A DNA stretch of 64,000 nucleotides, taken from positions 288,001 through 352,000 of the forward strand of contig CAWJRG010000010.1 of assembly GCA_963845185.1 (NCBI GenBank), given 5' to 3'. Made by a program: the position numbers and the translations under genes. Under the pieces are notes generated by a model. It saw only the letters and a program-made list of their open reading frames with translations, was not told the origin of the DNA and made no database searches. Positions 1-64,000 of the stretch are shown here, one piece after another. The stretch comes from an uncultured bacterium. Lineage in GTDB: Bacteria; Oederibacteriota; PGYV01; CAWJRG01. Positions within the stretch are counted from its first letter, which is position 1, and the number at the start of each line of letters is the position of its first letter.

Positions 1-44
1 CCCTGAACCGATAATTGCTATATCGTAATCTACTTCAGGTTGTT

Positions 45-1013
45 TCATTTAAACACGTCCTTTATGTATATTAAATCATCCTGCGTCAGGGGCTTATCCG
101 CGGCAGTTAAGTTTGTTTCCACCTGTTTTTTGTTCCTGAAGCCCGGTATTACGCATCCCACGGTATCATAACTTAAAACATACTGCAGGGCAACCCTTGA
201 CAAATCCTTTATTTCGCTTCCGAACCTTTTTTTCAGCTTCTCGACTTTTGGTTCTAGCTTTGATATTTCTTCGGTTGTAAAGCGCTGGTCTCCTTTTCTG
301 TGGTCTCCCTCTTCGAATTTCGGCGGATTTTTTGACGTATATTTCCCGAGAAGCAGCCCCTGCGCAAGAGGGCTGAAGGCAACAAACGACATTTTCCTTT
401 CTTTTAAAAGCTTATTTACCGGCGTGTTTTCCCTGACAAACTGGTCGTCTGTGATATTTGCCCAGCTTTGCAGCACATCAGGCTTTATGGATGGTGAAAG
501 CTTTAAGAAATCGTTGCTTGAATAGGATGAAAGCCCGATAAAACGTATTTTGCCCTGCTGTTTCAGCTTGTACATTGCCTCAACCGCGCCGTTTAAATAT
601 TCGTCTTTTTCACCGAAATTTCCGTGGTGAAAATAATAAAGGTCGATAAAATCCCGTTTTAAATTTACAAGCGACTGCTCGCACTGGTGAATTATATGCT
701 GCGGCTCATAGGCATTCAATGCCGTCCCGGGAAACCAGCCGACTTTTGTTGCTATTATGACTTTTTTATTTTTGTCGCCCAATGCCTTTGCGAGCATGCG
801 CTCTGCCCTGCCGTTGCCGTAAACATCAGCGTTGTCAAAGTGATTAACGCCTTTTTCAATGCCGTAATTTATGGCGTCAATGGCGTCTTTTTCATCCACG
901 TTTGCCCAGCCATTCGGCTCGCCGTTTACCCAGTTCAGCCCGCCAAGCGTCCAGCATCCAAGCGAAATCTCCGAGACTTCCAGATCCGTTGTTCCAAGTT
1001 TCCTGTATTTCAT
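45..1013 (-). CDS. Aldo/keto reductase (AKR11/IolS-like)
   Basis: YRKLGTTDLEVSEISLG N-terminus, DNADVYG, IATKVG, IDLYYFH, FSPLAQGLL and IPG motifs. Confidence 0.92.
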   Translation of the reverse strand: MKYRKLGTTDLEVSEISLGCWTLGGLNWVNGEPNGWANVDEKDAIDAINYGIEKGVNHFDNADVYGNGRAERMLAKALGDKNKKVIIATKVGWFPGTALNAYEPQHIIHQCEQSLVNLKRDFIDLYYFHHGNFGEKDEYLNGAVEAMYKLKQQGKIRFIGLSSYSSNDFLKLSPSIKPDVLQSWANITDDQFVRENTPVNKLLKERKMSFVAFSPLAQGLLLGKYTSKNPPKFEEGDHRKGDQRFTTEEISKLEPKVEKLKKRFGSEIKDLSRVALQYVLSYDTVGCVIPGFRNKKQVETNLTAADKPLTQDDLIYIKDVFK

Positions 1014-1112
1014 ATATCCTGCCTCCTAATTATATCGTTTATTTTCCAGCTCTGAGTTTGTAAAGGACAAATGCTGCTTGGATAATGTTTTCCTTGAAAC
1101 ATTATAACATTA

Positions 1113-1193
1113 AAACCCCTATTATCCCCCTTTATTAAAGGGGGATGCAATGCACTTCCCTCCCCCTTAACAAGGGGGAGTTGGAGAGGGTTT
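1113..1193. repeat. Paired CCCCCTT/AAGGGGG palindromic intergenic repeat
   Basis: Hairpins TCCCCCTTTA-TTAAAGGGGGA (1125-1145) and CTCCCCCTT-AAC-AAGGGGGAG (1160-1180) enclosed by AAACCC...GGGTTT, downstream of typA. Confidence 0.7.
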
Positions 1194-1218
1194 GCCCTTG
1201 CTTCCTGCTTACCATAGT

Positions 1219-3051
1219 CTAATTCTCTTCTTCTTCCTCTTTTGCTTTTGCGTTATGGGCGCGCTTGCGAACTGTCGGGTCCAGTATTTTTTTGCGCATC
1301 CTTATATTTTGCGGCGTTATCTCTAGCAGTTCGTCGTCGGCTATATATTCCATTGCCTGCTCCAGGCTGAATTTCCTGGGCGGCTCGAGATTTATGGCCT
1401 CATCCGAACCGGACGCCCGCATGTTTGTAAGCTTCTTTTCCCTGCACACGTTTATTATCATATCCTTGTCCCTGCTGTTCTCTCCTGCTATCATGCCAGG
1501 ATACACTTCGTCCCCGGGCTTTATGAAAAAAGCTCCTCTGTCTTGCAGTTTATCTAGCGCGTAAGCAACAGTTATGCCTTTTTCCATCACAATCAGCACC
1601 CCGCGGTTCCTTGTAGGCACCTCGCCTTTATATGGCCCGTATTCGTGAAAACTGTGGTTAAGTATGCCTGTGCCGCGTGTTTCAGTGATGAATTCATTGC
1701 GGAATCCGAGCAGCCCCCGTGTCGGCACATAAAATTCAAGCCTTGTGTAGCCGTCGCTCCCCGGCACCATATTTATCATCTCGCCTTTTCTTATTCCCAT
1801 TTTTTCTATCACAGTGCCCACATGCTCGGCAGGCACGTCCATAATTGCGTGTTCTATTGGCTCCATTTTTTCATTGTTTATTTCCTTGTAAATTACCTGC
1901 GGCTTTGATACCTGTAGCTCGTATCCTTCGCGCCTCATATTTTCTATGAGTATGGCAAGTTGCAGTTCGCCCCTGCCCTTGACAGTAAATGCCTCGGTCG
2001 AGTCTGTTTTTTCAACAACTATGCTCACGTTTGTCTGGAGTTCTTTTTGCAGCCTTTCCCCCAGATGCCGTGATGTTACAAACTTTCCCTCTCGTCCCGC
2101 AAAAGGCGAATTATTCACCATAAAAGTCATTGACATGGTCGGCTTGTCAATGTCAATAGTTGGAAGCGCCTCAGGGAATTCTTTGCTCGCCACAGTATCT
2201 CCCACGTCAATTATTTCCAGCCCTGCCAGCGATACAATATCGCCTGCAAAAGCTTCTTTTACTTCAACTTTCGCGAGCCCCTCAAAAGCCATTATCTTTG
2301 TTACGCGGTAAAGGATTTTCTGGCCGTCAGCCTTTATCAAATACACTTCCTCGCCTTGAGATACTTTCCCGTTGTATATTTTGCCTGTGCCCATTTTCCC
2401 GACATAGTTGTCGTAACCAATTGCTGATGTCAGGAACTGAAACGGCTTGTTGGGGTCGCCTGTTGTATCCTCGACGTGGCGTATTATCATGTCAAAAAGC
2501 GGCTTCATGCTGTCGCTTTTGTCTTTCATGTGGTCCTTTGCTATACCGTCTTTCGCGGACGCGTAAATCACCGGAAAATCCAGCTGGTCATCCGCAGCGT
2601 TCAGTTCCACAAAAAGGTCAAATATCATATTGAGTACTTCAGTGGACCTTTCATTTGGCCTGTCTATTTTATTTATAACAACTATGGGCATAAGCCCTGC
2701 TTCCAGGGATTTTTTCAGAACATATTTTGTCTGCGGCATGGGCCCCTCGAAAGCGTCAACCACCAGCAGCACCGAGTCCACCATTTTAAGTATCCTCTGC
2801 ACTTCCCCACCAAAATCCGCGTGTCCGGGCGTATCGACTATGTTTATTTTATATCCCCCGTAATGAAAAGCCGCGTTTTTTGAGAATATGGTTATCCCGC
2901 GCTCTTTTTCGATATCGTTCGAATCCATTACGCGCTCCACAAGTGTCTGATATTCTTTAAACACTCCCGCCTGCCTTAACATGCAGTCGACAAGCGTGGT
3001 TTTGCCGTGGTCAACATGCGCCACTATGGCTATATTCTTGATTTTGCTCAT
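1219..3051 (-). CDS. typA: Translational GTPase TypA/BipA
   Basis: NIAIVAHVDHGKTT, DTPGHADFGGEV, GRGELQL, LTNMRASGSD; likely start is ATG at 3051. Confidence 0.97.
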   Translation of the reverse strand: MSKIKNIAIVAHVDHGKTTLVDCMLRQAGVFKEYQTLVERVMDSNDIEKERGITIFSKNAAFHYGGYKINIVDTPGHADFGGEVQRILKMVDSVLLVVDAFEGPMPQTKYVLKKSLEAGLMPIVVINKIDRPNERSTEVLNMIFDLFVELNAADDQLDFPVIYASAKDGIAKDHMKDKSDSMKPLFDMIIRHVEDTTGDPNKPFQFLTSAIGYDNYVGKMGTGKIYNGKVSQGEEVYLIKADGQKILYRVTKIMAFEGLAKVEVKEAFAGDIVSLAGLEIIDVGDTVASKEFPEALPTIDIDKPTMSMTFMVNNSPFAGREGKFVTSRHLGERLQKELQTNVSIVVEKTDSTEAFTVKGRGELQLAILIENMRREGYELQVSKPQVIYKEINNEKMEPIEHAIMDVPAEHVGTVIEKMGIRKGEMINMVPGSDGYTRLEFYVPTRGLLGFRNEFITETRGTGILNHSFHEYGPYKGEVPTRNRGVLIVMEKGITVAYALDKLQDRGAFFIKPGDEVYPGMIAGENSRDKDMIINVCREKKLTNMRASGSDEAINLEPPRKFSLEQAMEYIADDELLEITPQNIRMRKKILDPTVRKRAHNAKAKEEEEEN

Positions 3052-3136
3052 AAAATAGAATAATCTCACTTTCAATTAGAATTTTAAGCCGGATTTCCTT
3101 TTGAGTTTTGCAGGAAAACGCTGAAATGCCTACGAA

Positions 3137-3231
3137 GGAGCCTCCTCTTAATATGTAATAATATGCTCCCTCCCCGAAGCGCTATCATACCCCGACTCTA
3201 CCAAGCGGGGTTTTTCGCGTAGCGGGATTAA
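3137..3231 (+). repeat. Modular hairpin repeat, copy A (GGAGC..GCTCCC plus CCCCG hairpin, ends GGGATTAA)
   Basis: Near-identical to 43685-43752 and 43858-43953. Confidence 0.85.
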
Positions 3232-3240
3232 TATATAAAG

Positions 3241-3269
3241 AGTATAGCAGTTAGAACTGTCTAAATCAA
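3241..3269 (-). promoter_or_regulatory. Sigma70-type promoter for typA
   Basis: TTGATT-17 nt-TATACT on the minus strand. Confidence 0.6.
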
Positions 3270-3307
3270 GCAATTTGCTTATTTGGTTCAGGACTTTATT
3301 AAAAATA

Positions 3308-3880
3308 TTATGCTGTCTTTTTGATTATCCACGCCATGTTTTTACCCAAGTTTCTGAAGTTCCTTATGCCTTCCTCGTCGTTCATTATATCGCCTGGGTT
3401 GCGGGAAAGAGTCATGTTCCAGTAAGTTGAGCCGGGTATTACCATCTGCATTATTCCAAAGAAAAAGTTTATGGCGGCGTATGTAAAATTCGAACCTGCG
3501 CGCCGCACGCTTACTACAGCAGCGCCGGTCTTGCGTATAAACATACCGTCATTTGCCATGGAAACATAACCGCAGCGCTCTATGAGCGCCTTGATATTGG
3601 CAGTGACATTGCCGAAATAAACAGGCGAGCCGATTATGACGCCGTCTGCCTCTGCCATCTTGGCTATGAGCCCGTTCATGCCGTCGTCGGCAGCGCCGCA
3701 TTTTTTGTCCTTGTTCTGCCTGCATTTCAGGCAGGCAATGCAGCCGGAAAGTTTTTTTGTCCCGATATTAATAAGCTCGGTCTGTATGCCTTCCTTTTCA
3801 AGCTCCTCAAAAACAAACTTTATTGCCTGCTGCGTGTTGCCGTTTGCCCGCGGGCTGCCGTTAAAAGCAACTACTTTCAT
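3308..3880 (-). CDS. Flavodoxin-like iron-sulfur flavoprotein (NADPH-dependent FMN reductase family)
   Basis: NGSPRANGNT, CxxCxxCx7C, GSPVYF, RRAG. Confidence 0.9.
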   Translation of the reverse strand: MKVVAFNGSPRANGNTQQAIKFVFEELEKEGIQTELINIGTKKLSGCIACLKCRQNKDKKCGAADDGMNGLIAKMAEADGVIIGSPVYFGNVTANIKALIERCGYVSMANDGMFIRKTGAAVVSVRRAGSNFTYAAINFFFGIMQMVIPGSTYWNMTLSRNPGDIMNDEEGIRNFRNLGKNMAWIIKKTA

Positions 3881-3968
3881 AAAATACCTCCTATGATCTT
3901 CCGAATTATTTTTTTAAGCACCTTTTATAGATTTATACAATAACTTGAGATTTTTGACAATATGGAAG

Positions 3969-4517
3969 TTAGTTATTTATCGCAAACCAGTATTCGGCCA
4001 GTTGTCTCTCGATTTTTTCATAGTCCCTGAAATACTTCTTAATATCCCAAAAAAATTCCCTGTTATGCCTTCTGTGCCTGAAATGGTTCAGCTCGTGGCA
4101 GACAATATAGTCTATCAGCCTCTCCGGCAGCTTTGACAGCGCGCAGTTTATTGTGATATTGCCCCTGCTGCTCCAGCTTCCCCATTTCGACCGCATGTTC
4201 TTGAAAAAAACTCTTGACGCCTTAACGCCCATTCTTTGTTCGTTTTTTAGGATGGATTTTTTTACTATCCTCTTAAATTCATTCATCGTCCTGATTATTG
4301 GCACCAGTCCAGCCGCATTCTGCTTTATCGCCTGTATCTCGTTTATTTTCCTGTAAATCCAGTTTTTATGTTTCTGTATTATCCTCTTTTCGTCCATATG
4401 CCTTCTCGGCGCTATCAGGACAAGCCTGCCTGTTTTAAGCTCTATCCTTGCGTGCTTTACGTCCCTGCGTTCGACCCGGTACGTTACATCCAGGTCATTT
4501 ATCCGTATTTTTTCCAT
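3969..4517 (-). CDS. M48/YgjP (DUF45)-like zinc metallopeptidase associated with hsdR
   Basis: MRSKWGS, DYIVCHELNH (HExxH), HNREFF; overlaps the end of hsdR. Confidence 0.88.
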   Translation of the reverse strand: MEKIRINDLDVTYRVERRDVKHARIELKTGRLVLIAPRRHMDEKRIIQKHKNWIYRKINEIQAIKQNAAGLVPIIRTMNEFKRIVKKSILKNEQRMGVKASRVFFKNMRSKWGSWSSRGNITINCALSKLPERLIDYIVCHELNHFRHRRHNREFFWDIKKYFRDYEKIERQLAEYWFAINN

Positions 4518-7500
4518 AATCCTGCGCCCCTATAATATCGGAAACTATGCTGCCTGATATCCTGTCCAGCTCATCCGGGTTATATCCCTTTTTCCTGAAT
4601 ATTCTCCTGATGATTTGCGTGACTGCCTTGCCTATTTCGGGGTTGGATATGTACTCGAGCATGTACTCGCCCTCCTCCCTGATTTTTTCCTTCACCTGTT
4701 TCATGCATTCCACGGCGTCCCCATCGCTCAGTTTTTCCTTTTTCAGCCGCAGGAACATGACATACTCTATATTGTCCAGCCCCAGCTCTTTTTGTTTGTT
4801 TTCCACTGCTTCTTTATCGTCGAATATGGCGTTCCCGGCTTTTATTATTTCCATGTAGGTTTTCACATTGCTCTGCCATTCCTGTATGAGCCGCATTACC
4901 CTGTCGGCCAGCTCCTCATAAATAGGGTTCTTTGCCTTGTCTACCAGTACATACTTTCGCAGGGCAAATATTATGCTCGCCGCCTTTTCTTCTGTCGGGT
5001 CCGCTTTCGCGAGCAGTTGCCTCATCCTTGCCTCGTCATACCGTATGCCCGGAAGCTCTTTTAAGCCTTTTATCTCCGTGCCCTTGTAAATATTTTCCAG
5101 CGTCCTCTTGAAATACTTGCGTATATAATAATCTTTTTCCGGCTCGTCGAAGTTTTTCTTGTAGTAATAATAAAACGCGGTCAGCCATTTATATTCCTTT
5201 AAGAATTTTATCTTGACTTCAGAGCTTCCGAGCAGCTCGTACAGCCGCCTTGCCTGCCTGTATTTCTCGTCGAATTCAGCCTGCCGCCTGTCTTCGGAAC
5301 TTATGAATTTCAGGATAGAAGTCAAGTGCTGGACATCATAATTCTCAAAATCAACTTTTCCTCTCTCCAGCAGCTTTTTTAATCCTTGTATTGTATCGGC
5401 AAACTTATCCGCCATTTTATCAAAGTCATACAATATGTTTTCCCTGTCTTTCTCCTCATACGCCTTAAAAGCCTTGTCTATGTCGTCGAGCACGCCCACA
5501 TAATCTATTACCAGCCCTGCTTCTTTTTCCTCATAGCGCCTGTTTGTGCGCGCTATCGCCTGTAAAAGCCTGTAATTTTTCAGGGCTTTGTGCAGGTATA
5601 CGGTCTGCAAAACAGGCGCGTCAAACCCTGTTATAAGCATTTCCGTTACTATCAAAATCTTCGGGCTTTTATCGGCGTTGTCCTTGAATTTGGGCGTTAT
5701 TTTCTTTTTGATTTCAGAAATATCTTTTTCATTATATTTTTCAGTTATCCTGCTGTACTGCGCGGCTATTTTTTGGTCTGCTTCCTTTTGACCCATTGAC
5801 ATGACTATTTCGGTTTCGTCTTCGTCAAAATACCTGTCCAGTTCTTCCTTGTACAGGCAGCATGCATGCCGGGACGCGGCTATCACGACTGCCTTGAATT
5901 TCCCGTCAAGGTTGGCTTTAAAATGCCCCGCGATATCTTTTGCTACTATCTTGATTATTTCAGGATTTTCAAGGACTACGTTTATTTTACTTAGGCGTTC
6001 CCTGACCCCTTTTTCCACGTCTTCTTTCATGGTCTCGTTTATTTCATCTATATCTTCCTGGTCGTAAAAGAACTTGATAAGGTCCCTGTCCACGTGCACT
6101 TCATCCGTCAATCTCGGCTGGTAGGCTATTTCAAGCGTGTACCCGTCCCTGACGGAATCTTCCATAAAATACCGGTCAAGGTAAAGTTTGTCGCCGTATT
6201 CAAATTCTTTATAAGTGTTCCTTTCCCTGTTTGCTATCGGCGTGCCTGTAAAAGCAAAAAGGTTTCCGCTTTTAAATATGCTTTTCATCTGCGCTGATAA
6301 AATCCCGTATTGCGACCTGTGCCCCTCGTCTATCAGGCAAATGACGTTTTTCCTGCCTGCTATGGTTGACTCGCTGCTGCCCGAGGCTTTTATTTCCTCT
6401 TCTATTGCCTTCATCTCGCTTTCAAAATCCCGTAGCTGGCCCGGATTAAACTTATGGATGAGCGTGACAAATACGCCCCTTTTGCCCCTGTATCCGTCGT
6501 GTTTCAGGATTTTCCGCAAATCCTCAATGGATGAAATCGGTTCAATGTCGGAGAACAAATCAAGATAACCGAACTCGTCGAATAACTGGGTCTCAAGCTC
6601 CTCCCTGTCCACAATAAAAAAAATGGACGGGTTTGCCGCTTCCCTCATCTGGAAAAGCTTATTCGCGGCAAATATCATGGTAAGCGTCTTTCCCGAACCC
6701 TGCCAGTGCCATATCAGGCCGCGGTCTTTTTCCTTTTTCCCGCTTATCCTGCCTGTCACCCTTTTTACAATCTTATCAGTTGCCCTGTACTGCATATAGC
6801 GGCATATTACTTTGGTTTTCCTGCCACGCTCTTCCCTGAAAAATAAATAATATTTTATAATATCGAGCAGCCTGGCAGGCTCAAGCATTTCAATTATGTC
6901 AAATAAATCTTTTGTATTCGTAGAGACAGGTTTCAAACCTGTCTCAGTTTTATCCTGTATTTCTTCAATGGATTTCCACTCGTACATCTGCGGCAATTCC
7001 CCGTTCCATGGGACTATCGGGAAATACTTTGACACGACATCAGCGCCGACTCCTATCTGGACATATTTGAATAATTCAGGTATTTTCTTTTCGTATGTTT
7101 TTATGTCTGTCACGGCGTCCAGCCAGCTCTTCCTCGCGCTTTCCGGACTTTTCAACTCTATGTTTACGAGCGGTATACCGTTGATATACAGCATTATGTC
7201 GCTCCGGATTTCCCTGTCTCCAGCCCTGTAAACCGGCTGGTTCGTGACAATATATTCATTGTTTTCAGTATTATTGAAATCAATGAAATTAAGGTCTTTT
7301 AATATTCTTTCTTTCTTATCCTCCACTCTTTGCCCGAATTTGATGTATTGCAGGGCATGTTTCATGCCTTGCTCGGTCGTAGGAAGCATTTTAAACTCAT
7401 GAATCTTGCGCGTGATTTCCTCAGGGCTGATGTTTGTGGATTTATTGATTCTTTCTATGGCGTTTTTAAGGCTGTTTTCCAGCAATACATCCCCAAGCGA

Positions 7501-7590
7501 GTTCCTCACCAGCCCCGCCCCGGGTATGTATTTCCATCCTGCTGCCTTTAACCGCTCTATAAACTGTTGTTCAAGACTTTGTTCTGTCAT
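4495..7590 (-). CDS. hsdR: Type I restriction endonuclease subunit R
   Basis: DIMLYINGIPLVNIELK nuclease motif, WHWQGSGKT, DEGHRSQ, FTGTP, TGFDAP, QAIARTNR. Confidence 0.96.
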   Translation of the reverse strand: MTEQSLEQQFIERLKAAGWKYIPGAGLVRNSLGDVLLENSLKNAIERINKSTNISPEEITRKIHEFKMLPTTEQGMKHALQYIKFGQRVEDKKERILKDLNFIDFNNTENNEYIVTNQPVYRAGDREIRSDIMLYINGIPLVNIELKSPESARKSWLDAVTDIKTYEKKIPELFKYVQIGVGADVVSKYFPIVPWNGELPQMYEWKSIEEIQDKTETGLKPVSTNTKDLFDIIEMLEPARLLDIIKYYLFFREERGRKTKVICRYMQYRATDKIVKRVTGRISGKKEKDRGLIWHWQGSGKTLTMIFAANKLFQMREAANPSIFFIVDREELETQLFDEFGYLDLFSDIEPISSIEDLRKILKHDGYRGKRGVFVTLIHKFNPGQLRDFESEMKAIEEEIKASGSSESTIAGRKNVICLIDEGHRSQYGILSAQMKSIFKSGNLFAFTGTPIANRERNTYKEFEYGDKLYLDRYFMEDSVRDGYTLEIAYQPRLTDEVHVDRDLIKFFYDQEDIDEINETMKEDVEKGVRERLSKINVVLENPEIIKIVAKDIAGHFKANLDGKFKAVVIAASRHACCLYKEELDRYFDEDETEIVMSMGQKEADQKIAAQYSRITEKYNEKDISEIKKKITPKFKDNADKSPKILIVTEMLITGFDAPVLQTVYLHKALKNYRLLQAIARTNRRYEEKEAGLVIDYVGVLDDIDKAFKAYEEKDRENILYDFDKMADKFADTIQGLKKLLERGKVDFENYDVQHLTSILKFISSEDRRQAEFDEKYRQARRLYELLGSSEVKIKFLKEYKWLTAFYYYYKKNFDEPEKDYYIRKYFKRTLENIYKGTEIKGLKELPGIRYDEARMRQLLAKADPTEEKAASIIFALRKYVLVDKAKNPIYEELADRVMRLIQEWQSNVKTYMEIIKAGNAIFDDKEAVENKQKELGLDNIEYVMFLRLKKEKLSDGDAVECMKQVKEKIREEGEYMLEYISNPEIGKAVTQIIRRIFRKKGYNPDELDRISGSIVSDIIGAQDYGKNTDK

Positions 7591-7633
7591 TTACCTACCT
7601 CTACGTAAAAAATATGAAGTAAAATTATATAAT

Positions 7634-9154
7634 TTAATCTCGAAAGAATACAGCTTCGCTATATCTCTTTGAGTTTTTTACAATTTCATTTGCTATTCTT
7701 TTTAATTCGATTTCTTTTTGAACATCATTTTTCCAAGCACGAGTAAAACGTAATTTCCATTTTTTTATTTTATTTAATGTTATTATCTGGGAATTTAAAT
7801 AACTAAATATATCTTTTGACTTTTTATTTTTCCAATCTAACAAACTTTTAATTTGAAATTCATTATCTAATTTTGATGAAATTTCATCTAATAAATCAAA
7901 ATGCAATTTTTTAGCGGATTTACAAAGTACTTTGGGAGGTAATTCTTGAATTATTTCCGCATAAGAAATACTTGTTTTCCATAAATTTTCTAAAGGTTGA
8001 TTGTTAATTCCCTCAATAAAAATAGCTTCTTTTGCGCCAAAGAAAAAATAAATTAATTGCCTGAAATTATAATAATCTTGGTCATTAGGGACATCCTTCA
8101 TATTAAATCTAAAAATGTCATCAGTTTTTATATTTATTACATATAATTCCGTCTTCGTTTTTCTATCATGATCCTTACTATTAATTATTTTTTTTCGTAA
8201 AATTTCAGAAAATTCGATAGCACTTAATCTATTATTCTTAGGTTTAACTAAATATAAAGCTATTGATTTCGTACCAATTTGCGGAATATTAGAAGCAAAT
8301 ATTCGATTTCCCAAAACAATTATAGGTAACTTTGGGAGGTAATTTTTTTCAATATCTTTTGGAATGTTTTTACCAATTATTAAAAATGCTCCTTTTACTT
8401 TATCAAAAGTACCAGCATCTCTAAAAATTTTCTTATCTATTTTTTCTTGAATTATTTCTCTTAAAACACTATTTAATTCTGCTTTTTTATTAATTTCTTT
8501 TTGAAAAAAATCATACATTTGTTTAGCATTTAACAAGCGAGCAATTTCAAATAGAATTTTTAATGTGTTTTTAAATCCTAATTCATTATTTAAATTTTCC
8601 AATTTATTTTTTTCATTTCTTAAATTATAAACATTAGCCATAACTCTTTCATTTCTTGTTGTTTTCTGAAAACTATATTTATTTAATCTTGTTATTATAA
8701 AATTTTTTAAATCTTTTAGCGTTGGTTCATTATTTAAATCATGCGGTTTTGCGTTTATATATATATTCAACAAGCATATAAATATAAGAGCGTTATTAAA
8801 TGGTTCATCTGCTTTAATAAGATTTTTCTCAAATATTTTTTCAATGCAATCTTCTAAACTAAGTGGATAGTCATCCGTTGCTTCAATCTTTTTAATATTA
8901 CCAATAAAGACCAATGCGTTATAAATCCTATCTATTATTTTAGTATTCCAGTCTTTATTGAATTTTTTTATCTTATATTCATCAATTACTTCTTTTAAAG
9001 CAAGCCACCCAAATGAAAATAAATTAATTATTAGTTTAATTATAAGGTTTTGATCTTTTAATGTGGTAAAAGTCAAAATTAACATTATTCCTATAATTAA
9101 TAAAAACAAAATCATATTTTTTTTATAAGTTAAAATAATTTTTTCAAATGTCAT
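7634..9154 (-). CDS. AT-rich hypothetical protein with two N-terminal hydrophobic helices, inside the hsd locus
   Basis: 506-codon ORF in very AT-rich DNA; its start overlaps the hsdS stop. Confidence 0.75.
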   Translation of the reverse strand: MTFEKIILTYKKNMILFLLIIGIMLILTFTTLKDQNLIIKLIINLFSFGWLALKEVIDEYKIKKFNKDWNTKIIDRIYNALVFIGNIKKIEATDDYPLSLEDCIEKIFEKNLIKADEPFNNALIFICLLNIYINAKPHDLNNEPTLKDLKNFIITRLNKYSFQKTTRNERVMANVYNLRNEKNKLENLNNELGFKNTLKILFEIARLLNAKQMYDFFQKEINKKAELNSVLREIIQEKIDKKIFRDAGTFDKVKGAFLIIGKNIPKDIEKNYLPKLPIIVLGNRIFASNIPQIGTKSIALYLVKPKNNRLSAIEFSEILRKKIINSKDHDRKTKTELYVINIKTDDIFRFNMKDVPNDQDYYNFRQLIYFFFGAKEAIFIEGINNQPLENLWKTSISYAEIIQELPPKVLCKSAKKLHFDLLDEISSKLDNEFQIKSLLDWKNKKSKDIFSYLNSQIITLNKIKKWKLRFTRAWKNDVQKEIELKRIANEIVKNSKRYSEAVFFRD

Positions 9155-10361
9155 TTTTAATACCCCTTTTAATCCTTTGTTTTCCTGTCAAAAGTACATT
9201 TATAAGCCCTTTTTTCAGAAGTTCAAATTTTCCTTTTCTATTTTCTTCGATATTTAATTGTTTATCAATATTTGAAATAATAGAAGCAATTTCACGTTGT
9301 TCAATTATAGACAATTTAACAATCTTAAAATTAACAATGTCCCTTTGAAAAAGATGGGGAATACTACTGCCGGATATTTTTTCCTTTATTAAGCTTGTAA
9401 AATTATTTGATTGGAAATATTGGAATACAAATTCAGCATCATATAATTTTTCATCAGTTCTTATAAGCATCATTGTTCCATTTATAGTTGCCTTATCAGG
9501 CAATTCATCAATATAAGCCACTCTTCCAATTGTTCCATCTTTACTTATGATAATATCTTTTTCTTTTAAAATAATTTCATGCGATTCTTCATATCTTTCA
9601 ATTGAAATATGTTGGCATCTATTCCAGATTACTTTTCCGTTTTCAATATGATTACCTGCTATAAGATAGGGCCCCGATTTAGTATATTCTTTTGAAGATA
9701 ATGCTCTCCATCCAATTCTTGCTTTAATATATGAAAAATCTCCTAGCCTAACCACCTCCCACTCCTCTGGTATCTCCCCAAGTTCGGTTTTTTTAAACTT
9801 CTTATGCCCTATGCCTCTTGTCAGCAGTTTCTGCATCATGCCTTTTTTCAGCCGCTCGGTCTTCTGTATCTTCTCCTCCGCCATCGAGATGGCGTCGTCA
9901 ACAGTGGACAAGACTTTGGCGATTTTGTTTTGCTCAATGATAGGAGGCATAACAGTTTTTCTTCTATACACAATGTCTCTATTTAATCCCGGAATAGCAG
10001 AGGAAGTTTCCATTTTTGATAAATCAAGCTTGTTTAATAAATAATAAAAGTATTTTAAATCAATATCTTTTTGCTTAAATTTAATAAAATATGTTGTATC
10101 TATAGCCCAAAAATCAGTATTGCACAAATGAATTGACCCAATAGACCCCTTTCTACCTACTAATATACCCGGCCCCTTAGCATTGTAGGAATCGTGATTG
10201 CCAACAAGTCCATTTGAACCATATACCGGATATTTTCCTCCATCCCGTTCATTCCTTTTTAAGGCAGAACCATATTCAAGTGTACAAATATCCCCAATTG
10301 ATATAAGGTTCCACTCTTCCGGTATCTCGCCAAATTCTGTTTTTTTATAGCCGGATTTCAT
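9144..10361 (-). CDS. hsdS: Type I restriction-modification specificity subunit S
   Basis: Two KKTExGEIPEEW repeats, PPIIEQNKIA and EQREIA conserved regions, LKKG..LLT coiled coils. Confidence 0.95.
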   Translation of the reverse strand: MKSGYKKTEFGEIPEEWNLISIGDICTLEYGSALKRNERDGGKYPVYGSNGLVGNHDSYNAKGPGILVGRKGSIGSIHLCNTDFWAIDTTYFIKFKQKDIDLKYFYYLLNKLDLSKMETSSAIPGLNRDIVYRRKTVMPPIIEQNKIAKVLSTVDDAISMAEEKIQKTERLKKGMMQKLLTRGIGHKKFKKTELGEIPEEWEVVRLGDFSYIKARIGWRALSSKEYTKSGPYLIAGNHIENGKVIWNRCQHISIERYEESHEIILKEKDIIISKDGTIGRVAYIDELPDKATINGTMMLIRTDEKLYDAEFVFQYFQSNNFTSLIKEKISGSSIPHLFQRDIVNFKIVKLSIIEQREIASIISNIDKQLNIEENRKGKFELLKKGLINVLLTGKQRIKRGIKNDI

Positions 10362-11302
10362 TGCTTCTCCTCCCCAGCTTCATCCATTAACAAAACAAGC
10401 GAACCTAAAATCATGTACGTTTCTATTACGCATAAATTAATATCTGTTTCTTTAAGATCGTTATGCGTTCCTTTCGAAAGTATATTATGGAGAAAAATTA
10501 CTCTACTATCTAAATCGGATACCCTTGCCATTAATAATTTTGCTTTATCGTCTTTTGCTTTTTGATCAATAAATGCAATAATTCTATTCTTATATTTATC
10601 ATCTGTTACATCAATTTCTGTCCCGTCATTACGAACAAATTTTTCTTTTCTAGCAGGAAATACCACATTTGCAAAAGCTTTAATTATATTTCGACATGTT
10701 GATAAGGCCTGCGACCATTCTTCAGGATTTGTTGAAGGAAGTCTGTCATATACAGCAATAAATTTGTCTATAATATCCGGAGAAATTTCCTGAAGTTTCT
10801 TATTAACATCTTTTTGCATTTTGATAAATATATCTTCAAGTATTTTTCCAAATTTATATTTGTGATTTATCCTCACAACATAAATATAAATATGTGATCG
10901 TATTTTTGCTAATAATCCCTTATTTTTCTTAATTCTTGCAGCAAGATGATTTCCCTTTGAATCCTTATATGAAATTTGATCTGTTTCTATTTCACTTTCT
11001 ATTTCCGGCACCGAATCAGTCCAATATTGATATATTTCTTTTCCCGCATTATCTTTTGTCTTTATATACCTTCCTGACCATCCAGCAAATGCTTGTAATT
11101 TATCATCTTTTATATCGGTAACATTCTGTTCTTGATAACCCATAAGTTCTGCAGCAAACCATTTTTCCGCCTCTTTATCATTTGTTAATCTTGCCAATTT
11201 TTGACACTTAAATAGAATCTTCTCAAAAGCTATTCTGTCCATTTCAAAATCTGAAATAATTTCTTCAGATAAATCTATTATGTTTTTATCTCGTTCGCTC
11301 AT
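10358..11302 (-). CDS. AbiTii-like N-terminal domain protein with a helical, possibly HEPN-like C-terminus
   Basis: ILFKCQKLARLTND..EKWFAAELMGY resembles AbiTii; C-terminus has WSQALSTCR and LSKGTH. Confidence 0.7.
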   Translation of the reverse strand: MSERDKNIIDLSEEIISDFEMDRIAFEKILFKCQKLARLTNDKEAEKWFAAELMGYQEQNVTDIKDDKLQAFAGWSGRYIKTKDNAGKEIYQYWTDSVPEIESEIETDQISYKDSKGNHLAARIKKNKGLLAKIRSHIYIYVVRINHKYKFGKILEDIFIKMQKDVNKKLQEISPDIIDKFIAVYDRLPSTNPEEWSQALSTCRNIIKAFANVVFPARKEKFVRNDGTEIDVTDDKYKNRIIAFIDQKAKDDKAKLLMARVSDLDSRVIFLHNILSKGTHNDLKETDINLCVIETYMILGSLVLLMDEAGEEKQ

Positions 11303-11316
11303 AAACTCACCTCACA

Positions 11317-13104
11317 TTATTTTATCTCATTTAAATATCCTTCTATTTTCTTTTCCTTTAAAGTCAGTTCTTTCTCCAGTCCTTTTATCTCTTTCCAGAC
11401 CTTATCCGTATCAATATCCTCGATTTCCTCTTCTTTAGAGCAGTACATGGTTACATTAAGCGACCAGCCATTGTTTTCAATTTCCGATATACTCACAACA
11501 CGGGAAACGCCTTTTTTGCCCCTGTAACCGTCGTTATTTATAAATTCCCCGTAATAACCTTTGATTTCTTCAATATTTTTATCAGCAATAATATTTAATT
11601 TCCTGACATCGGGATGTTTTTCAAATAATCCGGAAGCGTTAATAAACAAAACCTTATTTTTCATCTCTTCTTTACGTTTTTTGTTTATAATGATTACACC
11701 GCCCGGCGCGCCCGTGTTATAAAAAAGCTTTTCAGGCAGCAGCATGACGCATTCGATAAGCCCTTTTGTTAAAACCGCCTGCCTTATATTTCCTTCTTTC
11801 CCGCTTCGGAACATTGCGCCGTTATCTATCACTATACCCGCCCTTCCTTTTTTATCGTCAAGGCTTGCGATTACATGCTGTATCCATGCCCAGTCAGCGG
11901 ACTGGTTGGGCGTAAAACCGTAGGTAAACCTTTCTTTTACAAAATTTCCTTTTTTAAGGTTTTCTTCGGGATACCCGTCCTGGTTCCACGGCGGGTTCAC
12001 AAGGACAATGTCGAATGTTTTTAGTTTTCCTTTGTCCTCGAACTTCGGATATTTAAGGCTGTCGCTTAATTTCAAAACATCCTGCTTTATGCCGTGAATG
12101 TACAGGTTCATCTGCGCGAGCGCGACTGACTGGGCGTTTGCCTCCTCACCGTACAGGGAAAGGGTCTTTGCTTTTCCTGGCCCTTCCTTTTCAGTCACGT
12201 ATTTATATGCCTGCAACAGCATATTTGCCGCGCCGCAGGCCGGGTCATAAACATTCTCGCCTGATTTTGGTTTTGTTATTTCCACAAGAAGCCTTATCAC
12301 TTCTTTTGGCGTGTACACCTCGCCTTCCTTTGCCTTTTGCGGCGCGAAATACCTGATTATCCATTCATAAGAGTCTCCAAGCACGTCGTCGGAAACGTTT
12401 GAAAGCCGTTTTTCGCTGAACAGCTCGACAAGCTGCCTTAACAGCTCGGAATTTTCCTTGTTCCCGGAAAACTGGATAAAGGAAGTCTGTGATACTATTT
12501 CTTTTATCTTAGGGTTATGGTCGCCGATCTCCTTCAATATTTCCGACAACCCTTCGGGCAAATGGGACACATCGTTTCTTATGTTGTCCCAGAAATTCAT
12601 ATTGACACCCAGGTATTTGTCGGGCACGATAAAGTCATGATACGCTTCGTTCATGGCTTCTTTCTTTGCCTGGTTCTCCGAATACCCGTCTGCTTTTGCT
12701 TTTTCATATTCGTCTTCAAATTCCTTCTGCCACTTATCGCTTATCCTTTTTAAAAACAAAAGCACGAGAATAAACTTATAATCAACCCTTGTGCGTATAA
12801 GGTCCGCCGCGCGTTTTAAAATCTTTTCTATGTCATCCCTTGTCAATTCCTTGCTTTCGGAAAGCATTGGTTTCACCCCGTCGCCGCATTCCAGGAGCCT
12901 GTATATTTTTCTTCTGGCATTTTCCGGGTCTTTCACCACCTCAAGGCACTTATCCTTGCTGATGGAGGAAAGAATTGTCAATACCTGCTTTTCTTCGTCT
13001 CCATATGTGTCTTTAAGAATCCTGGCGGCATTCTCAAACCTGAACTTTCCTTCTCCCAGTTTATCCTTTAATATCTGGTATCTCTTTCTAACCCATTTAT
13101 CCAT
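11317..13104 (-). CDS. hsdM: Type I restriction-modification methyltransferase subunit M with N-terminal extension
   Basis: GEVYTP, VYDPACG, NPPW, ADWAWIQH, LPEKLFYNTG. Confidence 0.95.
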   Translation of the reverse strand: MDKWVRKRYQILKDKLGEGKFRFENAARILKDTYGDEEKQVLTILSSISKDKCLEVVKDPENARRKIYRLLECGDGVKPMLSESKELTRDDIEKILKRAADLIRTRVDYKFILVLLFLKRISDKWQKEFEDEYEKAKADGYSENQAKKEAMNEAYHDFIVPDKYLGVNMNFWDNIRNDVSHLPEGLSEILKEIGDHNPKIKEIVSQTSFIQFSGNKENSELLRQLVELFSEKRLSNVSDDVLGDSYEWIIRYFAPQKAKEGEVYTPKEVIRLLVEITKPKSGENVYDPACGAANMLLQAYKYVTEKEGPGKAKTLSLYGEEANAQSVALAQMNLYIHGIKQDVLKLSDSLKYPKFEDKGKLKTFDIVLVNPPWNQDGYPEENLKKGNFVKERFTYGFTPNQSADWAWIQHVIASLDDKKGRAGIVIDNGAMFRSGKEGNIRQAVLTKGLIECVMLLPEKLFYNTGAPGGVIIINKKRKEEMKNKVLFINASGLFEKHPDVRKLNIIADKNIEEIKGYYGEFINNDGYRGKKGVSRVVSISEIENNGWSLNVTMYCSKEEEIEDIDTDKVWKEIKGLEKELTLKEKKIEGYLNEIK

Positions 13105-13188
13105 GCTTTCCTCCTGATATACAAGTAATCAACCAAATAGGTTGTATATTCCCGAAACTCAAAAAAAAAGACCTTTTTACTTATTCTA

Positions 13189-13217
13189 ATTATAACGGCT
13201 GGATGCAAAAAAGTCAA
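13189..13217 (-). promoter_or_regulatory. Sigma70-type promoter of the hsd operon
   Basis: TTGACT-17 nt-TATAAT. Confidence 0.7.
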
Positions 13218-13301
13218 GCTCCTTTCAGCTATCGGCTGCTCCCCTGCATCAGGAATATCCTAGAAATTTCAGGAAGAACCTATAAATTCCACTTAACACC
13301 C

Positions 13302-14144
13302 TTACTCTCCTGCCACAAGATAATCCCCAGCGTGGTACGAGCTCCGGACATAAGGCCCGCTTTCGACGTGCAGGAACCCCATATCAAGCGCGATATTTTT
13401 ATATTCTTCAAATTTCTCCGGCTTAATAAACTCAACAACCTCGTAATTCTGGTTTCCAGGCCTCAGGTACTGACCTATGCTTAAAAATTCGCATCCCGCT
13501 TTCCTCAAATCGCTGAAAACCCCTTTAACTTCGTCATGCTTTTCACCCAGGCCGAGCATTATGCCCGATTTTGTGAATATATTCGGTGTTTTCCTGGCAA
13601 AAGCCAGCACTTGGAGGCTCTTTCCATAATCAGCGCCCTTCCTTATATTATATAAAGAAGGCACAACCTCAAGATTGTGGCCGAAAATCTCGGGCTTCGC
13701 GTCAAGGACCTTCTGTATCGCTCTAAAATCACCTTTAAAATCCGGGGCAAGTACTTCTACTTTAATGGCTATATTGTGCTCTTTGATCAGTTTTATCGTC
13801 TGCGCGAAGATTTCTGCCCCGCCATCCTCCATATCGTCCCTTGTGACGGAAGTTATCACAACATATCTTAATTTCATCCTTTTTACAGCTTCAAGCACCC
13901 TTTTTGGTTCATCTTTATCAATTGGCTTTGGCGTGCCCTTTTTTACACTGCAAAAACCGCACTGCCTTGTGCACGTGTCTCCGAGTATTAAAAAAGTCGC
14001 GGTGCTGTTGTGGAAGCACTCCGAGATATTCGGGCACCTTGCCTGGTGGCAGACAGTATGCAGGCCCAGGTCCTTCATGTAATCGTCAGTGCCCGCGATC
14101 TTTTTAAAATCTATTTTCTTGTTGAGCCAGTTTGGTTTTCTCAT
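13302..14144 (-). CDS. lipA: Lipoyl synthase
   Basis: TVCHQARCPNISEC, CTRQCGFC, VRSSYHA. Confidence 0.96.
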   Translation of the reverse strand: MRKPNWLNKKIDFKKIAGTDDYMKDLGLHTVCHQARCPNISECFHNSTATFLILGDTCTRQCGFCSVKKGTPKPIDKDEPKRVLEAVKRMKLRYVVITSVTRDDMEDGGAEIFAQTIKLIKEHNIAIKVEVLAPDFKGDFRAIQKVLDAKPEIFGHNLEVVPSLYNIRKGADYGKSLQVLAFARKTPNIFTKSGIMLGLGEKHDEVKGVFSDLRKAGCEFLSIGQYLRPGNQNYEVVEFIKPEKFEEYKNIALDMGFLHVESGPYVRSSYHAGDYLVAGE

Positions 14145-14148
14145 GATA

Positions 14149-14985
14149 TTATTCGCCTTCCATCGTCAGGGCAGGCTCATTCTGCCCGTCGGCCGTATTT
14201 TTCAGGTTCCATTCGTCTTTTGAATATTTCTCATCTATTAATCTTTTTATTGTATTTCTTTCATCAACTGTCAAATCCTGTTCTTTCAGGCCGAACCTGA
14301 ATGTGCGGTCAAAAGCCGCGATAAATCTTTCTACAATTTCGAAAACCATGATTTGTTTGTTTGTGAATTCATTAAGCGCACCGAAATTGGCGTAATTAAT
14401 ATCGGCGTTGAAATATTTTGATATTTTTCCACTGTTTATCGAAAGAGGTATTGACCCGTGCTGAAAAATCAATCCCTTTTTCCTTGCCTGCGCATTTCCG
14501 CCTATTTTCTTGTTTGCAATGATTATGTCGTATTCTTCCTTGCCTGAAAAACAAAACCCAGGCCGTTCCTCGGGCCTCGTGTAACTGATAACATCTTTCG
14601 CGTATCCGGGTTCCAGTCCGAAATCCTGGTATAATTTCATGATAAAAGAATTCAGCCTTTCAAAAGATTTTTTTACAGGCGCTTTTTTACATCTTATATC
14701 CTCTTCAGAACATATGATACAGTAAGTAAGTTCATCATCATGCAGTATCGCTCCGCCCCCGGTCATCCTCCTGACAATTGCAACATTATCGTTCCTGCAT
14801 TTTTCAACGCTTACGTCCCTTCCTGCGTCCTGGTATTTCCCGACGGATATCCCCGCAGGCTGCCATGAATAAAGCCTGAGGATCGGCGTTTTATTCAGCT
14901 TATAAAATTCAAACAATGACTCGTCTATGGCCATGTTTTCAAAAGCATGGTATGCTTTATACGGTATGTAACGCCAGGATTTCAT
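14149..14985 (-). CDS. Lipoate-protein ligase / octanoyltransferase (LipM/LplA family)
   Basis: NMAIDE, LRLYSW, RRMTGGGAILH, KIGGNAQ, QHGS. Confidence 0.9.
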   Translation of the reverse strand: MKSWRYIPYKAYHAFENMAIDESLFEFYKLNKTPILRLYSWQPAGISVGKYQDAGRDVSVEKCRNDNVAIVRRMTGGGAILHDDELTYCIICSEEDIRCKKAPVKKSFERLNSFIMKLYQDFGLEPGYAKDVISYTRPEERPGFCFSGKEEYDIIIANKKIGGNAQARKKGLIFQHGSIPLSINSGKISKYFNADINYANFGALNEFTNKQIMVFEIVERFIAAFDRTFRFGLKEQDLTVDERNTIKRLIDEKYSKDEWNLKNTADGQNEPALTMEGE

Positions 14986-15020
14986 TTATTTTATCTCCCC
15001 GTTTCCTGCTGTATATATTT

Positions 15021-15048
15021 GTTGAGACGTTTTGCAAAGCGTCTCAAC
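15021..15048. repeat. REP-like palindrome (GTTGAGACG..CGTCTCAAC)
   Basis: Variant of the GTAGAGAC palindromes at 54126/55771 and 56503. Confidence 0.65.
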
Positions 15049-15055
15049 TTTTAAA

Positions 15056-16495
15056 TTATTCACAAATAATTTTTACTTCTTTAGCCGCTTTTGTTTCGTC
15101 CGGCCTTGATATCTCGGTCATCATTGGCGCGGACTTGATTTTTTCCGGGTCTTTCTCGGCTAGCCCGGCTATTTCTATCATTGCTGAAATAAATTCATCC
15201 AGGGTTTCTTTTGACTCTGTTTCCGTAGGCTCAATCATTATTGCTTCTTCCACCACCAGCGGGAAATATATTGTCGGCGGGTGTATGCCGCGGTCTATCA
15301 GCGCTTTTGCTATGTCAACGGCGTGTACCCCGTTTTTTGCCTGGTTTTTAGCTGAAAACACGCATTCATGCATGCATGTTTTGTCATAAGGCAAATAATA
15401 ATATTTTTTCAATTTTTCTTTAACATAATTCGCGTTTAAAACTGCTTTCTCAGCTACGTCAATCAGGCCTTCCTTCCCGAGCATTAAAATATAAGCGTAA
15501 GCCTTGAGCATGACTCCGAAATTCCCGAAAAACGAAGCCACTGCTCCTATTGTGTCCTCTTTATGTATAATTGCCTTGTACTGGTTGTCCATTCCGCGTT
15601 CCACGATTGGCGTCGGTAGCAATCCGGAAATTTTCTCTGATACTCCCACAACGCCCGAACCCGGGCCACCGCCTCCGTGAGGTGTTGAAAAAGTCTTGTG
15701 CAAATTTATGTGAATTATGTCAAAACCTATGTCCCCGGGCCTTACTTTGCCAAGAATTGCGTTTAAATTCGCGCCGTCGTAATACATGAGCGCGTCGTAC
15801 TTGTGTGATATATCTATTATTTCCTTTACCCTTTTATGGAAAATCCCGACCGTATTCGGCATGGTCATCATTACGCCTGCGACCTCGTCGTTCATCTTTT
15901 TCTTGAACAGGTCAAGGTCCATCTCGCCCTCGCTGTCTACAGGCACTGATATTACAGTGTAACCGCCCATTGCAGCGCTCGCAGGGTTTGTGCCGTGCGC
16001 CGAGTCCGGTACTATTACGTATTTTTTCTTATTGCCCTTGTTTTTATGGTAAGCAGCCATTAAAAGTATGCCTGTTAATTCGCCGTGTGCGCCGGCATAT
16101 GGCTGTGTAGTGAACTTTTTCATGCCTGTTATCTCTGAAAGCAAAAAGGACAGATTATAAACAACCTCCAGCGCTCCCTGGGCCGACTTTTCGTCTATAT
16201 ACGCGAGGTATGGATGCAAATCAGTAAACCCGGGCAGCACGCTGACTGCCTCGTTTATCTTGGGATTATATTTCATGGTGCATGAGCCCAGCGGATAAAA
16301 ATGCGTGTCGACCGAGAAATTTTTACGCGATAAATTTATATAATGCCTTATTACGTCAAGTTCCGAAAGTTCGGGCAAATCAGCGTCAATACTGCTTAAA
16401 TATTTAGCGTCTATTTTTTTGATTGTATCCGGATCCGCTTTCCCCGCGTCAACGCCTTTTCTTCCTTTTACGCTCTTCTCAAAAATCAGCTTCAT
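15056..16495 (-). CDS. gcvPB: Glycine dehydrogenase (decarboxylating) subunit 2
   Basis: PLGSCTMKYNP, AGAHGE, NLHKTFSTPHGGGGPG, IEPTETES. Confidence 0.97.
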   Translation of the reverse strand: MKLIFEKSVKGRKGVDAGKADPDTIKKIDAKYLSSIDADLPELSELDVIRHYINLSRKNFSVDTHFYPLGSCTMKYNPKINEAVSVLPGFTDLHPYLAYIDEKSAQGALEVVYNLSFLLSEITGMKKFTTQPYAGAHGELTGILLMAAYHKNKGNKKKYVIVPDSAHGTNPASAAMGGYTVISVPVDSEGEMDLDLFKKKMNDEVAGVMMTMPNTVGIFHKRVKEIIDISHKYDALMYYDGANLNAILGKVRPGDIGFDIIHINLHKTFSTPHGGGGPGSGVVGVSEKISGLLPTPIVERGMDNQYKAIIHKEDTIGAVASFFGNFGVMLKAYAYILMLGKEGLIDVAEKAVLNANYVKEKLKKYYYLPYDKTCMHECVFSAKNQAKNGVHAVDIAKALIDRGIHPPTIYFPLVVEEAIMIEPTETESKETLDEFISAMIEIAGLAEKDPEKIKSAPMMTEISRPDETKAAKEVKIICE

Positions 16496-17823
16496 AGACT
16501 CTCCCTCACTGCTTTTGCAAAAAGGTTCATCTCGTTTTCCGTGCGTTTCTCTGTAACCGCGACAATAAGGTAATTGTCTTTGTTGTCGTAAAAAAGCGAG
16601 GCAGGCAGGCCTGCGCTGAATCCTCGGCTCAACATTTTCTTGGTAAAATCCTCTGCCTTGACAGGCAGTTTTATCGTGAATTCGTTGAAAGTCTGGCCTG
16701 ATTTCACCTCGATATTTTTTATTTGCATAAGTTTTTCTTTCAGATATCCGGCTTTTTCAAGGTTTATCAACGCGAGGTTCCTGAATCCGTCTTTACCGAG
16801 CAGGGAAAGGTATACTGCTGCACGTAAAGCGCAAAGTGCCTGGTTTGAGCATATGTTTGAAGTGGCTTTTTCCCTGCGTATGTGCTGCTCCCTTGCCTGT
16901 AAAGTCAGGACAAAACATCTTTTGCCGTTTTTATCGACCGTTTCCCCTGCTATCCTGCCCGGCATTTTCCTTGCGAATTTTTTGTCTGCTGTCATTATAC
17001 CGAGGTACGGCCCTCCGAAAGAAAGCGGCATGCCGAGCGACTGACCGTCTGCCACTGCAATGTCTGCTTTCATTTCTCCTGGCTTTTTAAGCAAGCCAAG
17101 GGATATAGGATAAAAAACAAGTATATTAAGAGCGCCTTTTGACGTTGAGTATTCAAAAATATCACTGTAATCGTCAACCACTCCAAAAAAATTCGGGTTC
17201 TGCATTATTACGGCCGCAGTATTGTCGTCTATAAGCGAATTTATTTTTTTTCTGTCAGAGCTTATGTCGCTTAAATCAGCTTCGACTATCTCGACATCGA
17301 GGTTTATTGTGTATGTATATAGTATCCTTGTATATAAAGGGTTTACTCCCTTATCTATTACGACTTTGCTTTTATTTGTTATCCTTATTGCCATTGCCAT
17401 TGCCTCGTATAAGGCAGTGCCGCCGTCGTACAAGGAAGCGTTTGCCGCGCCTAACCCGGTCAGCCGCGCCATCATTGTCTGGTACTCGAATATCGCCTGT
17501 AATGTGCCCTGGGAAGCTTCCGGCTGGTAAGGCGTGTATGCAGTGTAAAACTCAGAGCGCGAAGATACGCTGTCAACCGCAGCAGGTATAAAATGGTCAT
17601 AATATCCCCCGCCTAAAAAATTCACGTAATCTATCCTGTTTTTATCAGCAAGCGTTTTAAAAACTTTCATTGTTTCATATTCAGTCATGCCTGCCGGGAT
17701 GTTGAATGATTTTGGGGAAAATTCTCCGGGTATGTCCTTAAATAAATCGGAAACAGACCCAATGCCTATGCCCGAAAGCATTTCCTTTACTTCTTTTTCA
17801 GTGTGAGGCGTGAATGTTGCCAT
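16492..17823 (-). CDS. gcvPA: Glycine dehydrogenase (decarboxylating) subunit 1
   Basis: YTAYTPYQPEASQG, REQHIRREKATSNICSNQ. Confidence 0.97.
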   Translation of the reverse strand: MATFTPHTEKEVKEMLSGIGIGSVSDLFKDIPGEFSPKSFNIPAGMTEYETMKVFKTLADKNRIDYVNFLGGGYYDHFIPAAVDSVSSRSEFYTAYTPYQPEASQGTLQAIFEYQTMMARLTGLGAANASLYDGGTALYEAMAMAIRITNKSKVVIDKGVNPLYTRILYTYTINLDVEIVEADLSDISSDRKKINSLIDDNTAAVIMQNPNFFGVVDDYSDIFEYSTSKGALNILVFYPISLGLLKKPGEMKADIAVADGQSLGMPLSFGGPYLGIMTADKKFARKMPGRIAGETVDKNGKRCFVLTLQAREQHIRREKATSNICSNQALCALRAAVYLSLLGKDGFRNLALINLEKAGYLKEKLMQIKNIEVKSGQTFNEFTIKLPVKAEDFTKKMLSRGFSAGLPASLFYDNKDNYLIVAVTEKRTENEMNLFAKAVRESL

Positions 17824-17824
17824 T

Positions 17825-18211
17825 TTATTCAAGGCCTTCTATGTATTTTTTGTACGCCGTTGTATCCATCAGGTTCTTGGTTTCAGCCGCGTCCTTTACT
17901 TCAATCTCTGCTATCCATCCGGCTGTATAAGGTTCTTTGTTTATAAGCTCGGGTGTAGCGTCAAGGCCGCTGTTTATTGCCACAACCTTGCCGGATAAAG
18001 GCGAATAAACGTCGCTTGCCGCTTTGACCGACTCCACTCCTGTCAAAACCTCGGATTGTTTCACCTGCTTGCCTGTGGCCGGCAGCTCGACAAAAGTAAT
18101 ATCTCCTAATTTATGCTGGGCATAATCAGTAATGCCGATTTTTGCTTTTGCACCTTCTATTTTTGCCCATTCATGTTCCTTTGTGAAATAGTAATTGTCA
18201 GGTACGTTCAT
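17825..18211 (-). CDS. gcvH: Glycine cleavage system H protein
   Basis: HEW, GITDYAQ, VESVKAASD lipoyl-lysine motif. Confidence 0.97.
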   Translation of the reverse strand: MNVPDNYYFTKEHEWAKIEGAKAKIGITDYAQHKLGDITFVELPATGKQVKQSEVLTGVESVKAASDVYSPLSGKVVAINSGLDATPELINKEPYTAGWIAEIEVKDAAETKNLMDTTAYKKYIEGLE

Positions 18212-18221
18212 TTTAAGCCTC

Positions 18222-18392
18222 CTAGCAAGAGTTTATTTTGCAAACCGTCAACAGGTGCAGCAAAATATTACTCTTGCTAGCACCCGTTCAAGTCCGAGGC
18301 CGTCAGGCCGAGAGTTAAATAGTCCTGTGGACTATTTAACGGGTAGCTTCCATAAGTTGGTATAATATAAAACTACCCACAAGTGGTGCTGG
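18222..18392 (+). repeat. Modular hairpin repeat, copy B (with nested 65-bp sub-module 18314-18378)
   Basis: Shares both hairpins with the 40196, 41025, 42155 and 62369 copies. Confidence 0.85.
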
Positions 18393-18398
18393 ATATAT

Positions 18399-19493
18399 TC
18401 ATTCGTTATTTTTTATTGAAGTATTCTTTATAAAAGGCGGCGCTGTCACGATTGCCTCAGCCGCGCCCCTTTCTAGTTCGATTGTCAATTTGCCAGCCTC
18501 CTGGGAATATTCCCTATCAACGTAGGCAAATGCTATTCCTTTATTAAGATGCGGCGAAAATACCCCGCTTGTAACAAATCCTTTTTCCCTGCCGTCCACC
18601 ATTATTTTGTTCAAGTGCCTCGGCGTCCTCCTGCCATCCACTGCCAGCCCCACAAGTTTTCTTTTTATGCCTGCTGATTTTTGTGCAAGTAACGCCTGCC
18701 TGCCTGTAAATTCTTTTTCAAAATCAAGGAACCTTTCCATGCCGGCGTCAAGCGGTGTGGTCTCTTCAGTTAACTCATCGCCGTATAAAGGATAGCCTGC
18801 CTCAAGCCTGAGAATGTCCCTTGCGCCAAGGCCAGCCGGTTTTACGTCAGGGTCTTTAAGCATGAGCCTCCACAAATCAATGCCCTTGCTTATATCCACG
18901 TAAACTTCAAACCCCAGCTCGCCCGTATACCCTGTCCTGCTTATTATGTACTTACCACCCAGCATGTCGAATAAATCAAAAGCATAATATTTAAGTTTTT
19001 TAATGTTGTCTCCTGCTATTTTTTTCATGGCAGACATTGCGAGCGGTCCCTGTAAATCAAGTTTGACCGTCCTTGCGGAAATATTCTCAAAAGAAGCGTT
19101 TTTCGAAAGCCCCTTGCTTATTATCTCCGCGTCCCGCTGCTCGTTTGAAGCATTTACTACTATCATCCACTCGTCGTCTTTTTTCCTGTAAATTATTAGA
19201 TCGTCTATTATCGTGCCGTTTGGATTCAGGAGGAATCCGTACCTGCATATATTATTTTTCATTTTAACTAACGGGTTTGTTATTATTTTATCGAGCGACG
19301 ATTTAGTAGGGTCTTCCTTTATCAGGAATTCACCCATGTGGCATATGTCGAATACTGAAGCTTTTGTCCGGGTATGTTTTGATTCTTCGATTATGCTTCC
19401 ATAGTGGATTGGCATGTTCCAGTCTGCAAAAGGAGCCATAAGTGCATTTAATTTTAAGTGTTCTTCGTAAAGTATTGTATTTTTATAGTCCAT
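18399..19493 (-). CDS. gcvT: Glycine cleavage aminomethyltransferase T
   Basis: FDICHMGE, SRTGYTGE, GLGARDILRLEAG. Confidence 0.96.
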   Translation of the reverse strand: MDYKNTILYEEHLKLNALMAPFADWNMPIHYGSIIEESKHTRTKASVFDICHMGEFLIKEDPTKSSLDKIITNPLVKMKNNICRYGFLLNPNGTIIDDLIIYRKKDDEWMIVVNASNEQRDAEIISKGLSKNASFENISARTVKLDLQGPLAMSAMKKIAGDNIKKLKYYAFDLFDMLGGKYIISRTGYTGELGFEVYVDISKGIDLWRLMLKDPDVKPAGLGARDILRLEAGYPLYGDELTEETTPLDAGMERFLDFEKEFTGRQALLAQKSAGIKRKLVGLAVDGRRTPRHLNKIMVDGREKGFVTSGVFSPHLNKGIAFAYVDREYSQEAGKLTIELERGAAEAIVTAPPFIKNTSIKNNE

Positions 19494-19604
19494 TATTATT
19501 ATCCTTTAATTGTGGGAACAAACTTAATCTAATGATAAAATTTCGAATCATTTTATAATAAAATCATTGAATACGTCAAGGGCATATATTTTTTTGTAAT
19601 TACC

Positions 19605-20528
19605 CTACTCCGCAGGCTTTTTTGACCATATATTCGCCAGTATTGAACCTGTAACAATACACCATACAGCGAACAAAGCGTTCGGCAGGGCTGATTGCGG
19701 GCCCAAGTATTTCAAAGCCAGCACAGCTCCGAGTCCAGCGTTATGCATGCCGACTTCCAGCGTCAGCGTACGTCGCATCTTTTCCTTAAACCTATAAAGC
19801 ATTCCAGCGGCGTATCCAATCACAAGCCCGAAAAAATTATGCAGGAAAACTGCCACAAAAATAATTATGTTCGCCTGCTGTAAATATTCCCTGTTAAGCG
19901 CCACCACCAGGCCGCAGATAAAAGCTATAAAGAGTGTTGAAATGGCCGGGAAGACCGCTTTTATTTTTTCAACCTGCTTTTTCATAAAATGCTTTATGGT
20001 AAATCCGACTAAAAGCGGCAATATCACCATCTGGATTATGCTGAAAAACATGGGCCAGAATGCCATTTTTATGTATGTACTCCCGTAGAAAAGCACAAGG
20101 GCGGGCGTGACAAAAGGCGCGAAAAAAGTTGTTGTGCTTGTAATCGCTATTGAGTAAGCCACGTCTGCTCCAGCAAGGTATGAAATTATGTTTGACGCCA
20201 TTGCGCCAGGCGCCGAGCCTGCAAGTATCAGGCCTATGGCGAGGTTAGGAGGCAGCTTCAAAGTTTTTGCGAAGAACCACCCCAAAAACGACATTACCCC
20301 AAACTGCGTCAGCGTGCCGAGCAGAACCACAAAAGGATTTTTTAAAAGCGGCCTAAAATCTTCAGGCGACATGACAAAGCCTATGCCGAGCATGGCAAAC
20401 ATGAAGAAATAGTCAAGGTATGGCCTTAATATGATAAGCGACTTAGGGAAAAGATATCCCGCAAAGCACACAAGCAATACCCAAACAACGAGAAACTTCG
20501 TAAACCAGCTACAGATTTTGTTAAACAT
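19605..20528 (-). CDS. Bile acid:sodium symporter family transporter
   Basis: Polytopic membrane protein; PGAMASN, EVGMHNAGLG. Confidence 0.88.
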   Translation of the reverse strand: MFNKICSWFTKFLVVWVLLVCFAGYLFPKSLIILRPYLDYFFMFAMLGIGFVMSPEDFRPLLKNPFVVLLGTLTQFGVMSFLGWFFAKTLKLPPNLAIGLILAGSAPGAMASNIISYLAGADVAYSIAITSTTTFFAPFVTPALVLFYGSTYIKMAFWPMFFSIIQMVILPLLVGFTIKHFMKKQVEKIKAVFPAISTLFIAFICGLVVALNREYLQQANIIIFVAVFLHNFFGLVIGYAAGMLYRFKEKMRRTLTLEVGMHNAGLGAVLALKYLGPQSALPNALFAVWCIVTGSILANIWSKKPAE

Positions 20529-20702
20529 TCGCAACCTCTATATGCCGTATAAAAAATATTTTTATTTAATTGCACTTCATTTTTCATTATCAGCCAAGTC
20601 TGAAAAAAAAGCAAGTCCAGGTTTGCATTTTTCAAATTGCTATAAAACTTGATCCCAGCCTTTCTTTTTGGCTTTATTTAAAGAATTTCGAGCATATAAA
20701 AT

Positions 20703-20737
20703 AAAAAAGCCCTCCCGGCTAAGGAAGGGCTTTTTTT
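20703..20737 (-). terminator. Rho-independent terminator
   Basis: GCCCTTCC/GGGAGGGC stem followed by T6 on the minus strand; T-tracts on both sides. Confidence 0.8.
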
Positions 20738-20923
20738 ACCGCCGCCGTTTGTTAGGTGTGAGCCACTTTTTCAAATGGCAAATGATATAAGGGGGTATAT
20801 CAAAAGGTGTGAGGCGGCGGTAAATTGTAAAACAGTCCAGGTCTTTTATGCCTCATTAATTGTTTGATATTTTCTTCATCTTTAAGCTTTATCAAATAGC
20901 TGTTATTCTCTTACTTAACTTAT
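20703..20923 (-). ncRNA. Candidate stand-alone structured small RNA (unknown family)
   Basis: Promoter at 20930-20958, 12-bp closing stem, GAAA-tetraloop hairpin, terminator, no ORF longer than about 18 codons. Confidence 0.6.
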
Positions 20924-20929
20924 GCTGAA

Positions 20930-20958
20930 AGTTTACCATACGTTTTGTAATCTGTCAA
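20930..20958 (-). promoter_or_regulatory. Sigma70-type promoter with extended -10
   Basis: TTGACA-17 nt-TAAACT with TG upstream of the -10. Confidence 0.7.
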
Positions 20959-21194
20959 GATATATTATAAAATATTTTCAATTAAAATATACAATAGATT
21001 TGCTGGTTTTTTTGTATGTTTTATTGTTATACGCATAATAATATGCAAAATAGGCTATAAGTTGTAAACAATTGAGCCATTAGGGACAATTATACCAACA
21101 ATTCATGATTAATATGAAACTCTTCGGTAATATCAAATGAGTCTTACATTGGACTGGTTTTATCGGACAGAAATGTTAAAATTGATATTTTAAA

Positions 21195-22916
21195 TTAGAA
21201 ACTTTTTTCTTCCTTTACTATTTGCACAATTTTATCAAACACTGTTGTCTTATCCATCAGTTCAAAATCCTTGTTCCTTCTCAGTTTTATTTCTACTTTC
21301 CCATCTTTGAAATTCTTTTCGCCAACTGTCACCCTTAACGGGAACCCTATCAAATCCGCGTCCTTGAATTTTGCGCCCGGGGATATGTCCCTGTCGTCTA
21401 TTATCACATCTATGCCTGCGCCCTTTAATTTCTCGTACAAGTCAAAAGAGTATTTTACGCCTTCTTCATATTTCATGTTTACAGGGGTTATTACAGCTTC
21501 ATACGGCGCTATTGCAAATGGCCATATTATCCCGTTTTCATCGTTATTCTGTTCGATCGCGGCAGCTACTATTCTGGTGATGCCTATGCCGTAACAGCCC
21601 ATTATAAATTCCTTTGGTTTTCCATCTTCATCAAGGAAAGTTGCCTTCATTGATTTGCTATATTTCGTGCCCAGGTAAAACACATGCCCGATCTCTATTC
21701 CCTTTTGTTCCGATAAAACACCGTTGCATTTCGGGCATCCGTCGCCTTTCTGTACTCTTATAATATCTGCTGTCATGTCCTCTTTAAAATCCCTGTTGCG
21801 GTTCACGCCAATATAATGATACTCATGTTCGTTACCGCCGCACACAATGTTTTTCATGGCTGCCACTGTGGTATCAATTATCAGCGTAATGCCTTTTTGC
21901 TTGATGTTTACCGGCCCTGCAAATCCTACAGGTGCGCCTGTTTGCGAAGTAATTTCTTCGGGCGTCGCAAGCCTTAACTCGGAAGCATTAAGCGCATTTT
22001 TTAATTTTATCTCGTTTATTTCCCTGTCGCCCCTCATCATTGCGGCAACCATTTTCCCGTCTGCAATATACAATATTGTCTTTGCGGTGTCCTCCGGCTT
22101 TTTATTAAGGAACCCTGCCAGTTCTTCAACTGTCCTGATGTTCGGGGTATGCACCTTTTCCATCTTTTCTTCAGGCGCGTCCCCGCCCTTATTTTCAATC
22201 TTTCCTGTTGCTTTTTCAACGTTTGCCGCGTAATCGCACTTTACGCAGTATACTATTGTCTCCTCGCCGGTATCGGCCAAAACCATAAATTCCGCAGAAG
22301 ATGTGCCGCCTATTGCTCCCGGATCAGCCTCGACCGGCCGGTACTTGAAGCCTATCCTCTTGCAGATTTTGTCGTAAGTTTCATACATTTTTTTGTAAGC
22401 AATAAGCGCGTTTGGTTCGTCACGGTCAAAAGAATAGGCGTCTTTCATTATAAATTCGCGTGCCCTCATGACGCCGAAGCGTGGCCTTATCTCGTCGCGG
22501 AATTTTACCTGAATCTGATACAGGTTTATTGGAAGCTGCTTATAGGAACTTACCTGCCTGCGTATTATGTCGGTGATTACTTCCTCATGCGTTGGGCCCA
22601 GAGCCCATTCCTTGTCATGCCTGTCTTTTAGCCGCATCATCTCGCTGCCGTAAAGGTTCCAGCGCCCGGTTTCCTGCCAAAGCTCCGATGGCGAGAGTAT
22701 CGGCATCAGGATTTCCTGCGCTCCTGCTTCATTCATTTCCTCCCTTATTATATTAATCACTTTCATTGTGGACTTCCAGCCTAAAGGAAGCAGGTCGTAA
22801 ATACCTGCACCGATTTTAATTATCAACCCTGCCCTGAGCATAAGCTTATGGCTTATAGTTTCAGCCTCTTTCGGTGTTTCCCTTATGGTATTGATAAACG
22901 CCTTTGTCCATCTCAT
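21195..22916 (-). CDS. proS: Proline--tRNA ligase (with editing insertion domain)
   Basis: LGPTHEE, KFRDEIRPRFG, GIEIGHVF, MGCYGIG. Confidence 0.97.
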   Translation of the reverse strand: MRWTKAFINTIRETPKEAETISHKLMLRAGLIIKIGAGIYDLLPLGWKSTMKVINIIREEMNEAGAQEILMPILSPSELWQETGRWNLYGSEMMRLKDRHDKEWALGPTHEEVITDIIRRQVSSYKQLPINLYQIQVKFRDEIRPRFGVMRAREFIMKDAYSFDRDEPNALIAYKKMYETYDKICKRIGFKYRPVEADPGAIGGTSSAEFMVLADTGEETIVYCVKCDYAANVEKATGKIENKGGDAPEEKMEKVHTPNIRTVEELAGFLNKKPEDTAKTILYIADGKMVAAMMRGDREINEIKLKNALNASELRLATPEEITSQTGAPVGFAGPVNIKQKGITLIIDTTVAAMKNIVCGGNEHEYHYIGVNRNRDFKEDMTADIIRVQKGDGCPKCNGVLSEQKGIEIGHVFYLGTKYSKSMKATFLDEDGKPKEFIMGCYGIGITRIVAAAIEQNNDENGIIWPFAIAPYEAVITPVNMKYEEGVKYSFDLYEKLKGAGIDVIIDDRDISPGAKFKDADLIGFPLRVTVGEKNFKDGKVEIKLRRNKDFELMDKTTVFDKIVQIVKEEKSF

Positions 22917-22966
22917 ATAATTTCCTCCTGGCATCTGTATTATATATTCATCTTCTGTTATAACTT

Positions 22967-23251
22967 TTAAGTTCCGGGAGGGAACATTAAATCCATGTCC
23001 CGCTTGACTCTTTCAGCTTTTTGTTCTTCGCCTTTATTTATGTATATTTGCTTTACGTGTTCGTATAATTCTTTGGCCTTCATTTTATCGCCAATTTCAT
23101 AATACGATTTTGCAAGCGGCTCAACTATATAAGGGTCTTCCGGAAATTCTTTTCTCAAATTTTCATATTCGCTGATTGCTTTTACCCAATTTTTTGTGCT
23201 TGTGTAAACCCTCGCGCACCGCACCAGCACTAGCTTTGTCTTGTCGTCCAA
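22967..23251 (-). CDS. Small TPR-like protein
   Basis: Helical TPR pattern (KAISEYE..P.D....LAKSYY..GD..KA). Confidence 0.7.
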   Translation of the reverse strand: MDDKTKLVLVRCARVYTSTKNWVKAISEYENLRKEFPEDPYIVEPLAKSYYEIGDKMKAKELYEHVKQIYINKGEEQKAERVKRDMDLMFPPGT

Positions 23252-23257
23252 AAATAT

Positions 23258-24331
23258 TCATCCCTTTCCATTTAAAAATCTTCCCAGTTCCATTTCAAAC
23301 TCCCGCAGCAAATTTTTTTTGCTTACCTTTTTTATTATAATGCCTTTTTTAAATATAACGCCTATTCCCCTGCCTCCAGCAATACCGATGTCAGCTTCTT
23401 TTGCCTCTCCCGGGCCGTTCACGCTGCAGCCCATTACCGCTATTTTTAAAGGTTTATCCAGTTTCATGGTTATTCTTTCGACCTTATGCGCAAGTTTTAT
23501 TACATCTATTTCTGTCCTCGCGCATGTAGGGCATGATATTATATCAACCCCTCTTTTGCGGAGATTAAGGTTATCAAGTATCCTGTAGGCAACATAAACT
23601 TCTTTTTCAGGAGCTGCCGTCAAAGAAACCCTTATGGTATCGCCAAGCCCTTCGTTGAGCAAAATGCCCAGCCCCATTGACGACTTTATTAGCCCGCCAA
23701 GCTCGGTGCCTGCCTCCGTGATGCCTATGTGCAGGGGGTAATCCCTGTATTCCGAGAATAATTCATATGCCGCAACTGTTGTAATTACATCCGATGCTTT
23801 AAGCGATATGACTATGTCAAAAAACTTTTGTTTCTCAAAAAAACCGATATATTCAAGCAGTGATGCCACCATTTTATTCGCTTTAATGTTTCCGCTTTTT
23901 TTGCCCGGCAGACGGCCGGCGGTTTCCTTCAGCGAGCCTGAATTAACGCCTATTCTTATCGGGATTTTTCTTTTCTTGGCTTCTTGTATTATTGCCTTTA
24001 CTTTTTCTTCCGACCCTATATTTCCCGGGTTTATCCTTATTTTATCAGCGCCAGCCCTGACAGATTCAATGGCAAGCCTGTAATCATAATGAATGTCTGC
24101 AACAAGCGGTATTTTAATCTTTCTTTTTATTTCGCCAATGGCTTTTGCGGAGTCCATATCAGGTACCCCTACCCTGATAATTTCGCATCCCACGGCTTCC
24201 AGTCCTTTAATCTGCCCTATTGTTGCCTTTACATTCTTGGTCCTTGTACTTGTCATGGACTGCACCCGTATGGGATTGCCTCCGCCTATGATTAAATTGC
24301 CTATTTTAACTTTTCTGGTTGCCACGTTCAT
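23258..24331 (-). CDS. ispG: HMBPP synthase
   Basis: VQSMT, RINPGNIG, GDTIRVSLT, CPTCAR, GCSVNGPGE. Confidence 0.97.
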   Translation of the reverse strand: MNVATRKVKIGNLIIGGGNPIRVQSMTSTRTKNVKATIGQIKGLEAVGCEIIRVGVPDMDSAKAIGEIKRKIKIPLVADIHYDYRLAIESVRAGADKIRINPGNIGSEEKVKAIIQEAKKRKIPIRIGVNSGSLKETAGRLPGKKSGNIKANKMVASLLEYIGFFEKQKFFDIVISLKASDVITTVAAYELFSEYRDYPLHIGITEAGTELGGLIKSSMGLGILLNEGLGDTIRVSLTAAPEKEVYVAYRILDNLNLRKRGVDIISCPTCARTEIDVIKLAHKVERITMKLDKPLKIAVMGCSVNGPGEAKEADIGIAGGRGIGVIFKKGIIIKKVSKKNLLREFEMELGRFLNGKG

Positions 24332-25389
24332 CCGCCTTTGATTATCCTCATAATGTCGTTATATGTGACAAAAATAATCAGGGTTATTATAAGCGCCCAT
24401 CCGAACTGCGCGAGCGCCTCCTGGACCTTCAGGCTCATTCTTTTTTTTGTAATAAACTCTATGAGAAAAATAAATACAAGGCCTCCGTCAAACGGAATAA
24501 TGGGAAGCAGGTTAAACAAAGCCAGGTTAATATTTATAATTGCGATAAGCATTAAAAGATTTAAAATCCCTGTTTTCGCGACTTTCCATGTAATCTGCGC
24601 AACGCCTATTGGCCCTGCAATATCCGGAGCAATTTTTCTTGTTATCATTTTATAAACGCCCTTGACTGTTAAAACCGTAAAAAACCAGGTTTGCTGGATT
24701 GCCCGGTTGCCGGCATCAATAATTCCTATTTTTTCCACTATAACATCCTGCTCGGACGGCATTATACCGATAAATGCCCTGTCTTTTTTGTCTTTTATCA
24801 CGTCTTCCACTTCTTCAATCTTCGGTGTTATTTTGAAATTCATGGTCTTGCCCGTCCTTTTTATAGTAATTAGAAGCGGGGCTCCTGTGCTTTTTGTTAT
24901 TGCGTCTGTCAATTCGTCCCAGTATTTGATTTTATTGCCGTTTACTTCAATTATCTCGTCTCCCTTTTTCAGCCCTGAAGTTTCCGCAGGGTATCCTTTT
25001 TTTAATTCACCTACAACAGGCTTTAAATTCGGTATTCCCGAAATAAAAACAATCCACATTAAAATTATCGCAAGCAAATAATTCTGGACCACTCCGGCAC
25101 AGCCAACGGCTATTTTCTTATAGGCAGGTTGGTTTAAAAAAGCACCTTCCCCGACTTTCTCAGCTTCTTCAGGCAGTTCGCCGGCAAGCTTGACATACCC
25201 GCCCAAAAACACAAGCAGGGATATGATATATTCGGTCTCATTGCGCTTAAATCCGAAAATTTTCGGGCCCCACCCTATTGAAAAGCTCTCAACTTTGATT
25301 CCCAGCCTTTTTGCCACAACAAAATGCCCAAACTCGTGAACGAATATGGTTAAACCGAGGGTTATTATTATATAAATTATTTCAAGCAT
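24328..25389 (-). CDS. rseP: RIP metalloprotease RseP
   Basis: HEFGH, PDZ domain, NLLPIIPFDGG. Confidence 0.95.
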   Translation of the reverse strand: MLEIIYIIITLGLTIFVHEFGHFVVAKRLGIKVESFSIGWGPKIFGFKRNETEYIISLLVFLGGYVKLAGELPEEAEKVGEGAFLNQPAYKKIAVGCAGVVQNYLLAIILMWIVFISGIPNLKPVVGELKKGYPAETSGLKKGDEIIEVNGNKIKYWDELTDAITKSTGAPLLITIKRTGKTMNFKITPKIEEVEDVIKDKKDRAFIGIMPSEQDVIVEKIGIIDAGNRAIQQTWFFTVLTVKGVYKMITRKIAPDIAGPIGVAQITWKVAKTGILNLLMLIAIININLALFNLLPIIPFDGGLVFIFLIEFITKKRMSLKVQEALAQFGWALIITLIIFVTYNDIMRIIKGG

Positions 25390-26530
25390 TTATTATGTCC
25401 TCCGTAAATTTTCTCGTTATTTTGTCAGCCGCCATTATATCATTTAAACTCGCATTTTTAACAGTTTTGTGCATTTTCATAGCTTTCTCTATATAATAAG
25501 GTATTTTATCAAAGGAAATCCTTTCTGCCAGAAAATTTTTCACTGCAACTTCGTTTGCCGCGTTCATGCACGCGGGCATTGTGCCTCCTGTTTTTCCAGC
25601 GCGAATAGCAAGGCCGAACGCCCTGAACTTCTTTAAATCAACAGGATGGAATTCAAGTTTTTTCAGCTCAGTTAACTTTAGCGGCTTGATGACGCCGTGT
25701 TTTCTTTCCGGGTAAGTGAGGGCATACATAATCGGCAAACGCATATCCGGGTTTGACATCTGCGCTATCACCGAACCGTCTATGTATTCAACCATTGAAT
25801 GTATTATGCTTTGCGGGTGGATTACAACATTGATTTTTTCATACGGTATGTTAAAAAGATAATGCGCTTCTATTACTTCGAGGCCTTTGTTCATGAGAGT
25901 GCCGGAATCTATGGTTATCTTTCTTCCCATTTTCCATGTCGGGTGGATAAGGGCCTGTTTAACCGTGACTTTTTTTAGCTGTTCCGCAGGATAATTTATA
26001 AATGCCCCGCCCGAGGCTGTGATAATAAGCCTTTTCACCTGTTCTATCTTATTCCCCTGCAGGCACTGGAATATGGCGCTGTGCTCGCTGTCAATCGGTA
26101 TTATTTCAGCTCCGTACTTTTTTAATGCAGATTTTATGATATCTCCTGCTATAATCAGTGACTCTTTGTTGGCGAGCGCGATTTTTTTGCCTGCCTTTAT
26201 CGCTGCCATGAGCGGCGTTATTCCTGCCGCGCCGACAACGCTTATAAGCACTATATCAGCTTCTTTCAGTGAAGATATTTCAGCGAACCCCTGAAAACCG
26301 GTCAATACTTTTGTCCTGTCACAGGCATTCTTAAGCTCTTTTTCTTTTGTTTTATCAAGTATCGCCACGTATTTTGGACAATACTTTTTCATTTGTTTTT
26401 TCAGTTCTCTGGCATTATCATTCGCGGAAATTGCCAGGACTTTGTAATCTTTAAGTACCTTGTCAAAAAGGTTAAGTGCTGATTTGCCTATGGATCCCGT
26501 GGAGCCTATTATGACCACTTTTTTTGCCAT
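25382..26530 (-). CDS. dxr: 1-deoxy-D-xylulose-5-phosphate reductoisomerase
   Basis: GSTGSIG, LANKES, PIDSEH, NKGLEVIEAH; start is ATG at 26530 (the upstream ORF extension reads through a palindrome). Confidence 0.97.
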   Translation of the reverse strand: MAKKVVIIGSTGSIGKSALNLFDKVLKDYKVLAISANDNARELKKQMKKYCPKYVAILDKTKEKELKNACDRTKVLTGFQGFAEISSLKEADIVLISVVGAAGITPLMAAIKAGKKIALANKESLIIAGDIIKSALKKYGAEIIPIDSEHSAIFQCLQGNKIEQVKRLIITASGGAFINYPAEQLKKVTVKQALIHPTWKMGRKITIDSGTLMNKGLEVIEAHYLFNIPYEKINVVIHPQSIIHSMVEYIDGSVIAQMSNPDMRLPIMYALTYPERKHGVIKPLKLTELKKLEFHPVDLKKFRAFGLAIRAGKTGGTMPACMNAANEVAVKNFLAERISFDKIPYYIEKAMKMHKTVKNASLNDIMAADKITRKFTEDIINA

Positions 26531-26974
26531 TGTTTCCCTCGTAAATACTGAATTACCTCCGGCTTTGTTGGAGGGTTTAAAAACTTCCCCTTCCCCCTCG
26601 ACGGGGGAAGGATTAAATATTCCAGCGGAATATTTAATGGCGATAGTCAATAAAATTTATAATCAAGCATTCCTCGCCAGGAACGGGATGAGGGTGAAGT
26701 AGCGGCTGATTCCGTATCATTTCACGCCAACATCAGACCTCAAAACTTATTTTATTTAGTAGGGATTTAAAGTTTAACTTTTTTGTAAAACATGTGGATA
26801 AATTATAACACAAAACCCGGAAAATCATCTGTAAAATAATGTAAAAGAAGTTTTCGATGCAGAATATAAGGATATTGAAAGTCCACGAAGCGACAAAGAG
26901 AAATGGGGAACGAGGAAAAATTAAAAAGTGCAAAAATTTTAACTTAATAAAACCAAATCAGTTATTTTTTTTTA

Positions 26975-27235
26975 TTAATGGATTATGATTTTTGACTTTA
27001 TTCTTTCTTTTATCTTTGAATATTTTTTATCTGCATACTCACAACTATAAGCAAATATAGTGTACAGGACTGAAAGTGACATCAAGATTGACATTATTGT
27101 ACATAAATAAAATAAAAACCGCAATTCACTAAAATAATATTCAGATATTCCCATGCCAATCAAGCTGATCATCCAAACCAAAACGTTTTGATTAATGTAG
27201 TGCTTATCAATTTCGTCTGCAAGTTTACTCATCAT
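26975..27235 (-). CDS. Small membrane hypothetical protein
   Basis: 86 aa, two hydrophobic segments, ATGA overlap with the upstream remnant. Confidence 0.55.
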   Translation of the reverse strand: MMSKLADEIDKHYINQNVLVWMISLIGMGISEYYFSELRFLFYLCTIMSILMSLSVLYTIFAYSCEYADKKYSKIKERIKSKIIIH

Positions 27236-27385
27236 TTTTCATCATCTTCCTTCTTTTTCGGCTTGTTCCAGTAGGGACTCTTGCTTGGGGCAAATTATTG
27301 GGACTTCATCCTTGTTTCTAGACACCCTTATATGATTGTAGCGTTAACACTTGAACCCATTTATCGCAATCCTAATCCTTGCCAT
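27232..27385 (-). pseudogene. Degraded small zinc-ribbon protein gene
   Basis: MARIRIAINGFKC*RYNH...PIICPK, then frameshift to KSPYWNKPKKKEDDEK*. Confidence 0.55.
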
Positions 27386-27761
27386 AATAATACCCACGTT
27401 ATTAAACATATTTAAACTGGTATTCGTAATATCAAAATCAACCAGCCTGTTTTCATCATTAATTTTATCCCAAAAGGTATTTAAGTCAAGAAAATATATT
27501 TAATCTTTATAATTTTTATTACTATATTTTTCATTTAGCATTTTTAGAGGTTTCTTTAAATATCTGACCAATTTGCTCCTTCATATGGAGTTCCTGGAAA
27601 GCCCATATCAGCAGCGCCATTGTTTTTCAGCATAAGCAAAAATACTGAAACAAAATAAAAAGATTATTACAGGTAAAAGTTTTTTCATAAAAGCCTCCCT
27701 TGGTGGTGCGTATTCAATTTCTCTTTACTTACTTCCTTATTTTTCGGCAAAGCAGTTAAAA

Positions 27762-28799
27762 TCAATCCATTCTATTCATATTTGAAGAAATGTTTCCGAT
27801 AAAAAATATATTATATATAATTTGAATTGAGCAAAGAAGGGTATAGAGACCAGATCTTATTTGCAATGACGAAAATAAAAATAGCAATGATACTATTGCT
27901 GTACAAGCGTTAATAATTATAGCAAAATACGCCGCCCATTTTTTCATCATTAATAATCCAATAATCGGAATTAAACCCAATAATGATCCTAATAAACCAT
28001 ACGGAAAAGCCAAAATAGCCAATATAAACAAATTTATAATTCCTAAAACACAAAATAACGTGATAATAAACGGACGTTCAACACTCTTAGATATTGTTTC
28101 TTTTTTTTGGGCCGCAGCCAATGATTTATCTAATATTTCTCCACAATGTTTACATTTTATAGCTTCATAAAGTATTTCTTCAGCACAATAAGGACACTTT
28201 TTTGTTTTTGAGTGAAAAGTTTCAAAATTGTCATTAGCAATATCTTCTTCAGTAGACTCCGCGTTATATTCAGGTTTTTCATATGACTTGCTATAAGCTG
28301 TTTCCAGTATCCCTTCCTTATAAATCTCAACTTTTTCAATGGTTCCGTCTTCATAATACCAAGTACTTTTTCCATCGGGCTTATCATTTTTATATTCTTG
28401 TGTTGATTCAATTTTTCCTGATTTATAATACGTTTTGCTTACTCCAGATTCACAATTATTTACAAACTGTTCTTCGTGAAATAAATATCCTTCATTATGA
28501 TACAATTTAAAAATGCCGTTTAGTATTTCCCCTTTTTTTTCCACAATTTTATCTCCGTCATAAATCCAACGCGCTATTTCTTTTGTGCCTAAATAAAATA
28601 CCCGTGTTTCGGTATCAGACCATTTAGAAATTTTTTCATCTTTAGATGGTTTTATACCGGATATATTTTTTATTGTGTCTTGGCGTTTTACTACATTATT
28701 AGGTTCGTTTTTTGTTGTGCTTTTTAAAAATTCCCCACAATATCGGCACTTTATCGCGTCATCCTGTATTTCTTCGGCACAATAAGGGCATTTTTTCAT
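27762..28799 (-). CDS. Double zinc-ribbon plus MORN-variant repeat membrane protein
   Basis: Two [17 protein letters not shown] motifs, G..K.YY..G.I repeats, C-terminal hydrophobic helices. Confidence 0.8.
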
Positions 28800-28936
28800 T
28801 GCCGCCTCCTGAAATTAGAATCAATTTTCAAGTGTAATTATATTCCCTGTTTACGGCTTTGTCAATAACGGCTACCTTCAAAAACCTCTTTCCTTCCCGC
28901 GTTTTTATCGTATGCAACCCTTCGTACATCTTTTTC

Positions 28937-30216
28937 CTACCTTTTTTTCATCCAATTTTTCACCATCTTCACACCCTGTTTAAACACTGCATGCCCTATC
29001 TTGCCAAAAAGTGACTTTGGCACATGGTTTTCCGCTTGCGTTATAATGTTCTTCACCAGTTCAAAGCCGGGATTTTTCTCTGTTTCTGGTCTCTGGTCTC
29101 TTGTTTCTGGTTGGGTATTACCTTGAGACTTGAAACCAGAAACCAGAGACTTGTTTTCCTTGTCATCACTTACCCCTTCCCCCTTACCACTTACCACCTC
29201 CCCCGCTCTTATCTGCTCATACAGTCCCGGCAAATCTGCAAGATACGGATTTTCGTCCAATTTACTGCCCTTATTCTTTAATCCCCATATTGCCCCTGCC
29301 GCGCCAAGCGCTGCCGCTGCGCCGCTGTCCTCGTCCGCTATTATAATATGAACACTGCCCTTAGCCGGCGTTTTTATCTGAAAATACCCTGTATCCTTCA
29401 ACTCCTGCCACAGCTTGGCATACGGCCCGTCCTGCCCTGAGCTTCCATCCTGAGCTTGTCGAAGGGCTGCCAAAGAGACCCCCTCTCCCGCAGGGGGCGA
29501 GGGGTGTGTTTTGCTGCCATCCCCGAAGGATTCCGGCGTATTGTCTGCTTTTATCCATTCAGCCAGCTTTTTGGCCTGCTTTTCAGTCATTTTCCCGGCT
29601 ATAAGCACCTTTATTGCCTTTTCCATCTTATCAACGTCGTCCGGATAACCATTCGCAAGCCCGGTTAGGGCAATTACGACAGACTCAGGTATCTTCCAGG
29701 CTGTGGATAACTCCGGATTCCGGAGTTGTCCACATATTTGCTCTCTTGCCGCTGTATTCAACAGCCTCATTACCTTTGCCACATTCCCCACATATTGAAA
29801 CCTTATTTGGAGCTTATCCGCGACTTCCTGGTTGTTGAGGTCAGGGCATAAAGCCATGTATTTTTCAATACCCAGGTAGTTGTCAAACCAGTTTGGCGGC
29901 TCCGCCTTATTGCCCATAATCAACTCCAGCATCTCATCTGCCGGGCTGAGGCCCTTTACAACAACCGCCTCTATTTCGGTCCAGTTGTTCTGCTTTGCGC
30001 CTGCGTACCTGTATGCCCGCATAGGATGTAATAGTTGATTCCCTGCCCCGACAGGCCGTCGCCGGCCTTTCTCTCGTCCGTCAAAAGCACCAGCTTGACA
30101 GGGTTAAGCAGCCCGTCCTTATCCATGGACTTTGCGACAGCGTCCACAATATCCTGTTGCAGGAAGCTCCTCGGGTTGTTTGGATGCGGCTTGATCTCGG
30201 AAATAGGTATCTTCAT
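28937..30216 (-). pseudogene. ParB/Srx N-terminal domain protein, frameshifted near 30011
   Basis: MKIPISEIKPHPNNPR..GLLNPV..ILCGHT continues as RYAGAK..EIEAVV in another frame; one extra base restores GHTR. Confidence 0.75.
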
Positions 30217-30238
30217 GTTAGAACCCCCATTATGTTTT

Positions 30239-30431
30239 GGGCGATTCATGAATCGCCCCTACGTAATGCACAGCGTTTTATTCCTTATGTAGGGGTAATT
30301 CACGAATTACCCTGTCTTTGCCGTTCATCTCGTTTTGGACAATTCGCTATAGTCCCGAGCGAAGTCGAAGCGGATGAATTGCCCGTCTTTGTTGTTTCAT
30401 TCGTTTTGGGCGATTCGTGAATCGCCCCTAC
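30239..30431. repeat. Cluster of GTAG-type REP palindromes
   Basis: GGGCGATTCATGAATCGCCCCTAC (30239-30262), GTAGGGGTAATTCACGAATTACCC (30289-30312), GGGCGATTCGTGAATCGCCCCTAC (30408-30431), plus an interrupted copy. Confidence 0.85.
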
Positions 30432-30437
30432 TCTTCG

Positions 30438-31250
30438 TTATTTGATAATAAAAAGTTTAATATATAGGTATAAGACTGGCGCGTTAAAAAGCAGCGAGTC
30501 AATTTTATCCATTATTCCGCCCATTTCAGGCAGCAGGTTCGAAGAATTTTTAACTCCCGTGTATCTTTTTATCACGGACTCTGCTATATCGCCTGCCTGC
30601 CCGGTGAAGGACAATAGTACAGCAAGTATTATAAGATGCGTCACTGGGAAAAAAGGAAAAAAATCCTTGAATATCAGAAGTTTTAATATTACTGTGGCAG
30701 CAATATTAATAATTATGCCTCCTATAAATCCCTCGACTGACTTTTTAGGTGAGAGCTCTACAATTAACTTGTGCCTGCCAAAAGCCACGCCTGTAAAATA
30801 AGCGCCCGCGTCGTAAATCCAGGTAAACATCATCAGCGAGAATATCCAGTAATTCCCCTGCGGTAACTTTCTTAAAAGTATCACAAATGTGCCCAGGGCA
30901 GTAAGATAAACAAAAGGGAATACGGTGTTCACAACCTTTGGCATATCCCTGTCCACATTTTTTGTTATTAGAATAATTGAGAGAAGGATCATTATCAGCG
31001 CCGCCAAAGTATAAAACCCGTACGCAGGGTTTCCTGTATATGCCACAAGCAAAAATGTTATAACCGAAGCCGTAAGCCCGATGTACATGAATGAAGCCAT
31101 CTTTTTTGCTTTAAAAATACTGTAGATTTCAATCAATCCTGCTAAAAAAACAGCCGTTACAAATGCATAAAACGGCCAGGTTATCGCAGACATTATAATA
31201 AAATAAATTGTCGGGCATGCTATGATGGCTATTATAATGCGTTTAAGCAT
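30438..31250 (-). CDS. cdsA: Phosphatidate cytidylyltransferase
   Basis: DAGAYFTG, SPKKSVEG, GDIAESVIKR..GVKNS, GGIMDKIDS. Confidence 0.95.
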   Translation of the reverse strand: MLKRIIIAIIACPTIYFIIMSAITWPFYAFVTAVFLAGLIEIYSIFKAKKMASFMYIGLTASVITFLLVAYTGNPAYGFYTLAALIMILLSIILITKNVDRDMPKVVNTVFPFVYLTALGTFVILLRKLPQGNYWIFSLMMFTWIYDAGAYFTGVAFGRHKLIVELSPKKSVEGFIGGIIINIAATVILKLLIFKDFFPFFPVTHLIILAVLLSFTGQAGDIAESVIKRYTGVKNSSNLLPEMGGIMDKIDSLLFNAPVLYLYIKLFIIK

Positions 31251-31962
31251 TTGTTACCCCGCCAAAACGCCTGTCGCGTTTATTAAATATTTTTATTGCT
31301 TCGACAAGCTGCAGCTTGCGGAAATCCGGCCAAAGTGTGTCAGTCACGTAAAACTCAGCGTAAGAAAGCTGCCATAAAAGAAAATTGCTCAGGCGCATTT
31401 CCCCGCTGGTGCGTATCATCAGGTCCGGGTCTGGAATGCCTTTGGTATACAGGTGCTCTGCTATTGTGTTCTCCGTTATGTCGGAAACCCGTATCCTGCC
31501 GTCCGCGTATTTTTTTGCTATGCTTTTAGCCGCCATGGTTATTTCATCCCTTGAACCGTAATTAAGAGCAAGCACAAGGGTCAAACCTGTGTTTTTCGAG
31601 GTTAATTTTATGACTTTAGCTATTTCTTTTTTTACGCCAGCCGGGAGTTTTGATATATTTCCTATGGCTAAAAAGCGCACGTTGTTTTTCATCATTGTCT
31701 TTTTTTCTTTTACGAGGTAATCCTTAAGAAGCCTCATCAGGAAGTTTACTTCACTTTCCTGTCTTTTCCAGTTTTCCGTTGAAAAAGCGTAGAGTGTGAG
31801 GTACTTGATTCCTAGCTCCGCGCAGGCTTCTGTAACAGCCCTTACGGATTTTGCCCCCTCTTTATGCCCCATGATTCTCGGCAGGTTCCTGTGTTTTGCC
31901 CATCTTCCGTTCCCATCCATTATTATGGCTATATGTGTGGGTAATTTTTCGCCTCTTTTCAT
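31243..31962 (-). CDS. uppS: Undecaprenyl diphosphate synthase
   Basis: HIAIIMDGNGRWA, FSTENWKR, RTSGEMRLSNF. Confidence 0.97.
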   Translation of the reverse strand: MKRGEKLPTHIAIIMDGNGRWAKHRNLPRIMGHKEGAKSVRAVTEACAELGIKYLTLYAFSTENWKRQESEVNFLMRLLKDYLVKEKKTMMKNNVRFLAIGNISKLPAGVKKEIAKVIKLTSKNTGLTLVLALNYGSRDEITMAAKSIAKKYADGRIRVSDITENTIAEHLYTKGIPDPDLMIRTSGEMRLSNFLLWQLSYAEFYVTDTLWPDFRKLQLVEAIKIFNKRDRRFGGVTNA

Positions 31963-32047
31963 CAGTCACCTTTATGATAAATACCGAAAAGTGGAATTTT
32001 TAAAAATTTTTTCTTTTTGATTTTCGAGGTGTAAAATTTGCTCGGCA

Positions 32048-32602
32048 TTATATGGTCATCAAGTCTTGTTCTTTTGCCTTTGCAATATCATCAATTTCTT
32101 TTATAAATTTATCCGTTGTTTTTTGCACCCGTGCTTCGCCGTGTTTTAAATCGTCCTCGGATATTTCCTTTGTTTTCTGTTTATCCTTGAGTTTTTCGTT
32201 TGTATCTCTTCTCACGTTCCTTATATTTACCTTTGTCTCTTCGGCTATTTTCCCCACTTTTTTAACAAGTTCTTTTCTGGTTTCCTCGGTTAGTTCCGGA
32301 AATTTAACTTTTAAAGATTCCCCTGTATTCACCACCGAAAGCCCTATGTTTGCCGCAAGTATGGATTTTTCAATCTCGGCAAGCATGATTTTATCCCATG
32401 GTTTTATGTCGATGGTTTTAGCTTCAATTACCGCTACGCTTGCCACCTGATTTATGGGCATTGCGCTGCCGTAATACTGCACTTTTATGCCGTCGAGAAC
32501 CCCCGCGTTTGCCCTGCCCGTCCTTATATTCGCAAGTTCCTTCTGAAAAACTTCGACAGTCTTCGTCATTTTTCCTTCTGATTCCTTAAAAATTTCCTCC
32601 AT
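32048..32602 (-). CDS. frr: Ribosome recycling factor
   Basis: IRTGRAN, LTEETRKELVK, IRNVRRD. Confidence 0.97.
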   Translation of the reverse strand: MEEIFKESEGKMTKTVEVFQKELANIRTGRANAGVLDGIKVQYYGSAMPINQVASVAVIEAKTIDIKPWDKIMLAEIEKSILAANIGLSVVNTGESLKVKFPELTEETRKELVKKVGKIAEETKVNIRNVRRDTNEKLKDKQKTKEISEDDLKHGEARVQKTTDKFIKEIDDIAKAKEQDLMTI

Positions 32603-32616
32603 AATACATCCTCCTG

Positions 32617-33336
32617 CTATGAAGTTATTATGGTACCAATATTCTTCTTTTCAGCAACTTTTTTTATGTTCCCTTTTTCTTTCAGATTAAAAATAATTAT
32701 CGGAATTTTATTGTCCATGCAAAGAGATATTGCAGTGGCATCCATCACCTTAAGGCCCTTGTTCAGTACGTCAATATATGAAAGTTTGGAATATTTTTTT
32801 GCGTTCTTGTCTATTTCAGGGTCTCCGCTGTATACGCCGGATACTCTTGTTGCTTTTAAAATTACTTCGGCACCCATCTCAATTGCGCGTAAAGCCGCTG
32901 CTGTATCCGTTGTAAAATAAGGATTGCCTGTGCCGCCTCCGAATATTACCACCCTGCCTTTCTGCAGGTGCCTTTGCGCCCTTCTTTTTATAAAAGGCTC
33001 GGCAATTTCATGCATTTCAATTGCAGTCAGTACTCTTGTTTGTATATTCATCTGCTCCAGTATGTCCTGAAGCGCAATGGAATTGATTATGGTCGCAAGC
33101 ATTCCCATATAATCGCCGACAACCCTGTCTATTTTGAAATTCTTTCCCCTGCCGCCCCTGAATATATTTCCTCCTCCTATGACGACGCCGATTTCGACTC
33201 CCATCCTGTGCACTTCTTTTATTTCCTCGGCTATATTGTAAACCGTATCATAATCTATCCCTGATGATTTTTCGCCGGCAAGAGCTTCGCCGGAAATTTT
33301 TAGCATGATACGTTTATATTTGGAACCCTTCGCCAT
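32617..33336 (-). CDS. pyrH: UMP kinase
   Basis: [24 protein letters not shown]. Confidence 0.97.
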
Positions 33337-33386
33337 ATTAGCAAACCTCCATTGTCGATATTGGATAAGTACCGTCCAATATCGCT

Positions 33387-33986
33387 TTAATTTTCTCCCA
33401 CTTTGAATCTTGCGAACCTTTTTACTACTATATTTTCGCCTATCTTGGCAATTTTTTCCTTAATGATGCTTTCTATTGTCTTTTTGTCGTCTTTTATATA
33501 AGCCTGTTCAATAAGGCATGTGTCCTTATAAAATTTATCCAGTTTGCCTTCGATAATTTTTTCAATAACCGGTGCGGGTTTGCCTGAATCTTTCATCTGT
33601 GACCTGTAAATCTCTTTTTCCTTTTCAATGACTTCAGCCGGGACATCTTCTCTTTTCACATACTGAGGTGCCATTGCCGCTATTTGCATTGCGATTTCCT
33701 TTGCGAGTTCCTGGAAATCATCGGTCCTAGCCACAAAATCAGTCTCGCAGTTAATCTCAAGCATTGCTCCAAGTTTATTGTTTGAATGGATGTATGAATA
33801 AACAAGCCCTTCTTTTGCAACTCTGTCGCTTTTTTTTGCCGCTCCAGCTATTCCCTTTTCCCTCAAATAATCAACTGCCTTGCCAATGTCTCCGCTTGTT
33901 TCAGCAAGGGCTTTCTTGCAATCATTCACACCCGCCCCTGTTTTTTCCCTTAGTTCTTTTACCATTTCTATTGTTACTTCAGCCAT
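33387..33986 (-). CDS. tsf: Elongation factor Ts (short form)
   Basis: [21 protein letters not shown]. Confidence 0.97.
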
Positions 33987-34051
33987 ATCACTTTCTCCTT
34001 TTATTTTTCATATATGCATGGCGATTATTTAATTTACGCCGTGACATATTT

Positions 34052-34909
34052 TTAATTTTGCGTCGATGTTGGTTCTGATTGGGGCGGTTCTTCCTTAAAA
34101 ACAGTTTCAAAATTCATATTGGGTTCAAACGCGGCTGCTTTTTCGCCTGATTCATCTGTTTTTGCGGCAATTGCCTCTGCTGAGGATTCCTGTTCTACTT
34201 TAACTTCAACTGCCTTTTCCCTTTCAATAGCGACTTTTTCTTCTGTTATCGTGTCCGCCATTATCTTGCACATCAGGCGGACAGCCCTTATCGCATCATC
34301 GTTCCCTGGAATTAAAAAATCAATACCATCAGGGTCGCAGTTTGTGTCTACAACGGCTACTGTAGGTATTCCGAGCCTGTTTGCCTCTTTTACCGCATTC
34401 TCTTCCCTTTTTACGTCTATAACAAATATTGCGCCAGGAAGTATGTCCATGTCTTTTAATCCTTCAAGGTTGTTTTTTAATTTTTTGAATTCTTTCTGGA
34501 TAGCCATTTTTTCTTTTATCGGGTATTTTTCAAATCCGCCCGTAGCTTCCATCTCTTCAAGTTCTTTGAGCCGCTCAACCCTTTTTTTGATGGTTACAAA
34601 ATTCGTAAGAATCCCGCCAAGCCATCTGTTGTTGATATATGGCATGCCGCAGCGGATTGCCTCTTCCTTGATTGCGTCCTTGGATTGTTTTTTGGTGCCG
34701 ACAAAAAGGATTTTTTTGCCGTTCCTTACAACCTGCCTAAGAAATTGAACCGCTTCTTTTGTATAGCGCATGGTTTTTTGCAGGTCGACGATGTAAATAC
34801 CGTTTCTTGCGGCAAATATGTAGGGTTTCATTTTGGGGTTCCATCTTTTGGTCTGGTGCCCGAAATGGACCCCGCTTTCGAGAAGTGCTTTCATGGAAAT
34901 CTGTGGCAT
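34052..34909 (-). CDS. rpsB: 30S ribosomal protein S2
   Basis: [27 protein letters not shown]. Confidence 0.98.
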
Positions 34910-34917
34910 AAAACTTC

Positions 34918-35008
34918 CTCCTTTAGGTTTTTTCCTCTGCTTCCGTCATTTTTCAACGTTCCCCTGTTTCTTAAGGGGACCTGCGCTGAAATCAGGCAAG
35001 CATGTGTT
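34918..35008 (-). promoter_or_regulatory. Probable rpsB leader (S2 autoregulatory RNA)
   Basis: Structured 5' UTR: CACATGCTT..AAGCAGAGG..AAAACC enclosing a CCCC/GGGG hairpin, at the known position of the S2 leader. Confidence 0.55.
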
Positions 35009-35112
35009 ATTTAAATCCTTTAAAAGCTGCTAAATAGTATCATACCATATATTATTTTGCAAGAAATTTCTTTAAGACTAGGTCCATTGCTTTTTTGAAA
35101 AATATGATACTT

Positions 35113-36774
35113 TTATATGGAATATTTAAACATTGTTTTAATTTTTTCGTAATTGTTCGTTTTTCCTAGTTTTTTGAAAATATTTTTAAATATCTTCTTA
35201 GCCTGCCCCGGCAAATGCAAAAGATACCTGTAATCAGCCGGCACTTCCGCTTTCGTGACGTTCAAAATTTTGTCTGTTGTATGCGGCAGGTTTAAAACCC
35301 AGACATTTGAACTTTTTATTTTAAACTGCGTGAGCAATGGATATTGATTATTGAGAAGTATAAGATTTTTCCCCTTGTTTATCGTCTGGCTTATAAAAAT
35401 ATTATCTTCAATCTTATAGCTTTTCCCCTTTATATCAATTGTTTTTATTTTTATGCCTTCTTCCGATTTTTTGATTTCAAATTTTTTGTTTATATGCCCT
35501 GCAAAATTAATTGTCATAAATATATCTTTTTTTTGTTTCAATAGGAATGTGAAAACTTTTTCAAATTCTCCTCTTTCAGCGGACTGCTCGGTTAAAATTA
35601 CGCCTTTTGACTGTGTTTTCAGGTTTGGCGTAATAAAAGCCGGGGCATCAAGCATGAGAAAATACTGGTGCAGTTTCTCGTCACCGTAAGTGTTTAATGC
35701 CCTTATAATAGGTATTGAAAAAACGGTTTTGTCCTCTGCCGCTGAATCTATTTTAGGGGTATGTTTTATAAGCGACTCTACCAGCGGCCTTACCTTAGGC
35801 AGCGGCAGGTTTCCTGCGCAAAATAAGATTATTTCTTCAGCGCCTGCTAAAGATGCCTGATATGCCTGTTCCGGGTATGTTTTTTCATCGCACATATAAG
35901 CGTCAAGCCACGCTTTTTTTACTTTATTTCCTGCAATCTCATGTATATATCTATGCAGCATTGCGCCGTAGACCGGCATATACCGTGATTTGTTAAAATC
36001 CCTTGTTTCAACTCCAACGGCAATTTCGTCGAATGCTGGCACGAGTTTGGCCAGGTCATAACCCCTGTCATAGTATGATTCCATCCAGTTGGGAAGCTTT
36101 AATATAAGTTTAACGTCTTTTTTTATTTCCTTTGCCGGGGTTATTATATTCTTTTTTGCCGCCTCAAAAAGAAGCTCGCTCCTGAATTCCTGCCATGTTT
36201 TATTATGCCTCATTTTTATACAATTTGAGCACTTGCATACGGTAAAATACCAGTCATCAATTATTATTTCATTGAACATGCCGGCGGTGTACCTGAAAAT
36301 TTCCGCCATTTTTTCATTTCCACGCCTGTCGGTATAGCAGGTCGAAGCACAGGCATATTCATTGTATTTCGTCCTGTTGGAAAAATGAGTGGTTGTTACC
36401 GCGCCAGAAACCGCAAAACCTTTATTTGACAGGATTTCTTTTGCATAAAGTATCGTATTTTCATCCACCAGTAAACCGTCTCTGTAGGTTTCGAGATAGA
36501 CCTTTTTTACATTAAGCGGAGAAAAAATATCTATGAAATCCTCCATGATTTTGTCATAATCCCTGACGTCAAAGGCTGTAAAATAAAGTGAATATGAAAA
36601 ATTTTCGGGATTGACTTTTTTGCCTGCAAAAGGTGAATAATTCGTGACAAGCGGATCCGCCGGCACTGAAACCGGCTGCATTGCGAGGGGTCTTAATTCC
36701 TTTGATGGGTAACTAAGTGCATTAACAAATTCTATTTGTTTTGTTTCTTTTTCCTTTTTATTTTTTTTGGTCAT
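35113..36774 (-). CDS. Hypothetical protein, possible glycoside hydrolase-like TIM barrel
   Basis: 553-aa ORF; VYLETYR and IIIDDWYFTVCKCSNC motifs. Confidence 0.5.
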   Translation of the reverse strand: MTKKNKKEKETKQIEFVNALSYPSKELRPLAMQPVSVPADPLVTNYSPFAGKKVNPENFSYSLYFTAFDVRDYDKIMEDFIDIFSPLNVKKVYLETYRDGLLVDENTILYAKEILSNKGFAVSGAVTTTHFSNRTKYNEYACASTCYTDRRGNEKMAEIFRYTAGMFNEIIIDDWYFTVCKCSNCIKMRHNKTWQEFRSELLFEAAKKNIITPAKEIKKDVKLILKLPNWMESYYDRGYDLAKLVPAFDEIAVGVETRDFNKSRYMPVYGAMLHRYIHEIAGNKVKKAWLDAYMCDEKTYPEQAYQASLAGAEEIILFCAGNLPLPKVRPLVESLIKHTPKIDSAAEDKTVFSIPIIRALNTYGDEKLHQYFLMLDAPAFITPNLKTQSKGVILTEQSAERGEFEKVFTFLLKQKKDIFMTINFAGHINKKFEIKKSEEGIKIKTIDIKGKSYKIEDNIFISQTINKGKNLILLNNQYPLLTQFKIKSSNVWVLNLPHTTDKILNVTKAEVPADYRYLLHLPGQAKKIFKNIFKKLGKTNNYEKIKTMFKYSI

Positions 36775-37048
36775 TTTTCCTCTTTTTAATGCGGGAGTCC
36801 CACATATTTTTCATTCAGAAACATTTTACATTTAACCGTTTTTTCTAAAAACCACAATTTTGTACATAGTTGAATAAAATTTGTCCCCTATTATAACCAT
36901 ACAACTTTTCATTTACAAGCAAAAAGTTGATAAGGCTGGTTTTAATGGATGGTTCCGCCGCGCCAGAATATCATGCTTGCCTCTCCCTGAAAAAACTGAC
37001 GTTGGCAGGGACTGTATAAAATTCATTCGTAACGTTTATGAATTCTAA

Positions 37049-37966
37049 CTATTTCTCAGGCCTTCTTTCAAATAATTTCCTCTTCATCTTTACCTTTTTA
37101 TTTGAAAAATTTCTGTTATTATTGTCATATTTATGAAGCATCTTCTGCACTTTCATTCTTCTTTCCTGTGAAAATGAATTTGGCGAGCTGTTAAGCCTCT
37201 GCCTGAAATTCTCCATTTTTTTCTGCCTTACCTGTTGTTGGTACTGGCGCAGCCTGCCTGTTCTTTTCAATTCGCGCATATACTTTACCCTGTTTCTCAT
37301 GTCAAACATCTCGGTCTTGCGTTTTAAAAAATATTCTCTCATTTTATAAGGATTGGACGCCTTCCTGTCCTTTTCACCAACGGTCGTTTCCTGGTTTTCT
37401 GGTATAATTACTTCATTTACAACCTTTCCGTTTGCGTCAAGCCCAGAAACTTTTACGCTTCCGCCATAAACACCAACCTTGCTGTCCCTGTTATTCTGGT
37501 CCCCTGCGTCGACTGCGAAGTCTGTGCCCTTTACGGCAGCCATCGCCATCTTGGTTTTAACCTCGAACTTGTCATTGCCCTGAAGCTTATTTACAGATGT
37601 GAAAAGTTTGCCGGTTATTAATTCAATTATTGTTTGTTTCCAGTCCTTGCGTTCAAGGGTAAGTATCACCATGTCGCTGTTTGGGTCCAATTTTACAATG
37701 GTATCATCGTCAAACGCAATTTCGGCATAACCGTCTTTTCCTGTTTTAACAGTGTCATTTTCATACAGCGGCAAGTACATATCGTCTATATCCTCGTATT
37801 TGTTTTCCCCGTTTCTCTTTATCTGGCAGTCGCCGTTGAAGTCATTTATATACGCTATTGAGTATTGACCTTCCTCTGCCGCATAGATTTTCTGCGCCGG
37901 CTGCTGTGTTTGGTATATTAGAACAAGTGCCGCAAACATCATAAAAAATTTTGAAAATGTTTTCAT
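37049..37966 (-). CDS. Secreted FecR-domain protein with basic C-terminal tail
   Basis: Signal peptide; DTVKTG..AEIAFDD.TIVKL, AAVKGTDF, VGVYGGSV. Confidence 0.85.
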   Translation of the reverse strand: MKTFSKFFMMFAALVLIYQTQQPAQKIYAAEEGQYSIAYINDFNGDCQIKRNGENKYEDIDDMYLPLYENDTVKTGKDGYAEIAFDDDTIVKLDPNSDMVILTLERKDWKQTIIELITGKLFTSVNKLQGNDKFEVKTKMAMAAVKGTDFAVDAGDQNNRDSKVGVYGGSVKVSGLDANGKVVNEVIIPENQETTVGEKDRKASNPYKMREYFLKRKTEMFDMRNRVKYMRELKRTGRLRQYQQQVRQKKMENFRQRLNSSPNSFSQERRMKVQKMLHKYDNNNRNFSNKKVKMKRKLFERRPEK

Positions 37967-38081
37967 GCGAATCCTCCTTTATAATCTTTATGTATTTGAC
38001 GCTAATTTCATACAGAATGTTTACGCGAAACTGTCTTGTAATAAATGCCGGGTAAACATTCGCTTAAATTACGGTCTAAAA

Positions 38082-38702
38082 CTATTTCGTTATAAGATAA
38101 ATGCCATAAATAAGCAGCCAGATTGAAACCAGAATTGCTGCTATCTTGCCGGCGTTCCTTACCCTGTCAAATCTTGTTATTAGCCCTGTAAAAATAAAAG
38201 GCAAGACATAAACCGTAGTCGAAGCGAAAAAAAACGCAAAATACAAAATGCTCCCGAAAACTGTTTTTAATGCAATTGTGTATGAAAACGCCGCTAAGAA
38301 AGGCGGGCAAAAATTCAGGCCGTTGATAAGTCCTGCAGTAAAAGGTATTCTCGCCGACACTTTCAAAAAATTCATGTATTTATTTGTTTTTTCAATCCCT
38401 TCAAAAATAATGCCTGATGAATAAAGTAGCATTAAAAAAGCCGTAACAATTATTAATATTCCGTATATTTTTCCTGATATTTTCATATTTCCTATTAATA
38501 TGCCTGTCATTCCCGCTATTATTCCGGCTATCATATAGGCAATCAACCTGCCGGTCAGGTATTCCATTACTATAAGGAAATTGCCCTTGGTGTTTCTGTG
38601 CTCTGCAATCAAAAACGGCACCAAAAAAGGCGTGCATGCCCCAAGACAACTCCCACCTGATGACAGGCCCAGCAAGAGGGCGTTTATCATATGGCTGCCC
38701 AT
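38082..38702 (-). CDS. TauE/SafE / DsbD_2-like membrane protein
   Basis: CLGACTP, GRLIAY, GLNFCPP; about six TM helices. Confidence 0.75.
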   Translation of the reverse strand: MGSHMINALLLGLSSGGSCLGACTPFLVPFLIAEHRNTKGNFLIVMEYLTGRLIAYMIAGIIAGMTGILIGNMKISGKIYGILIIVTAFLMLLYSSGIIFEGIEKTNKYMNFLKVSARIPFTAGLINGLNFCPPFLAAFSYTIALKTVFGSILYFAFFFASTTVYVLPFIFTGLITRFDRVRNAGKIAAILVSIWLLIYGIYLITK

Positions 38703-39865
38703 CAGCGCGCAACACCAATTAGTTTCAAAATCACTATCATTGCATCAGGCACAAAAAATGAAGATATGGCGCCTCCGAGTATTAACGCGCTTAATATGTA
38801 AATTATGTGCACTTTTTCGTTATAAATAATTTTCTCTTCTCTGTTTTTATACCGGCTTTTAAATCGCAGTTCCGTAATTTTCATATTTATGGCTTTCTGC
38901 GGGCATTTATCCATGCACACGCCGCAGCGCACGCAATAATTTGATATTTCATAATTCTCGTTTATAGCGAACACAGGGCAGTTTATCGCGCATATTCCGC
39001 ATTTTGTGCATTCTTCCTGGTTTATTTTTATCCTGTAAGGATTGGCTTGCCCCGCTATGGATATAAACGCGCCGAACGGGCAAATAAAAGAGCAAAATGT
39101 CCTTTTTTTCATGATTAGCGGCAAAATAGCTAGAAAAATCAGGCCTATGGCGCAGAAAACAATTATCTGCAGTTTATATATTGTCATGTCGCCTTTGTTT
39201 AAAAAGGCTGTCGTAAGTTTAAGCGGGCACACCCACATGCAGAACACAGGCTCGAAAAGCACTATCGACGCCAGCATCAAGAATATCCAGAATCCCAGCG
39301 GAAAATCTCGCAGACGCTGCGGCAAAAAATTAAATTTTAATCTTTGTTTCTTGAAAATTTTGCTCATTGCCTCGTCAATCCCGCCGTAAAAGCAGGCCCA
39401 GGAACAAAACCCCTGCCCGATACTTAACGTTGAAAAAACATATAATACCCCAAGCGTATAAAATCCCCATTTGTCCCAGCCGTAAAACACCGCGGATTTT
39501 ATCTGGTCCCCCAGCGTGATAAGCAGGTTTGACGCTATCGCGATATGGCAAAAAGGCACTTCCGGGACATTTGCCTGTTTCGCTATAAAAATATTTTGTG
39601 TCGCGCCCCACAGCCTGAATTTAAACACTATTATAAAGCTTATTGCCGATGTGATAAAAAAAATACTGCGGTATTTCGATATTTCCCCGTTGTAAAAAAT
39701 CAGGAAAGCAATAAGTCCGAGGAATAAAGCATAGATTGTTTTTGCCGCGGTATATTCAATTCCGCGTTTTTCGGTAAGAAAGAATAAAACCATAAAGAAT
39801 ACAAATAAAAAACCGGATAAAATTAAACTTTTATTCAATGATAACTTGTTCCGATTTTGAATCAT
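38702..39865 (-). CDS. Membrane 4Fe-4S binding protein (NapH/YccM-like)
   Basis: FCSWAC, FCMWVCP, FCSFICP plus two CxxCxxCxxxCP. Confidence 0.88.
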   Translation of the reverse strand: MIQNRNKLSLNKSLILSGFLFVFFMVLFFLTEKRGIEYTAAKTIYALFLGLIAFLIFYNGEISKYRSIFFITSAISFIIVFKFRLWGATQNIFIAKQANVPEVPFCHIAIASNLLITLGDQIKSAVFYGWDKWGFYTLGVLYVFSTLSIGQGFCSWACFYGGIDEAMSKIFKKQRLKFNFLPQRLRDFPLGFWIFLMLASIVLFEPVFCMWVCPLKLTTAFLNKGDMTIYKLQIIVFCAIGLIFLAILPLIMKKRTFCSFICPFGAFISIAGQANPYRIKINQEECTKCGICAINCPVFAINENYEISNYCVRCGVCMDKCPQKAINMKITELRFKSRYKNREEKIIYNEKVHIIYILSALILGGAISSFFVPDAMIVILKLIGVAR

Positions 39866-39866
39866 T

Positions 39867-40184
39867 TTAAAGTGTTTCTTCCATTACCCATTTAATATAG
39901 TCTTTATTTCCTTCGTTTATGTCAAAAGCTATGATTTCAGGCACAGTATATGGATGCAATGTTTTTACCCTGTTTATAAGTCTATTCACCATGGATTTCT
40001 TTGTTTTAATTATCAATAGGTTTTCTATTGCTCTTTCAATTTTTCCTTTCCACCAATATGACGAATTAACGTTTTTCACCCTGTTGACACATGCGGCAAG
40101 CCGCTCTTTTAACAGTACATTTATTATTTTATCGGCGCTTTTTTCTTTGTCAATTGTGATAAAAACAACGCTTATTTGTTTCAT
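39867..40184 (-). CDS. cutA: Divalent-cation tolerance protein CutA
   Basis: LAACVN, SYWWKGKI, HPYTVPEII, YIKW. Confidence 0.95.
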   Translation of the reverse strand: MKQISVVFITIDKEKSADKIINVLLKERLAACVNRVKNVNSSYWWKGKIERAIENLLIIKTKKSMVNRLINRVKTLHPYTVPEIIAFDINEGNKDYIKWVMEETL

Positions 40185-40195
40185 TCATCACCAAC

Positions 40196-40292
40196 CAAGA
40201 TATCGTTTGTTTTGTTAAGCCTGCGGTGCAAATAAAGCATTACGAGATCTTGTACCCGCTCAAGTCTCGAGCTTGCGAGAGATAAGAGGTAC
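40196..40292 (+). repeat. Modular hairpin repeat, copy C
   Basis: Two-hairpin unit similar to 41025-41126. Confidence 0.85.
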
Positions 40293-40304
40293 TTTTGTCT
40301 AAAA

Positions 40305-40988
40305 TTATTTAATTGCGTAAAATCCTGCCTGCATATATGAATACCAGAAAAGTTCCACAGAACTAAACCCGCAGTAGCGCAGCATCGAAAGGTGTTCCTC
40401 AACAGTTATTGGAAAATATTCTTTGCCGAACCTTTCCATGTGCTTGTCAGCTTCTTTTTCAGTCCTGCCGGCAGATATCATAAAACTCTTCCAGTATTTC
40501 TTTCCTATTTTAATCCCTTCTTCTGTCATAGGCCGTATATTCTCAAAAGTTATATACATTCCGCCCGGTTTTAAAAGGTTAAAACAAACAGCAGTTGCTT
40601 TAATCCTCTGTTTCGCCTGCAGATAATGATGTGCCTGTATTGCCGTAATTATATCAGGGCTTCCAGACATTTTCAGGTCCTGCGTTCCAGTTGGGGGAAT
40701 GAACCTGAACCAGCCTTTTTTCTTTTCAAGTTTTTTCTTTGCCATTTTCAGCATCTGTTCCGAAGGGTCGGACAGCACAAATGTAGCACCTGGAAATACA
40801 GCCAGGGCCTTTTCCACGAAACTGCCTGTGCCACACCCTGCGTCCAGCCATAAGGCAGGTTCTATTCCAGCCGCTTTAACGAATTTTAATGTTTCATTAT
40901 GCATGTTGTCGTAATATGGAATTGTTTTTTTGACCTGAACGTCAAATTCCGAAGACTTGTGCGCGCTTGTATTGTCATTTTTTGGCAT
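40305..40988 (-). CDS. Class I SAM-dependent methyltransferase
   Basis: WLDAGCGTG, DPSEQML, LKPGG; CmoA-like layout. Confidence 0.9.
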   Translation of the reverse strand: MPKNDNTSAHKSSEFDVQVKKTIPYYDNMHNETLKFVKAAGIEPALWLDAGCGTGSFVEKALAVFPGATFVLSDPSEQMLKMAKKKLEKKKGWFRFIPPTGTQDLKMSGSPDIITAIQAHHYLQAKQRIKATAVCFNLLKPGGMYITFENIRPMTEEGIKIGKKYWKSFMISAGRTEKEADKHMERFGKEYFPITVEEHLSMLRYCGFSSVELFWYSYMQAGFYAIK

Positions 40989-41024
40989 TTATTCTTCCTT
41001 CCTGACTATTGGATTTGAGATATT

Positions 41025-41126
41025 ATGATATCGTTTGTTTTGTCAAGCTTCTTAGCGCAGATAAAACATTACGATATCTTGCACCCGTTCCAGTCCAAGG
41101 CTGCCAAGCCGAGGACAAGCGGTGTA
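41025..41126 (+). repeat. Modular hairpin repeat, copy D
   Basis: GATATCG-TTT..ATTA-CGATATC hairpin plus CACCCGTT..GTCC..GGACAAGCGGTG hairpin. Confidence 0.85.
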
Positions 41127-41160
41127 AAAATTATATCATTAATCAATGCTTTGTAAAATG

Positions 41161-41193
41161 AAAAAGGCACGCAGCTCTTGCTGCGTGCCTTTT
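41161..41193 (-). terminator. Bidirectional rho-independent terminator
   Basis: AAAAGGCACGCAGC-loop-GCTGCGTGCCTTTT. Confidence 0.85.
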
Positions 41194-41207
41194 CAAAATA
41201 AGCGGTA

Positions 41208-41426
41208 TTACTTTACCGCTGGTGTAGTTGCCGCAACCGGCGTAGCCACTGCCGCGGCTTTTTTAACTTTCTTAACTTTCTTGATTCTCTTCTGGCCCGA
41301 TTTTGCTGACATTGTCGTCTTTACCGGGGCTGCCTGGCCTGTTGCTGCCGGGGCAGTTGTTTCTCCAGCTGCGAAAACCGATACTGTGAATAACAAAGCT
41401 ATTGCAGATACTATTAACTTTTTCAT
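41208..41426 (-). CDS. Small secreted Ala/Thr/Lys-rich protein, copy 2
   Basis: AGGAGG RBS, signal peptide; near-identical to 41466-41684. Confidence 0.85.
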   Translation of the reverse strand: MKKLIVSAIALLFTVSVFAAGETTAPAATGQAAPVKTTMSAKSGQKRIKKVKKVKKAAAVATPVAATTPAVK

Positions 41427-41465
41427 GATATTGCCTCCTGATTTTTTTAGTTTTTAAATTTTGCC

Positions 41466-41684
41466 TTACTTTACCGCTGGCGTCGCTGCCGCAACCGGCG
41501 TGGCTACTGCCGCGGCTTTTTTAACTTTCTTAACTTTCTTAATTCTTTTCTGGCCCGATTTTGCTGTTGCTGTTGTCTTTACCGGAGCTGCCTGGCCTGT
41601 AGTTGCCGGGGCAGTTGTTTCTCCAGCTGCGAAAACCGATACTGTGAATAACAAAGCTATTGCAGATACTATTAACTTTTTCAT
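41466..41684 (-). CDS. Small secreted Ala/Thr/Lys-rich protein, copy 1
   Basis: AGGAGG RBS, ATG at 41684, signal peptide. Confidence 0.85.
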   Translation of the reverse strand: MKKLIVSAIALLFTVSVFAAGETTAPATTGQAAPVKTTATAKSGQKRIKKVKKVKKAAAVATPVAAATPAVK

Positions 41685-41758
41685 GACATGCCTCCTGATT
41701 TTTTTAGTTTTAGAATTATAAATCATCAGATTAAATAATAGGTCGGGCCTAAAAAGAG

Positions 41759-42139
41759 TCAGTTTCTTGATTTTCTTATTGTGATATTTATCTTTTCTTT
41801 AAACATCCTGCTATTTTTATCTATTATGCCGCTTGCCTGATTTTCAGGCTCATTCTGCCTTGCGCAGTATATGTTAACTGTTTTATTATTTACTTTCTTG
41901 GTGATTTCTTCGCCGTTTAGCAATAACTTTCCCTTTATTTTTGCATTTTCATTTTTCCCGTGGCTTTTCTTCTTTATGGCTGTCTTGTATTGAAGATTTT
42001 TAACCAGTACCTGCCCGTAAATCTTAACTGGTTTGGATATTAAAAAGCTGTTTGCCGAGAGCATAAAAATCCCGCTCCCTGCGTATAACTCTGCAGCCAT
42101 GAATAATATTACGCTTGTAACCGCTAAAATAGTTTTCAT
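41759..42139 (-). CDS. Hypothetical basic secreted protein
   Basis: AAGGAG RBS, signal-peptide-like N-terminus. Confidence 0.6.
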   Translation of the reverse strand: MKTILAVTSVILFMAAELYAGSGIFMLSANSFLISKPVKIYGQVLVKNLQYKTAIKKKSHGKNENAKIKGKLLLNGEEITKKVNNKTVNIYCARQNEPENQASGIIDKNSRMFKEKINITIRKSRN

Positions 42140-42154
42140 AATATACTCCTTAAC

Positions 42155-42250
42155 AAGAGTTTATTTTTGCAAGCCGTCAACAGGCGCAGCAAAAATATTA
42201 CTCTTTTTTATACCCTATCAAGTCCCGAGCTTGCGAGGGACAAGCGGTAT
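42155..42250 (+). repeat. Modular hairpin repeat, copy E
   Basis: First hairpin nearly identical to 18227-18275; second hairpin like copy C. Confidence 0.85.
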
Positions 42251-42357
42251 CAGCAATCATTTACTTTATCAAGCCTTTCAACTTCAAGAACAATCCTGCT
42301 TTAAAGCCTCATTTATACATCTTAGACGTTTTATATCATCAATGGGTTTACATGCAT

Positions 42358-43608
42358 CTAATTCGCCATCACAACTTTATCCCTGCCTGTTTTTTTTGCT
42401 TTATAAAGCGCTTCATCGGCTTTTCTAAGCATGGCGCTTATGTCCTTTGCGCCTTCCCGCGACGAAACCGCGCCAATGCTTATGCGCACCGGTATGCTTT
42501 TGCTTTTATATTTTACTGCGTGCTTTTTAACCGCAGCGTTTATTTTCTTTGCCTTTGCTTCAGCCTCGCTTCCAATCTTATTCCTCAAAAACACTATTAT
42601 CTCTTCCCCGCCGTACCTGCATACCACACCGTCCGGCAACGATGTGTCCCTTATTACCTGCCCAACTTTAAAGAGCACCCTGTCGCCTGCCATGTGGCCG
42701 TATGTATCATTAACCTTCTTGAAATGGTCTATGTCGCAAAGGAGTATTGAAAAATTTTTCCCGAGGTTGACGTCAACCACCCCATCAATTATTCCGTTCA
42801 TGTATTGCCTGTTATAAATTTTCAAAAGCGGGTCATACTGCGCTTTATGAAGCAGCGACCCCATCCAGTGGTAAAAAATTCCTACGATTAGTATAACCGC
42901 CATGAGCAGCAAAAGCAGCCTTATCTTGTAATAGGCGTCGATATAAACATTCGCATTTAAAAGAACAATAGCAAGACTTACCACAATACTCCCGTAATTA
43001 TGCTCCTCCTCTATGTTAACAACCGATAAAATTGCTGTTATCGCAAAAGTAACTATATTGATTGGCATGTAAAATTTGTCAAACGCGCGTATAAAAGCAT
43101 GTGAATGTTTCGCGCCGCTGAAAAAATAAATAAGGGAAATAAAAAGCGCCAGGTTAAATACAAGCGCAAACGGCGATATGTTTTTGCCCGTGGAATAATT
43201 TATATATGATGGCACGAGTATAACCGCGAGCAAATTTAGATTAAAGAGCCAGAACAGGAATTTAAGGCCGAAATATTCATGCAACAATTTTATTTTTTCA
43301 TAAACATTTATATCAAAAATTTTTATGTCGTTGCTGGCAATTAAAAAATTAAGGAAAAACGCCGTGAGTATATAACCGGAAATAAGTATTTTGAACTTAT
43401 ATATCCTCGGATACGACACTATGGCAACAATCAGGGTGAAAAAAGAAAGTACCAAAAGCACCGCGTTATAGTTTAATTTGTCAATGATTAAATTTATATA
43501 ATAACCGTATTTGGAATCAATCATATAAAATAAAAACAGTACGATTAATGTGAAAATTACAAATTGTATTTTATACCTGTCAAACATGTTTTTAATTGTT
43601 GTATTCAT
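42358..43608 (-). CDS. Membrane-bound GGDEF-domain protein (diguanylate cyclase)
   Basis: Multiple TM helices; DIDHFKKVNDTYGH, RYGGEEI, ADEALYKAK. Confidence 0.9.
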   Translation of the reverse strand: MNTTIKNMFDRYKIQFVIFTLIVLFLFYMIDSKYGYYINLIIDKLNYNAVLLVLSFFTLIVAIVSYPRIYKFKILISGYILTAFFLNFLIASNDIKIFDINVYEKIKLLHEYFGLKFLFWLFNLNLLAVILVPSYINYSTGKNISPFALVFNLALFISLIYFFSGAKHSHAFIRAFDKFYMPINIVTFAITAILSVVNIEEEHNYGSIVVSLAIVLLNANVYIDAYYKIRLLLLLMAVILIVGIFYHWMGSLLHKAQYDPLLKIYNRQYMNGIIDGVVDVNLGKNFSILLCDIDHFKKVNDTYGHMAGDRVLFKVGQVIRDTSLPDGVVCRYGGEEIIVFLRNKIGSEAEAKAKKINAAVKKHAVKYKSKSIPVRISIGAVSSREGAKDISAMLRKADEALYKAKKTGRDKVVMAN

Positions 43609-43684
43609 TGCACTCTCCGGCTGTAGCTTGCGTTTATGTGAAGCCCCCGCCTTCACAGGCGGGTTACCTTAAAAAATTCTCTGC

Positions 43685-43752
43685 TATGCTCCCTCCCCAA
43701 AGCGCTATCAATCCCCGCTCTACCGGCGGGGATTTTCGCGAAGCAGGATTAA
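43685..43752 (+). repeat. Modular hairpin repeat, copy F
   Basis: TATGCTCCCTCCCCAAAGCGCTATCA..TTTTCGCG..GGATTAA as in copy A. Confidence 0.85.
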
Positions 43753-43757
43753 CATTG

Positions 43758-43786
43758 ATTATATATTACCCCTTTTGAGCATGCAA
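43758..43786 (-). promoter_or_regulatory. Sigma70-type promoter for the GGDEF gene
   Basis: TTGCAT-17 nt-TATAAT. Confidence 0.6.
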
Positions 43787-43816
43787 TAGAAATTATAGCA
43801 TATGCTCTTTTCTGCG

Positions 43817-43845
43817 TTGACAAATTATATTTTTCATCTTATAAT
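43817..43845 (+). promoter_or_regulatory. Consensus sigma70 promoter
   Basis: TTGACA-17 nt-TATAAT, perfect match. Confidence 0.85.
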
Positions 43846-43857
43846 TTGTCCACAAAA

Positions 43858-43953
43858 GTGGAGCTACTAAAAAATTTTTAATATGCTCCCTCCCCAAAGC
43901 GTTATCAAATCTAGCTTCTATAGTAGGCTGGGTTTTTCGCGGAGCGGAATTAA
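43858..43953 (+). repeat. Modular hairpin repeat, copy G
   Basis: GTGGAGCTACTA..ATATGCTCCC..TTTTCGCG..GGAATTAA. Confidence 0.85.
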
Positions 43954-43970
43954 AAGGAGGCCTCAAAATC

Positions 43971-44399
43971 ATGTTTGAAAACAAGGAAAAAAATAAGGAA
44001 TACCTTATTATAACCGGCTTGGTAGTGATTACATTAGTTATAGCTTTTCTGATGGCTGATTTTGAGGTCATGAGAAGGGCAAAGCGTGAATACCTGGAAG
44101 GCGAAAAGTTCCTTAATTTTTATAAGGACCCTGGCGCAAAAGCCACCTATTATAAGGATAAACTCGATAAAAAGGAAATCACCGATCTTGAATATGAGAT
44201 GCTTATGGACGACAACGCCCTTAAAAACGCTTACATACAATACAAAACCGTTGTTGATTTATTCACCCCGCCCGAGAGTTCATGGGTTAAAAAAGCAAGG
44301 GAGCGTTTAAAAGAAGTCGAGCCTGAATATAACGAGTGGGTAAGACAGCTTGAGGGTGAAGTTAACAGCGCCTCCAATACTATTCCGGCGAAAAAATAA
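43971..44399 (+). CDS. Hypothetical single-pass membrane protein
   Basis: AAGGAGG RBS, consensus promoter, N-terminal TM helix, helical body. Confidence 0.8.
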   Translation: MFENKEKNKEYLIITGLVVITLVIAFLMADFEVMRRAKREYLEGEKFLNFYKDPGAKATYYKDKLDKKEITDLEYEMLMDDNALKNAYIQYKTVVDLFTPPESSWVKKARERLKEVEPEYNEWVRQLEGEVNSASNTIPAKK

Positions 44400-44457
44400 T
44401 CATTTCCTTCAATATGCAATTACTTTGAATTTCAATACTAATTATTAAAAAGGGTTG

Positions 44458-46476
44458 CTATTGTATATTTCCCATGTCTTGGTTTATTTTAAATATCATT
44501 TGCTCAAGTGCCTGTCTGTCCGTGCTGCCATATTGTATTGCCTTTTCAAACATTTCCCTTGCTATCGGTAAATTTCCATCATTAAAATAAATCCCTCCAA
44601 GTTCCTGATAAGCCTGCCAAAAATTTTCTTTTAACAAAATTGCTTTCTCTAAATATTTTATCCGGTTGCCTTTGTCATTCAATTCTTTATAAGCTGCAGA
44701 TATGTTATAATAAAAGAAAGGTTCATTTTCTTTTATTTCATACTTAAAAGGAAACAGCATGGCTTTTTTATAAAGTTGCAGTGCTCCGGAAGGATTTTTC
44801 CCCATCAAAAGTTCATTGCCCTGCATCGATATACAATAAGGATAATTCATAACAAGTCCTGAGGTTAACCTGCTGTAGTCAATATATTTATCATATAATT
44901 CCCGGTTATAAGAATAAAGTTCAAATATTTTAGGCTGCATTGTTTTATCGCTTTTTAGGTATTTTCTTAGCAATCCAGTTTGTTTAAAATTGTATTCTAA
45001 TTTTAAACTGTCCATATTTGGCGTGGCAGAGCCTTTATATATTTCGAAATTATTCCCTGCAAAAAAACCAATAATATTATTTAAATTATAAGCCGGGTTA
45101 TTTTCTTTCAGGGAAATATTCCCGTATTTTCTAATAAAATTATCGATTCCCCATTTGGAAGGCAAAGGCACCACGGGTAAAAGTTTTATATCCTGCCTTT
45201 GTTTTTCAATTGTTTGAATGTAATAAAGAGGATTAATATAGTCGTCGCGCTCACAAAGATACAGGCTGTTCTTGTCCATGGTTTTTAAAATATTGTATCC
45301 GAAATCATACGCCTGATAATTATATCTGCTGTCGTTTTTTTCAAAATTTTTATATCCCATCCATAATATTATTGCAAATACAACAGATATAAAAGCGTAT
45401 TGAAAAACCTTTTGTTTGAAAAATTTGAAAATTAAATATATGCCTGCAATAATAAAAAACACTAATATATAATGGGATGGCATAAGAAAAACATCGATTA
45501 CCCACAATGAACCTTCATTGCTGCGGTTGTAAATAACAACTGCAAAGATAATTATTAAAACCGTGCTTAAATAAAAGTAAAAAAGCTTTTTGCTCCTTTT
45601 ATTAATGATATACCCGCCTGCAAGCATTAAAATCCAGAGCATGGAATAATTACTGAATAAAAACACAAAAAATTCTTTTATTTGAATTCCAAATATCTGT
45701 AAAGCCGGAAGTGATTCCGTATTGTCATACCCAGTCCTTAATATTGTCCACCAAAAATTTTCCCATGTGTTTGGCCTTGCGGCAAACATAAAAATGCCGT
45801 CTGTTCCGCCTCTTAAAGGCAGGTAAAGATACGGACTAATGCCTGCCAGCAGAAACAACAGTATTGTTGTAACATTTTTCCGGTTTATTTTTCTTCTGTA
45901 GATAAAAAACGGGTACCCGAAAACCGGTAAAAGTATTATCATGCTCGGCCAGTGGTTAGCAAGCGAAAGCCCGTAAATAAATGACATTAAATAAAGATAT
46001 TTAATATTAAATTTTTTAAATAGCCTTATACTTAAATACATCAATATTGCAAGAAACAAAAGATTTAATATGTATATCCCGCCTTTTGCTTCGATTGCCT
46101 GGTTCCAGAAAATATACGATAAAGCGAGTATAAAAATTCCCGAAAAATTTATTATTTTATTTTCATAAGCGAAAACATAATAAGTAATTTGCCTGATGAT
46201 AAAATAAGACAATAATAGCACTATCAAGGCAAGAAATATGGCAAATAAGTTAATCCTGAAAGCAGGCGAACCAACAGGCAATAATGAAAACACTTTCCCG
46301 GCCATTGTGAAAAGTGGATATCCAGGAGGATGGCTTATGCCCAGGGTATATGCCGAGGTTATCGTTTCAGGCGAGTCGTCGTTTTTAAACGCGGGAAACA
46401 TTGTGTAAAGGTAAACTTGAAATATGCAGATTAAAGAAACTATTAATATAATAGTTCCTTTGTATTTCTTAATCAT
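44458..46476 (-). CDS. DUF2723 (TMEM260-like) membrane glycosyltransferase with C-terminal TPRs
   Basis: DDSPE....TLGISHPPGYPL, FWNQA..AKGG.Y, LSLANHW, YLYLPLR. Confidence 0.85.
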   Translation of the reverse strand: MIKKYKGTIILIVSLICIFQVYLYTMFPAFKNDDSPETITSAYTLGISHPPGYPLFTMAGKVFSLLPVGSPAFRINLFAIFLALIVLLLSYFIIRQITYYVFAYENKIINFSGIFILALSYIFWNQAIEAKGGIYILNLLFLAILMYLSIRLFKKFNIKYLYLMSFIYGLSLANHWPSMIILLPVFGYPFFIYRRKINRKNVTTILLFLLAGISPYLYLPLRGGTDGIFMFAARPNTWENFWWTILRTGYDNTESLPALQIFGIQIKEFFVFLFSNYSMLWILMLAGGYIINKRSKKLFYFYLSTVLIIIFAVVIYNRSNEGSLWVIDVFLMPSHYILVFFIIAGIYLIFKFFKQKVFQYAFISVVFAIILWMGYKNFEKNDSRYNYQAYDFGYNILKTMDKNSLYLCERDDYINPLYYIQTIEKQRQDIKLLPVVPLPSKWGIDNFIRKYGNISLKENNPAYNLNNIIGFFAGNNFEIYKGSATPNMDSLKLEYNFKQTGLLRKYLKSDKTMQPKIFELYSYNRELYDKYIDYSRLTSGLVMNYPYCISMQGNELLMGKNPSGALQLYKKAMLFPFKYEIKENEPFFYYNISAAYKELNDKGNRIKYLEKAILLKENFWQAYQELGGIYFNDGNLPIAREMFEKAIQYGSTDRQALEQMIFKINQDMGNIQ

Positions 46477-46486
46477 TTTATGCCTA

Positions 46487-47323
46487 TTATATTCCGAGCA
46501 ATTCCAAAATCCTTTCGAAATCTTCCCTGTTATAATACTCTATTACTATTTTGCCTTTTTTATAACTGCCTTTTATTCTCGCCTTTGTGCCGAATTTCAG
46601 TTTAAGGCTGTCTTCTACCGCCTTTATTTCAGGCATGACCACTTTTACTTTTGGCGCTTTTTTTGCGCTTTCCTTTTTGATGAGGTTCTCAAGTTCCCTG
46701 ACTGAAAGTGATTTTTTGATGACCTGCTCCGCGTAAGCCTTTTGCCTGCCTGTTTCTTCAAGCCCCAGAAGCACTTTTGCGTGTCCGGTTGAGATTTCAC
46801 CTGTAACCAGGTACCGCTGTATTTCCGCGGGCAGCTTTAAAAGCCTCAGTATGTTTGTCACAGTCGCCCTGTTCTTCCCTATCTTGTCTGCCAGGTCTTC
46901 CTGGTTCAGGCTGTAACCCTCCATGAGCTGCTTGTATGCCTGGGCTTCTTCCACAGGGTTTAAATCCTCCCTTTGTATATTTTCAATTAAAGCTATTTCA
47001 AGCTGTTCTACGGGCGATACGTTTTTAACCACTGCTGGTATTGATTTTAAACCCGCGCGCTCAGCTGCCCTGAACCTTCTCTCGCCCGCTATAAGTTCAT
47101 ACTTGTCATCTCCGATTTCCTTTATTATTACAGGTTGAATCACGCCTTTTTCTTTTATTGACTTGATTAATTCGTCGAGTTTTTCCGGGCTGAAAGTCTT
47201 GCGCGGCTGCATTGTATTTGATTTGATGTTTTCTATATCCACGGTCATGATGCCTTTTTGCTTTTCCTTCGCCGCCCCCGATATGAGCGCGTCAAGGCCT
47301 TTTCCAAGTGCCTGTCTTGCCAT
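46487..47323 (-). CDS. parB: Chromosome partitioning protein ParB/Spo0J
   Basis: LGKGLDALI, QPRK.F, IAGERRFRA, ENIQREDLNPVEEA, HTH. Confidence 0.96.
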   Translation of the reverse strand: MARQALGKGLDALISGAAKEKQKGIMTVDIENIKSNTMQPRKTFSPEKLDELIKSIKEKGVIQPVIIKEIGDDKYELIAGERRFRAAERAGLKSIPAVVKNVSPVEQLEIALIENIQREDLNPVEEAQAYKQLMEGYSLNQEDLADKIGKNRATVTNILRLLKLPAEIQRYLVTGEISTGHAKVLLGLEETGRQKAYAEQVIKKSLSVRELENLIKKESAKKAPKVKVVMPEIKAVEDSLKLKFGTKARIKGSYKKGKIVIEYYNREDFERILELLGI

Positions 47324-47325
47324 GT

Positions 47326-48111
47326 TCACCGCCTCCCTTCTGTTTTTATGCCGTTCCCGGCAAGTATTTCATCTGCGAGCTGCTCGTAAGCCAGCGCTCC
47401 CCTGGAATGCTTGTCGTAAATATTCACGGGCTGCCCGAAGCTCGGCGCCTCGGATAGCCTCACGTTGCGCGGTATAATTGTATTATACACCTTGTCCTGG
47501 AATTTATTCTTTATTTCCTGGACCACCTGGCGTGTAAGATTTGTCCTTGCGTCAAACATTGTGATGAGCACGCCTTCTATTGTTATTTTCGGGTTCAGGC
47601 TTTCTTTTACAATGCTTATGGTATTAAGAAGCTGCGCCAGTCCGTCAAGCGCGTAAAACTCGCATTGCATCGGTATCAGCACTGAATCCGCTGCGGTAAG
47701 CGCGTTCAGGGTCAAAAGCCCGAGCGAAGGCGGTGAATCAATGAATATATAATCATAGCTGTCCCTTATTTCCTCGAGCGCCTTCCTGAGCAGGGTCTCC
47801 CTGCCCGGGACACTTACCATCAGGACTTCGGCGCCTGTCAAATCAATGTTTGACTGGACCACAGACAGGCCCTCAACAGCTGAGGCTTTGACCGTATTTT
47901 TTATCGGCACGCCTTCAAGCAGCACTTCATATATGTTTGCTTCCCCTGAATCCTTGTCAAAGCCCGCGCCCAGGGTTGAATTTCCCTGCGGGTCCATGTC
48001 TATTATGAGTACTTTTTGCCCTTTTTCAGCAAGGTACGCGGCCAGGTTTACTGTGGTGGTTGTTTTACCCACCCCGCCTTTCTGGTTTACTACAGCTATT
48101 GCTCTTCCCAT
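47326..48111 (-). CDS. parA: Chromosome partitioning ATPase ParA/Soj
   Basis: NQKGGVGKTTT, DMDPQGN, PRNVRLSEAPSFG. Confidence 0.96.
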   Translation of the reverse strand: MGRAIAVVNQKGGVGKTTTTVNLAAYLAEKGQKVLIIDMDPQGNSTLGAGFDKDSGEANIYEVLLEGVPIKNTVKASAVEGLSVVQSNIDLTGAEVLMVSVPGRETLLRKALEEIRDSYDYIFIDSPPSLGLLTLNALTAADSVLIPMQCEFYALDGLAQLLNTISIVKESLNPKITIEGVLITMFDARTNLTRQVVQEIKNKFQDKVYNTIIPRNVRLSEAPSFGQPVNIYDKHSRGALAYEQLADEILAGNGIKTEGRR

Positions 48112-48127
48112 TTTTTATCGCACCTGT

Positions 48128-49255
48128 TTATCTCACAGAATTGATTACTTTTAAAATCGTTATTCCTTTTTCTACTGTCAAATCCATTTTCCAGCGAGAA
48201 ATTATATCACCTTTGTCCTTTTTTTCAATTAGTTTAATCACGGGCCTCTCCATGTCCGTGTAATTATTTTTAAGCACAACTGCCCTTTCGTCTGTATTCA
48301 GCAGCACAATGTCCCCCGGCCAGTATTTTGGTATTACGCTTTTGAAAGCGTGGATAACTTCTCCGTCGAAAAGCACACCTGCGTTTGACACCAAATAATC
48401 CCATGCCGTATCCGAATCATAAGCGGGCCTGAACGGCCTGTGGCTGATGAGCGCGTCATAGACATCTGCAACAGCCACTATTTTTCCCATGACTGATATG
48501 TCGTCGCCCTTTAATTGCTTCGGGTAACCGCTGCCGTCAATTCTTTCGTGGTGCTGGTATCCTATGCTGGCCGATACTGCTGATATGCCGTATATTTTCC
48601 TCAATGCGTCAAAACTCAGGATAGTGTGCTGTTCCATCTCGTCGCGCTCGAGCGCGTCAAGCTCCTTGCTCTCGTGGACAAAATTATATAGCTGCATTTT
48701 AAGGTCATAAAGCAGCCCGCCGACACCAAGGTCAATGAGCTCCTTGTCGTCAAGCTTCATTTTATATCCGAGCAGCATGCTCAGGCAGCACGCGTTTACC
48801 ATGTGGAAATAAAAATAGGTTTCCACGTTCCTGTAGTCGATAAAATCATAATATAATTCCTTTTCAGCCTTCAGGCTTTTCAGCATTTCGTTCATGAAAT
48901 ATTTGAATATGTGGCCGTAAGCTATTTTGTTCCCCCGCTCGTTATTATATGAAAGGAACTTGTTGATTTCATCAACATTGTACCTTTTTAATATTTCAGC
49001 GTTTTCGCCCTCGCTCTCGCAAAAGCAGGCCAAGACCCTTAAAAGCTCTGCCCGCAATCCCATGTCAAAAACATAATTTATGGTCGTTTCCTCGTCCTTT
49101 ACGTAAAGAAACGGGATGCGGTAAAGCCTCAGCTTCTCCATGTGAAAATCCCTGACAACCGTGTCCTTTTTAAGCAGGTCTTTCCCGTTCACGCTGTAAA
49201 TATTTATTGCCACCGTGTCCCCGTCTTTTATTTTGTCTATCGCTTCCCTGCGCAT
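48128..49255 (-). CDS. HD-GYP domain protein with altered HD motif
   Basis: HHERIDGSGYP and VADVYDAL present; LLYDLK in place of LLHDIGK. Confidence 0.88.
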   Translation of the reverse strand: MRREAIDKIKDGDTVAINIYSVNGKDLLKKDTVVRDFHMEKLRLYRIPFLYVKDEETTINYVFDMGLRAELLRVLACFCESEGENAEILKRYNVDEINKFLSYNNERGNKIAYGHIFKYFMNEMLKSLKAEKELYYDFIDYRNVETYFYFHMVNACCLSMLLGYKMKLDDKELIDLGVGGLLYDLKMQLYNFVHESKELDALERDEMEQHTILSFDALRKIYGISAVSASIGYQHHERIDGSGYPKQLKGDDISVMGKIVAVADVYDALISHRPFRPAYDSDTAWDYLVSNAGVLFDGEVIHAFKSVIPKYWPGDIVLLNTDERAVVLKNNYTDMERPVIKLIEKKDKGDIISRWKMDLTVEKGITILKVINSVR

Positions 49256-49276
49256 ATGTCTCCTTTTTCTATTTAA

Positions 49277-50707
49277 TCAATCAAATATATTCCCCGGATT
49301 CAGTATGGAATTCGGGTCGAAGACTTTTTTTATTTCCTTCATTTTATTTATTACTTCAACCTCGTACATTTCGCTTAAATATTTCTTTTTGATTTTCCCT
49401 ATCCCGTGCTCGGCAGAAATCGTTCCTTTAAGTTTTATTATTTCTTTTGCCATATCTTCATAAATTGCCAGGGCTTCGCCATGTTCTTTTTCATTTTCAG
49501 GCAGGAAATTGATGTGCAGGTTATTGTTGCCAGCGTGCCCGAAAACCACATGCTTGATTTTAACATATTTCAGCATTTGTTCGTAAATATTCAGCATTTT
49601 GTCTGACATACTGTCGTCAACTGCAAAATCAGTTGAAACTTTTGTTAAATTCTTTTGCCTAATATATTCATTCACGGCATTTGGCACTGCTTCCCTTAAT
49701 TCATATATGAAATTCTTTTTTGCTTTTGTGTTTGTAACAAGAACCCTGTCCTCACTTATGCCTCTGTCCTGTAAAAATCCGTAAAACTTTTCCAGCTTCA
49801 TATCCGCATCTTTTTCATCCGCAGCGTCGATCTCAACAAACACAAGCGTGTTAAACTTGCTTATTTTGTCGAATTTTTCCCTGATAAGGCCGAGTGATTT
49901 TTCGTCGATAAATTCAAGCGACAGAGGGGATAAGTCCTTTTTATGCTCTTTTATGCTTTTAATAAAATCAAACGCTTCTTTTGAACTTTTAAAATCTATC
50001 ATAAAAGCTTTTATATCAAATGGCGCGGGCAGCAGTTTTATCCTTGCCTCTGTTATAACGCCAAGCGTCCCTTCGCTGCCTATAAAAAGGTCTATCAAAT
50101 CCATGTTGTTCTTCATATAATAACCGGCGCTGTTTTTATAAGTAAAGTAAGAGGAAAGATCTATGATATTAAATTTAATATTGTCATTGCCGGTTTTAAA
50201 ATAGAATTTTGTCCCGTCTGCCTTTATTTGCCCCCGCCTTATTATTAAGTTTTCGCCGTTTGCAGTGATTATCTTTAGCTCGTCGACAAAATCCCTTATG
50301 TTCCCGTACTTGAAACTTCCTGCGCCTGACGCATTTGTGGCTATGTTACCGCCAAGGGTTGCTGTCTGTTCGGTTGAATCCACGGGAAACCACAGTTTAT
50401 GCTTTTTTATTTCTTCATGAAGTTCTTTTAGCAGCACGCCTGCCTGGACATCAACGTATTTTTTGCCTGCGTTTACCTGGATTTTTTTGAGTTTTTCAGT
50501 TGAGATTATTGAGCCGCTGCTTGAAATTACACCCGCGACAATTCCTGTGCCGCCGCCGTATAAAGTAAACGGGCTTCCTTTTCCAGTTTTGATTATTCCG
50601 GCTATTTCGTCCGGAGTTTCGGGCAGGAAAACAGACTCAATGTTGATGCTTTGGAAATTTGACTCGTCTTTTAAATATTTATCCAAAACTCCGGTTATTA
50701 TGCGCAT
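49277..50707 (-). CDS. FAD-linked oxidoreductase (GlcD/D-2-hydroxyacid dehydrogenase family)
   Basis: GGNIATNASG, GSEGTLGVIT, GHAGNNNLH, SAEHGIG, DP..ILNPG. Confidence 0.9.
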   Translation of the reverse strand: MRIITGVLDKYLKDESNFQSINIESVFLPETPDEIAGIIKTGKGSPFTLYGGGTGIVAGVISSSGSIISTEKLKKIQVNAGKKYVDVQAGVLLKELHEEIKKHKLWFPVDSTEQTATLGGNIATNASGAGSFKYGNIRDFVDELKIITANGENLIIRRGQIKADGTKFYFKTGNDNIKFNIIDLSSYFTYKNSAGYYMKNNMDLIDLFIGSEGTLGVITEARIKLLPAPFDIKAFMIDFKSSKEAFDFIKSIKEHKKDLSPLSLEFIDEKSLGLIREKFDKISKFNTLVFVEIDAADEKDADMKLEKFYGFLQDRGISEDRVLVTNTKAKKNFIYELREAVPNAVNEYIRQKNLTKVSTDFAVDDSMSDKMLNIYEQMLKYVKIKHVVFGHAGNNNLHINFLPENEKEHGEALAIYEDMAKEIIKLKGTISAEHGIGKIKKKYLSEMYEVEVINKMKEIKKVFDPNSILNPGNIFD

Positions 50708-50792
50708 GGTAAAGGTGCTTTAAACGAGCAGCTTGCGTATTGTCATAAAAGCGCCTCTAAAAAAGTTGTCAGCAGCCTATATCGGCTGTTGC

Positions 50793-51122
50793 TTATGCTC
50801 CTATTACTTTATGTATGGCTTTCTTTAAATGTTCTTCGGTAACAGCCCCGATTATCTGCTCGACAATCTCGCCTGCTTTGAAAATAAAAAGGGTCGGTAT
50901 GCTCCTGATTCCCATTTCTGACGCGGTCTCCACCGCTACATCCACGTCTACCTTCACGACTTTGAGCTTGCCTTTATAATCTTTTGCAATTTTTTCTATC
51001 ATGGGCGCTATCATCATGCATGGGTTGCACCACGTGGCCCAAAAATCAACAAGTACGGGCAGGTTCGCTTTCAATACTTCTGTTTCAAAATTAAGGTCAT
51101 TCGCAGGAACAGGCACTCCCAT
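50793..51122 (-). CDS. trxA: Thioredoxin
   Basis: VDFWATWCNPC, IRSIPT. Confidence 0.93.
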   Translation of the reverse strand: MGVPVPANDLNFETEVLKANLPVLVDFWATWCNPCMMIAPMIEKIAKDYKGKLKVVKVDVDVAVETASEMGIRSIPTLFIFKAGEIVEQIIGAVTEEHLKKAIHKVIGA

Positions 51123-51174
51123 AAATTACCTCCTCGGATGGTTAAATTATTTTCATTGGTTTTTAATTTTGATG

Positions 51175-53259
51175 CTATTTTTCTTTCCTGTCAATAACTA
51201 TCTTTGAAAAATCCGCGAATTTATCAAACATGCCGCTTATTTCCGCGAGCATGCTGAGGTTGTTGTTTTTTATTTCTTCGTTTTCCGACATTACGAGCAC
51301 TTTGTCAAAATAGCTGTCGATTAATGACTTCATGCCCAATGCGGTTTCATAGCATTTGGCGTAATCGCCTGCTTTCATATGGCTTGCGAATCCGTCTTTT
51401 TCCGCGGTATAAGCGCTGTATAATTTCTTCTCTTGATCCTCTTTTAAAAGCCCCTGATTTACTTTTGCCGGCTTAAAGCCTGCCGGTATTATATTTTTTG
51501 TCCTGTGCATCAGGAAAGCGAACTCGTCAAAATCTTTCTTTTTATGCCTTTCTCCTGCCAGGAACTGCGCTTTCTTGAAGTCAGACAGGAAGTTTACGGT
51601 TTCTCCGGAAACCACTGCTGCTGCAATATCATGATCAACATCCCTGTCTTTTATATAATTTATTTCCCTCTGCCTGAAAAACTCGGTAAAATCCGCAATA
51701 TCTAGGCTCTTGTTTTGCTGTTTTTTATATTCTTCCGTGACTTTCTGCACAAGCCTGCCAAAATCAAAATCCATGCCTTTTTCAATCGCCATATATATTA
51801 TATTGAGAGCCTGCCTCCTGACTGCATACGGGTCCTTGCTTCCGGTAGGTTTAAAGCCCGCGATGAAGAAACCTGCTGCATTGTCTATTTTGTCAAACAG
51901 GCTTATCAGCGTGCCTTCCACAGTTGAAGGCAGTTTATCGCCCGCAAAATTCGGCTGATAGTGTTCTTTGATTGCCGTGCATATTTTTTTGTCTTTGCCC
52001 TGCTTTTCCAGGTACACGCCGCCCATAAACCCGCGCAGCCCGACAAATTCCTTTTCTCCTATTATATTTGTCACAAGGTCTGCCTTTGACAGCCCTGCTA
52101 TTTCGCGTAAAAGCGCGCTGTCTTTATACCCGAATATTTCAGCCGCAGATGACGCCAGATTTTCCAGCCTTTTTACCTTTTCCAGCATGCTGCCGAGCCC
52201 AGCTATAAATATGCTGTCCTTCAGTTTTTCAACGCCTTTTTCAAGCGGCTGTTTCAAATCCTCGTTGTAGAAAAACGCGGCGTCCTCGAGCCTGGAAAAC
52301 AGGACTTTCGCGTGCTGCTTCACTATGAAATCGTTATTGCCGTCGACTCCGTCTTTTATATTAACAAAACAGTTTGTAAACTCGCCTTTTTCATTGTTTG
52401 CGCCGAAATACCTCTGGTGCTCGCGCATTGCAGTGATGATAACCTCAACAGGCAAAAACAGGAATTTTTTGTCGAATTCACCCATAATCACAGATATTGA
52501 CTCCACAGAATCCGCGACCAGCTGCATAAGCTCATCGTCGGAAAGTAAGTCCAGCTTTTTCGCGGCAAGCGCCTTTTTAACCGCTTCCTCGGTTTTCTTT
52601 TTGCGCTCATCCTGATTTACAAGTATGTTGTTCCTGGTCATGACACTAAAATAATCATCCGGATTTTTTACCTGTTGTTCTGCGCCCTGCTGCAGGAACT
52701 TGTGGAGCCTAGTCTTGTTCGAGGATTTGCAGTTGCCGAACTTGAAATCTATTGTCTTATCGTTAAAAAGCGCCAGTATCCAGCGCACCGGCCTCGCAAA
52801 AGTAACACCAGAGTCGTCCCATATCATCGACTTCGGGAATTTTGTGTTTTTGATTAGCTCGGGTAAAATCTCTGCCATGATTTCTGTTGTCGCCCTGCCC
52901 TTTTCAATGCCCTCCAGGAACAGGTATTTCTTGCCTTTTTCTTCCTTGAATTTCAGGTCTTTTTCGCTGATATTGTTTTTTGATATAAAAATATTCCCCA
53001 GATCTGTAAGCTTGCCATCCTTGTACGCCGCGTCATAAGCCGGGCCTTTTCTGGAATAAGGCAGGTCCTCCTGTTTCTCGGCCACGCCTTCTATAAAAGC
53101 TATTAACCTGCGCACCGAATAAAAGCTCTGCAACTTTTCGAATTTTATCCTTTTTTCCGCGAGGGACTTCTCAAGGTTTTCCTTGATGTTGGCGCAGGCA
53201 GGCGCGAGGTATGCTGCCGGTATCTCCTCCACCCCTATTTCAAAAATTACCTTGTTCAT
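51175..53259 (-). CDS. glyS: Glycine--tRNA ligase beta subunit
   Basis: [38 protein letters not shown] at 53259 overlaps the glyQ stop. Confidence 0.95.
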
Positions 53260-54101
53260 TTTTCTTCCTTTTCCATGTAGGCGTCCGCGCACATCTTGGC
53301 CAGGTCCCTTATTTTTTTTATATAGCTCGGCCTCTCGGATATGGATATTGCGCGCCTCGCATCGAGCAGGTTGAATAAATGGGATATTTTGATGACATAA
53401 TCATAGGCAGGCCTGGGAAGTTTTTTCTGCGCCAGGCTCTCGCCTTCTTTATAAAAATTATTGAACGTGGACATGAGCATATCCACGTTTGCCTGCTCGA
53501 AATTATAAACCGAGAATTCTTTCTCATTTTCCAGGAAAACATCCCCGTATGTTATTTTATCGTTCCACATTATGTCAAAAGCGCTGTCCTTGGCCTGTAT
53601 GTACATGGCAATCCTCTCTAGCCCGTAAGTCAGCTCTACTGTAATAGGGCTGAGCTGTATGCCTGCCATCTGCTGGAAATACGTGAACTGGGTTATCTCA
53701 AGTCCGTCGAGCCACACCTGCCAGCCAAGGCCCGACGCGCCTATTGTGGGAGATTCCCAGTCGTCTTCGTTAAACTTTATATCGTGTTCCTTTGTCTTTA
53801 TGCCTATGCGCTCGAGGCTCTCCAGGTACATCTGCTGTATGTTTTCAGGCGCGGGCTTCATGATGACCTGGTACTGGTAATAATACTGCATCCTGTTCGG
53901 GTTTTCGCCATACCTGCCGTCTTTCGGCCTCCTGCACCCCTCTATAAAAGCCGCGTTCCACGGCTTTTTGCCCATGCACCTGAAAAAAGTCGCCGGGTTA
54001 AAAGTAGCCGCGCCTTTTTCGACATCGTAAGGCTGCATTACAATGCAGCCCTTTTCTGTCCAGAATTTTTGAAGGGTAAAAATCAGTTCCTGGAAGTACA
54101 T
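53256..54101 (-). CDS. glyQ: Glycine--tRNA ligase alpha subunit
   Basis: [34 protein letters not shown]. Confidence 0.97.
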
Positions 54102-54141
54102 GCTTAAACCTCAATAAATTATTTTGTAGAGACACGCCATG

Positions 54142-55755
54142 GAGTCTGTCTCAAAACTCTTTTAAACGCCTTGCATTGCCTACACTTATCGCGTTTTTTA
54201 GCCCCTATCTTTATTATTTCTCTTCTTTTCGATTTGTGGTTCTTTTCTTGTCAGGTTGCGAACCTTAATTTAACCTTACCTTCCCTCCACAAGGCATACA
54301 TTGTCTTTATGTTATGGGCGGCGCATATAAAAGACCATTGTGTTTTTACGCTTTCGATTCCTCTAACACTAAATCTTGTAAAACCAAGTACGTTTTTTAT
54401 ACGTCCCAATAATGGCTCAACTATTGTTTTTCTCTTTCGAAGCTGTTCTTTCCAGTTATTGACCCTAGCTTCTTCTCTGTATATTGACACTATCTCCTCA
54501 TACTCATGCTTATTTGCTTCTATTATCCTTCCGGATTTTACCTTGCTGCATTCGTATTTATAAATACAATCCCTATGATCCCCGCATCGGTATATCATTG
54601 TCTCTTTTCCGTTTTTCTTCTTCCTTATACTGGTATATTCAAGCCTGCCATTTTTAGGACATACATATTCGTTTTTTTCTTTGTCGTATTTAAAATGCGC
54701 TTTGCCATACGGCCTATCGCTGTCATCCTCCGGCAAGTTAACAATTATATTCCTTTTTTCTTCTTTGGCTTTTGCCAGTTCTTCCGGTGAATAATACCCT
54801 CCATCCGCAAGCGTTACTCCTGATTTTTGTCCGGTATTCGACTCTGCTTTTTCTATCATATCATTCAGCATGTGAGCATCCGATTCCTTGTTTGTCACAT
54901 TCTCTGCCACAATTATCTGTTTCTTTGCGTCCACAACAACCTGTGAGTTATATGCCTGTTGCAGTCCTTTACCTCTTGTCATCATGAACCGGCTGTCTCT
55001 ATCTGTGGGGTTTTCAGTTGTTTTTCCTTCACTTTTCATACGTTCTATATGTTCTCTTATTACCTGACGCAGTTTCTCCTTTTCCTGCAATTCTTTTGGC
55101 ATTCCGCACTTACTTTTGCCCTCTTCATCGTCTTGTTCGTCATTTTTCTCAATTTCCACCATTATTTTGTCTATTTCTCTGTCTAATTCTTGTATTTTTT
55201 TATTCATGTCTTTTATTGTTTTGGTCTTTTCCTTATTTACATCTGCCTGTATTTTTGTGCCGTCCACGGCTTGGATTTCAAAACCAACCAAATTGTTGTT
55301 TGTTGCCACACGCACCGTCTCCTTCAGTAAAACCCTTATCTGCTCTTTATTTCCTTTAAAAAATCTCCATAGCGTATTATGGTCGGGATGATTATTCCCG
55401 GTTATCCATATCATCCCCATTGAATCGTAAGTCATTTTTTCAACTTTTCTGCTGCTCTTTTTTCCTTCCAGTATGCCGTACATCCATGCCCCAAGTAAAA
55501 AATCTACAAAATATCCCGGTCTTCCGGTTTCTTCTTCCATTTTAAAACCCATCTCTTCAAGCGGTAATTCTTCTACGAATTCTACGACAAATCGAGCTAA
55601 ATGATCTTTTGAAACCCAATCTTCTATTGCCGGTGGCAGTAGATACATTTGATTTCTATCGGCTCTTATCGTTGGCATTTGGTTTCTCCTTCGCTAAATT
55701 TTGAAACCATTATACCATTTATGTCAAAGAATTAAGAGGCTTTTGAGACAGACTC
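54142..55755 (-). mobile_element. IS1182-family insertion sequence
   Basis: Perfect 15-bp terminal IR GAGTCTGTCTCAAAA / TTTTGAGACAGACTC; flanking CATG duplication. Confidence 0.92.
54251..55678 (-). CDS. IS1182-family DDE transposase
   Basis: Q.YLLPP, PDHNTL.RF, AVDGTKIQA, TDRDSR, ADGGY, RKTIVEP..G.IK. Confidence 0.93.
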   Translation of the reverse strand: MPTIRADRNQMYLLPPAIEDWVSKDHLARFVVEFVEELPLEEMGFKMEEETGRPGYFVDFLLGAWMYGILEGKKSSRKVEKMTYDSMGMIWITGNNHPDHNTLWRFFKGNKEQIRVLLKETVRVATNNNLVGFEIQAVDGTKIQADVNKEKTKTIKDMNKKIQELDREIDKIMVEIEKNDEQDDEEGKSKCGMPKELQEKEKLRQVIREHIERMKSEGKTTENPTDRDSRFMMTRGKGLQQAYNSQVVVDAKKQIIVAENVTNKESDAHMLNDMIEKAESNTGQKSGVTLADGGYYSPEELAKAKEEKRNIIVNLPEDDSDRPYGKAHFKYDKEKNEYVCPKNGRLEYTSIRKKKNGKETMIYRCGDHRDCIYKYECSKVKSGRIIEANKHEYEEIVSIYREEARVNNWKEQLRKRKTIVEPLLGRIKNVLGFTRFSVRGIESVKTQWSFICAAHNIKTMYALWREGKVKLRFAT

Positions 55756-55777
55756 CATGGCGTGTCTCTACTTTATT

Positions 55778-56485
55778 TTACTTCTTTTTCTTTTTCGCCT
55801 GCTGCTTTTCTTTTTCCATAAGGCCTAGGTGCCTCATGACATACCACACTATTGCGGCAATGATTATAACCAGTATCAAGGCGTCGACCAGGTGCATCCA
55901 TTTTCCAAGGCTGTGTTTCAGGTTTTCTTTCCATGCGTTTATGTCTGCCGCATGCTGGCCTATTTTCCATCCTACCCACGCAAGTGCCCAGCACCACGGT
56001 ATTGACCCGAGCATGGTGTAAAAGCAAAACCTTACAAAACGCATTTTTGCTATGCCGGCCGGCAGTGATATGAATGTCCTTATGACAGGCAGCAGCCTGC
56101 TGGTAAATATCGCTATCTCGCCGTATTTGTTAAAAAACCGGTCTGCAAGATCAAGGTCGTGCTTTGATATCAAAACATATTTCCCGTATTTGTCCAAAAA
56201 CGGCCTGCCTCCCCACTTTCCCACGGCATATGCCACGATTGAGCCTACAAGGCACCCGAAAGCGCCTATCAAACCAATCCAGAAAATGGATGCAAGCGCC
56301 CCGCCGAATTTAAAAAAACCGGTTACTATCAGGTATCCCGCAAAAGGCATTATTATTTCGCTTGGCAACGGTATGCACGCGCTTTCAATTGCCATTGCCA
56401 GGATTACCCCGATTCCAAACGGCCCGAAAAACATGAACATGTTCTGGATAAACTGTCCCAAAGCCCCTACAATTGCTTCAACCAT
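55778..56485 (-). CDS. DedA family membrane protein
   Basis: ESACIPLPSEIIMPFAG, RLLPVIRTFISLPAG. Confidence 0.93.
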   Translation of the reverse strand: MVEAIVGALGQFIQNMFMFFGPFGIGVILAMAIESACIPLPSEIIMPFAGYLIVTGFFKFGGALASIFWIGLIGAFGCLVGSIVAYAVGKWGGRPFLDKYGKYVLISKHDLDLADRFFNKYGEIAIFTSRLLPVIRTFISLPAGIAKMRFVRFCFYTMLGSIPWCWALAWVGWKIGQHAADINAWKENLKHSLGKWMHLVDALILVIIIAAIVWYVMRHLGLMEKEKQQAKKKKK

Positions 56486-56502
56486 AAATCCTCCCACTAT
56501 TT

Positions 56503-56531
56503 GTAGAGACGACCCGCCGGGTCGTCTCTAC
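56503..56531. repeat. GTAG-type REP palindrome
   Basis: GTAGAGACGACCCG-C-CGGGTCGTCTCTAC. Confidence 0.85.
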
Positions 56532-56580
56532 TTTTATTTATTAAGATTTTGCTATTTGATTTGTTGTTAAACGAAAAATT

Positions 56581-56656
56581 TGGTGGAGCTGATCGGGATT
56601 GAACCGACGACCCTCAGACTGCCAGCCTGATGCTCTCCCAACTGAGCTACAGCCCC
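56581..56656 (-). tRNA. tRNA-Ala(GGC)
   Basis: GGGGCTGTAGCTCAGTTGGGAGAGC..CTGGCAG..GGTTCAATCCC..CTCCACCA; 76 nt, G3:U70 pair, encoded CCA. Confidence 0.97.
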
Positions 56657-56676
56657 ACCTCTTCTTTGTGGCTAAA

Positions 56677-56705
56677 ATACTATATTTTTATCTTATGCCT
56701 GTCAA
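56677..56705 (-). promoter_or_regulatory. tRNA promoter
   Basis: TTGACA-17 nt-TAGTAT. Confidence 0.65.
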
Positions 56706-56746
56706 GGTATTTTTATTCTGATGAGAGGATGTCTGTGAGCGGATTT

Positions 56747-59152
56747 TTACTGTTTTTTTGACTTCTTTACCCAGTTATTAACATAAATGTCTACGTCTGT
56801 TCCGCCCGTAAAGACTTCAAAAATTTCAACCTCTTCGTCTATGCCTTTCAAATTAAGCCCCTCTTCCATCTTTGCAAGCGCGATATATTTATCCAGTATC
56901 CTGTCGTAATAATAGTAAGCGTCGTAAGAAAGGTTAATTTTATCGCTTTCCAGCATATTTACCTCGACTTCCTTGCGCAGGGAATTAAAAACTTCCTTTG
57001 TTATGACTATGCCGTGGTTAAAAAGTTTTTTGTTCTGCACGTACACTTTCCTCGGCAGTGTTTTTGAACCGTATAGTTTTTCAAGATAGGCCTTTACCTC
57101 GTCGTTTGAGCCGGATAACCTTGCCGCCTGGTTTAGGTTTGGGGATAAAACTATATTAAACTTAACGTCACCTTCGCCTTCGCCTATAACGGCAACAAAA
57201 AGGTCCCCTTCGGTTATGCCTATGCCTATTTCCACCTTGGGCATTGAAAATTGCTCTGCGGTTTTTCTTATTGCGGCCTGCAGGCTAACGTTTTTATCCC
57301 CGCCGGCAAGCTTTAAAAAAGAGTTAATATTGTCCGGCATTTTGTCATCCGGGACAATTTTGGCATTAACCTGCCCGTCATCGCCTATGATTTCTTGCTT
57401 TATTAACTCCTTGAAAAGTGATTTCTCGTTTATTTTAACTTTTTCTTCGGCTTCTTTCCTTAATTTTGCGAATTCATTATGCACCAGGTACGCCGACCTT
57501 ATGCAGTCCGGTATTTTGGCAAAATGCGCGGCAAACCCGTCTCCGGCGAAATAAATTTCGGTGCCGCCCTGTTCTATCGTAGTCTTATACACAGTGCTTA
57601 AGTAAGGCGTTAAAAATACCGTGGTGTCCTTTGTCAGACGCATGCTTGTTTCAGTCGAATTTCTCAAATCGGCAAATAAAAATATTTTCCTGCCCCTGCC
57701 CTTGCTGCCTTCCACGCCCGGATAAACAGCGCCTTCCTCGCGGAAATAAAAGATGTTTCCTTCTTCAAACATGTTTTCTATCCTTGAGCGTTCGTCGTCC
57801 GGCGCCATTACGCACTCAAGCCTTTCTTTGCCCGTTTCTTCCGCAATAATGCTTTTTATCTTGCTTTGCCTCAAAACTTTTATCCCTATAATCTCTTCCT
57901 TGTACGACGATTTTTTCCCGTACTTCTCCCTTATTACAATAAAATTATTGACGCTTCGCAGGTAATAGGAAAGGTTGTCTATGCAGGCAAGCATGATTTC
58001 ATCGAATTCCTTGTTAAAAAGCGTGTTGAAAAATGAATTTTGGCTCCGGTCCATTTTGTCGCATGCGTCGAATATCGCCCTGGTAAGTTCCCTGCTGGTA
58101 ATGCTTTTCACGTCTTTCAGCAGCATTATAATGTACTTCCTTACCTTGCTTTCGTAGAATACGTCGCTGAGCGTTTCGTCATCCCTTATGAAGTTAAGAA
58201 GTTCGCTGCTGCCAATCTCCGATACTACGTTGTAAATGAGTTTCCTCACTTTTGCTTTCCCTTGCCTGAAAACAAGCCTGCCTGTTAATTCCTTGTCTTT
58301 TTTTACAAGTTTTCTTAAATTTTTCCTGTCTTTTTTGTCCGAAAGTATAAGCTTGATAATGTTGGAATCGGCCAGTATGTATTTTAAATTATCGTATTTA
58401 TCAACGGATTTGGATTTTTTTATTATCTCGTCAAAATAGCTTAAGAATTTGTTTACCGCGTTCCTGTCGACAAATATATTCTTATCCTTTGTAAAAATTA
58501 TTTTTTCTATCTGTGTCATTTCGGCCACATCGTTGAAAATAAGCGCATATTTATTAAAGAGCACCGCCGCTTTCCTGCTGCCGGCGCCGGTCTGTTCAAT
58601 GCGTATTTTCTCCATTTCAGGGTCCTCAAATATTTCCCTGAGCGTCATTTCAAAAATCTCGCCAAGCAGGTAAAAAAGCGTGTCTTTCATGACGTTGAAT
58701 TTCTCAAAATGCCTCTGAAAATATTCCTCGATAATTCCCGATATAAGCGATGTCAAAGACAGCCATGTAAAAAAATCAAGGTCCTCGATTTTAAGCTGGT
58801 TCTGCTGTTTTATGGAATTTAAAATTATCCGCTTTATGCTCGTCGCCAGCGTTGCCTTGCGCTCATAATACCATTTGCTGTATTTGGCCCAGCTTATGTT
58901 CGAAAACTCCGACATTATATGGAAATAAAAATCAGTCATGTTCCTGTCCCTGGGCAGGGCGCCGAAATCCTTGAATTTTTCGTCGGTGAATATCATTTCT
59001 ATAAAGGTATCGATGAAAAAATATATGTCCTTTTCTATGTTGAAAGGGAAAGTGACCTGGTAAAATTTGTTGGAAGGGTCGTATGAAACTTCTGAATTTT
59101 TATGGTAAAAGTTGATGTCTATCTTTTTCGGGAAAATATTGAGTTTGCCCAC
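56747..59152 (-). CDS. Large soluble protein with a C-terminal class III nucleotide cyclase domain
   Basis: FLFADLRNST, YFAGDGF, IGIGITEG, LNQAARL, LKG motifs in cyclase order. Confidence 0.8.
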   Translation of the reverse strand: MGKLNIFPKKIDINFYHKNSEVSYDPSNKFYQVTFPFNIEKDIYFFIDTFIEMIFTDEKFKDFGALPRDRNMTDFYFHIMSEFSNISWAKYSKWYYERKATLATSIKRIILNSIKQQNQLKIEDLDFFTWLSLTSLISGIIEEYFQRHFEKFNVMKDTLFYLLGEIFEMTLREIFEDPEMEKIRIEQTGAGSRKAAVLFNKYALIFNDVAEMTQIEKIIFTKDKNIFVDRNAVNKFLSYFDEIIKKSKSVDKYDNLKYILADSNIIKLILSDKKDRKNLRKLVKKDKELTGRLVFRQGKAKVRKLIYNVVSEIGSSELLNFIRDDETLSDVFYESKVRKYIIMLLKDVKSITSRELTRAIFDACDKMDRSQNSFFNTLFNKEFDEIMLACIDNLSYYLRSVNNFIVIREKYGKKSSYKEEIIGIKVLRQSKIKSIIAEETGKERLECVMAPDDERSRIENMFEEGNIFYFREEGAVYPGVEGSKGRGRKIFLFADLRNSTETSMRLTKDTTVFLTPYLSTVYKTTIEQGGTEIYFAGDGFAAHFAKIPDCIRSAYLVHNEFAKLRKEAEEKVKINEKSLFKELIKQEIIGDDGQVNAKIVPDDKMPDNINSFLKLAGGDKNVSLQAAIRKTAEQFSMPKVEIGIGITEGDLFVAVIGEGEGDVKFNIVLSPNLNQAARLSGSNDEVKAYLEKLYGSKTLPRKVYVQNKKLFNHGIVITKEVFNSLRKEVEVNMLESDKINLSYDAYYYYDRILDKYIALAKMEEGLNLKGIDEEVEIFEVFTGGTDVDIYVNNWVKKSKKQ

Positions 59153-59162
59153 TTTTCGCCTC

Positions 59163-59510
59163 TTATTTTACAGTGTTGTCTTCGGATACTGCCATTTTAT
59201 CCCCGATTTTAATATTTTTCAATCTTATAAGTCCCTGCTTGAACTCATAAGTATCTTTTGCCTTAAAACTTCCGGCAAACTTCCACGGCTTTAAATTCTC
59301 CCTCGTGAAAACAACCGTGCCCATTTTGTCTGTCATGGCAATATCAATCGGCATCATCATAAAAAAAGTGTGTATCGTATTGCAGGAAGGTATATATAAT
59401 ACCTGGCCGTCTTTTAATTCTTTTTTCCCCAGGAGCCCGATGATTCTTTTTATTAAATTATCGGCTATTGTGACGTTCTCGGATATAATCTCGTTATTCC
59501 TTCGCAGCAA
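59163..59510 (-). CDS. DUF192 domain protein
   Basis: ADN...R..GLLG, IHTFFM..PIDI, LKPWK; start uncertain. Confidence 0.85.
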   Translation of the reverse strand: MLRRNNEIISENVTIADNLIKRIIGLLGKKELKDGQVLYIPSCNTIHTFFMMMPIDIAMTDKMGTVVFTRENLKPWKFAGSFKAKDTYEFKQGLIRLKNIKIGDKMAVSEDNTVK

Positions 59511-59513
59511 TTT

Positions 59514-60391
59514 TCAAAATCCCTGCATCAGTTTAATCACTATGGGCCCGAAAAGCACTATGAACACGACCGGGAATATGAAAAGCAGCAGCGGGATCAG
59601 GAGTTTGACCGGCGCTTCGTACGCTTTCTTTTTCAGGGACTGGAACCTCTTGTTCCTCATTTCCTCGGCCTGCGACCTCAGGATTTCCTTGATATTGCCG
59701 CCCATTTTTTCCGCCTGTATAAAAATACCGGCAAAGCTGTCCATTTCTTTCAATTTCCATCTTGAGGAAAGCTCCAGCATAGCCTCTTCAAAACTTTTGC
59801 CAAGCTGGATTTTTTTGATTGTCACGGCCATCTCTTTTGCGAACTCATTCTTTGTTTTTTGCCCGCTTTTATCCCCTTCTTCCGCGTAGCGTGAAATTGC
59901 CTGGTTCAGGGAAAGGCCGCCTTCAATGCTGGCGGTAATTATATCAATCGCGTCCGGTAATTCTTTCAGGATAAGTTCCTGCTTTTCGGCCACTTTATTT
60001 TTTAAAATCATGGAAGGAATAAAAAACCCGAATATTCCCGCGGCAACACCCAAAACCGCGCTGTCAAAAAGCAGCAATCCCGTTATAAACAGGGCCAGCG
60101 CGCTTGCCTGCTGCAATAAAAGGAAAGTTTCGGCTGTCAGCTTGTTCTCCATGTTTAATTTTTGAATATCAAAAGATATATTGCGGTATTTTTTGCCGCC
60201 GGCCAGTTTTTTGTTGGCTGCAATGATATTATCCCTTAAATACAGCATGAAGTCCTTTGCCTTATTGTAATAGGACACGTAGAACTGCCCTGGATGGCTT
60301 TTAAGGTTTTTTGCCTGTGCAGGATAACGGCTATAGCGTAAGTGCATGTTGCCGCTGATATGAATATTATGACTGTTAAAATTAATGCCAT
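59514..60391 (-). CDS. tadC: Type II secretion F family pilus assembly protein TadC; apparent 1-bp frameshift near the 5' end
   Basis: LPDAIDII..IEGGLS, APVKLLIPL..FIFP; RBS plus ATG at 60391 encodes a TM helix in a different frame from ORF 59514-60347. Confidence 0.8.
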
Positions 60392-60400
60392 ATTTTTCCT

Positions 60401-61237
60401 CTAATTGATGGTGACTATTTTTTTTATTATTAAGGCGCCTATGGATTCCATGATAACCACGGCTATCAGCATGATGTTTCCGGCTGTTGTGGTAAATAAA
60501 GGCGTCACGAACTGCGGGTCAATAAAAAATATTATTACAAGCAAAAACAGGGGTAGCATCCCTACTATTATTCCCGACATAACCCCCTGCGAAGTCATGG
60601 CTTTTAATTCCCTTTTTAACTCTTCCCTTTTCCGTATGGTGGCAAGTATGTTGCCCAGAACATGCGTAATATTGCCGCCTGTTTCCATGGACGTGTTTAT
60701 CGCGGCTATGAATATTTCATTTTCTTTAAGCGGCACTCGTTCCTTAAGCCCGTTTAATGCCTGTGAAATGCTTTGCCCGAGCTCTATTTTCCTGATAACC
60801 ATGTTTATTTCGGCACTTATTGCGCCGTCGTTTTTTTCAGCTTTTACCTGGAATGCCTTGACTATGCTCAATCCCGCCTTTAAGCTGCTTAATATGGATT
60901 CGATGAAATCCGGCAGCTGGCTGTAATACTCATCAATGTATTTTTTTTGTTTTAAGTTGACATATATTTTCGGCGCGGCTATTGCCGCCGCCGCCCCAAG
61001 GATTAAGACTGAAACTTTCATTGTTATTAAAAACAGCGCCGCGGTTGCCGCGGCAATCATGGCTTCAGTCCTGAAAATCTCCCCTTTGCCGACTTTAATC
61101 AGGCTTGTTTTGATAAAATTATTTATATCGCTTTTATATTTCGTCATTATGTCCGATATTTTTTTTATTATTTCCCCGTTGTAATAAACCGCTATGGCTA
61201 TTGCGGCGAATATCGCCGCGCATATGGTAATTTTCAT
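60401..61237 (-). CDS. tadB: Type II secretion F family pilus assembly protein TadB
   Basis: QLPDFIE....SLKAGLS, ETGGNI..VL, AMTSQG. Confidence 0.88.
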   Translation of the reverse strand: MKITICAAIFAAIAIAVYYNGEIIKKISDIMTKYKSDINNFIKTSLIKVGKGEIFRTEAMIAAATAALFLITMKVSVLILGAAAAIAAPKIYVNLKQKKYIDEYYSQLPDFIESILSSLKAGLSIVKAFQVKAEKNDGAISAEINMVIRKIELGQSISQALNGLKERVPLKENEIFIAAINTSMETGGNITHVLGNILATIRKREELKRELKAMTSQGVMSGIIVGMLPLFLLVIIFFIDPQFVTPLFTTTAGNIMLIAVVIMESIGALIIKKIVTIN

Positions 61238-61238
61238 T

Positions 61239-62252
61239 TTAAAACTGCCTCAAAAACCTTATGTCGTTTTCAAAAAACAGGCGCATGTCGTCAATCCTGT
61301 ATTTCAGCATCGCTATCCTCTCGACCCCCATGCCGAACGCGAACCCTGTGTATTTCTCGGCGTCGTAATTGACGTTTTTAAAAACGTCGGGGTGTATCAT
61401 GCCCGACCCGAGTATTTCAAGCCAGCCCGTATTTTTGCAGATTGCGCAACCCTTGCCCTTGCAGCTCACGCACTGCACGTCAACCTCGGCTGACGGCTCG
61501 GTAAACGGGAAAAAGCTGGGCCTGAACCTGACTTTCAGTTCCTTGCCGAATATTTCCTGCGTGAACATTTCCAATACGCCCTTAAGGTCGGAAAAGCGTA
61601 CTCCCTCGTCTACCATGAAGCCCTCCACCTGGTGGAACACCGGCGAATGCGACGCGTCGGCTGCGTCCTTTCTGTAAACCCTGCCCGGCGCGAGTATTTT
61701 AAGAGGCGGCTTGCATTTCTCCATAACCCTTATCTGTATCGGGGATGTATGCGTCCTTAAAATATATTCATCGTCTATCGTAAAAGTGTCGTGCATGTCC
61801 CTTGCCGGGTGGTCCGCCGGGAAATTCAAGGCTTCAAAATTGTAATAATTTTTCTCTATGTCCGGCCCGTCCGCGACAGAGAAACCCATTCTTAAAAAAA
61901 TGGACTTGATTTCCTCCATGGTCTTTATCAACGGGTGCTGTGTGCCTTTTGCTATCGAGTAGGCAGGCAGGGTAATGTCGAAATCTTTCAGGTTTTTTGT
62001 CTTTTGAAGCTCAATTAATTTTCTTTCGGCTTCGGCAAAAACAGACTCGAAATAACTTTTTATTTCGTTGAAATATTTGCCTTTGTTTATTTTTTCCTGC
62101 TTACCTCCAATATCCTTAAGCGATGAAAACAGGCCGGTAATGACACCGCTCCTGCCCGTATATTTTGCCTTGAACTGGTTTAATGATGCGGTGTCCTGTA
62201 CTGCGCCGGCATCCTTATTTATCTGTTCTTTCATGTCCTTATCAATGTCCAT
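61239..62252 (-). CDS. pheS: Phenylalanine--tRNA ligase alpha subunit
   Basis: HPARDMHDTF, LRTHTS, FRPSFFPFTEPS, GFAFGMGVER. Confidence 0.98.
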   Translation of the reverse strand: MDIDKDMKEQINKDAGAVQDTASLNQFKAKYTGRSGVITGLFSSLKDIGGKQEKINKGKYFNEIKSYFESVFAEAERKLIELQKTKNLKDFDITLPAYSIAKGTQHPLIKTMEEIKSIFLRMGFSVADGPDIEKNYYNFEALNFPADHPARDMHDTFTIDDEYILRTHTSPIQIRVMEKCKPPLKILAPGRVYRKDAADASHSPVFHQVEGFMVDEGVRFSDLKGVLEMFTQEIFGKELKVRFRPSFFPFTEPSAEVDVQCVSCKGKGCAICKNTGWLEILGSGMIHPDVFKNVNYDAEKYTGFAFGMGVERIAMLKYRIDDMRLFFENDIRFLRQF

Positions 62253-62368
62253 TGTGACCTTGACCTCATATAATATGCGATGTCCACCATACTAGGTGGA
62301 TAAATAAAAAAATCGGGTATAACCCGATTCGTATTATATAAAGCTTTACCGGCTTTGTAAAGTTCTTT

Positions 62369-62578
62369 GTGGAGCTACTATTAACAAATATTCTTATATG
62401 CTCCCTTGATAGCGTTTATTTTGTCTAGCCAAAGGCGACAGTTAAATAGTCTTGTAGACTATTTGACGGGTAGTTTCCATAAGTTATTAATATAAAACTA
62501 CCCTAAATATTACGCTATCAGGTACCCGCTCTAGTCCGAGGCTTTAGCCGAGGACAAGCGGTACCTAGGTGGGATTAA
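62369..62578 (+). repeat. Modular hairpin repeat, copy H (composite, nested sub-module 62441-62503)
   Basis: Starts like copy G, contains both hairpins of copies B-E and the insert seen in B, ends GGGATTAA. Confidence 0.85.
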
Positions 62579-62582
62579 ACCT

Positions 62583-62611
62583 AAAAAAGCCCTGTTTTTA
62601 CAGGGCTTTTT
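62583..62611 (-). terminator. Rho-independent terminator
   Basis: AAAAAGCCCTGT-loop-ACAGGGCTTTTT overlapping the stop of the small upstream gene. Confidence 0.75.
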
Positions 62612-62771
62612 CTTTTCTTGCCTTTATTCTCTTTTCTTTTTTGCCTTCTCTTCTTCGGGCAATATTATACAGGATATACGCGCTTATTGCCCCTGTCTTT
62701 TCAAAAGCTCTCCAAAGTTCCTGAACGTAAATTTCCGATTCTTTCTTTTCTATGTTATTCGTCATTTTCAT
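62598..62771 (-). CDS. YqzL-like small protein
   Basis: W.AFEKTG.I.AY.LY matches the YqzL pattern; has own promoter and terminator. Confidence 0.7.
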   Translation of the reverse strand: MKMTNNIEKKESEIYVQELWRAFEKTGAISAYILYNIARRREGKKEKRIKARKEKAL

Positions 62772-62809
62772 CTCTCGCTCCCTCACCACAAGGTTTTGAT
62801 TTCCTATCA

Positions 62810-62837
62810 ATTATACCATATTTTTCTCAATTGTCAA
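62810..62837 (-). promoter_or_regulatory. Sigma70 promoter, extended -10
   Basis: TTGACA-16 nt-TATAAT with TG. Confidence 0.75.
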
Positions 62838-62945
62838 GTTTACGTGGATTGCGGTGTTTACAGGGATTGCGTTCCTGTATCGGGATTGCAATAGGAGAAG
62901 TTGTACCCACGCCCCGCTGAATTTCAACATAAACTCAATTCAATA

Positions 62946-63746
62946 TTATATAATCCTCAATGGTTTTTCTGTTATATATTTTAATGCCTCTCTATTTCTT
63001 ATGTGACGTTTGTCTTTAAGTAAACTATACGGACCATTCATTCGTAGTCCTTTTTTAATTTCATACTTTCTTTTTATCTTAAAAATTTCATTTTTCCTAA
63101 CAGGATGATTTTCAAAGCATCCAAAAATAAGAGTTCTTCTCATTTTTGGGGTAAATTTGATTATACTGGATGGTTTATACCAAAAATCGCCTTTATCTAA
63201 TGATAAATTTTTTTCTTTTTCATACATACATTTGAAGGTAAAAATTTCACTTTTTTTACTGAATTCCTGCCATGCAATGAAATTTTTTATAACGTCTCTG
63301 GAATTTATATATCCGAGATCTGTTTTTATTTCAAGTAATGCAATAGCTTCAAAAACATCAGCGCTTTCTTGTTTTTTTATAGAGGAAAATTTTTCAAATA
63401 ATTTATTGTTTTGATTTGTGACCTTTTCAATTAAATTTATATTTGTGAATTTGCTTGAATTTGTTTTTTTCACAACCAGAATATCCGGATATTTGCTTTT
63501 TCTTCTATGCATTTTTCTGACTTTTGTAAGTCCACAATCAACTAGTACAAAGTAATCTTTTCTATTTCTTAATAGCCTTAAAATTTCTTGACCTATATAT
63601 AAACAAAGATATTGGCCAAGACTGAAAGTCCGTCCAAAAATAAGATTATTACTTCCTCTTTTCCTCATGGAAAGAAATTCTTTATTTTGTTGAACAAATT
63701 TATCGACAATATTATGCATATTTTTTTCTTGTAAGTACAGTTTCAT
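62946..63746 (-). CDS. AT-rich hypothetical protein with a PD-(D/E)XK-like motif
   Basis: YPDILVV ... LLEIKT; GGAG RBS. Confidence 0.6.
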   Translation of the reverse strand: MKLYLQEKNMHNIVDKFVQQNKEFLSMRKRGSNNLIFGRTFSLGQYLCLYIGQEILRLLRNRKDYFVLVDCGLTKVRKMHRRKSKYPDILVVKKTNSSKFTNINLIEKVTNQNNKLFEKFSSIKKQESADVFEAIALLEIKTDLGYINSRDVIKNFIAWQEFSKKSEIFTFKCMYEKEKNLSLDKGDFWYKPSSIIKFTPKMRRTLIFGCFENHPVRKNEIFKIKRKYEIKKGLRMNGPYSLLKDKRHIRNREALKYITEKPLRII

Positions 63747-64000
63747 AGTTTTAATTCTCCATAGCTATACTTATAAATTCTTTTTATTCTACTGATACAG
63801 TTATCATTAATCATACTCTACGGTGGCCCCGTCTGTCAGCTTGCTGATTTTCGGAAACGATGTTATTATAACCCTGATTTTTCCATTATTCCATCAAAAA
63901 CCTCACTTATTGCTCCTTAAAATCCATATCTTTTTTGCTATTATTTCCCATGGATTAGCGTATTCGTTGACTTCCTCAGTCAACACTTGATATATCTCCA

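Follow-up and report, generated by a model that had tools for sequence, protein, structure and literature searches.

Along the 64,000 nucleotides of an uncultured bacterium analysed here (the window), eight intergenic stretches built from hairpin modules all face the same way. The question is whether they belong to a single family, and how they came to lie where they do. The first-pass annotation described them as one modular family, in which the copy at 62369 linked two subfamilies. The stretches and the modules quoted for them were indeed found at the places given, and the single orientation and intergenic position hold for all eight copies. Several end coordinates were wrong, however: the 42155 copy starts at 42150, the 41025 copy at 41024 and the 43685 copy at 43638, its right-end hairpin having been overlooked, while the end at 18392 moves to 18389. 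Chance does not come near to explaining them: the fold of the 62369 copy has z = -7.4, and with the eight copies as blastn queries 208 merged loci were obtained in the genome. The eight represent three distinct gene-less repeats, here termed F1, F2 and V, with V nested in F2 and F2 nested in F1 (Table 1). F1 is represented in the window by three copies and a remnant and F2 by five copies; the third element, V, was recognised by a profile HMM inside the copies at 18222 and 62369.

Table 1. Repeat copies and adjoining signals in the window.
Feature	Position	Strand	Evidence and remarks
F1 copy A, PATE-like	3137..3231	-	F1 HMM E 2e-22; right-end hairpin lost; TTAA target retained as final 4 nt on +
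gcvH Shine-Dalgarno GGAGG	18218..18222	-	sequence; flush with Z end of F2 copy B; gcvH by NCBIfam
F2 copy B (Z + W hairpins)	18222..18389	+	CM 61.8 bits; V interrupts W arm
V element	18313..18378	+	V HMM E 1.2e-15; in 3' arm of W of F2 copy B
F2 copy C	40196..40292	+	CM 82 bits; closely upstream of cutA start, weak SD-like GGTG
F2 copy D	41024..41125	+	CM 96.6 bits; 36 nt upstream of start of ORF 40305-40988; not SD-flush
F2 copy E	42150..42250	+	CM 78.4 bits; flush with GGAG (42146-42149) of ORF 41759-42139
F1 copy F	43638..43752	-	F1 HMM E 1.2e-23; full length, both hairpins, TTAA target included
F1 copy G	43858..43953	-	F1 HMM E 2.9e-21; right-end hairpin lost
Decayed F1, right-end part (module X)	62369..62404	-	target of F2 copy H
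F2 copy H	62405..62564	+	CM 74.1 bits; within F1 after CTCC; V interrupts Z arm
V element	62440..62503	+	V HMM E 3e-15; within F2 copy H
Decayed F1, left-end remnant with TTAA target	62565..62578	-	sequence

A common ancestry of all eight copies, with the 62369 copy as a transitional form, would agree with their co-orientation in the window and with the presence of all modules in copy H, but it is very improbable. The copies at 3137, 43685 and 43858 possess none of the modules of those at 18222, 40196, 41025 and 42155, as seen both in the pattern of matches per query and with separate profile HMMs. F1 and F2 share no sequence outside the nested copies, and they differ in their orientation rules and in the range of genomes that carry them. 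The 62369 copy is a nested insertion, with V inside F2 inside F1, instead of a link. F1 is interrupted by F2 at a definite point, its CTCC site, which holds F2 in five copies of this genome (three of them near-duplicates) and in a relative (L232). Of the 46 near-full V copies 41 are within F2 or abut it, and the orthologous F2 copy of a relative of about 88% (L209) is without V. Independent pairs of filled and empty sites exist for each of the three elements. This three-level nesting shows how unrelated elements can combine into mosaics that pass for 'modular' repeats in bacteria.

F1, comprising the copies with module X and GGGATTAA, is about 115 nt long and gene-less. On the minus strand the order is a TTAA target, 17 nt, a guide AAAT or AAAA and a hairpin, followed towards the other end by a guide GGTG, a second hairpin, 7-8 nt and a CCAC end. 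The left hairpin thus begins 17 nt in, and the right one stands 7-8 nt from the end in full copies; many copies have lost it. A TTAA target is present at 24 of 39 left ends and TTnA at 30 of 39. An empty site (L204 versus C10:267983) retains the TTAA, and there is no target duplication. The guide rule of IS608 includes a pair at the fourth position. Two cross pairs of the rule are given in PMC3201880. With this rule the guides, in our reading, suit the cleavage sites: AAAT/AAAA goes with TTnA, and GGnG with CCAC in 12 of the 15 right ends that bear a hairpin. Four copies with TTAC targets showed no corresponding change of the guide.

The orientation of F1 is locked to the replichore. Its active strand was the lagging-strand template in all 39 cases, 16 of which adjoin lagging-strand genes (p 0.03 against a gene bias of 89.6%); copy G in the window likewise adjoins a lagging-strand gene and still keeps the locked orientation. 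It had been proposed that the copies are IS200/IS605-type elements processed as single-stranded hairpins. This fits F1 well, with the correction that the minus and not the plus strand would be active, and it does not fit F2 in detail. PATEs are gene-less derivatives of IS200/IS605 elements (PMC10055086), and F1 is likely to be one of them. As such it would be a new element within a known kind, left behind by single-strand DNA transposons and nothing out of the ordinary. Its architecture and active strand can be read directly from the copies, and the enzyme would be a TnpA. Supplied in trans, this would peel F1 off the lagging-strand template as a circle, which would then be pasted 3' of a TTAA without duplication. 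No autonomous tnpA partner was found in the genome, 98 other genomes of the phylum, 50 Y1 loci of relatives, viral contigs or phages. By itself F1 would be routine.

F2 is of a different nature. It is about 99 nt long, occupies 154 loci genome-wide and consists of the hairpins Z and W, which according to their covariation meet at one purine and reach both ends, so that the element resembles a nicked dumbbell. The folded strand is antisense to the adjacent gene. In this genome 92.4% of cells are paired and 25 of 37 pairs show two-sided changes (0 of 500 shuffles; slid controls 34-44%); in relatives, with an alignment fitted to the model, the values are 88.7% and 29 of 37. The covariance scan of genome and relatives recommended earlier found both covariation and further copies, and the claim of a structure under selection is supported. 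G-T deviations on the plus form, noted for the copies at large, are real for this element (57 G-T against 17 A-C cells). Folded as DNA, neither strand has an advantage (22/40, p 0.41), whereas as RNA the plus strand is favoured (26/40, p 0.007). Covariation links the junction purine to the first base (p 5e-7) and to the last (p 2e-6), and where the first base is the C of the Shine-Dalgarno (SD) sequence itself the purine is G in nine of nine cases (p 0.024); since the copies are kin to one another, the p values quoted overstate. In relatives both ends are complementary to the junction purine in every one of 33 matches. Since the first base follows the sub-lineage as well, it may be encoded by the element. 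A T-loop or tRNA-like reading of W was discarded because the position concerned pairs and covaries.

A feature overlooked earlier is that the Z end of F2 adjoins the SD sequences of gcvH and of the gene at 41759-42139. Genome-wide, an SD sequence, start codon and open reading frame are found at 86 of 120 parsable left ends, compared with 1.4% of random intergenic sites. The SD is not part of F2, and empty sites have it too. Insertion causes no target duplication and occurs here at the 5' edge of the SD. An element of 99 nt in about 150 copies, landing one base from ribosome-binding sites, spares the reading frame and the SD and changes the 5' leader in about 3% of genes. In f10, another family of the order, F2 follows terminator U-tracts instead, and its structured strand is sense to the mRNA, whereas in this genome it is antisense. 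Placement at transcription starts was not indicated: there was no positional -10 or -35 peak among 133 ends, and no promoter was called at one f10 copy. For 141 of 152 copies the structured strand falls on the leading-strand template, consistent with the gene bias (p 0.23); of the 11 exceptions, seven adjoin the SD of a gene on the lagging strand. The comparison of replichores suggested earlier thus separates the two elements: F2 follows the genes, and a replichore-driven orientation was rejected for it.

An element in 5' leaders beside the SD, with a two-hairpin fold and conserved internal loops, might be thought to be a riboswitch or another described cis-regulatory RNA. This is hardly credible. 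The Rfam search that had been called for gave no match to a curated covariance model, whether of a riboswitch, another ncRNA or a group II intron, at gathering or E-value thresholds. F2 lies upstream of unrelated genes, its wobble-favoured strand is antisense to the mRNA, and it is present or absent among close relatives.

The search for empty sites in relatives, likewise suggested, was successful. Among orthologous intervals F2 is missing from 20 of 27 in this genome and from 6 of 15 in the relative; most empty sites are not clean, L207 being the one clean case. F2 may still be a repeated non-coding RNA, but the filled and empty sites among relatives show that it has moved. It is found in 11 of 24 genomes of the order, F1 and V in this genome only, out of 99. 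V, about 65 nt long, likewise has two flush hairpins. Head-to-tail junctions of F2 are inexact (8-14 nt): one of 10 has the length expected for a single shared pyrimidine and four are one base longer. A perfect head-to-tail unit sharing one pyrimidine, hinted at by one 7-unit array, was not confirmed by these 10 junctions. No split F2 or F1 carrying gene cargo was seen, searches of viral contigs, plasmids and phages for the repeats gave 0 hits each, and segmental duplications were not clearly associated with bounding elements (37 of 483 lay near one).

It is quite unlikely, but deserves attention, that F2 is mainly a structured RNA or DNA boundary element used by the host (a leader cassette, transcript stabiliser or small RNA), which is copied by recombination or gene conversion without a dedicated transposase. 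Between orthologous residents (6 pairs), 38 of 435 paired positions are changed, as are 34 of the 146 unpaired ones, while the intergenic DNA beside F2 is only 40-73% alike in five of these pairs. In f10, single copies have persisted at shared loci in different genera (fabG-acpP among others). Moreover, Z and W variants have been exchanged at one locus (L192), and near-identical copies are few, just four of 73 having a neighbour at 95% or more. Yet no single RNA role suits a strand that is antisense here and sense in f10, and neither end of F2 has a promoter at a fixed position. F2 has also inserted into F1 and unrelated accessory genes, and recombination alone leaves new SD-flush sites unexplained.

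As had been noted, the window encodes no cognate enzyme; searches of the genome and of relatives did not reveal one either. IS200 TnpA and TnpB are absent from the genome. An HMM of our own detected two RAYT-like proteins, but both genes carry a different REP of their own, of the GTAG type, and the nearest F1 or F2 is 8-10 kb away; nor was any F1, F2 or V end near the 50 Y1 loci of relatives. The expected association of copies with RAYT or Y1 genes was therefore not observed. Among 59 of the ORFs from six regions beside dense clusters there was no candidate enzyme. The resident IS110 targets another palindrome, and the ends of IS1182 and IS3 are unrelated. The genome also encodes three tyrosine recombinases and two GIY-YIG genes.

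A route through RNA, by which a reverse transcriptase of the group II intron type would template-switch onto the structured RNA and join the cDNA at exposed sites near ribosome-binding sites or terminators, is an unlikely origin of F2 (and V). Group II introns targeting start codons were reportedly described by Michel et al. in 2007. The genome's own group II intron inserts at an SD and start codon, and two of its seven copies have F2 right before that SD. According to 10.1101/792986 such enzymes template-switch on a single base pair, and class C introns insert after terminators (PMC8643678), like F2 in f10, so that both types of F2 site have a parallel among introns. The imprecise junctions, the concatemers and the strand preference of RNA folding would also fit. 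However, none of the five F2-carrying relatives examined, among them one of 98% completeness in 3 contigs, has a reverse transcriptase domain. F2, at 99 nt, has no ribozyme domains or reverse transcriptase, no intron-like 5' end and no domain V, and at SD sites it is antisense and upstream of the SD, whereas the intron is sense and after the ATG.

We give a probability of about 55% to the reading that the three repeats spread in the form of folded single DNA strands, which HUH-type (Y1) enzymes supplied in trans would cut and rejoin, F2 being a dumbbell that lands at SD sequences and whose residents are under selection. The covariation of the junction purine with both terminal pyrimidines suggests a single-strand cut-and-join reaction guided by one base pair. 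The dumbbell would open at its junction and be linked to a target strand whose terminal pyrimidine pairs with the junction purine and stands in for the last base of F2 itself. Surviving copies would accumulate at the edges of transcription units, where selection would maintain the stems of residents, and V would land in unpaired loops of F2. F2 is a variant not described before, remarkable for where it lands, and may move by this mechanism. More tentative, and rather doubtful, is the proposal that F2 and V are the first of a class of 'dumbbell' elements of about 65-100 nt, with strand transfer guided by one base pair, retargeting between edges of transcription units, an undescribed enzyme and structural selection of residents at more than 100 genes. 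If this were true, the body of such elements would be a nicked, hairpin-capped rod that integrates without duplication, and lineages would target either the SD edge or the terminator end.

How do these elements compare with known systems? F1 resembles PATEs in having no terminal inverted repeats or target duplication, in retaining a tetranucleotide target 5' of its left end, and in its cross-pairing guides and lagging-template orientation; its subterminal hairpins stand 17 and 7-8 nt from the ends, compared with 19 and 10 nt in IS608 (PMC3201880). It differs in having no TnpA found for it, in the frequent loss of the right-end hairpin and in its CCAC end. This anatomy is missing from F2 and V. 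The stems of F2 reach both ends and no guide suits CTCC or U-tract sites, unlike in an IS200/IS605 PATE, and its structured strand is on the leading-strand template, the opposite of IS608. Classical MITEs moved by DDE transposases, with their terminal inverted repeats and target-site duplications, do not match: empty sites and F1 insertions show neither. Integron attC sites have the ends RYYYAAC and GTTRRRY. F2 carries GTT in its 5' arm, the reverse order, and does not match. With the REP/BIME/REPIN sequences of RAYT systems F2 shares the intergenic position, high copy number, mosaic arrays, compensatory stem changes, a proposed single-stranded hairpin intermediate and use as a target by other IS (PMC8266576, PMC3116915 and PMC6006769). 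Unlike them, however, it abuts SDs, has no GTAG-type foot on the 5' side of a short palindrome, does not consist of two inverted REPs as a doublet and is not found flanking the RAYT genes. None of the described IS, MITE or REP types tested has ends like those of F2, and a search of mostly freely accessible papers yielded no report of an F2-like repeat or of a small SD-flush element. SDR4-6 of Nostoc punctiforme, reportedly described by Elhai et al. (2008) as tiny repeats with a structure of their own that sit within other repeats and have no known mechanism, are similar to F2 and V in these respects. Neisseria REP2 and Borrelia IR-A/IR-B also have two stem-loops, no terminal repeats and a position directly upstream of many genes; according to PMC3184786, REP2 has its own promoter, ribosome-binding site and ATG and about 25 copies, whereas F2 has about 150 copies, ends just before the SD of its host and has no fixed promoter. 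How small structured repeats without terminal repeats, such as REP2, BOX and the SDRs, move is a long-standing question, and, given a candidate enzyme or reads, F2 with its ends, junction base and filled and empty sites defined makes it testable.

The eight stretches picked out in the first-pass annotation (A to H in order of position in the window) were all present as described, lay between ORFs and matched no Rfam family. With the eight copies as blastn queries, 208 merged loci were found in the 3.5 Mb host genome (G000), in which the window spans C10:288001-352000. The reading of the copies as a single modular family had to be given up, since A, F and G matched one set of loci and B to E a different one. 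Genome-wide profile HMMs separated three elements: F1, a PATE-like repeat of ~115 nt (module X to GGGATTAA; 40 loci), F2, an element of ~99 nt with two hairpins, Z and W (154 loci), and V, of ~65 nt (54 loci). The window holds three F1, five F2 and two V. Among 99 genomes, convincing F1 and V matches were confined to the host, besides sister metagenome contigs. F2 was present in 11 of 24 genomes from the order, and none of 75 from the rest of the phylum carried it.

The elements are nested. Copy H had been taken to link two subfamilies; it does carry all modules, but as a nested insertion of V in F2 in a decayed F1. Five F1 copies of the host carry F2 at an identical CTCC site (three of them near-duplicates), two others at neighbouring or decayed sites, and F2 likewise interrupts F1 in a relative (L232). 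The C run of the F1 core comprises four C in 24 of 28 uninterrupted cores versus five in every interrupted one, so that F2 insertion into F1 added one pyrimidine without duplication. Near-full V lay in or abutted F2 in 41 of 46 cases; the others, judged by eye, were in decayed F2 (three) or another palindromic repeat (two). V insertion swaps out 1-3 unpaired loop bases, with several different positions in use, and an orthologous F2 copy in a ~88% relative (L209) lacks V.

For ends and targets F1 was read on the minus strand. TTAA precedes 24 of 39 left ends and TTnA 30; the left hairpin begins 17 nt from the end, just after AAAT or AAAA, and the full right end consists of GGTG, a hairpin and 7-8 nt finishing in CCAC (GGnG precedes the hairpin in 12 of 15 hairpin-bearing right ends, counted by eye). 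An empty site retains TTAA (L204 compared with C10:267983). IS608 has a fourth-position pair between guide and cleavage site. Four F1 copies with a TTAC target show no guide change, which speaks against a PATE, as do the missing right hairpin of many copies and the lack of any TnpA or TnpB in the host genome. The plan of F1 is that of IS608, whose hairpins lie 19 and 10 nt from the ends and whose guides cross-pair with the cleavage sites (PMC3201880). With the replichores of six contigs assigned manually by GC skew and genes taken from our own ORF calls, the F1 minus strand belonged to the lagging-strand template in 39/39 copies, 16 of which adjoin lagging-strand genes (p 0.03 against a gene bias of 89.6%). 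IS200/IS605 elements favour this template (PMC5027513), and PATEs are their known gene-less derivatives (PMC10055086). By the features tested F1 is likely a PATE, a new element of an established kind, and it probably moves by TnpA peel-and-paste. In minimal F1 copies of ~45-50 nt a single hairpin is flanked by the beginning of the left end and the close of the right end, and the F1 left hairpin can host a further small palindrome (9 motif hits). A ~78% relative carries a second PATE-like element of 118 nt with a TTAA target, a CCAC end and a different body; its clean empty site is found in the host. An IS200-type tnpA elsewhere in the phylum has TTAA before its left end and resembles F1 in its CCGCC/GGCGG hairpins, but its ends are not the same.

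Copies flanking a Y1 or RAYT gene had been proposed as a check. An HMM trained locally on 35 ORFs that have an HUH-like motif, taken from relatives' Y1 loci, detected two RAYT-like Y1 proteins in the host, both missed by the Pfam search (PF01797); their genes carry GTAG-type REPs (~80 in the genome) inside or around them, not F1 or F2, and no F1, F2 or V end was near any of 50 Y1 loci of relatives. The ends or targets of IS110, IS1182 and IS3 are different. The sites of these insertion sequences are listed in the table.

In 39 F2 copies (from 40 random picks among 62 simple ones) 92.4% of cells were paired in the two-hairpin structure and 25 of 37 pairs showed two-sided changes; none of 500 shuffles did as well, and slid controls gave 34-44%. 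In 31 distinct matches from relatives, in an alignment fitted to the model, the values were 88.7% and 29/37. The covarying stems first proposed are thus confirmed. The G-T pairs noticed on the + strand show up in the host as a clear asymmetry (57 G-T cells versus 17 A-C, with tandem G-A loops as well; 15 versus 2 in V); relatives' F2 has little of this asymmetry (8 versus 5). The stems reach both ends of F2 and meet at a single purine. Across 87 copies covariation links this purine to the first base (A with T in 29/30, p 5e-7) and to the last (p 2e-6), and it is G in 9/9 copies starting with the C of the Shine-Dalgarno (SD) word itself (p 0.024), all p values being overstated because the copies are kin. 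The matches from relatives have both ends complementary to it in 33/33 cases. Also seen was an inverted F2-like unit whose W stem contains a short second hairpin, U (6 motif hits).

The left end of F2 could be parsed at 120 of 154 loci. At 86 of the 120 it borders an SD-like word with a start codon and an ORF of at least 40 codons after it, as against 1.4% of random intergenic positions. GGAG lies 0-2 nt away in 84 copies (exactly 1 nt in 66); only 45% of intergenic GGAG words precede such a start and ORF. Whether orientation flips between replichores had been raised for all copies alike: F1 is locked to the fork, and F2 matches the gene bias (141/152, p 0.23), 7 of its 11 exceptions abutting the SD of a lagging-strand gene. 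F2 therefore follows the gene and F1 the fork. In another family of the order the F2 + form is sense and lies ~5-9 nt past terminator hairpins (counted by eye) or directly behind the fabG stop codon; in G001 CTCC precedes F2, as in the host, and in G008 F2 comes after a tRNA end. Some F2 units in relatives stand between duplicated segments of ~70-80 nt, which in G003 and G021 are the 3' end of a gene resembling ribonucleotide reductase (by eye). Two direct 224-nt copies, 93% alike and 258 nt apart, lie between F2 copies D and E of the window.

F2 has been mobile. Scanning metagenomes yielded 88 stretches, of which 79 were analysed; many are syntenic with the host at ~78% or ~88%. The search for empty sites in relatives succeeded in both directions: the host lacks F2 at 20 of 27 intervals that have an anchor on each side (two being one locus), and the relative lacks it at 6 of 15. 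L207 is a clean case, the SD edge in the host joining the downstream flank directly and without duplication; most other pairs show flanking changes. The spread was not recent, as nearest-neighbour identity has a median of 86% and reaches at least 95% in only 4 of 73 copies. Between orthologous resident copies (six pairs), 38/435 paired versus 34/146 unpaired positions are different, so the stems have been kept in place through selection or conversion; of 30 base pairs with a change, just 14 remain paired in both copies. F2 as a host-used element spread by recombination is a live alternative.

We give a probability of about 0.45 to movement of F2 as a single-stranded dumbbell. It would be opened at the junction between the hairpins, and the target's last pyrimidine would replace the last base of F2, facing the junction purine. 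The leading-template location of F2, a first base tied to sub-lineage and a + strand without DNA folding advantage argue against it, and so do ragged tandem junctions of 8-14 nt, of which 1 of 10 has the predicted length. Head-to-tail F2 arrays include one of seven units with a period of 100 nt in the host and one of three units of 98 nt in G014. A route through RNA and reverse transcriptase is a live rival to dumbbell transfer: a group II intron of the host (7 copies), which we take to be of a described start-codon-targeting lineage, inserts at an SD and start codon and has F2 directly ahead of that SD in two copies. The last domain of this intron bears an AAGGAGG and ATG of its own ahead of the downstream gene. 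Against the reverse transcriptase route, 5/5 F2-carrying relatives had no reverse transcriptase.

Locations of elements and associated features; contigs without a genome prefix belong to the host
Feature	Location	Handle
Group II intron	C9:699931-701880; C9:811163-813089; C9:845005-846928; C10:383310-385235; C10:831383-833306; C11:61512-63460; C1:269248-269912 (partial)	L294 (C11)
RAYT-like Y1 genes (local HMM)	C5:416746-417519; C1:234017-234622	L186; L187
F2 array, seven units	C9:916477-917176	
F2 array, three units	G014:C31:7616-7909	
F2 between duplicated segments	G003:C117:3010-3147; G021:C62:54254; G001:C13:3165-3483	L182; L181; L183
Direct 224-nt copies	window 41208-41689	
Inverted F2-like unit with U	C10:695602-695835; C9:19061-19398; C9:934846-935045	
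Minimal F1	C10:9063; C3:6465	
Palindrome in F1 left hairpin	C5:561288-561393; C10:688449; C9:824449	
Second PATE-like element	L192:1763-1880	L192
Its empty site	C10:59718	
IS200-type tnpA	G027:C1:919642	L012
IS110 in C-rich/G-rich palindromic repeat	C1:322594; C5:336326; C9:329921; C10:445412	
IS1182-family element at apex of palindromic repeats	C11:38283-39921 (split in two frames); ~ten more copies	L292
IS3 at end of one F2-like copy	C8:1549-2823	L293

F2 does not share the defining features of PATEs, REP/REPINs, MITEs, REP2, attC or any Rfam family, and our searches of the accessible literature showed no account of it. F2 is closest to REP2/IR-A in position (PMC3184786) and to REPINs in presumed mobility (PMC3116915), but it has no SD of its own.

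Follow-up and report, generated by a model that had tools for sequence, protein, structure and literature searches.

The window (the whole stretch of 64,000 nucleotides that was analysed, from an uncultured bacterium) carries on its minus strand a structured element upstream of a symporter gene and the glycine-cleavage genes gcvT, gcvH and gcvPA (Table 1). The preliminary description of the element had listed a promoter, an AU-rich leader of about 100 nt, a 12-bp stem, two hairpins, a duplicated motif and a terminator, and all of these are present on the minus strand. Since the minimum free energy fold of this strand gives exactly that architecture, from the promoter side to the terminator, with the closing stem P1 as a 12-bp helix enclosing the two hairpins, the description is correct in this respect. 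Between the promoter and P1 lie 106 nt of AU-rich sequence, and the linker that joins hairpins 1 and 2 reads AUUU. The fold scored z = -5.1 on the minus strand, with none of 200 shuffles as good, versus z = -1.8 on the plus strand; the 88-nt core by itself scored z = -6.6. The CCCCCU loop of hairpin 1 and the CACACCU of both junction strands are all unpaired in the predicted fold, as had been claimed for the C-rich parts of the RNA. Moreover, not a single G occurs among the 36 unpaired nucleotides of the core of the window copy. The genome has a G+C content of 42%, and at a G frequency of about 0.21 the chance of such a composition is about 2 in 10,000.

Table 1. Features of the small RNA locus, the neighbouring genes and the sibling copies in the same genome.
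Feature	Position	Strand	Remarks
Locus under study, window copy (sibling a)	20703-20958	-	
sRNA promoter, TTGACA (20958-20953), 17 nt, TAAACT (20935-20930)	20930..20958	-	10/12 against the consensus
5' leader, AU-rich, about 100 nt	20825..20923	-	predicted start site
Closing stem P1, 5' strand, UUUACCGCCGCC	20813..20824	-	fold and covariation
Junction J1/2, UCACACCUUUU, with the first UCACACCU (20812-20805)	20802..20812	-	read from sequence
Hairpin 1, GAUAUA-CCCCCU-UAUAUC	20784..20801	-	fold; near-invariant family element
Hairpin 2, GCCAUUU-GAAA-AAGUGGC	20762..20779	-	fold; variable element
Junction J3/1, UCACACCUAACAAAC, with the second UCACACCU (20761-20754)	20747..20761	-	read from sequence
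Closing stem P1, 3' strand, GGCGGCGGUAAA	20735..20746	-	fold and covariation
Intrinsic terminator of the sRNA, separate from P1	20703..20736	-	fold and terminator prediction
Weak promoter-like site before the symporter gene, TTGCTT-17-GATAAT	20586..20614	-	8/12; function uncertain
Sodium/bile-acid symporter family gene (PF01758, 1.2e-36)	19605..20534	-	likely start ATG at 20528
gcvT own promoter, TTGACG-18-TAAAAT	19550..19579	-	10/12; conserved across the order
gcvT	18399..19493	-	conserved downstream neighbour of the sRNA
gcvH, after gcvT	17825-18211	-	
gcvPA, after gcvH	16492-17832	-	
Sibling b	C9:9820-9898		
Sibling c	C10:424091-424157		
Sibling d	C8, about 9629-9713		

Outside the core the locus is conserved to a different degree. 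The leader sequence differs even within one genus, where the core is identical, and the last 30 nt alone are shared with the nearest metagenome relative, contig L149. The same contig retains the promoter, the core and the terminator next to a different downstream gene, and the terminator stem is preserved there by compensatory changes. We read the leader in the window copy and in relatives and found no conserved small peptide.

A search of the whole window against Rfam 15 at the gathering score returned a tRNA at 56584-56656 as the sole match. When the region 20400-21250 was searched with E values up to 10, the output consisted of 20 weak, terminator-driven matches (e.g. Thr_leader, RefA1) and no family was found. 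The Rfam check thus bears out the earlier view of a stand-alone structured RNA outside known families. A DNA search of relatives matched the 80-nt core and nothing beyond it, with identities of 75-87% in several families, and also brought up more copies within the window's own genome. Using a covariance model built from 22 copies, we detected the 85-nt core in 17 of 24 genomes from the order to which the window belongs and in none of the 75 other genomes of the phylum; conservation, proposed earlier as a check on the RNA, was therefore found, with covariation and well beyond what chance would give. In the seven motif-less genomes the model identified no degenerate motif near gcvT, its best match (E = 0.2) being a plain hairpin.

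The distribution was further followed with a signature pattern searched over 185,579 species (one genome each), which gave 18 loci with 14 true copies; the remaining four were discarded as chance matches because they have no P1. The true copies come from this lineage only and carry the labels Candidatus Goldbacteria / Goldiibacteriota, candidate division FCPU426 and uncultured Spirochaetia, two of the 14 being labelled with another taxon or having no taxon name. Among metagenome contigs the same pattern matched 25 loci, 16 of them with true copies, which were mostly identical to the genome copies and added about five new sequences. Our searches of the literature returned no account of a regulatory RNA in Goldbacteria or FCPU426. 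The element is a previously uncatalogued small structured RNA family, limited to one order of uncultured bacteria.

The model-guided alignment comprised 47 matches with 29 distinct sequences, in which 96.9% of the cells held standard pairs. Both sides had changed at 14 of the 22 pairs, a number that none of 500 shuffles reached, and sliding the partners by 1-3 columns as a control left 22-49% of the cells paired. This alignment leans towards the structure because it was fitted to the covariance model; an independent MAFFT alignment pointed in the same direction, with pairing in 92.8% of cells and two-sided changes at 11 pairs. Among the 29 sequences, P1 had changes on both sides at 8 of its 11 pairs, and all four modelled pairs of hairpin 2 covary, with 100% of the cells paired. 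The covariation supports P1 and hairpin 2. Hairpin 1 (GAUAUACCCCCUUAUAUC) behaves in another manner: it is near-invariant, three of its six pairs never vary in the 29 sequences, and its ACCCCCUUAUAU (columns A26-T39) is unchanged in all 22 seed sequences. In the copies of type 1 (defined below) all 18 nt of the hairpin are invariant, the stem included. Since the stem hardly varies, hairpin 1 appears to be conserved as sequence, beyond the mere need for a helix.

One pair of P1 is U-G in 7 of the 29 sequences. On the opposite strand this pair would be C-A, which favours the minus strand as the transcribed one; the promoters and terminators of the orthologues lie on that strand as well, so that the orientation originally assigned to the RNA was right. 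These data also bear on the idea that the element functions as DNA, either as a REP- or MITE-like palindrome or as a protein-binding site whose folding would be incidental. As DNA, both P1 and hairpin 1 are indeed palindromic, and the window's genome has four copies. Such an explanation is nevertheless very improbable, given that the element keeps a syntenic position in 17 genomes from 9 families instead of being scattered, that the copy number is 1 to 4, that the G-U pairs fit one strand only and the minus strand folds with a far better z-score, and that oriented promoters and U-runs are present.

The unpaired segments differ in how far they are shared. The duplicated UCACACCU, emphasized in the preliminary description, does occur twice at the locus; it is not, however, the best-conserved element and is limited to this genome and L149. 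At the 5' site the orthologues have CACUCCU, or CUUUUCU / a CU-tract, and at the 3' site CACGCCU followed by an A-rich run. In most orthologues J1/2 is UCACUCCUCUA, which resembles the 3' tail of the organism's 16S rRNA, GGAUCACCUCCUUUCUA, and is similar to the 16S tail UCACCUCCUUUCUA minus three letters. The invariant loop region ACCCCCUUA likewise resembles an anti-Shine-Dalgarno sequence.

The genome of the window (3.5 Mb) contains exactly four dispersed copies, designated siblings a to d, and the 12-mer CACACCUAACAA of J3/1 occurs four times in that genome, each time within a sibling. The expected fold was obtained for all four (z between -4.1 and -7.5). In siblings c and d, P1 is preceded at a distance of about 12-15 nt by a TTGACA-17-TAnAAA promoter, and in siblings b, c and d a run of U6-7 directly follows P1 on the 3' side; these three would therefore be RNAs of about 85-95 nt that use P1 as the terminator stem. 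Hairpin 2 is missing in siblings c and d, and sibling d also lacks the 5' CACACCU. Furthermore, co-oriented tandem pairs, about 85 nt apart, were found in six genomes (G004, G006, G007, G011, G016 and G018). Their members fall into type 1 and type 2, distinguished by J1/2, and the linkers between them are unconserved. In G013 the two types are divergent and lie 1.25 kb apart. The preliminary description had overlooked the three further siblings and the tandem copies, as well as the synteny with gcvT in all 17 genomes.

Signals for transcription accompany most copies. Of 20 copies examined, 17 have a promoter-like site that matches at least 10 of the 12 consensus positions and lies upstream of P1 at a distance of 12-113 nt (the exceptions being G000b, G002 and G013b), and six of the sites match at all 12. 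Among the 24 3'-most copies, 6 carry a canonical terminator separate from P1, 11 show 5 or more U within the 8 nt that follow P1 and 7 lack both signals, so that 17 of the 24 have a termination signal at P1 or shortly beyond it. The family has what is generally expected of a stand-alone sRNA, namely its own promoter and terminator, a position outside the neighbouring mRNA and a covarying structure. We consider it very probable that the locus is best described as a separately transcribed small RNA gene that is inherited beside gcvT. The gene would encode a non-coding RNA of about 220 nt, with both ends predicted, in which the 85-nt module would be the functional unit. It would be transcribed from its own strong promoter, as a transcription unit separate from the glycine-cleavage operon, and transcription would stop at the terminator just after P1 or at P1 with its U-run.

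In each of the 17 motif-bearing genomes, which represent 9 families, gcvT has upstream of it a copy that shares its contig and strand. No gene separates the two in 12 of these genomes, where the distance is 106-583 nt. Other genes intervene in the remaining five. In the window's genome it is the symporter, which no other genome has between sRNA and gcvT promoter; G001 has a PMT_2-type glycosyltransferase there, G021 a Gp49/HTH pair, and G002 and G010 each have a xanthine/uracil permease that lies on the opposite strand. Other copies adjoin unrelated genes, which encode SmpB (convergent), a serpin, a TPR protein and secreted proteins without a Pfam family. A promoter of the form cCTTGAC-17/18-TATA(A/C)(A/T) precedes gcvT, in the window's genome between the symporter and gcvT, and the same promoter was seen in motif-bearing relatives and in six of the seven motif-less genomes, the examination covering all of these but G015. 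The symporter had also been credited with a promoter of its own; the site in question matches only 8 of the 12 consensus positions and was absent from the output of the promoter scan, and we regard it as weak.

The association with gcvT suggests another explanation, namely that the RNA acts in cis on the glycine-cleavage operon, as an attenuator or riboswitch whose module would sense glycine, a folate/one-carbon compound, a protein or a tRNA. By this account the module would set how often transcription stops at P1 with its U-run or at the terminator, and regulated read-through would add to the output of the gcvT promoter. We judge the sensing role unlikely, and the control of read-through equally so. 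In line with both are the constant co-orientation with gcvT, mostly with no gene between, the 11 copies in which P1 precedes a U-run, the tandem copies in six genomes, as in glycine riboswitches, and the metagenome contig L139, in which P1 with U7 lies about 70 nt before gcvT and no promoter is recognisable between them. In addition, the classic glycine riboswitch (RF00504) was found in none of the 24 genomes of the order. This riboswitch is also rare in the phylum as a whole (4 of 99 genomes, all of one family), so its absence from the order does not amount to a clean replacement pattern.

Several observations speak against control in cis. The promoter of gcvT follows the RNA in nearly all genomes and is no different where the motif is missing, and the genes inserted before gcvT in five genomes are unrelated and in two of them lie on the opposite strand. 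Since the next gene is convergent in G002 and G010 (the permease) and in G013a (smpB), a role as 5' leader is excluded for these copies. Unrelated loci are also where siblings b, c and d, as well as G013a, are placed. The separate terminators do not overlap P1 and we saw no convincing antiterminator. The tandem copies, for their part, stand about 85 nt apart with unconserved linkers, and the two types of G013 belong to divergent units. Moreover, the unpaired core has almost no G, which would be unusual for a ligand pocket. Thus, of the features typical of riboswitches, the family displays the association with one gene family, whereas its placement in 5' UTRs is not consistent.

A broader version of the sensor idea would have the family form a new sensor RNA class, responsive to glycine or one-carbon status, that holds the place of the glycine riboswitch in this order; we regard this as distinctly unlikely. 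The same low likelihood applies to the two forms it could take, an attenuator with read-through into gcvT or a ligand-sensing RNA released in trans, and to the suggestion that the sibling and tandem copies would extend the reach of such a sensor. If a cis-acting or ligand-sensing role were true, the family would be a second, unrelated RNA solution to the control of glycine cleavage.

The composition of the exposed regions points elsewhere. They are G-free, C/U-rich and similar to anti-Shine-Dalgarno sequences, and hence probably pair with purine-rich sites in trans. These features, together with the lack of Hfq and CsrA genes in the window's genome, match the logic of the C-rich sRNAs RsaE/RoxS and LhrC, which favours pairing in trans. 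That the RNA acts by pairing with purine-rich sites, as one of a family of sibling sRNAs, is in our opinion the best reading, and we hold it tentatively, at a little less than an even chance. In such a mechanism the GC-rich P1 would hold a large junction open, and the junction would display a hairpin with an AU-rich stem and a CCCCCU loop together with two C/U- and C/A-rich single strands; the variable hairpin 2 would be dispensable. Pairing in trans would involve the G-free segments (CUCCU / CACACCU and ACCCCCUUAUAU) on one side and purine-rich sites, for example ribosome-binding sites of mRNAs, on the other, and it may repress translation with no need for Hfq, much as RsaE/RoxS or LhrC would. 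In this picture the dispersed copies of the window's genome, four in number, and the tandem ones found elsewhere would count as sibling sRNAs.

We looked for targets of such pairing in several ways. The complement of the invariant 11-mer had 58 matches across the order, 24 of which were the sRNA genes themselves; the 34 non-self matches compare with 54 for the reversed control, and the 11 contexts viewed were not at comparable genes and had none in common. The complement of a 13-mer gave three non-self matches in unrelated places. When duplex energies were calculated for about 2,890 start regions of the genome, 96 sites were at or below -18 kcal/mol versus 76-224 in shuffled or reversed controls, and the start regions of gcvT and of the symporter in the window's genome ranked 2636 and 1469, respectively. 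Similarly, when the cognate RNA was paired with the gcvT start region in nine orthologues, none of the nine fell below 5% of the shuffles, and the gcvT start regions do not count among the predicted targets. The energy-based scans amount to a weak negative, since the gene calls were crude and accessibility was ignored. The one site of note, which speaks for pairing with purine-rich partners, is a 15-nt perfect complement to CCCCUUAUAUCAUUU at C5:99574-99588, over the Shine-Dalgarno sequence and 9 nt before the ATG of a gene for a large secreted protein at C5:99564; the site is not conserved elsewhere. Action in trans on ribosome-binding sites, as put forward in the preliminary description, thus gained no enrichment from the target searches, and we continue to infer it.

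The lack of enrichment among mRNA targets is what one would also see if the trans-acting RNA served as a decoy or sponge, either for an RNA-binding protein whose recognition sites would be the invariant hairpin and the CACNCCU strands or for a G/U-rich RNA. This we consider rather improbable, although several features fit it. In type 1 the invariance of hairpin 1 over 18 nt, stem included, is typical of sequence-specific recognition, and two alike CACNCCU strands flank the hairpins. The tandem and multicopy arrangement would raise the capacity of a sponge, and the six promoters at perfect consensus suggest high abundance. On the other hand, no candidate partner turned up, neither an Hfq nor a CsrA gene was found in the window's genome, and gcvT is the sole conserved neighbouring protein gene. 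Furthermore, the 5' CACACCU is missing in sibling d and hairpin 2 in siblings c and d, so that any binding site would be confined to hairpin 1 and J3/1. More generally, the closing stem and the invariant hairpin would also fit a module that binds a protein or a ligand.

With 29 distinct sequences, strong covariation and an invariant hairpin of 18 nt, the family is well defined, and every genome that bears it has it linked by descent to the glycine-cleavage operon. It provides a concrete way into the study of post-transcriptional control in a phylum that seems to lack Hfq and CsrA, the absence of both having been checked in the window's genome. The family is a solid addition to the catalogues of RNA families; in kind it is a bacterial sRNA and as such no surprise.

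Among characterized RNAs, RsaE/RoxS of Bacillales offers the nearest parallel for pairing in trans. Like the RNA described here, it is small, has a promoter and a terminator of its own and exposes several C-rich motifs; those of RsaE/RoxS pair with Shine-Dalgarno regions, and it acts on central metabolism. RsaE/RoxS is Hfq-independent, and its motif ACCCCUUUG may resemble the ACCCCCUUA of the present family. The two differ in that there is no match to the Rfam RsaE model here at E values up to 10, the phylum is another one, and one closing stem surrounds the junction in our family. GcvB of enterobacteria is likewise an sRNA whose gene lies beside a gcv gene and which is tied to amino-acid metabolism, as the present gene lies next to gcvT. 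GcvB, however, is G/U-rich, Hfq-dependent and divergent from gcvA, in contrast to an RNA that is C-rich and co-oriented with gcvT in a genome without Hfq.

The LhrC RNAs of Listeria carry UCCC motifs. LhrC has been presented as a multicopy sRNA (PMC4132741), and LhrC1-5, with pyrimidine-rich exposed motifs in several copies, recall the four dispersed and the tandem copies described above. They differ in being simple hairpin RNAs, with no relation to the present family in sequence or structure. The glycine riboswitch RF00504 also stands upstream of gcvT, is sometimes tandem and has a fold similar to a three-way junction. Its model had no match in the window or in the 24 genomes of the order, and its G/A-rich core differs from the C/U-rich core found here, where the tandem copies are about 85 nt apart. 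Another difference is that the gcvT promoter, together with further genes in five genomes, intervenes between RNA and gene, and that the terminator in the window is clear of P1. Identity with either the glycine riboswitch or RsaE was rejected, as the model searches were negative. Finally, a motif called gcsH (WRC-77-1) is a structured RNA that is rare and lies upstream of a glycine-cleavage gene (Narunsky et al. 2024, PMC11109978). It has six reported representatives from two genera of Desulfobacteraceae and is called distinct from glycine riboswitches by its authors (PMC11109978). Compared by placement and distribution, it resembles the present family in being rare, lineage-restricted and placed before a glycine-cleavage gene, and differs from it in lineage, since the signature of our family had no true copy outside its own and the gcsH motif was reported from Desulfobacteraceae.

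The promoter of gcvT, the first gene of the glycine-cleavage cluster and the conserved downstream neighbour of the sRNA, is strongly conserved irrespective of the presence of the sRNA, as seen when the window site was compared with loci L073-L077, L080 and L082, in six motif-less genomes (those without the sRNA core) and motif-bearing relatives. The sole copy seen to resemble a true 5' leader lies on a metagenome contig (L139, 1178-1340), where U7 directly follows the 12-bp closing stem P1, the gcvT start is located about 70 nt further on and no promoter could be recognised between the two.

Exclusively in G000, the genome of the window, an inserted symporter gene separates the sRNA from the gcvT promoter. 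The symporter's own promoter is weak at best, thus its expression might rely on transcripts that read through the sRNA terminator. In G021, a Gp49/HTH toxin-antitoxin-like pair sits between the sRNA and gcvT. The G021 gcvT itself (G021:C121:24255-25275, L094 and L097) gives two adjoining matches, one to residues 2-201 and one to residues 222-363, hence it may carry a frameshift or be split. The motif-less genome G020 carries, where others have the sRNA, a distinct promoter-to-terminator unit, which may be an unrelated small RNA.

Coordinates of features at gcvT loci and of the sRNA-related sites elsewhere in G000
Feature	Position	Strand	Details
gcvT promoter	window 19550-19579	-	cCTTGACg, 17-18 nt spacer, TATAcT or TATAAAAT; ~60 nt before gcvT start
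Sodium/bile-acid symporter family gene	window 19605-20534	-	
G020 unit	L075, ~150-350 nt 5' of gcvT		TTGACA...TATTAT, ~170 nt, then GCGCCGCAACAATCGTTGCGGCG and U-run
Large secreted protein gene	G000:C5:95338-99564	-	signal peptide MNLQKHFKRINIPKVIILFILLIASNTAYA...
Sibling d	G000:C8:9629-9713 (= L165:330-414)	-	

Elsewhere in G000, the ribosome-binding site of a gene on contig C5 encoding a large secreted protein is perfectly complementary, over 15 nt, to a stretch that runs from hairpin 1 (the near-invariant GAUAUA-CCCCCU-UAUAUC) into the linker after it in siblings a and b, the sRNA copies in the window and on contig C9, respectively. For sibling d, another of the four copies, the predicted partner of the 5' junction strand AAAUGUAUAAGA is the 3' side of hairpin 1 together with the linker (UCUUAUAUCAUUU), and this pairing would sequester the same segment that complements the C5 ribosome-binding site.
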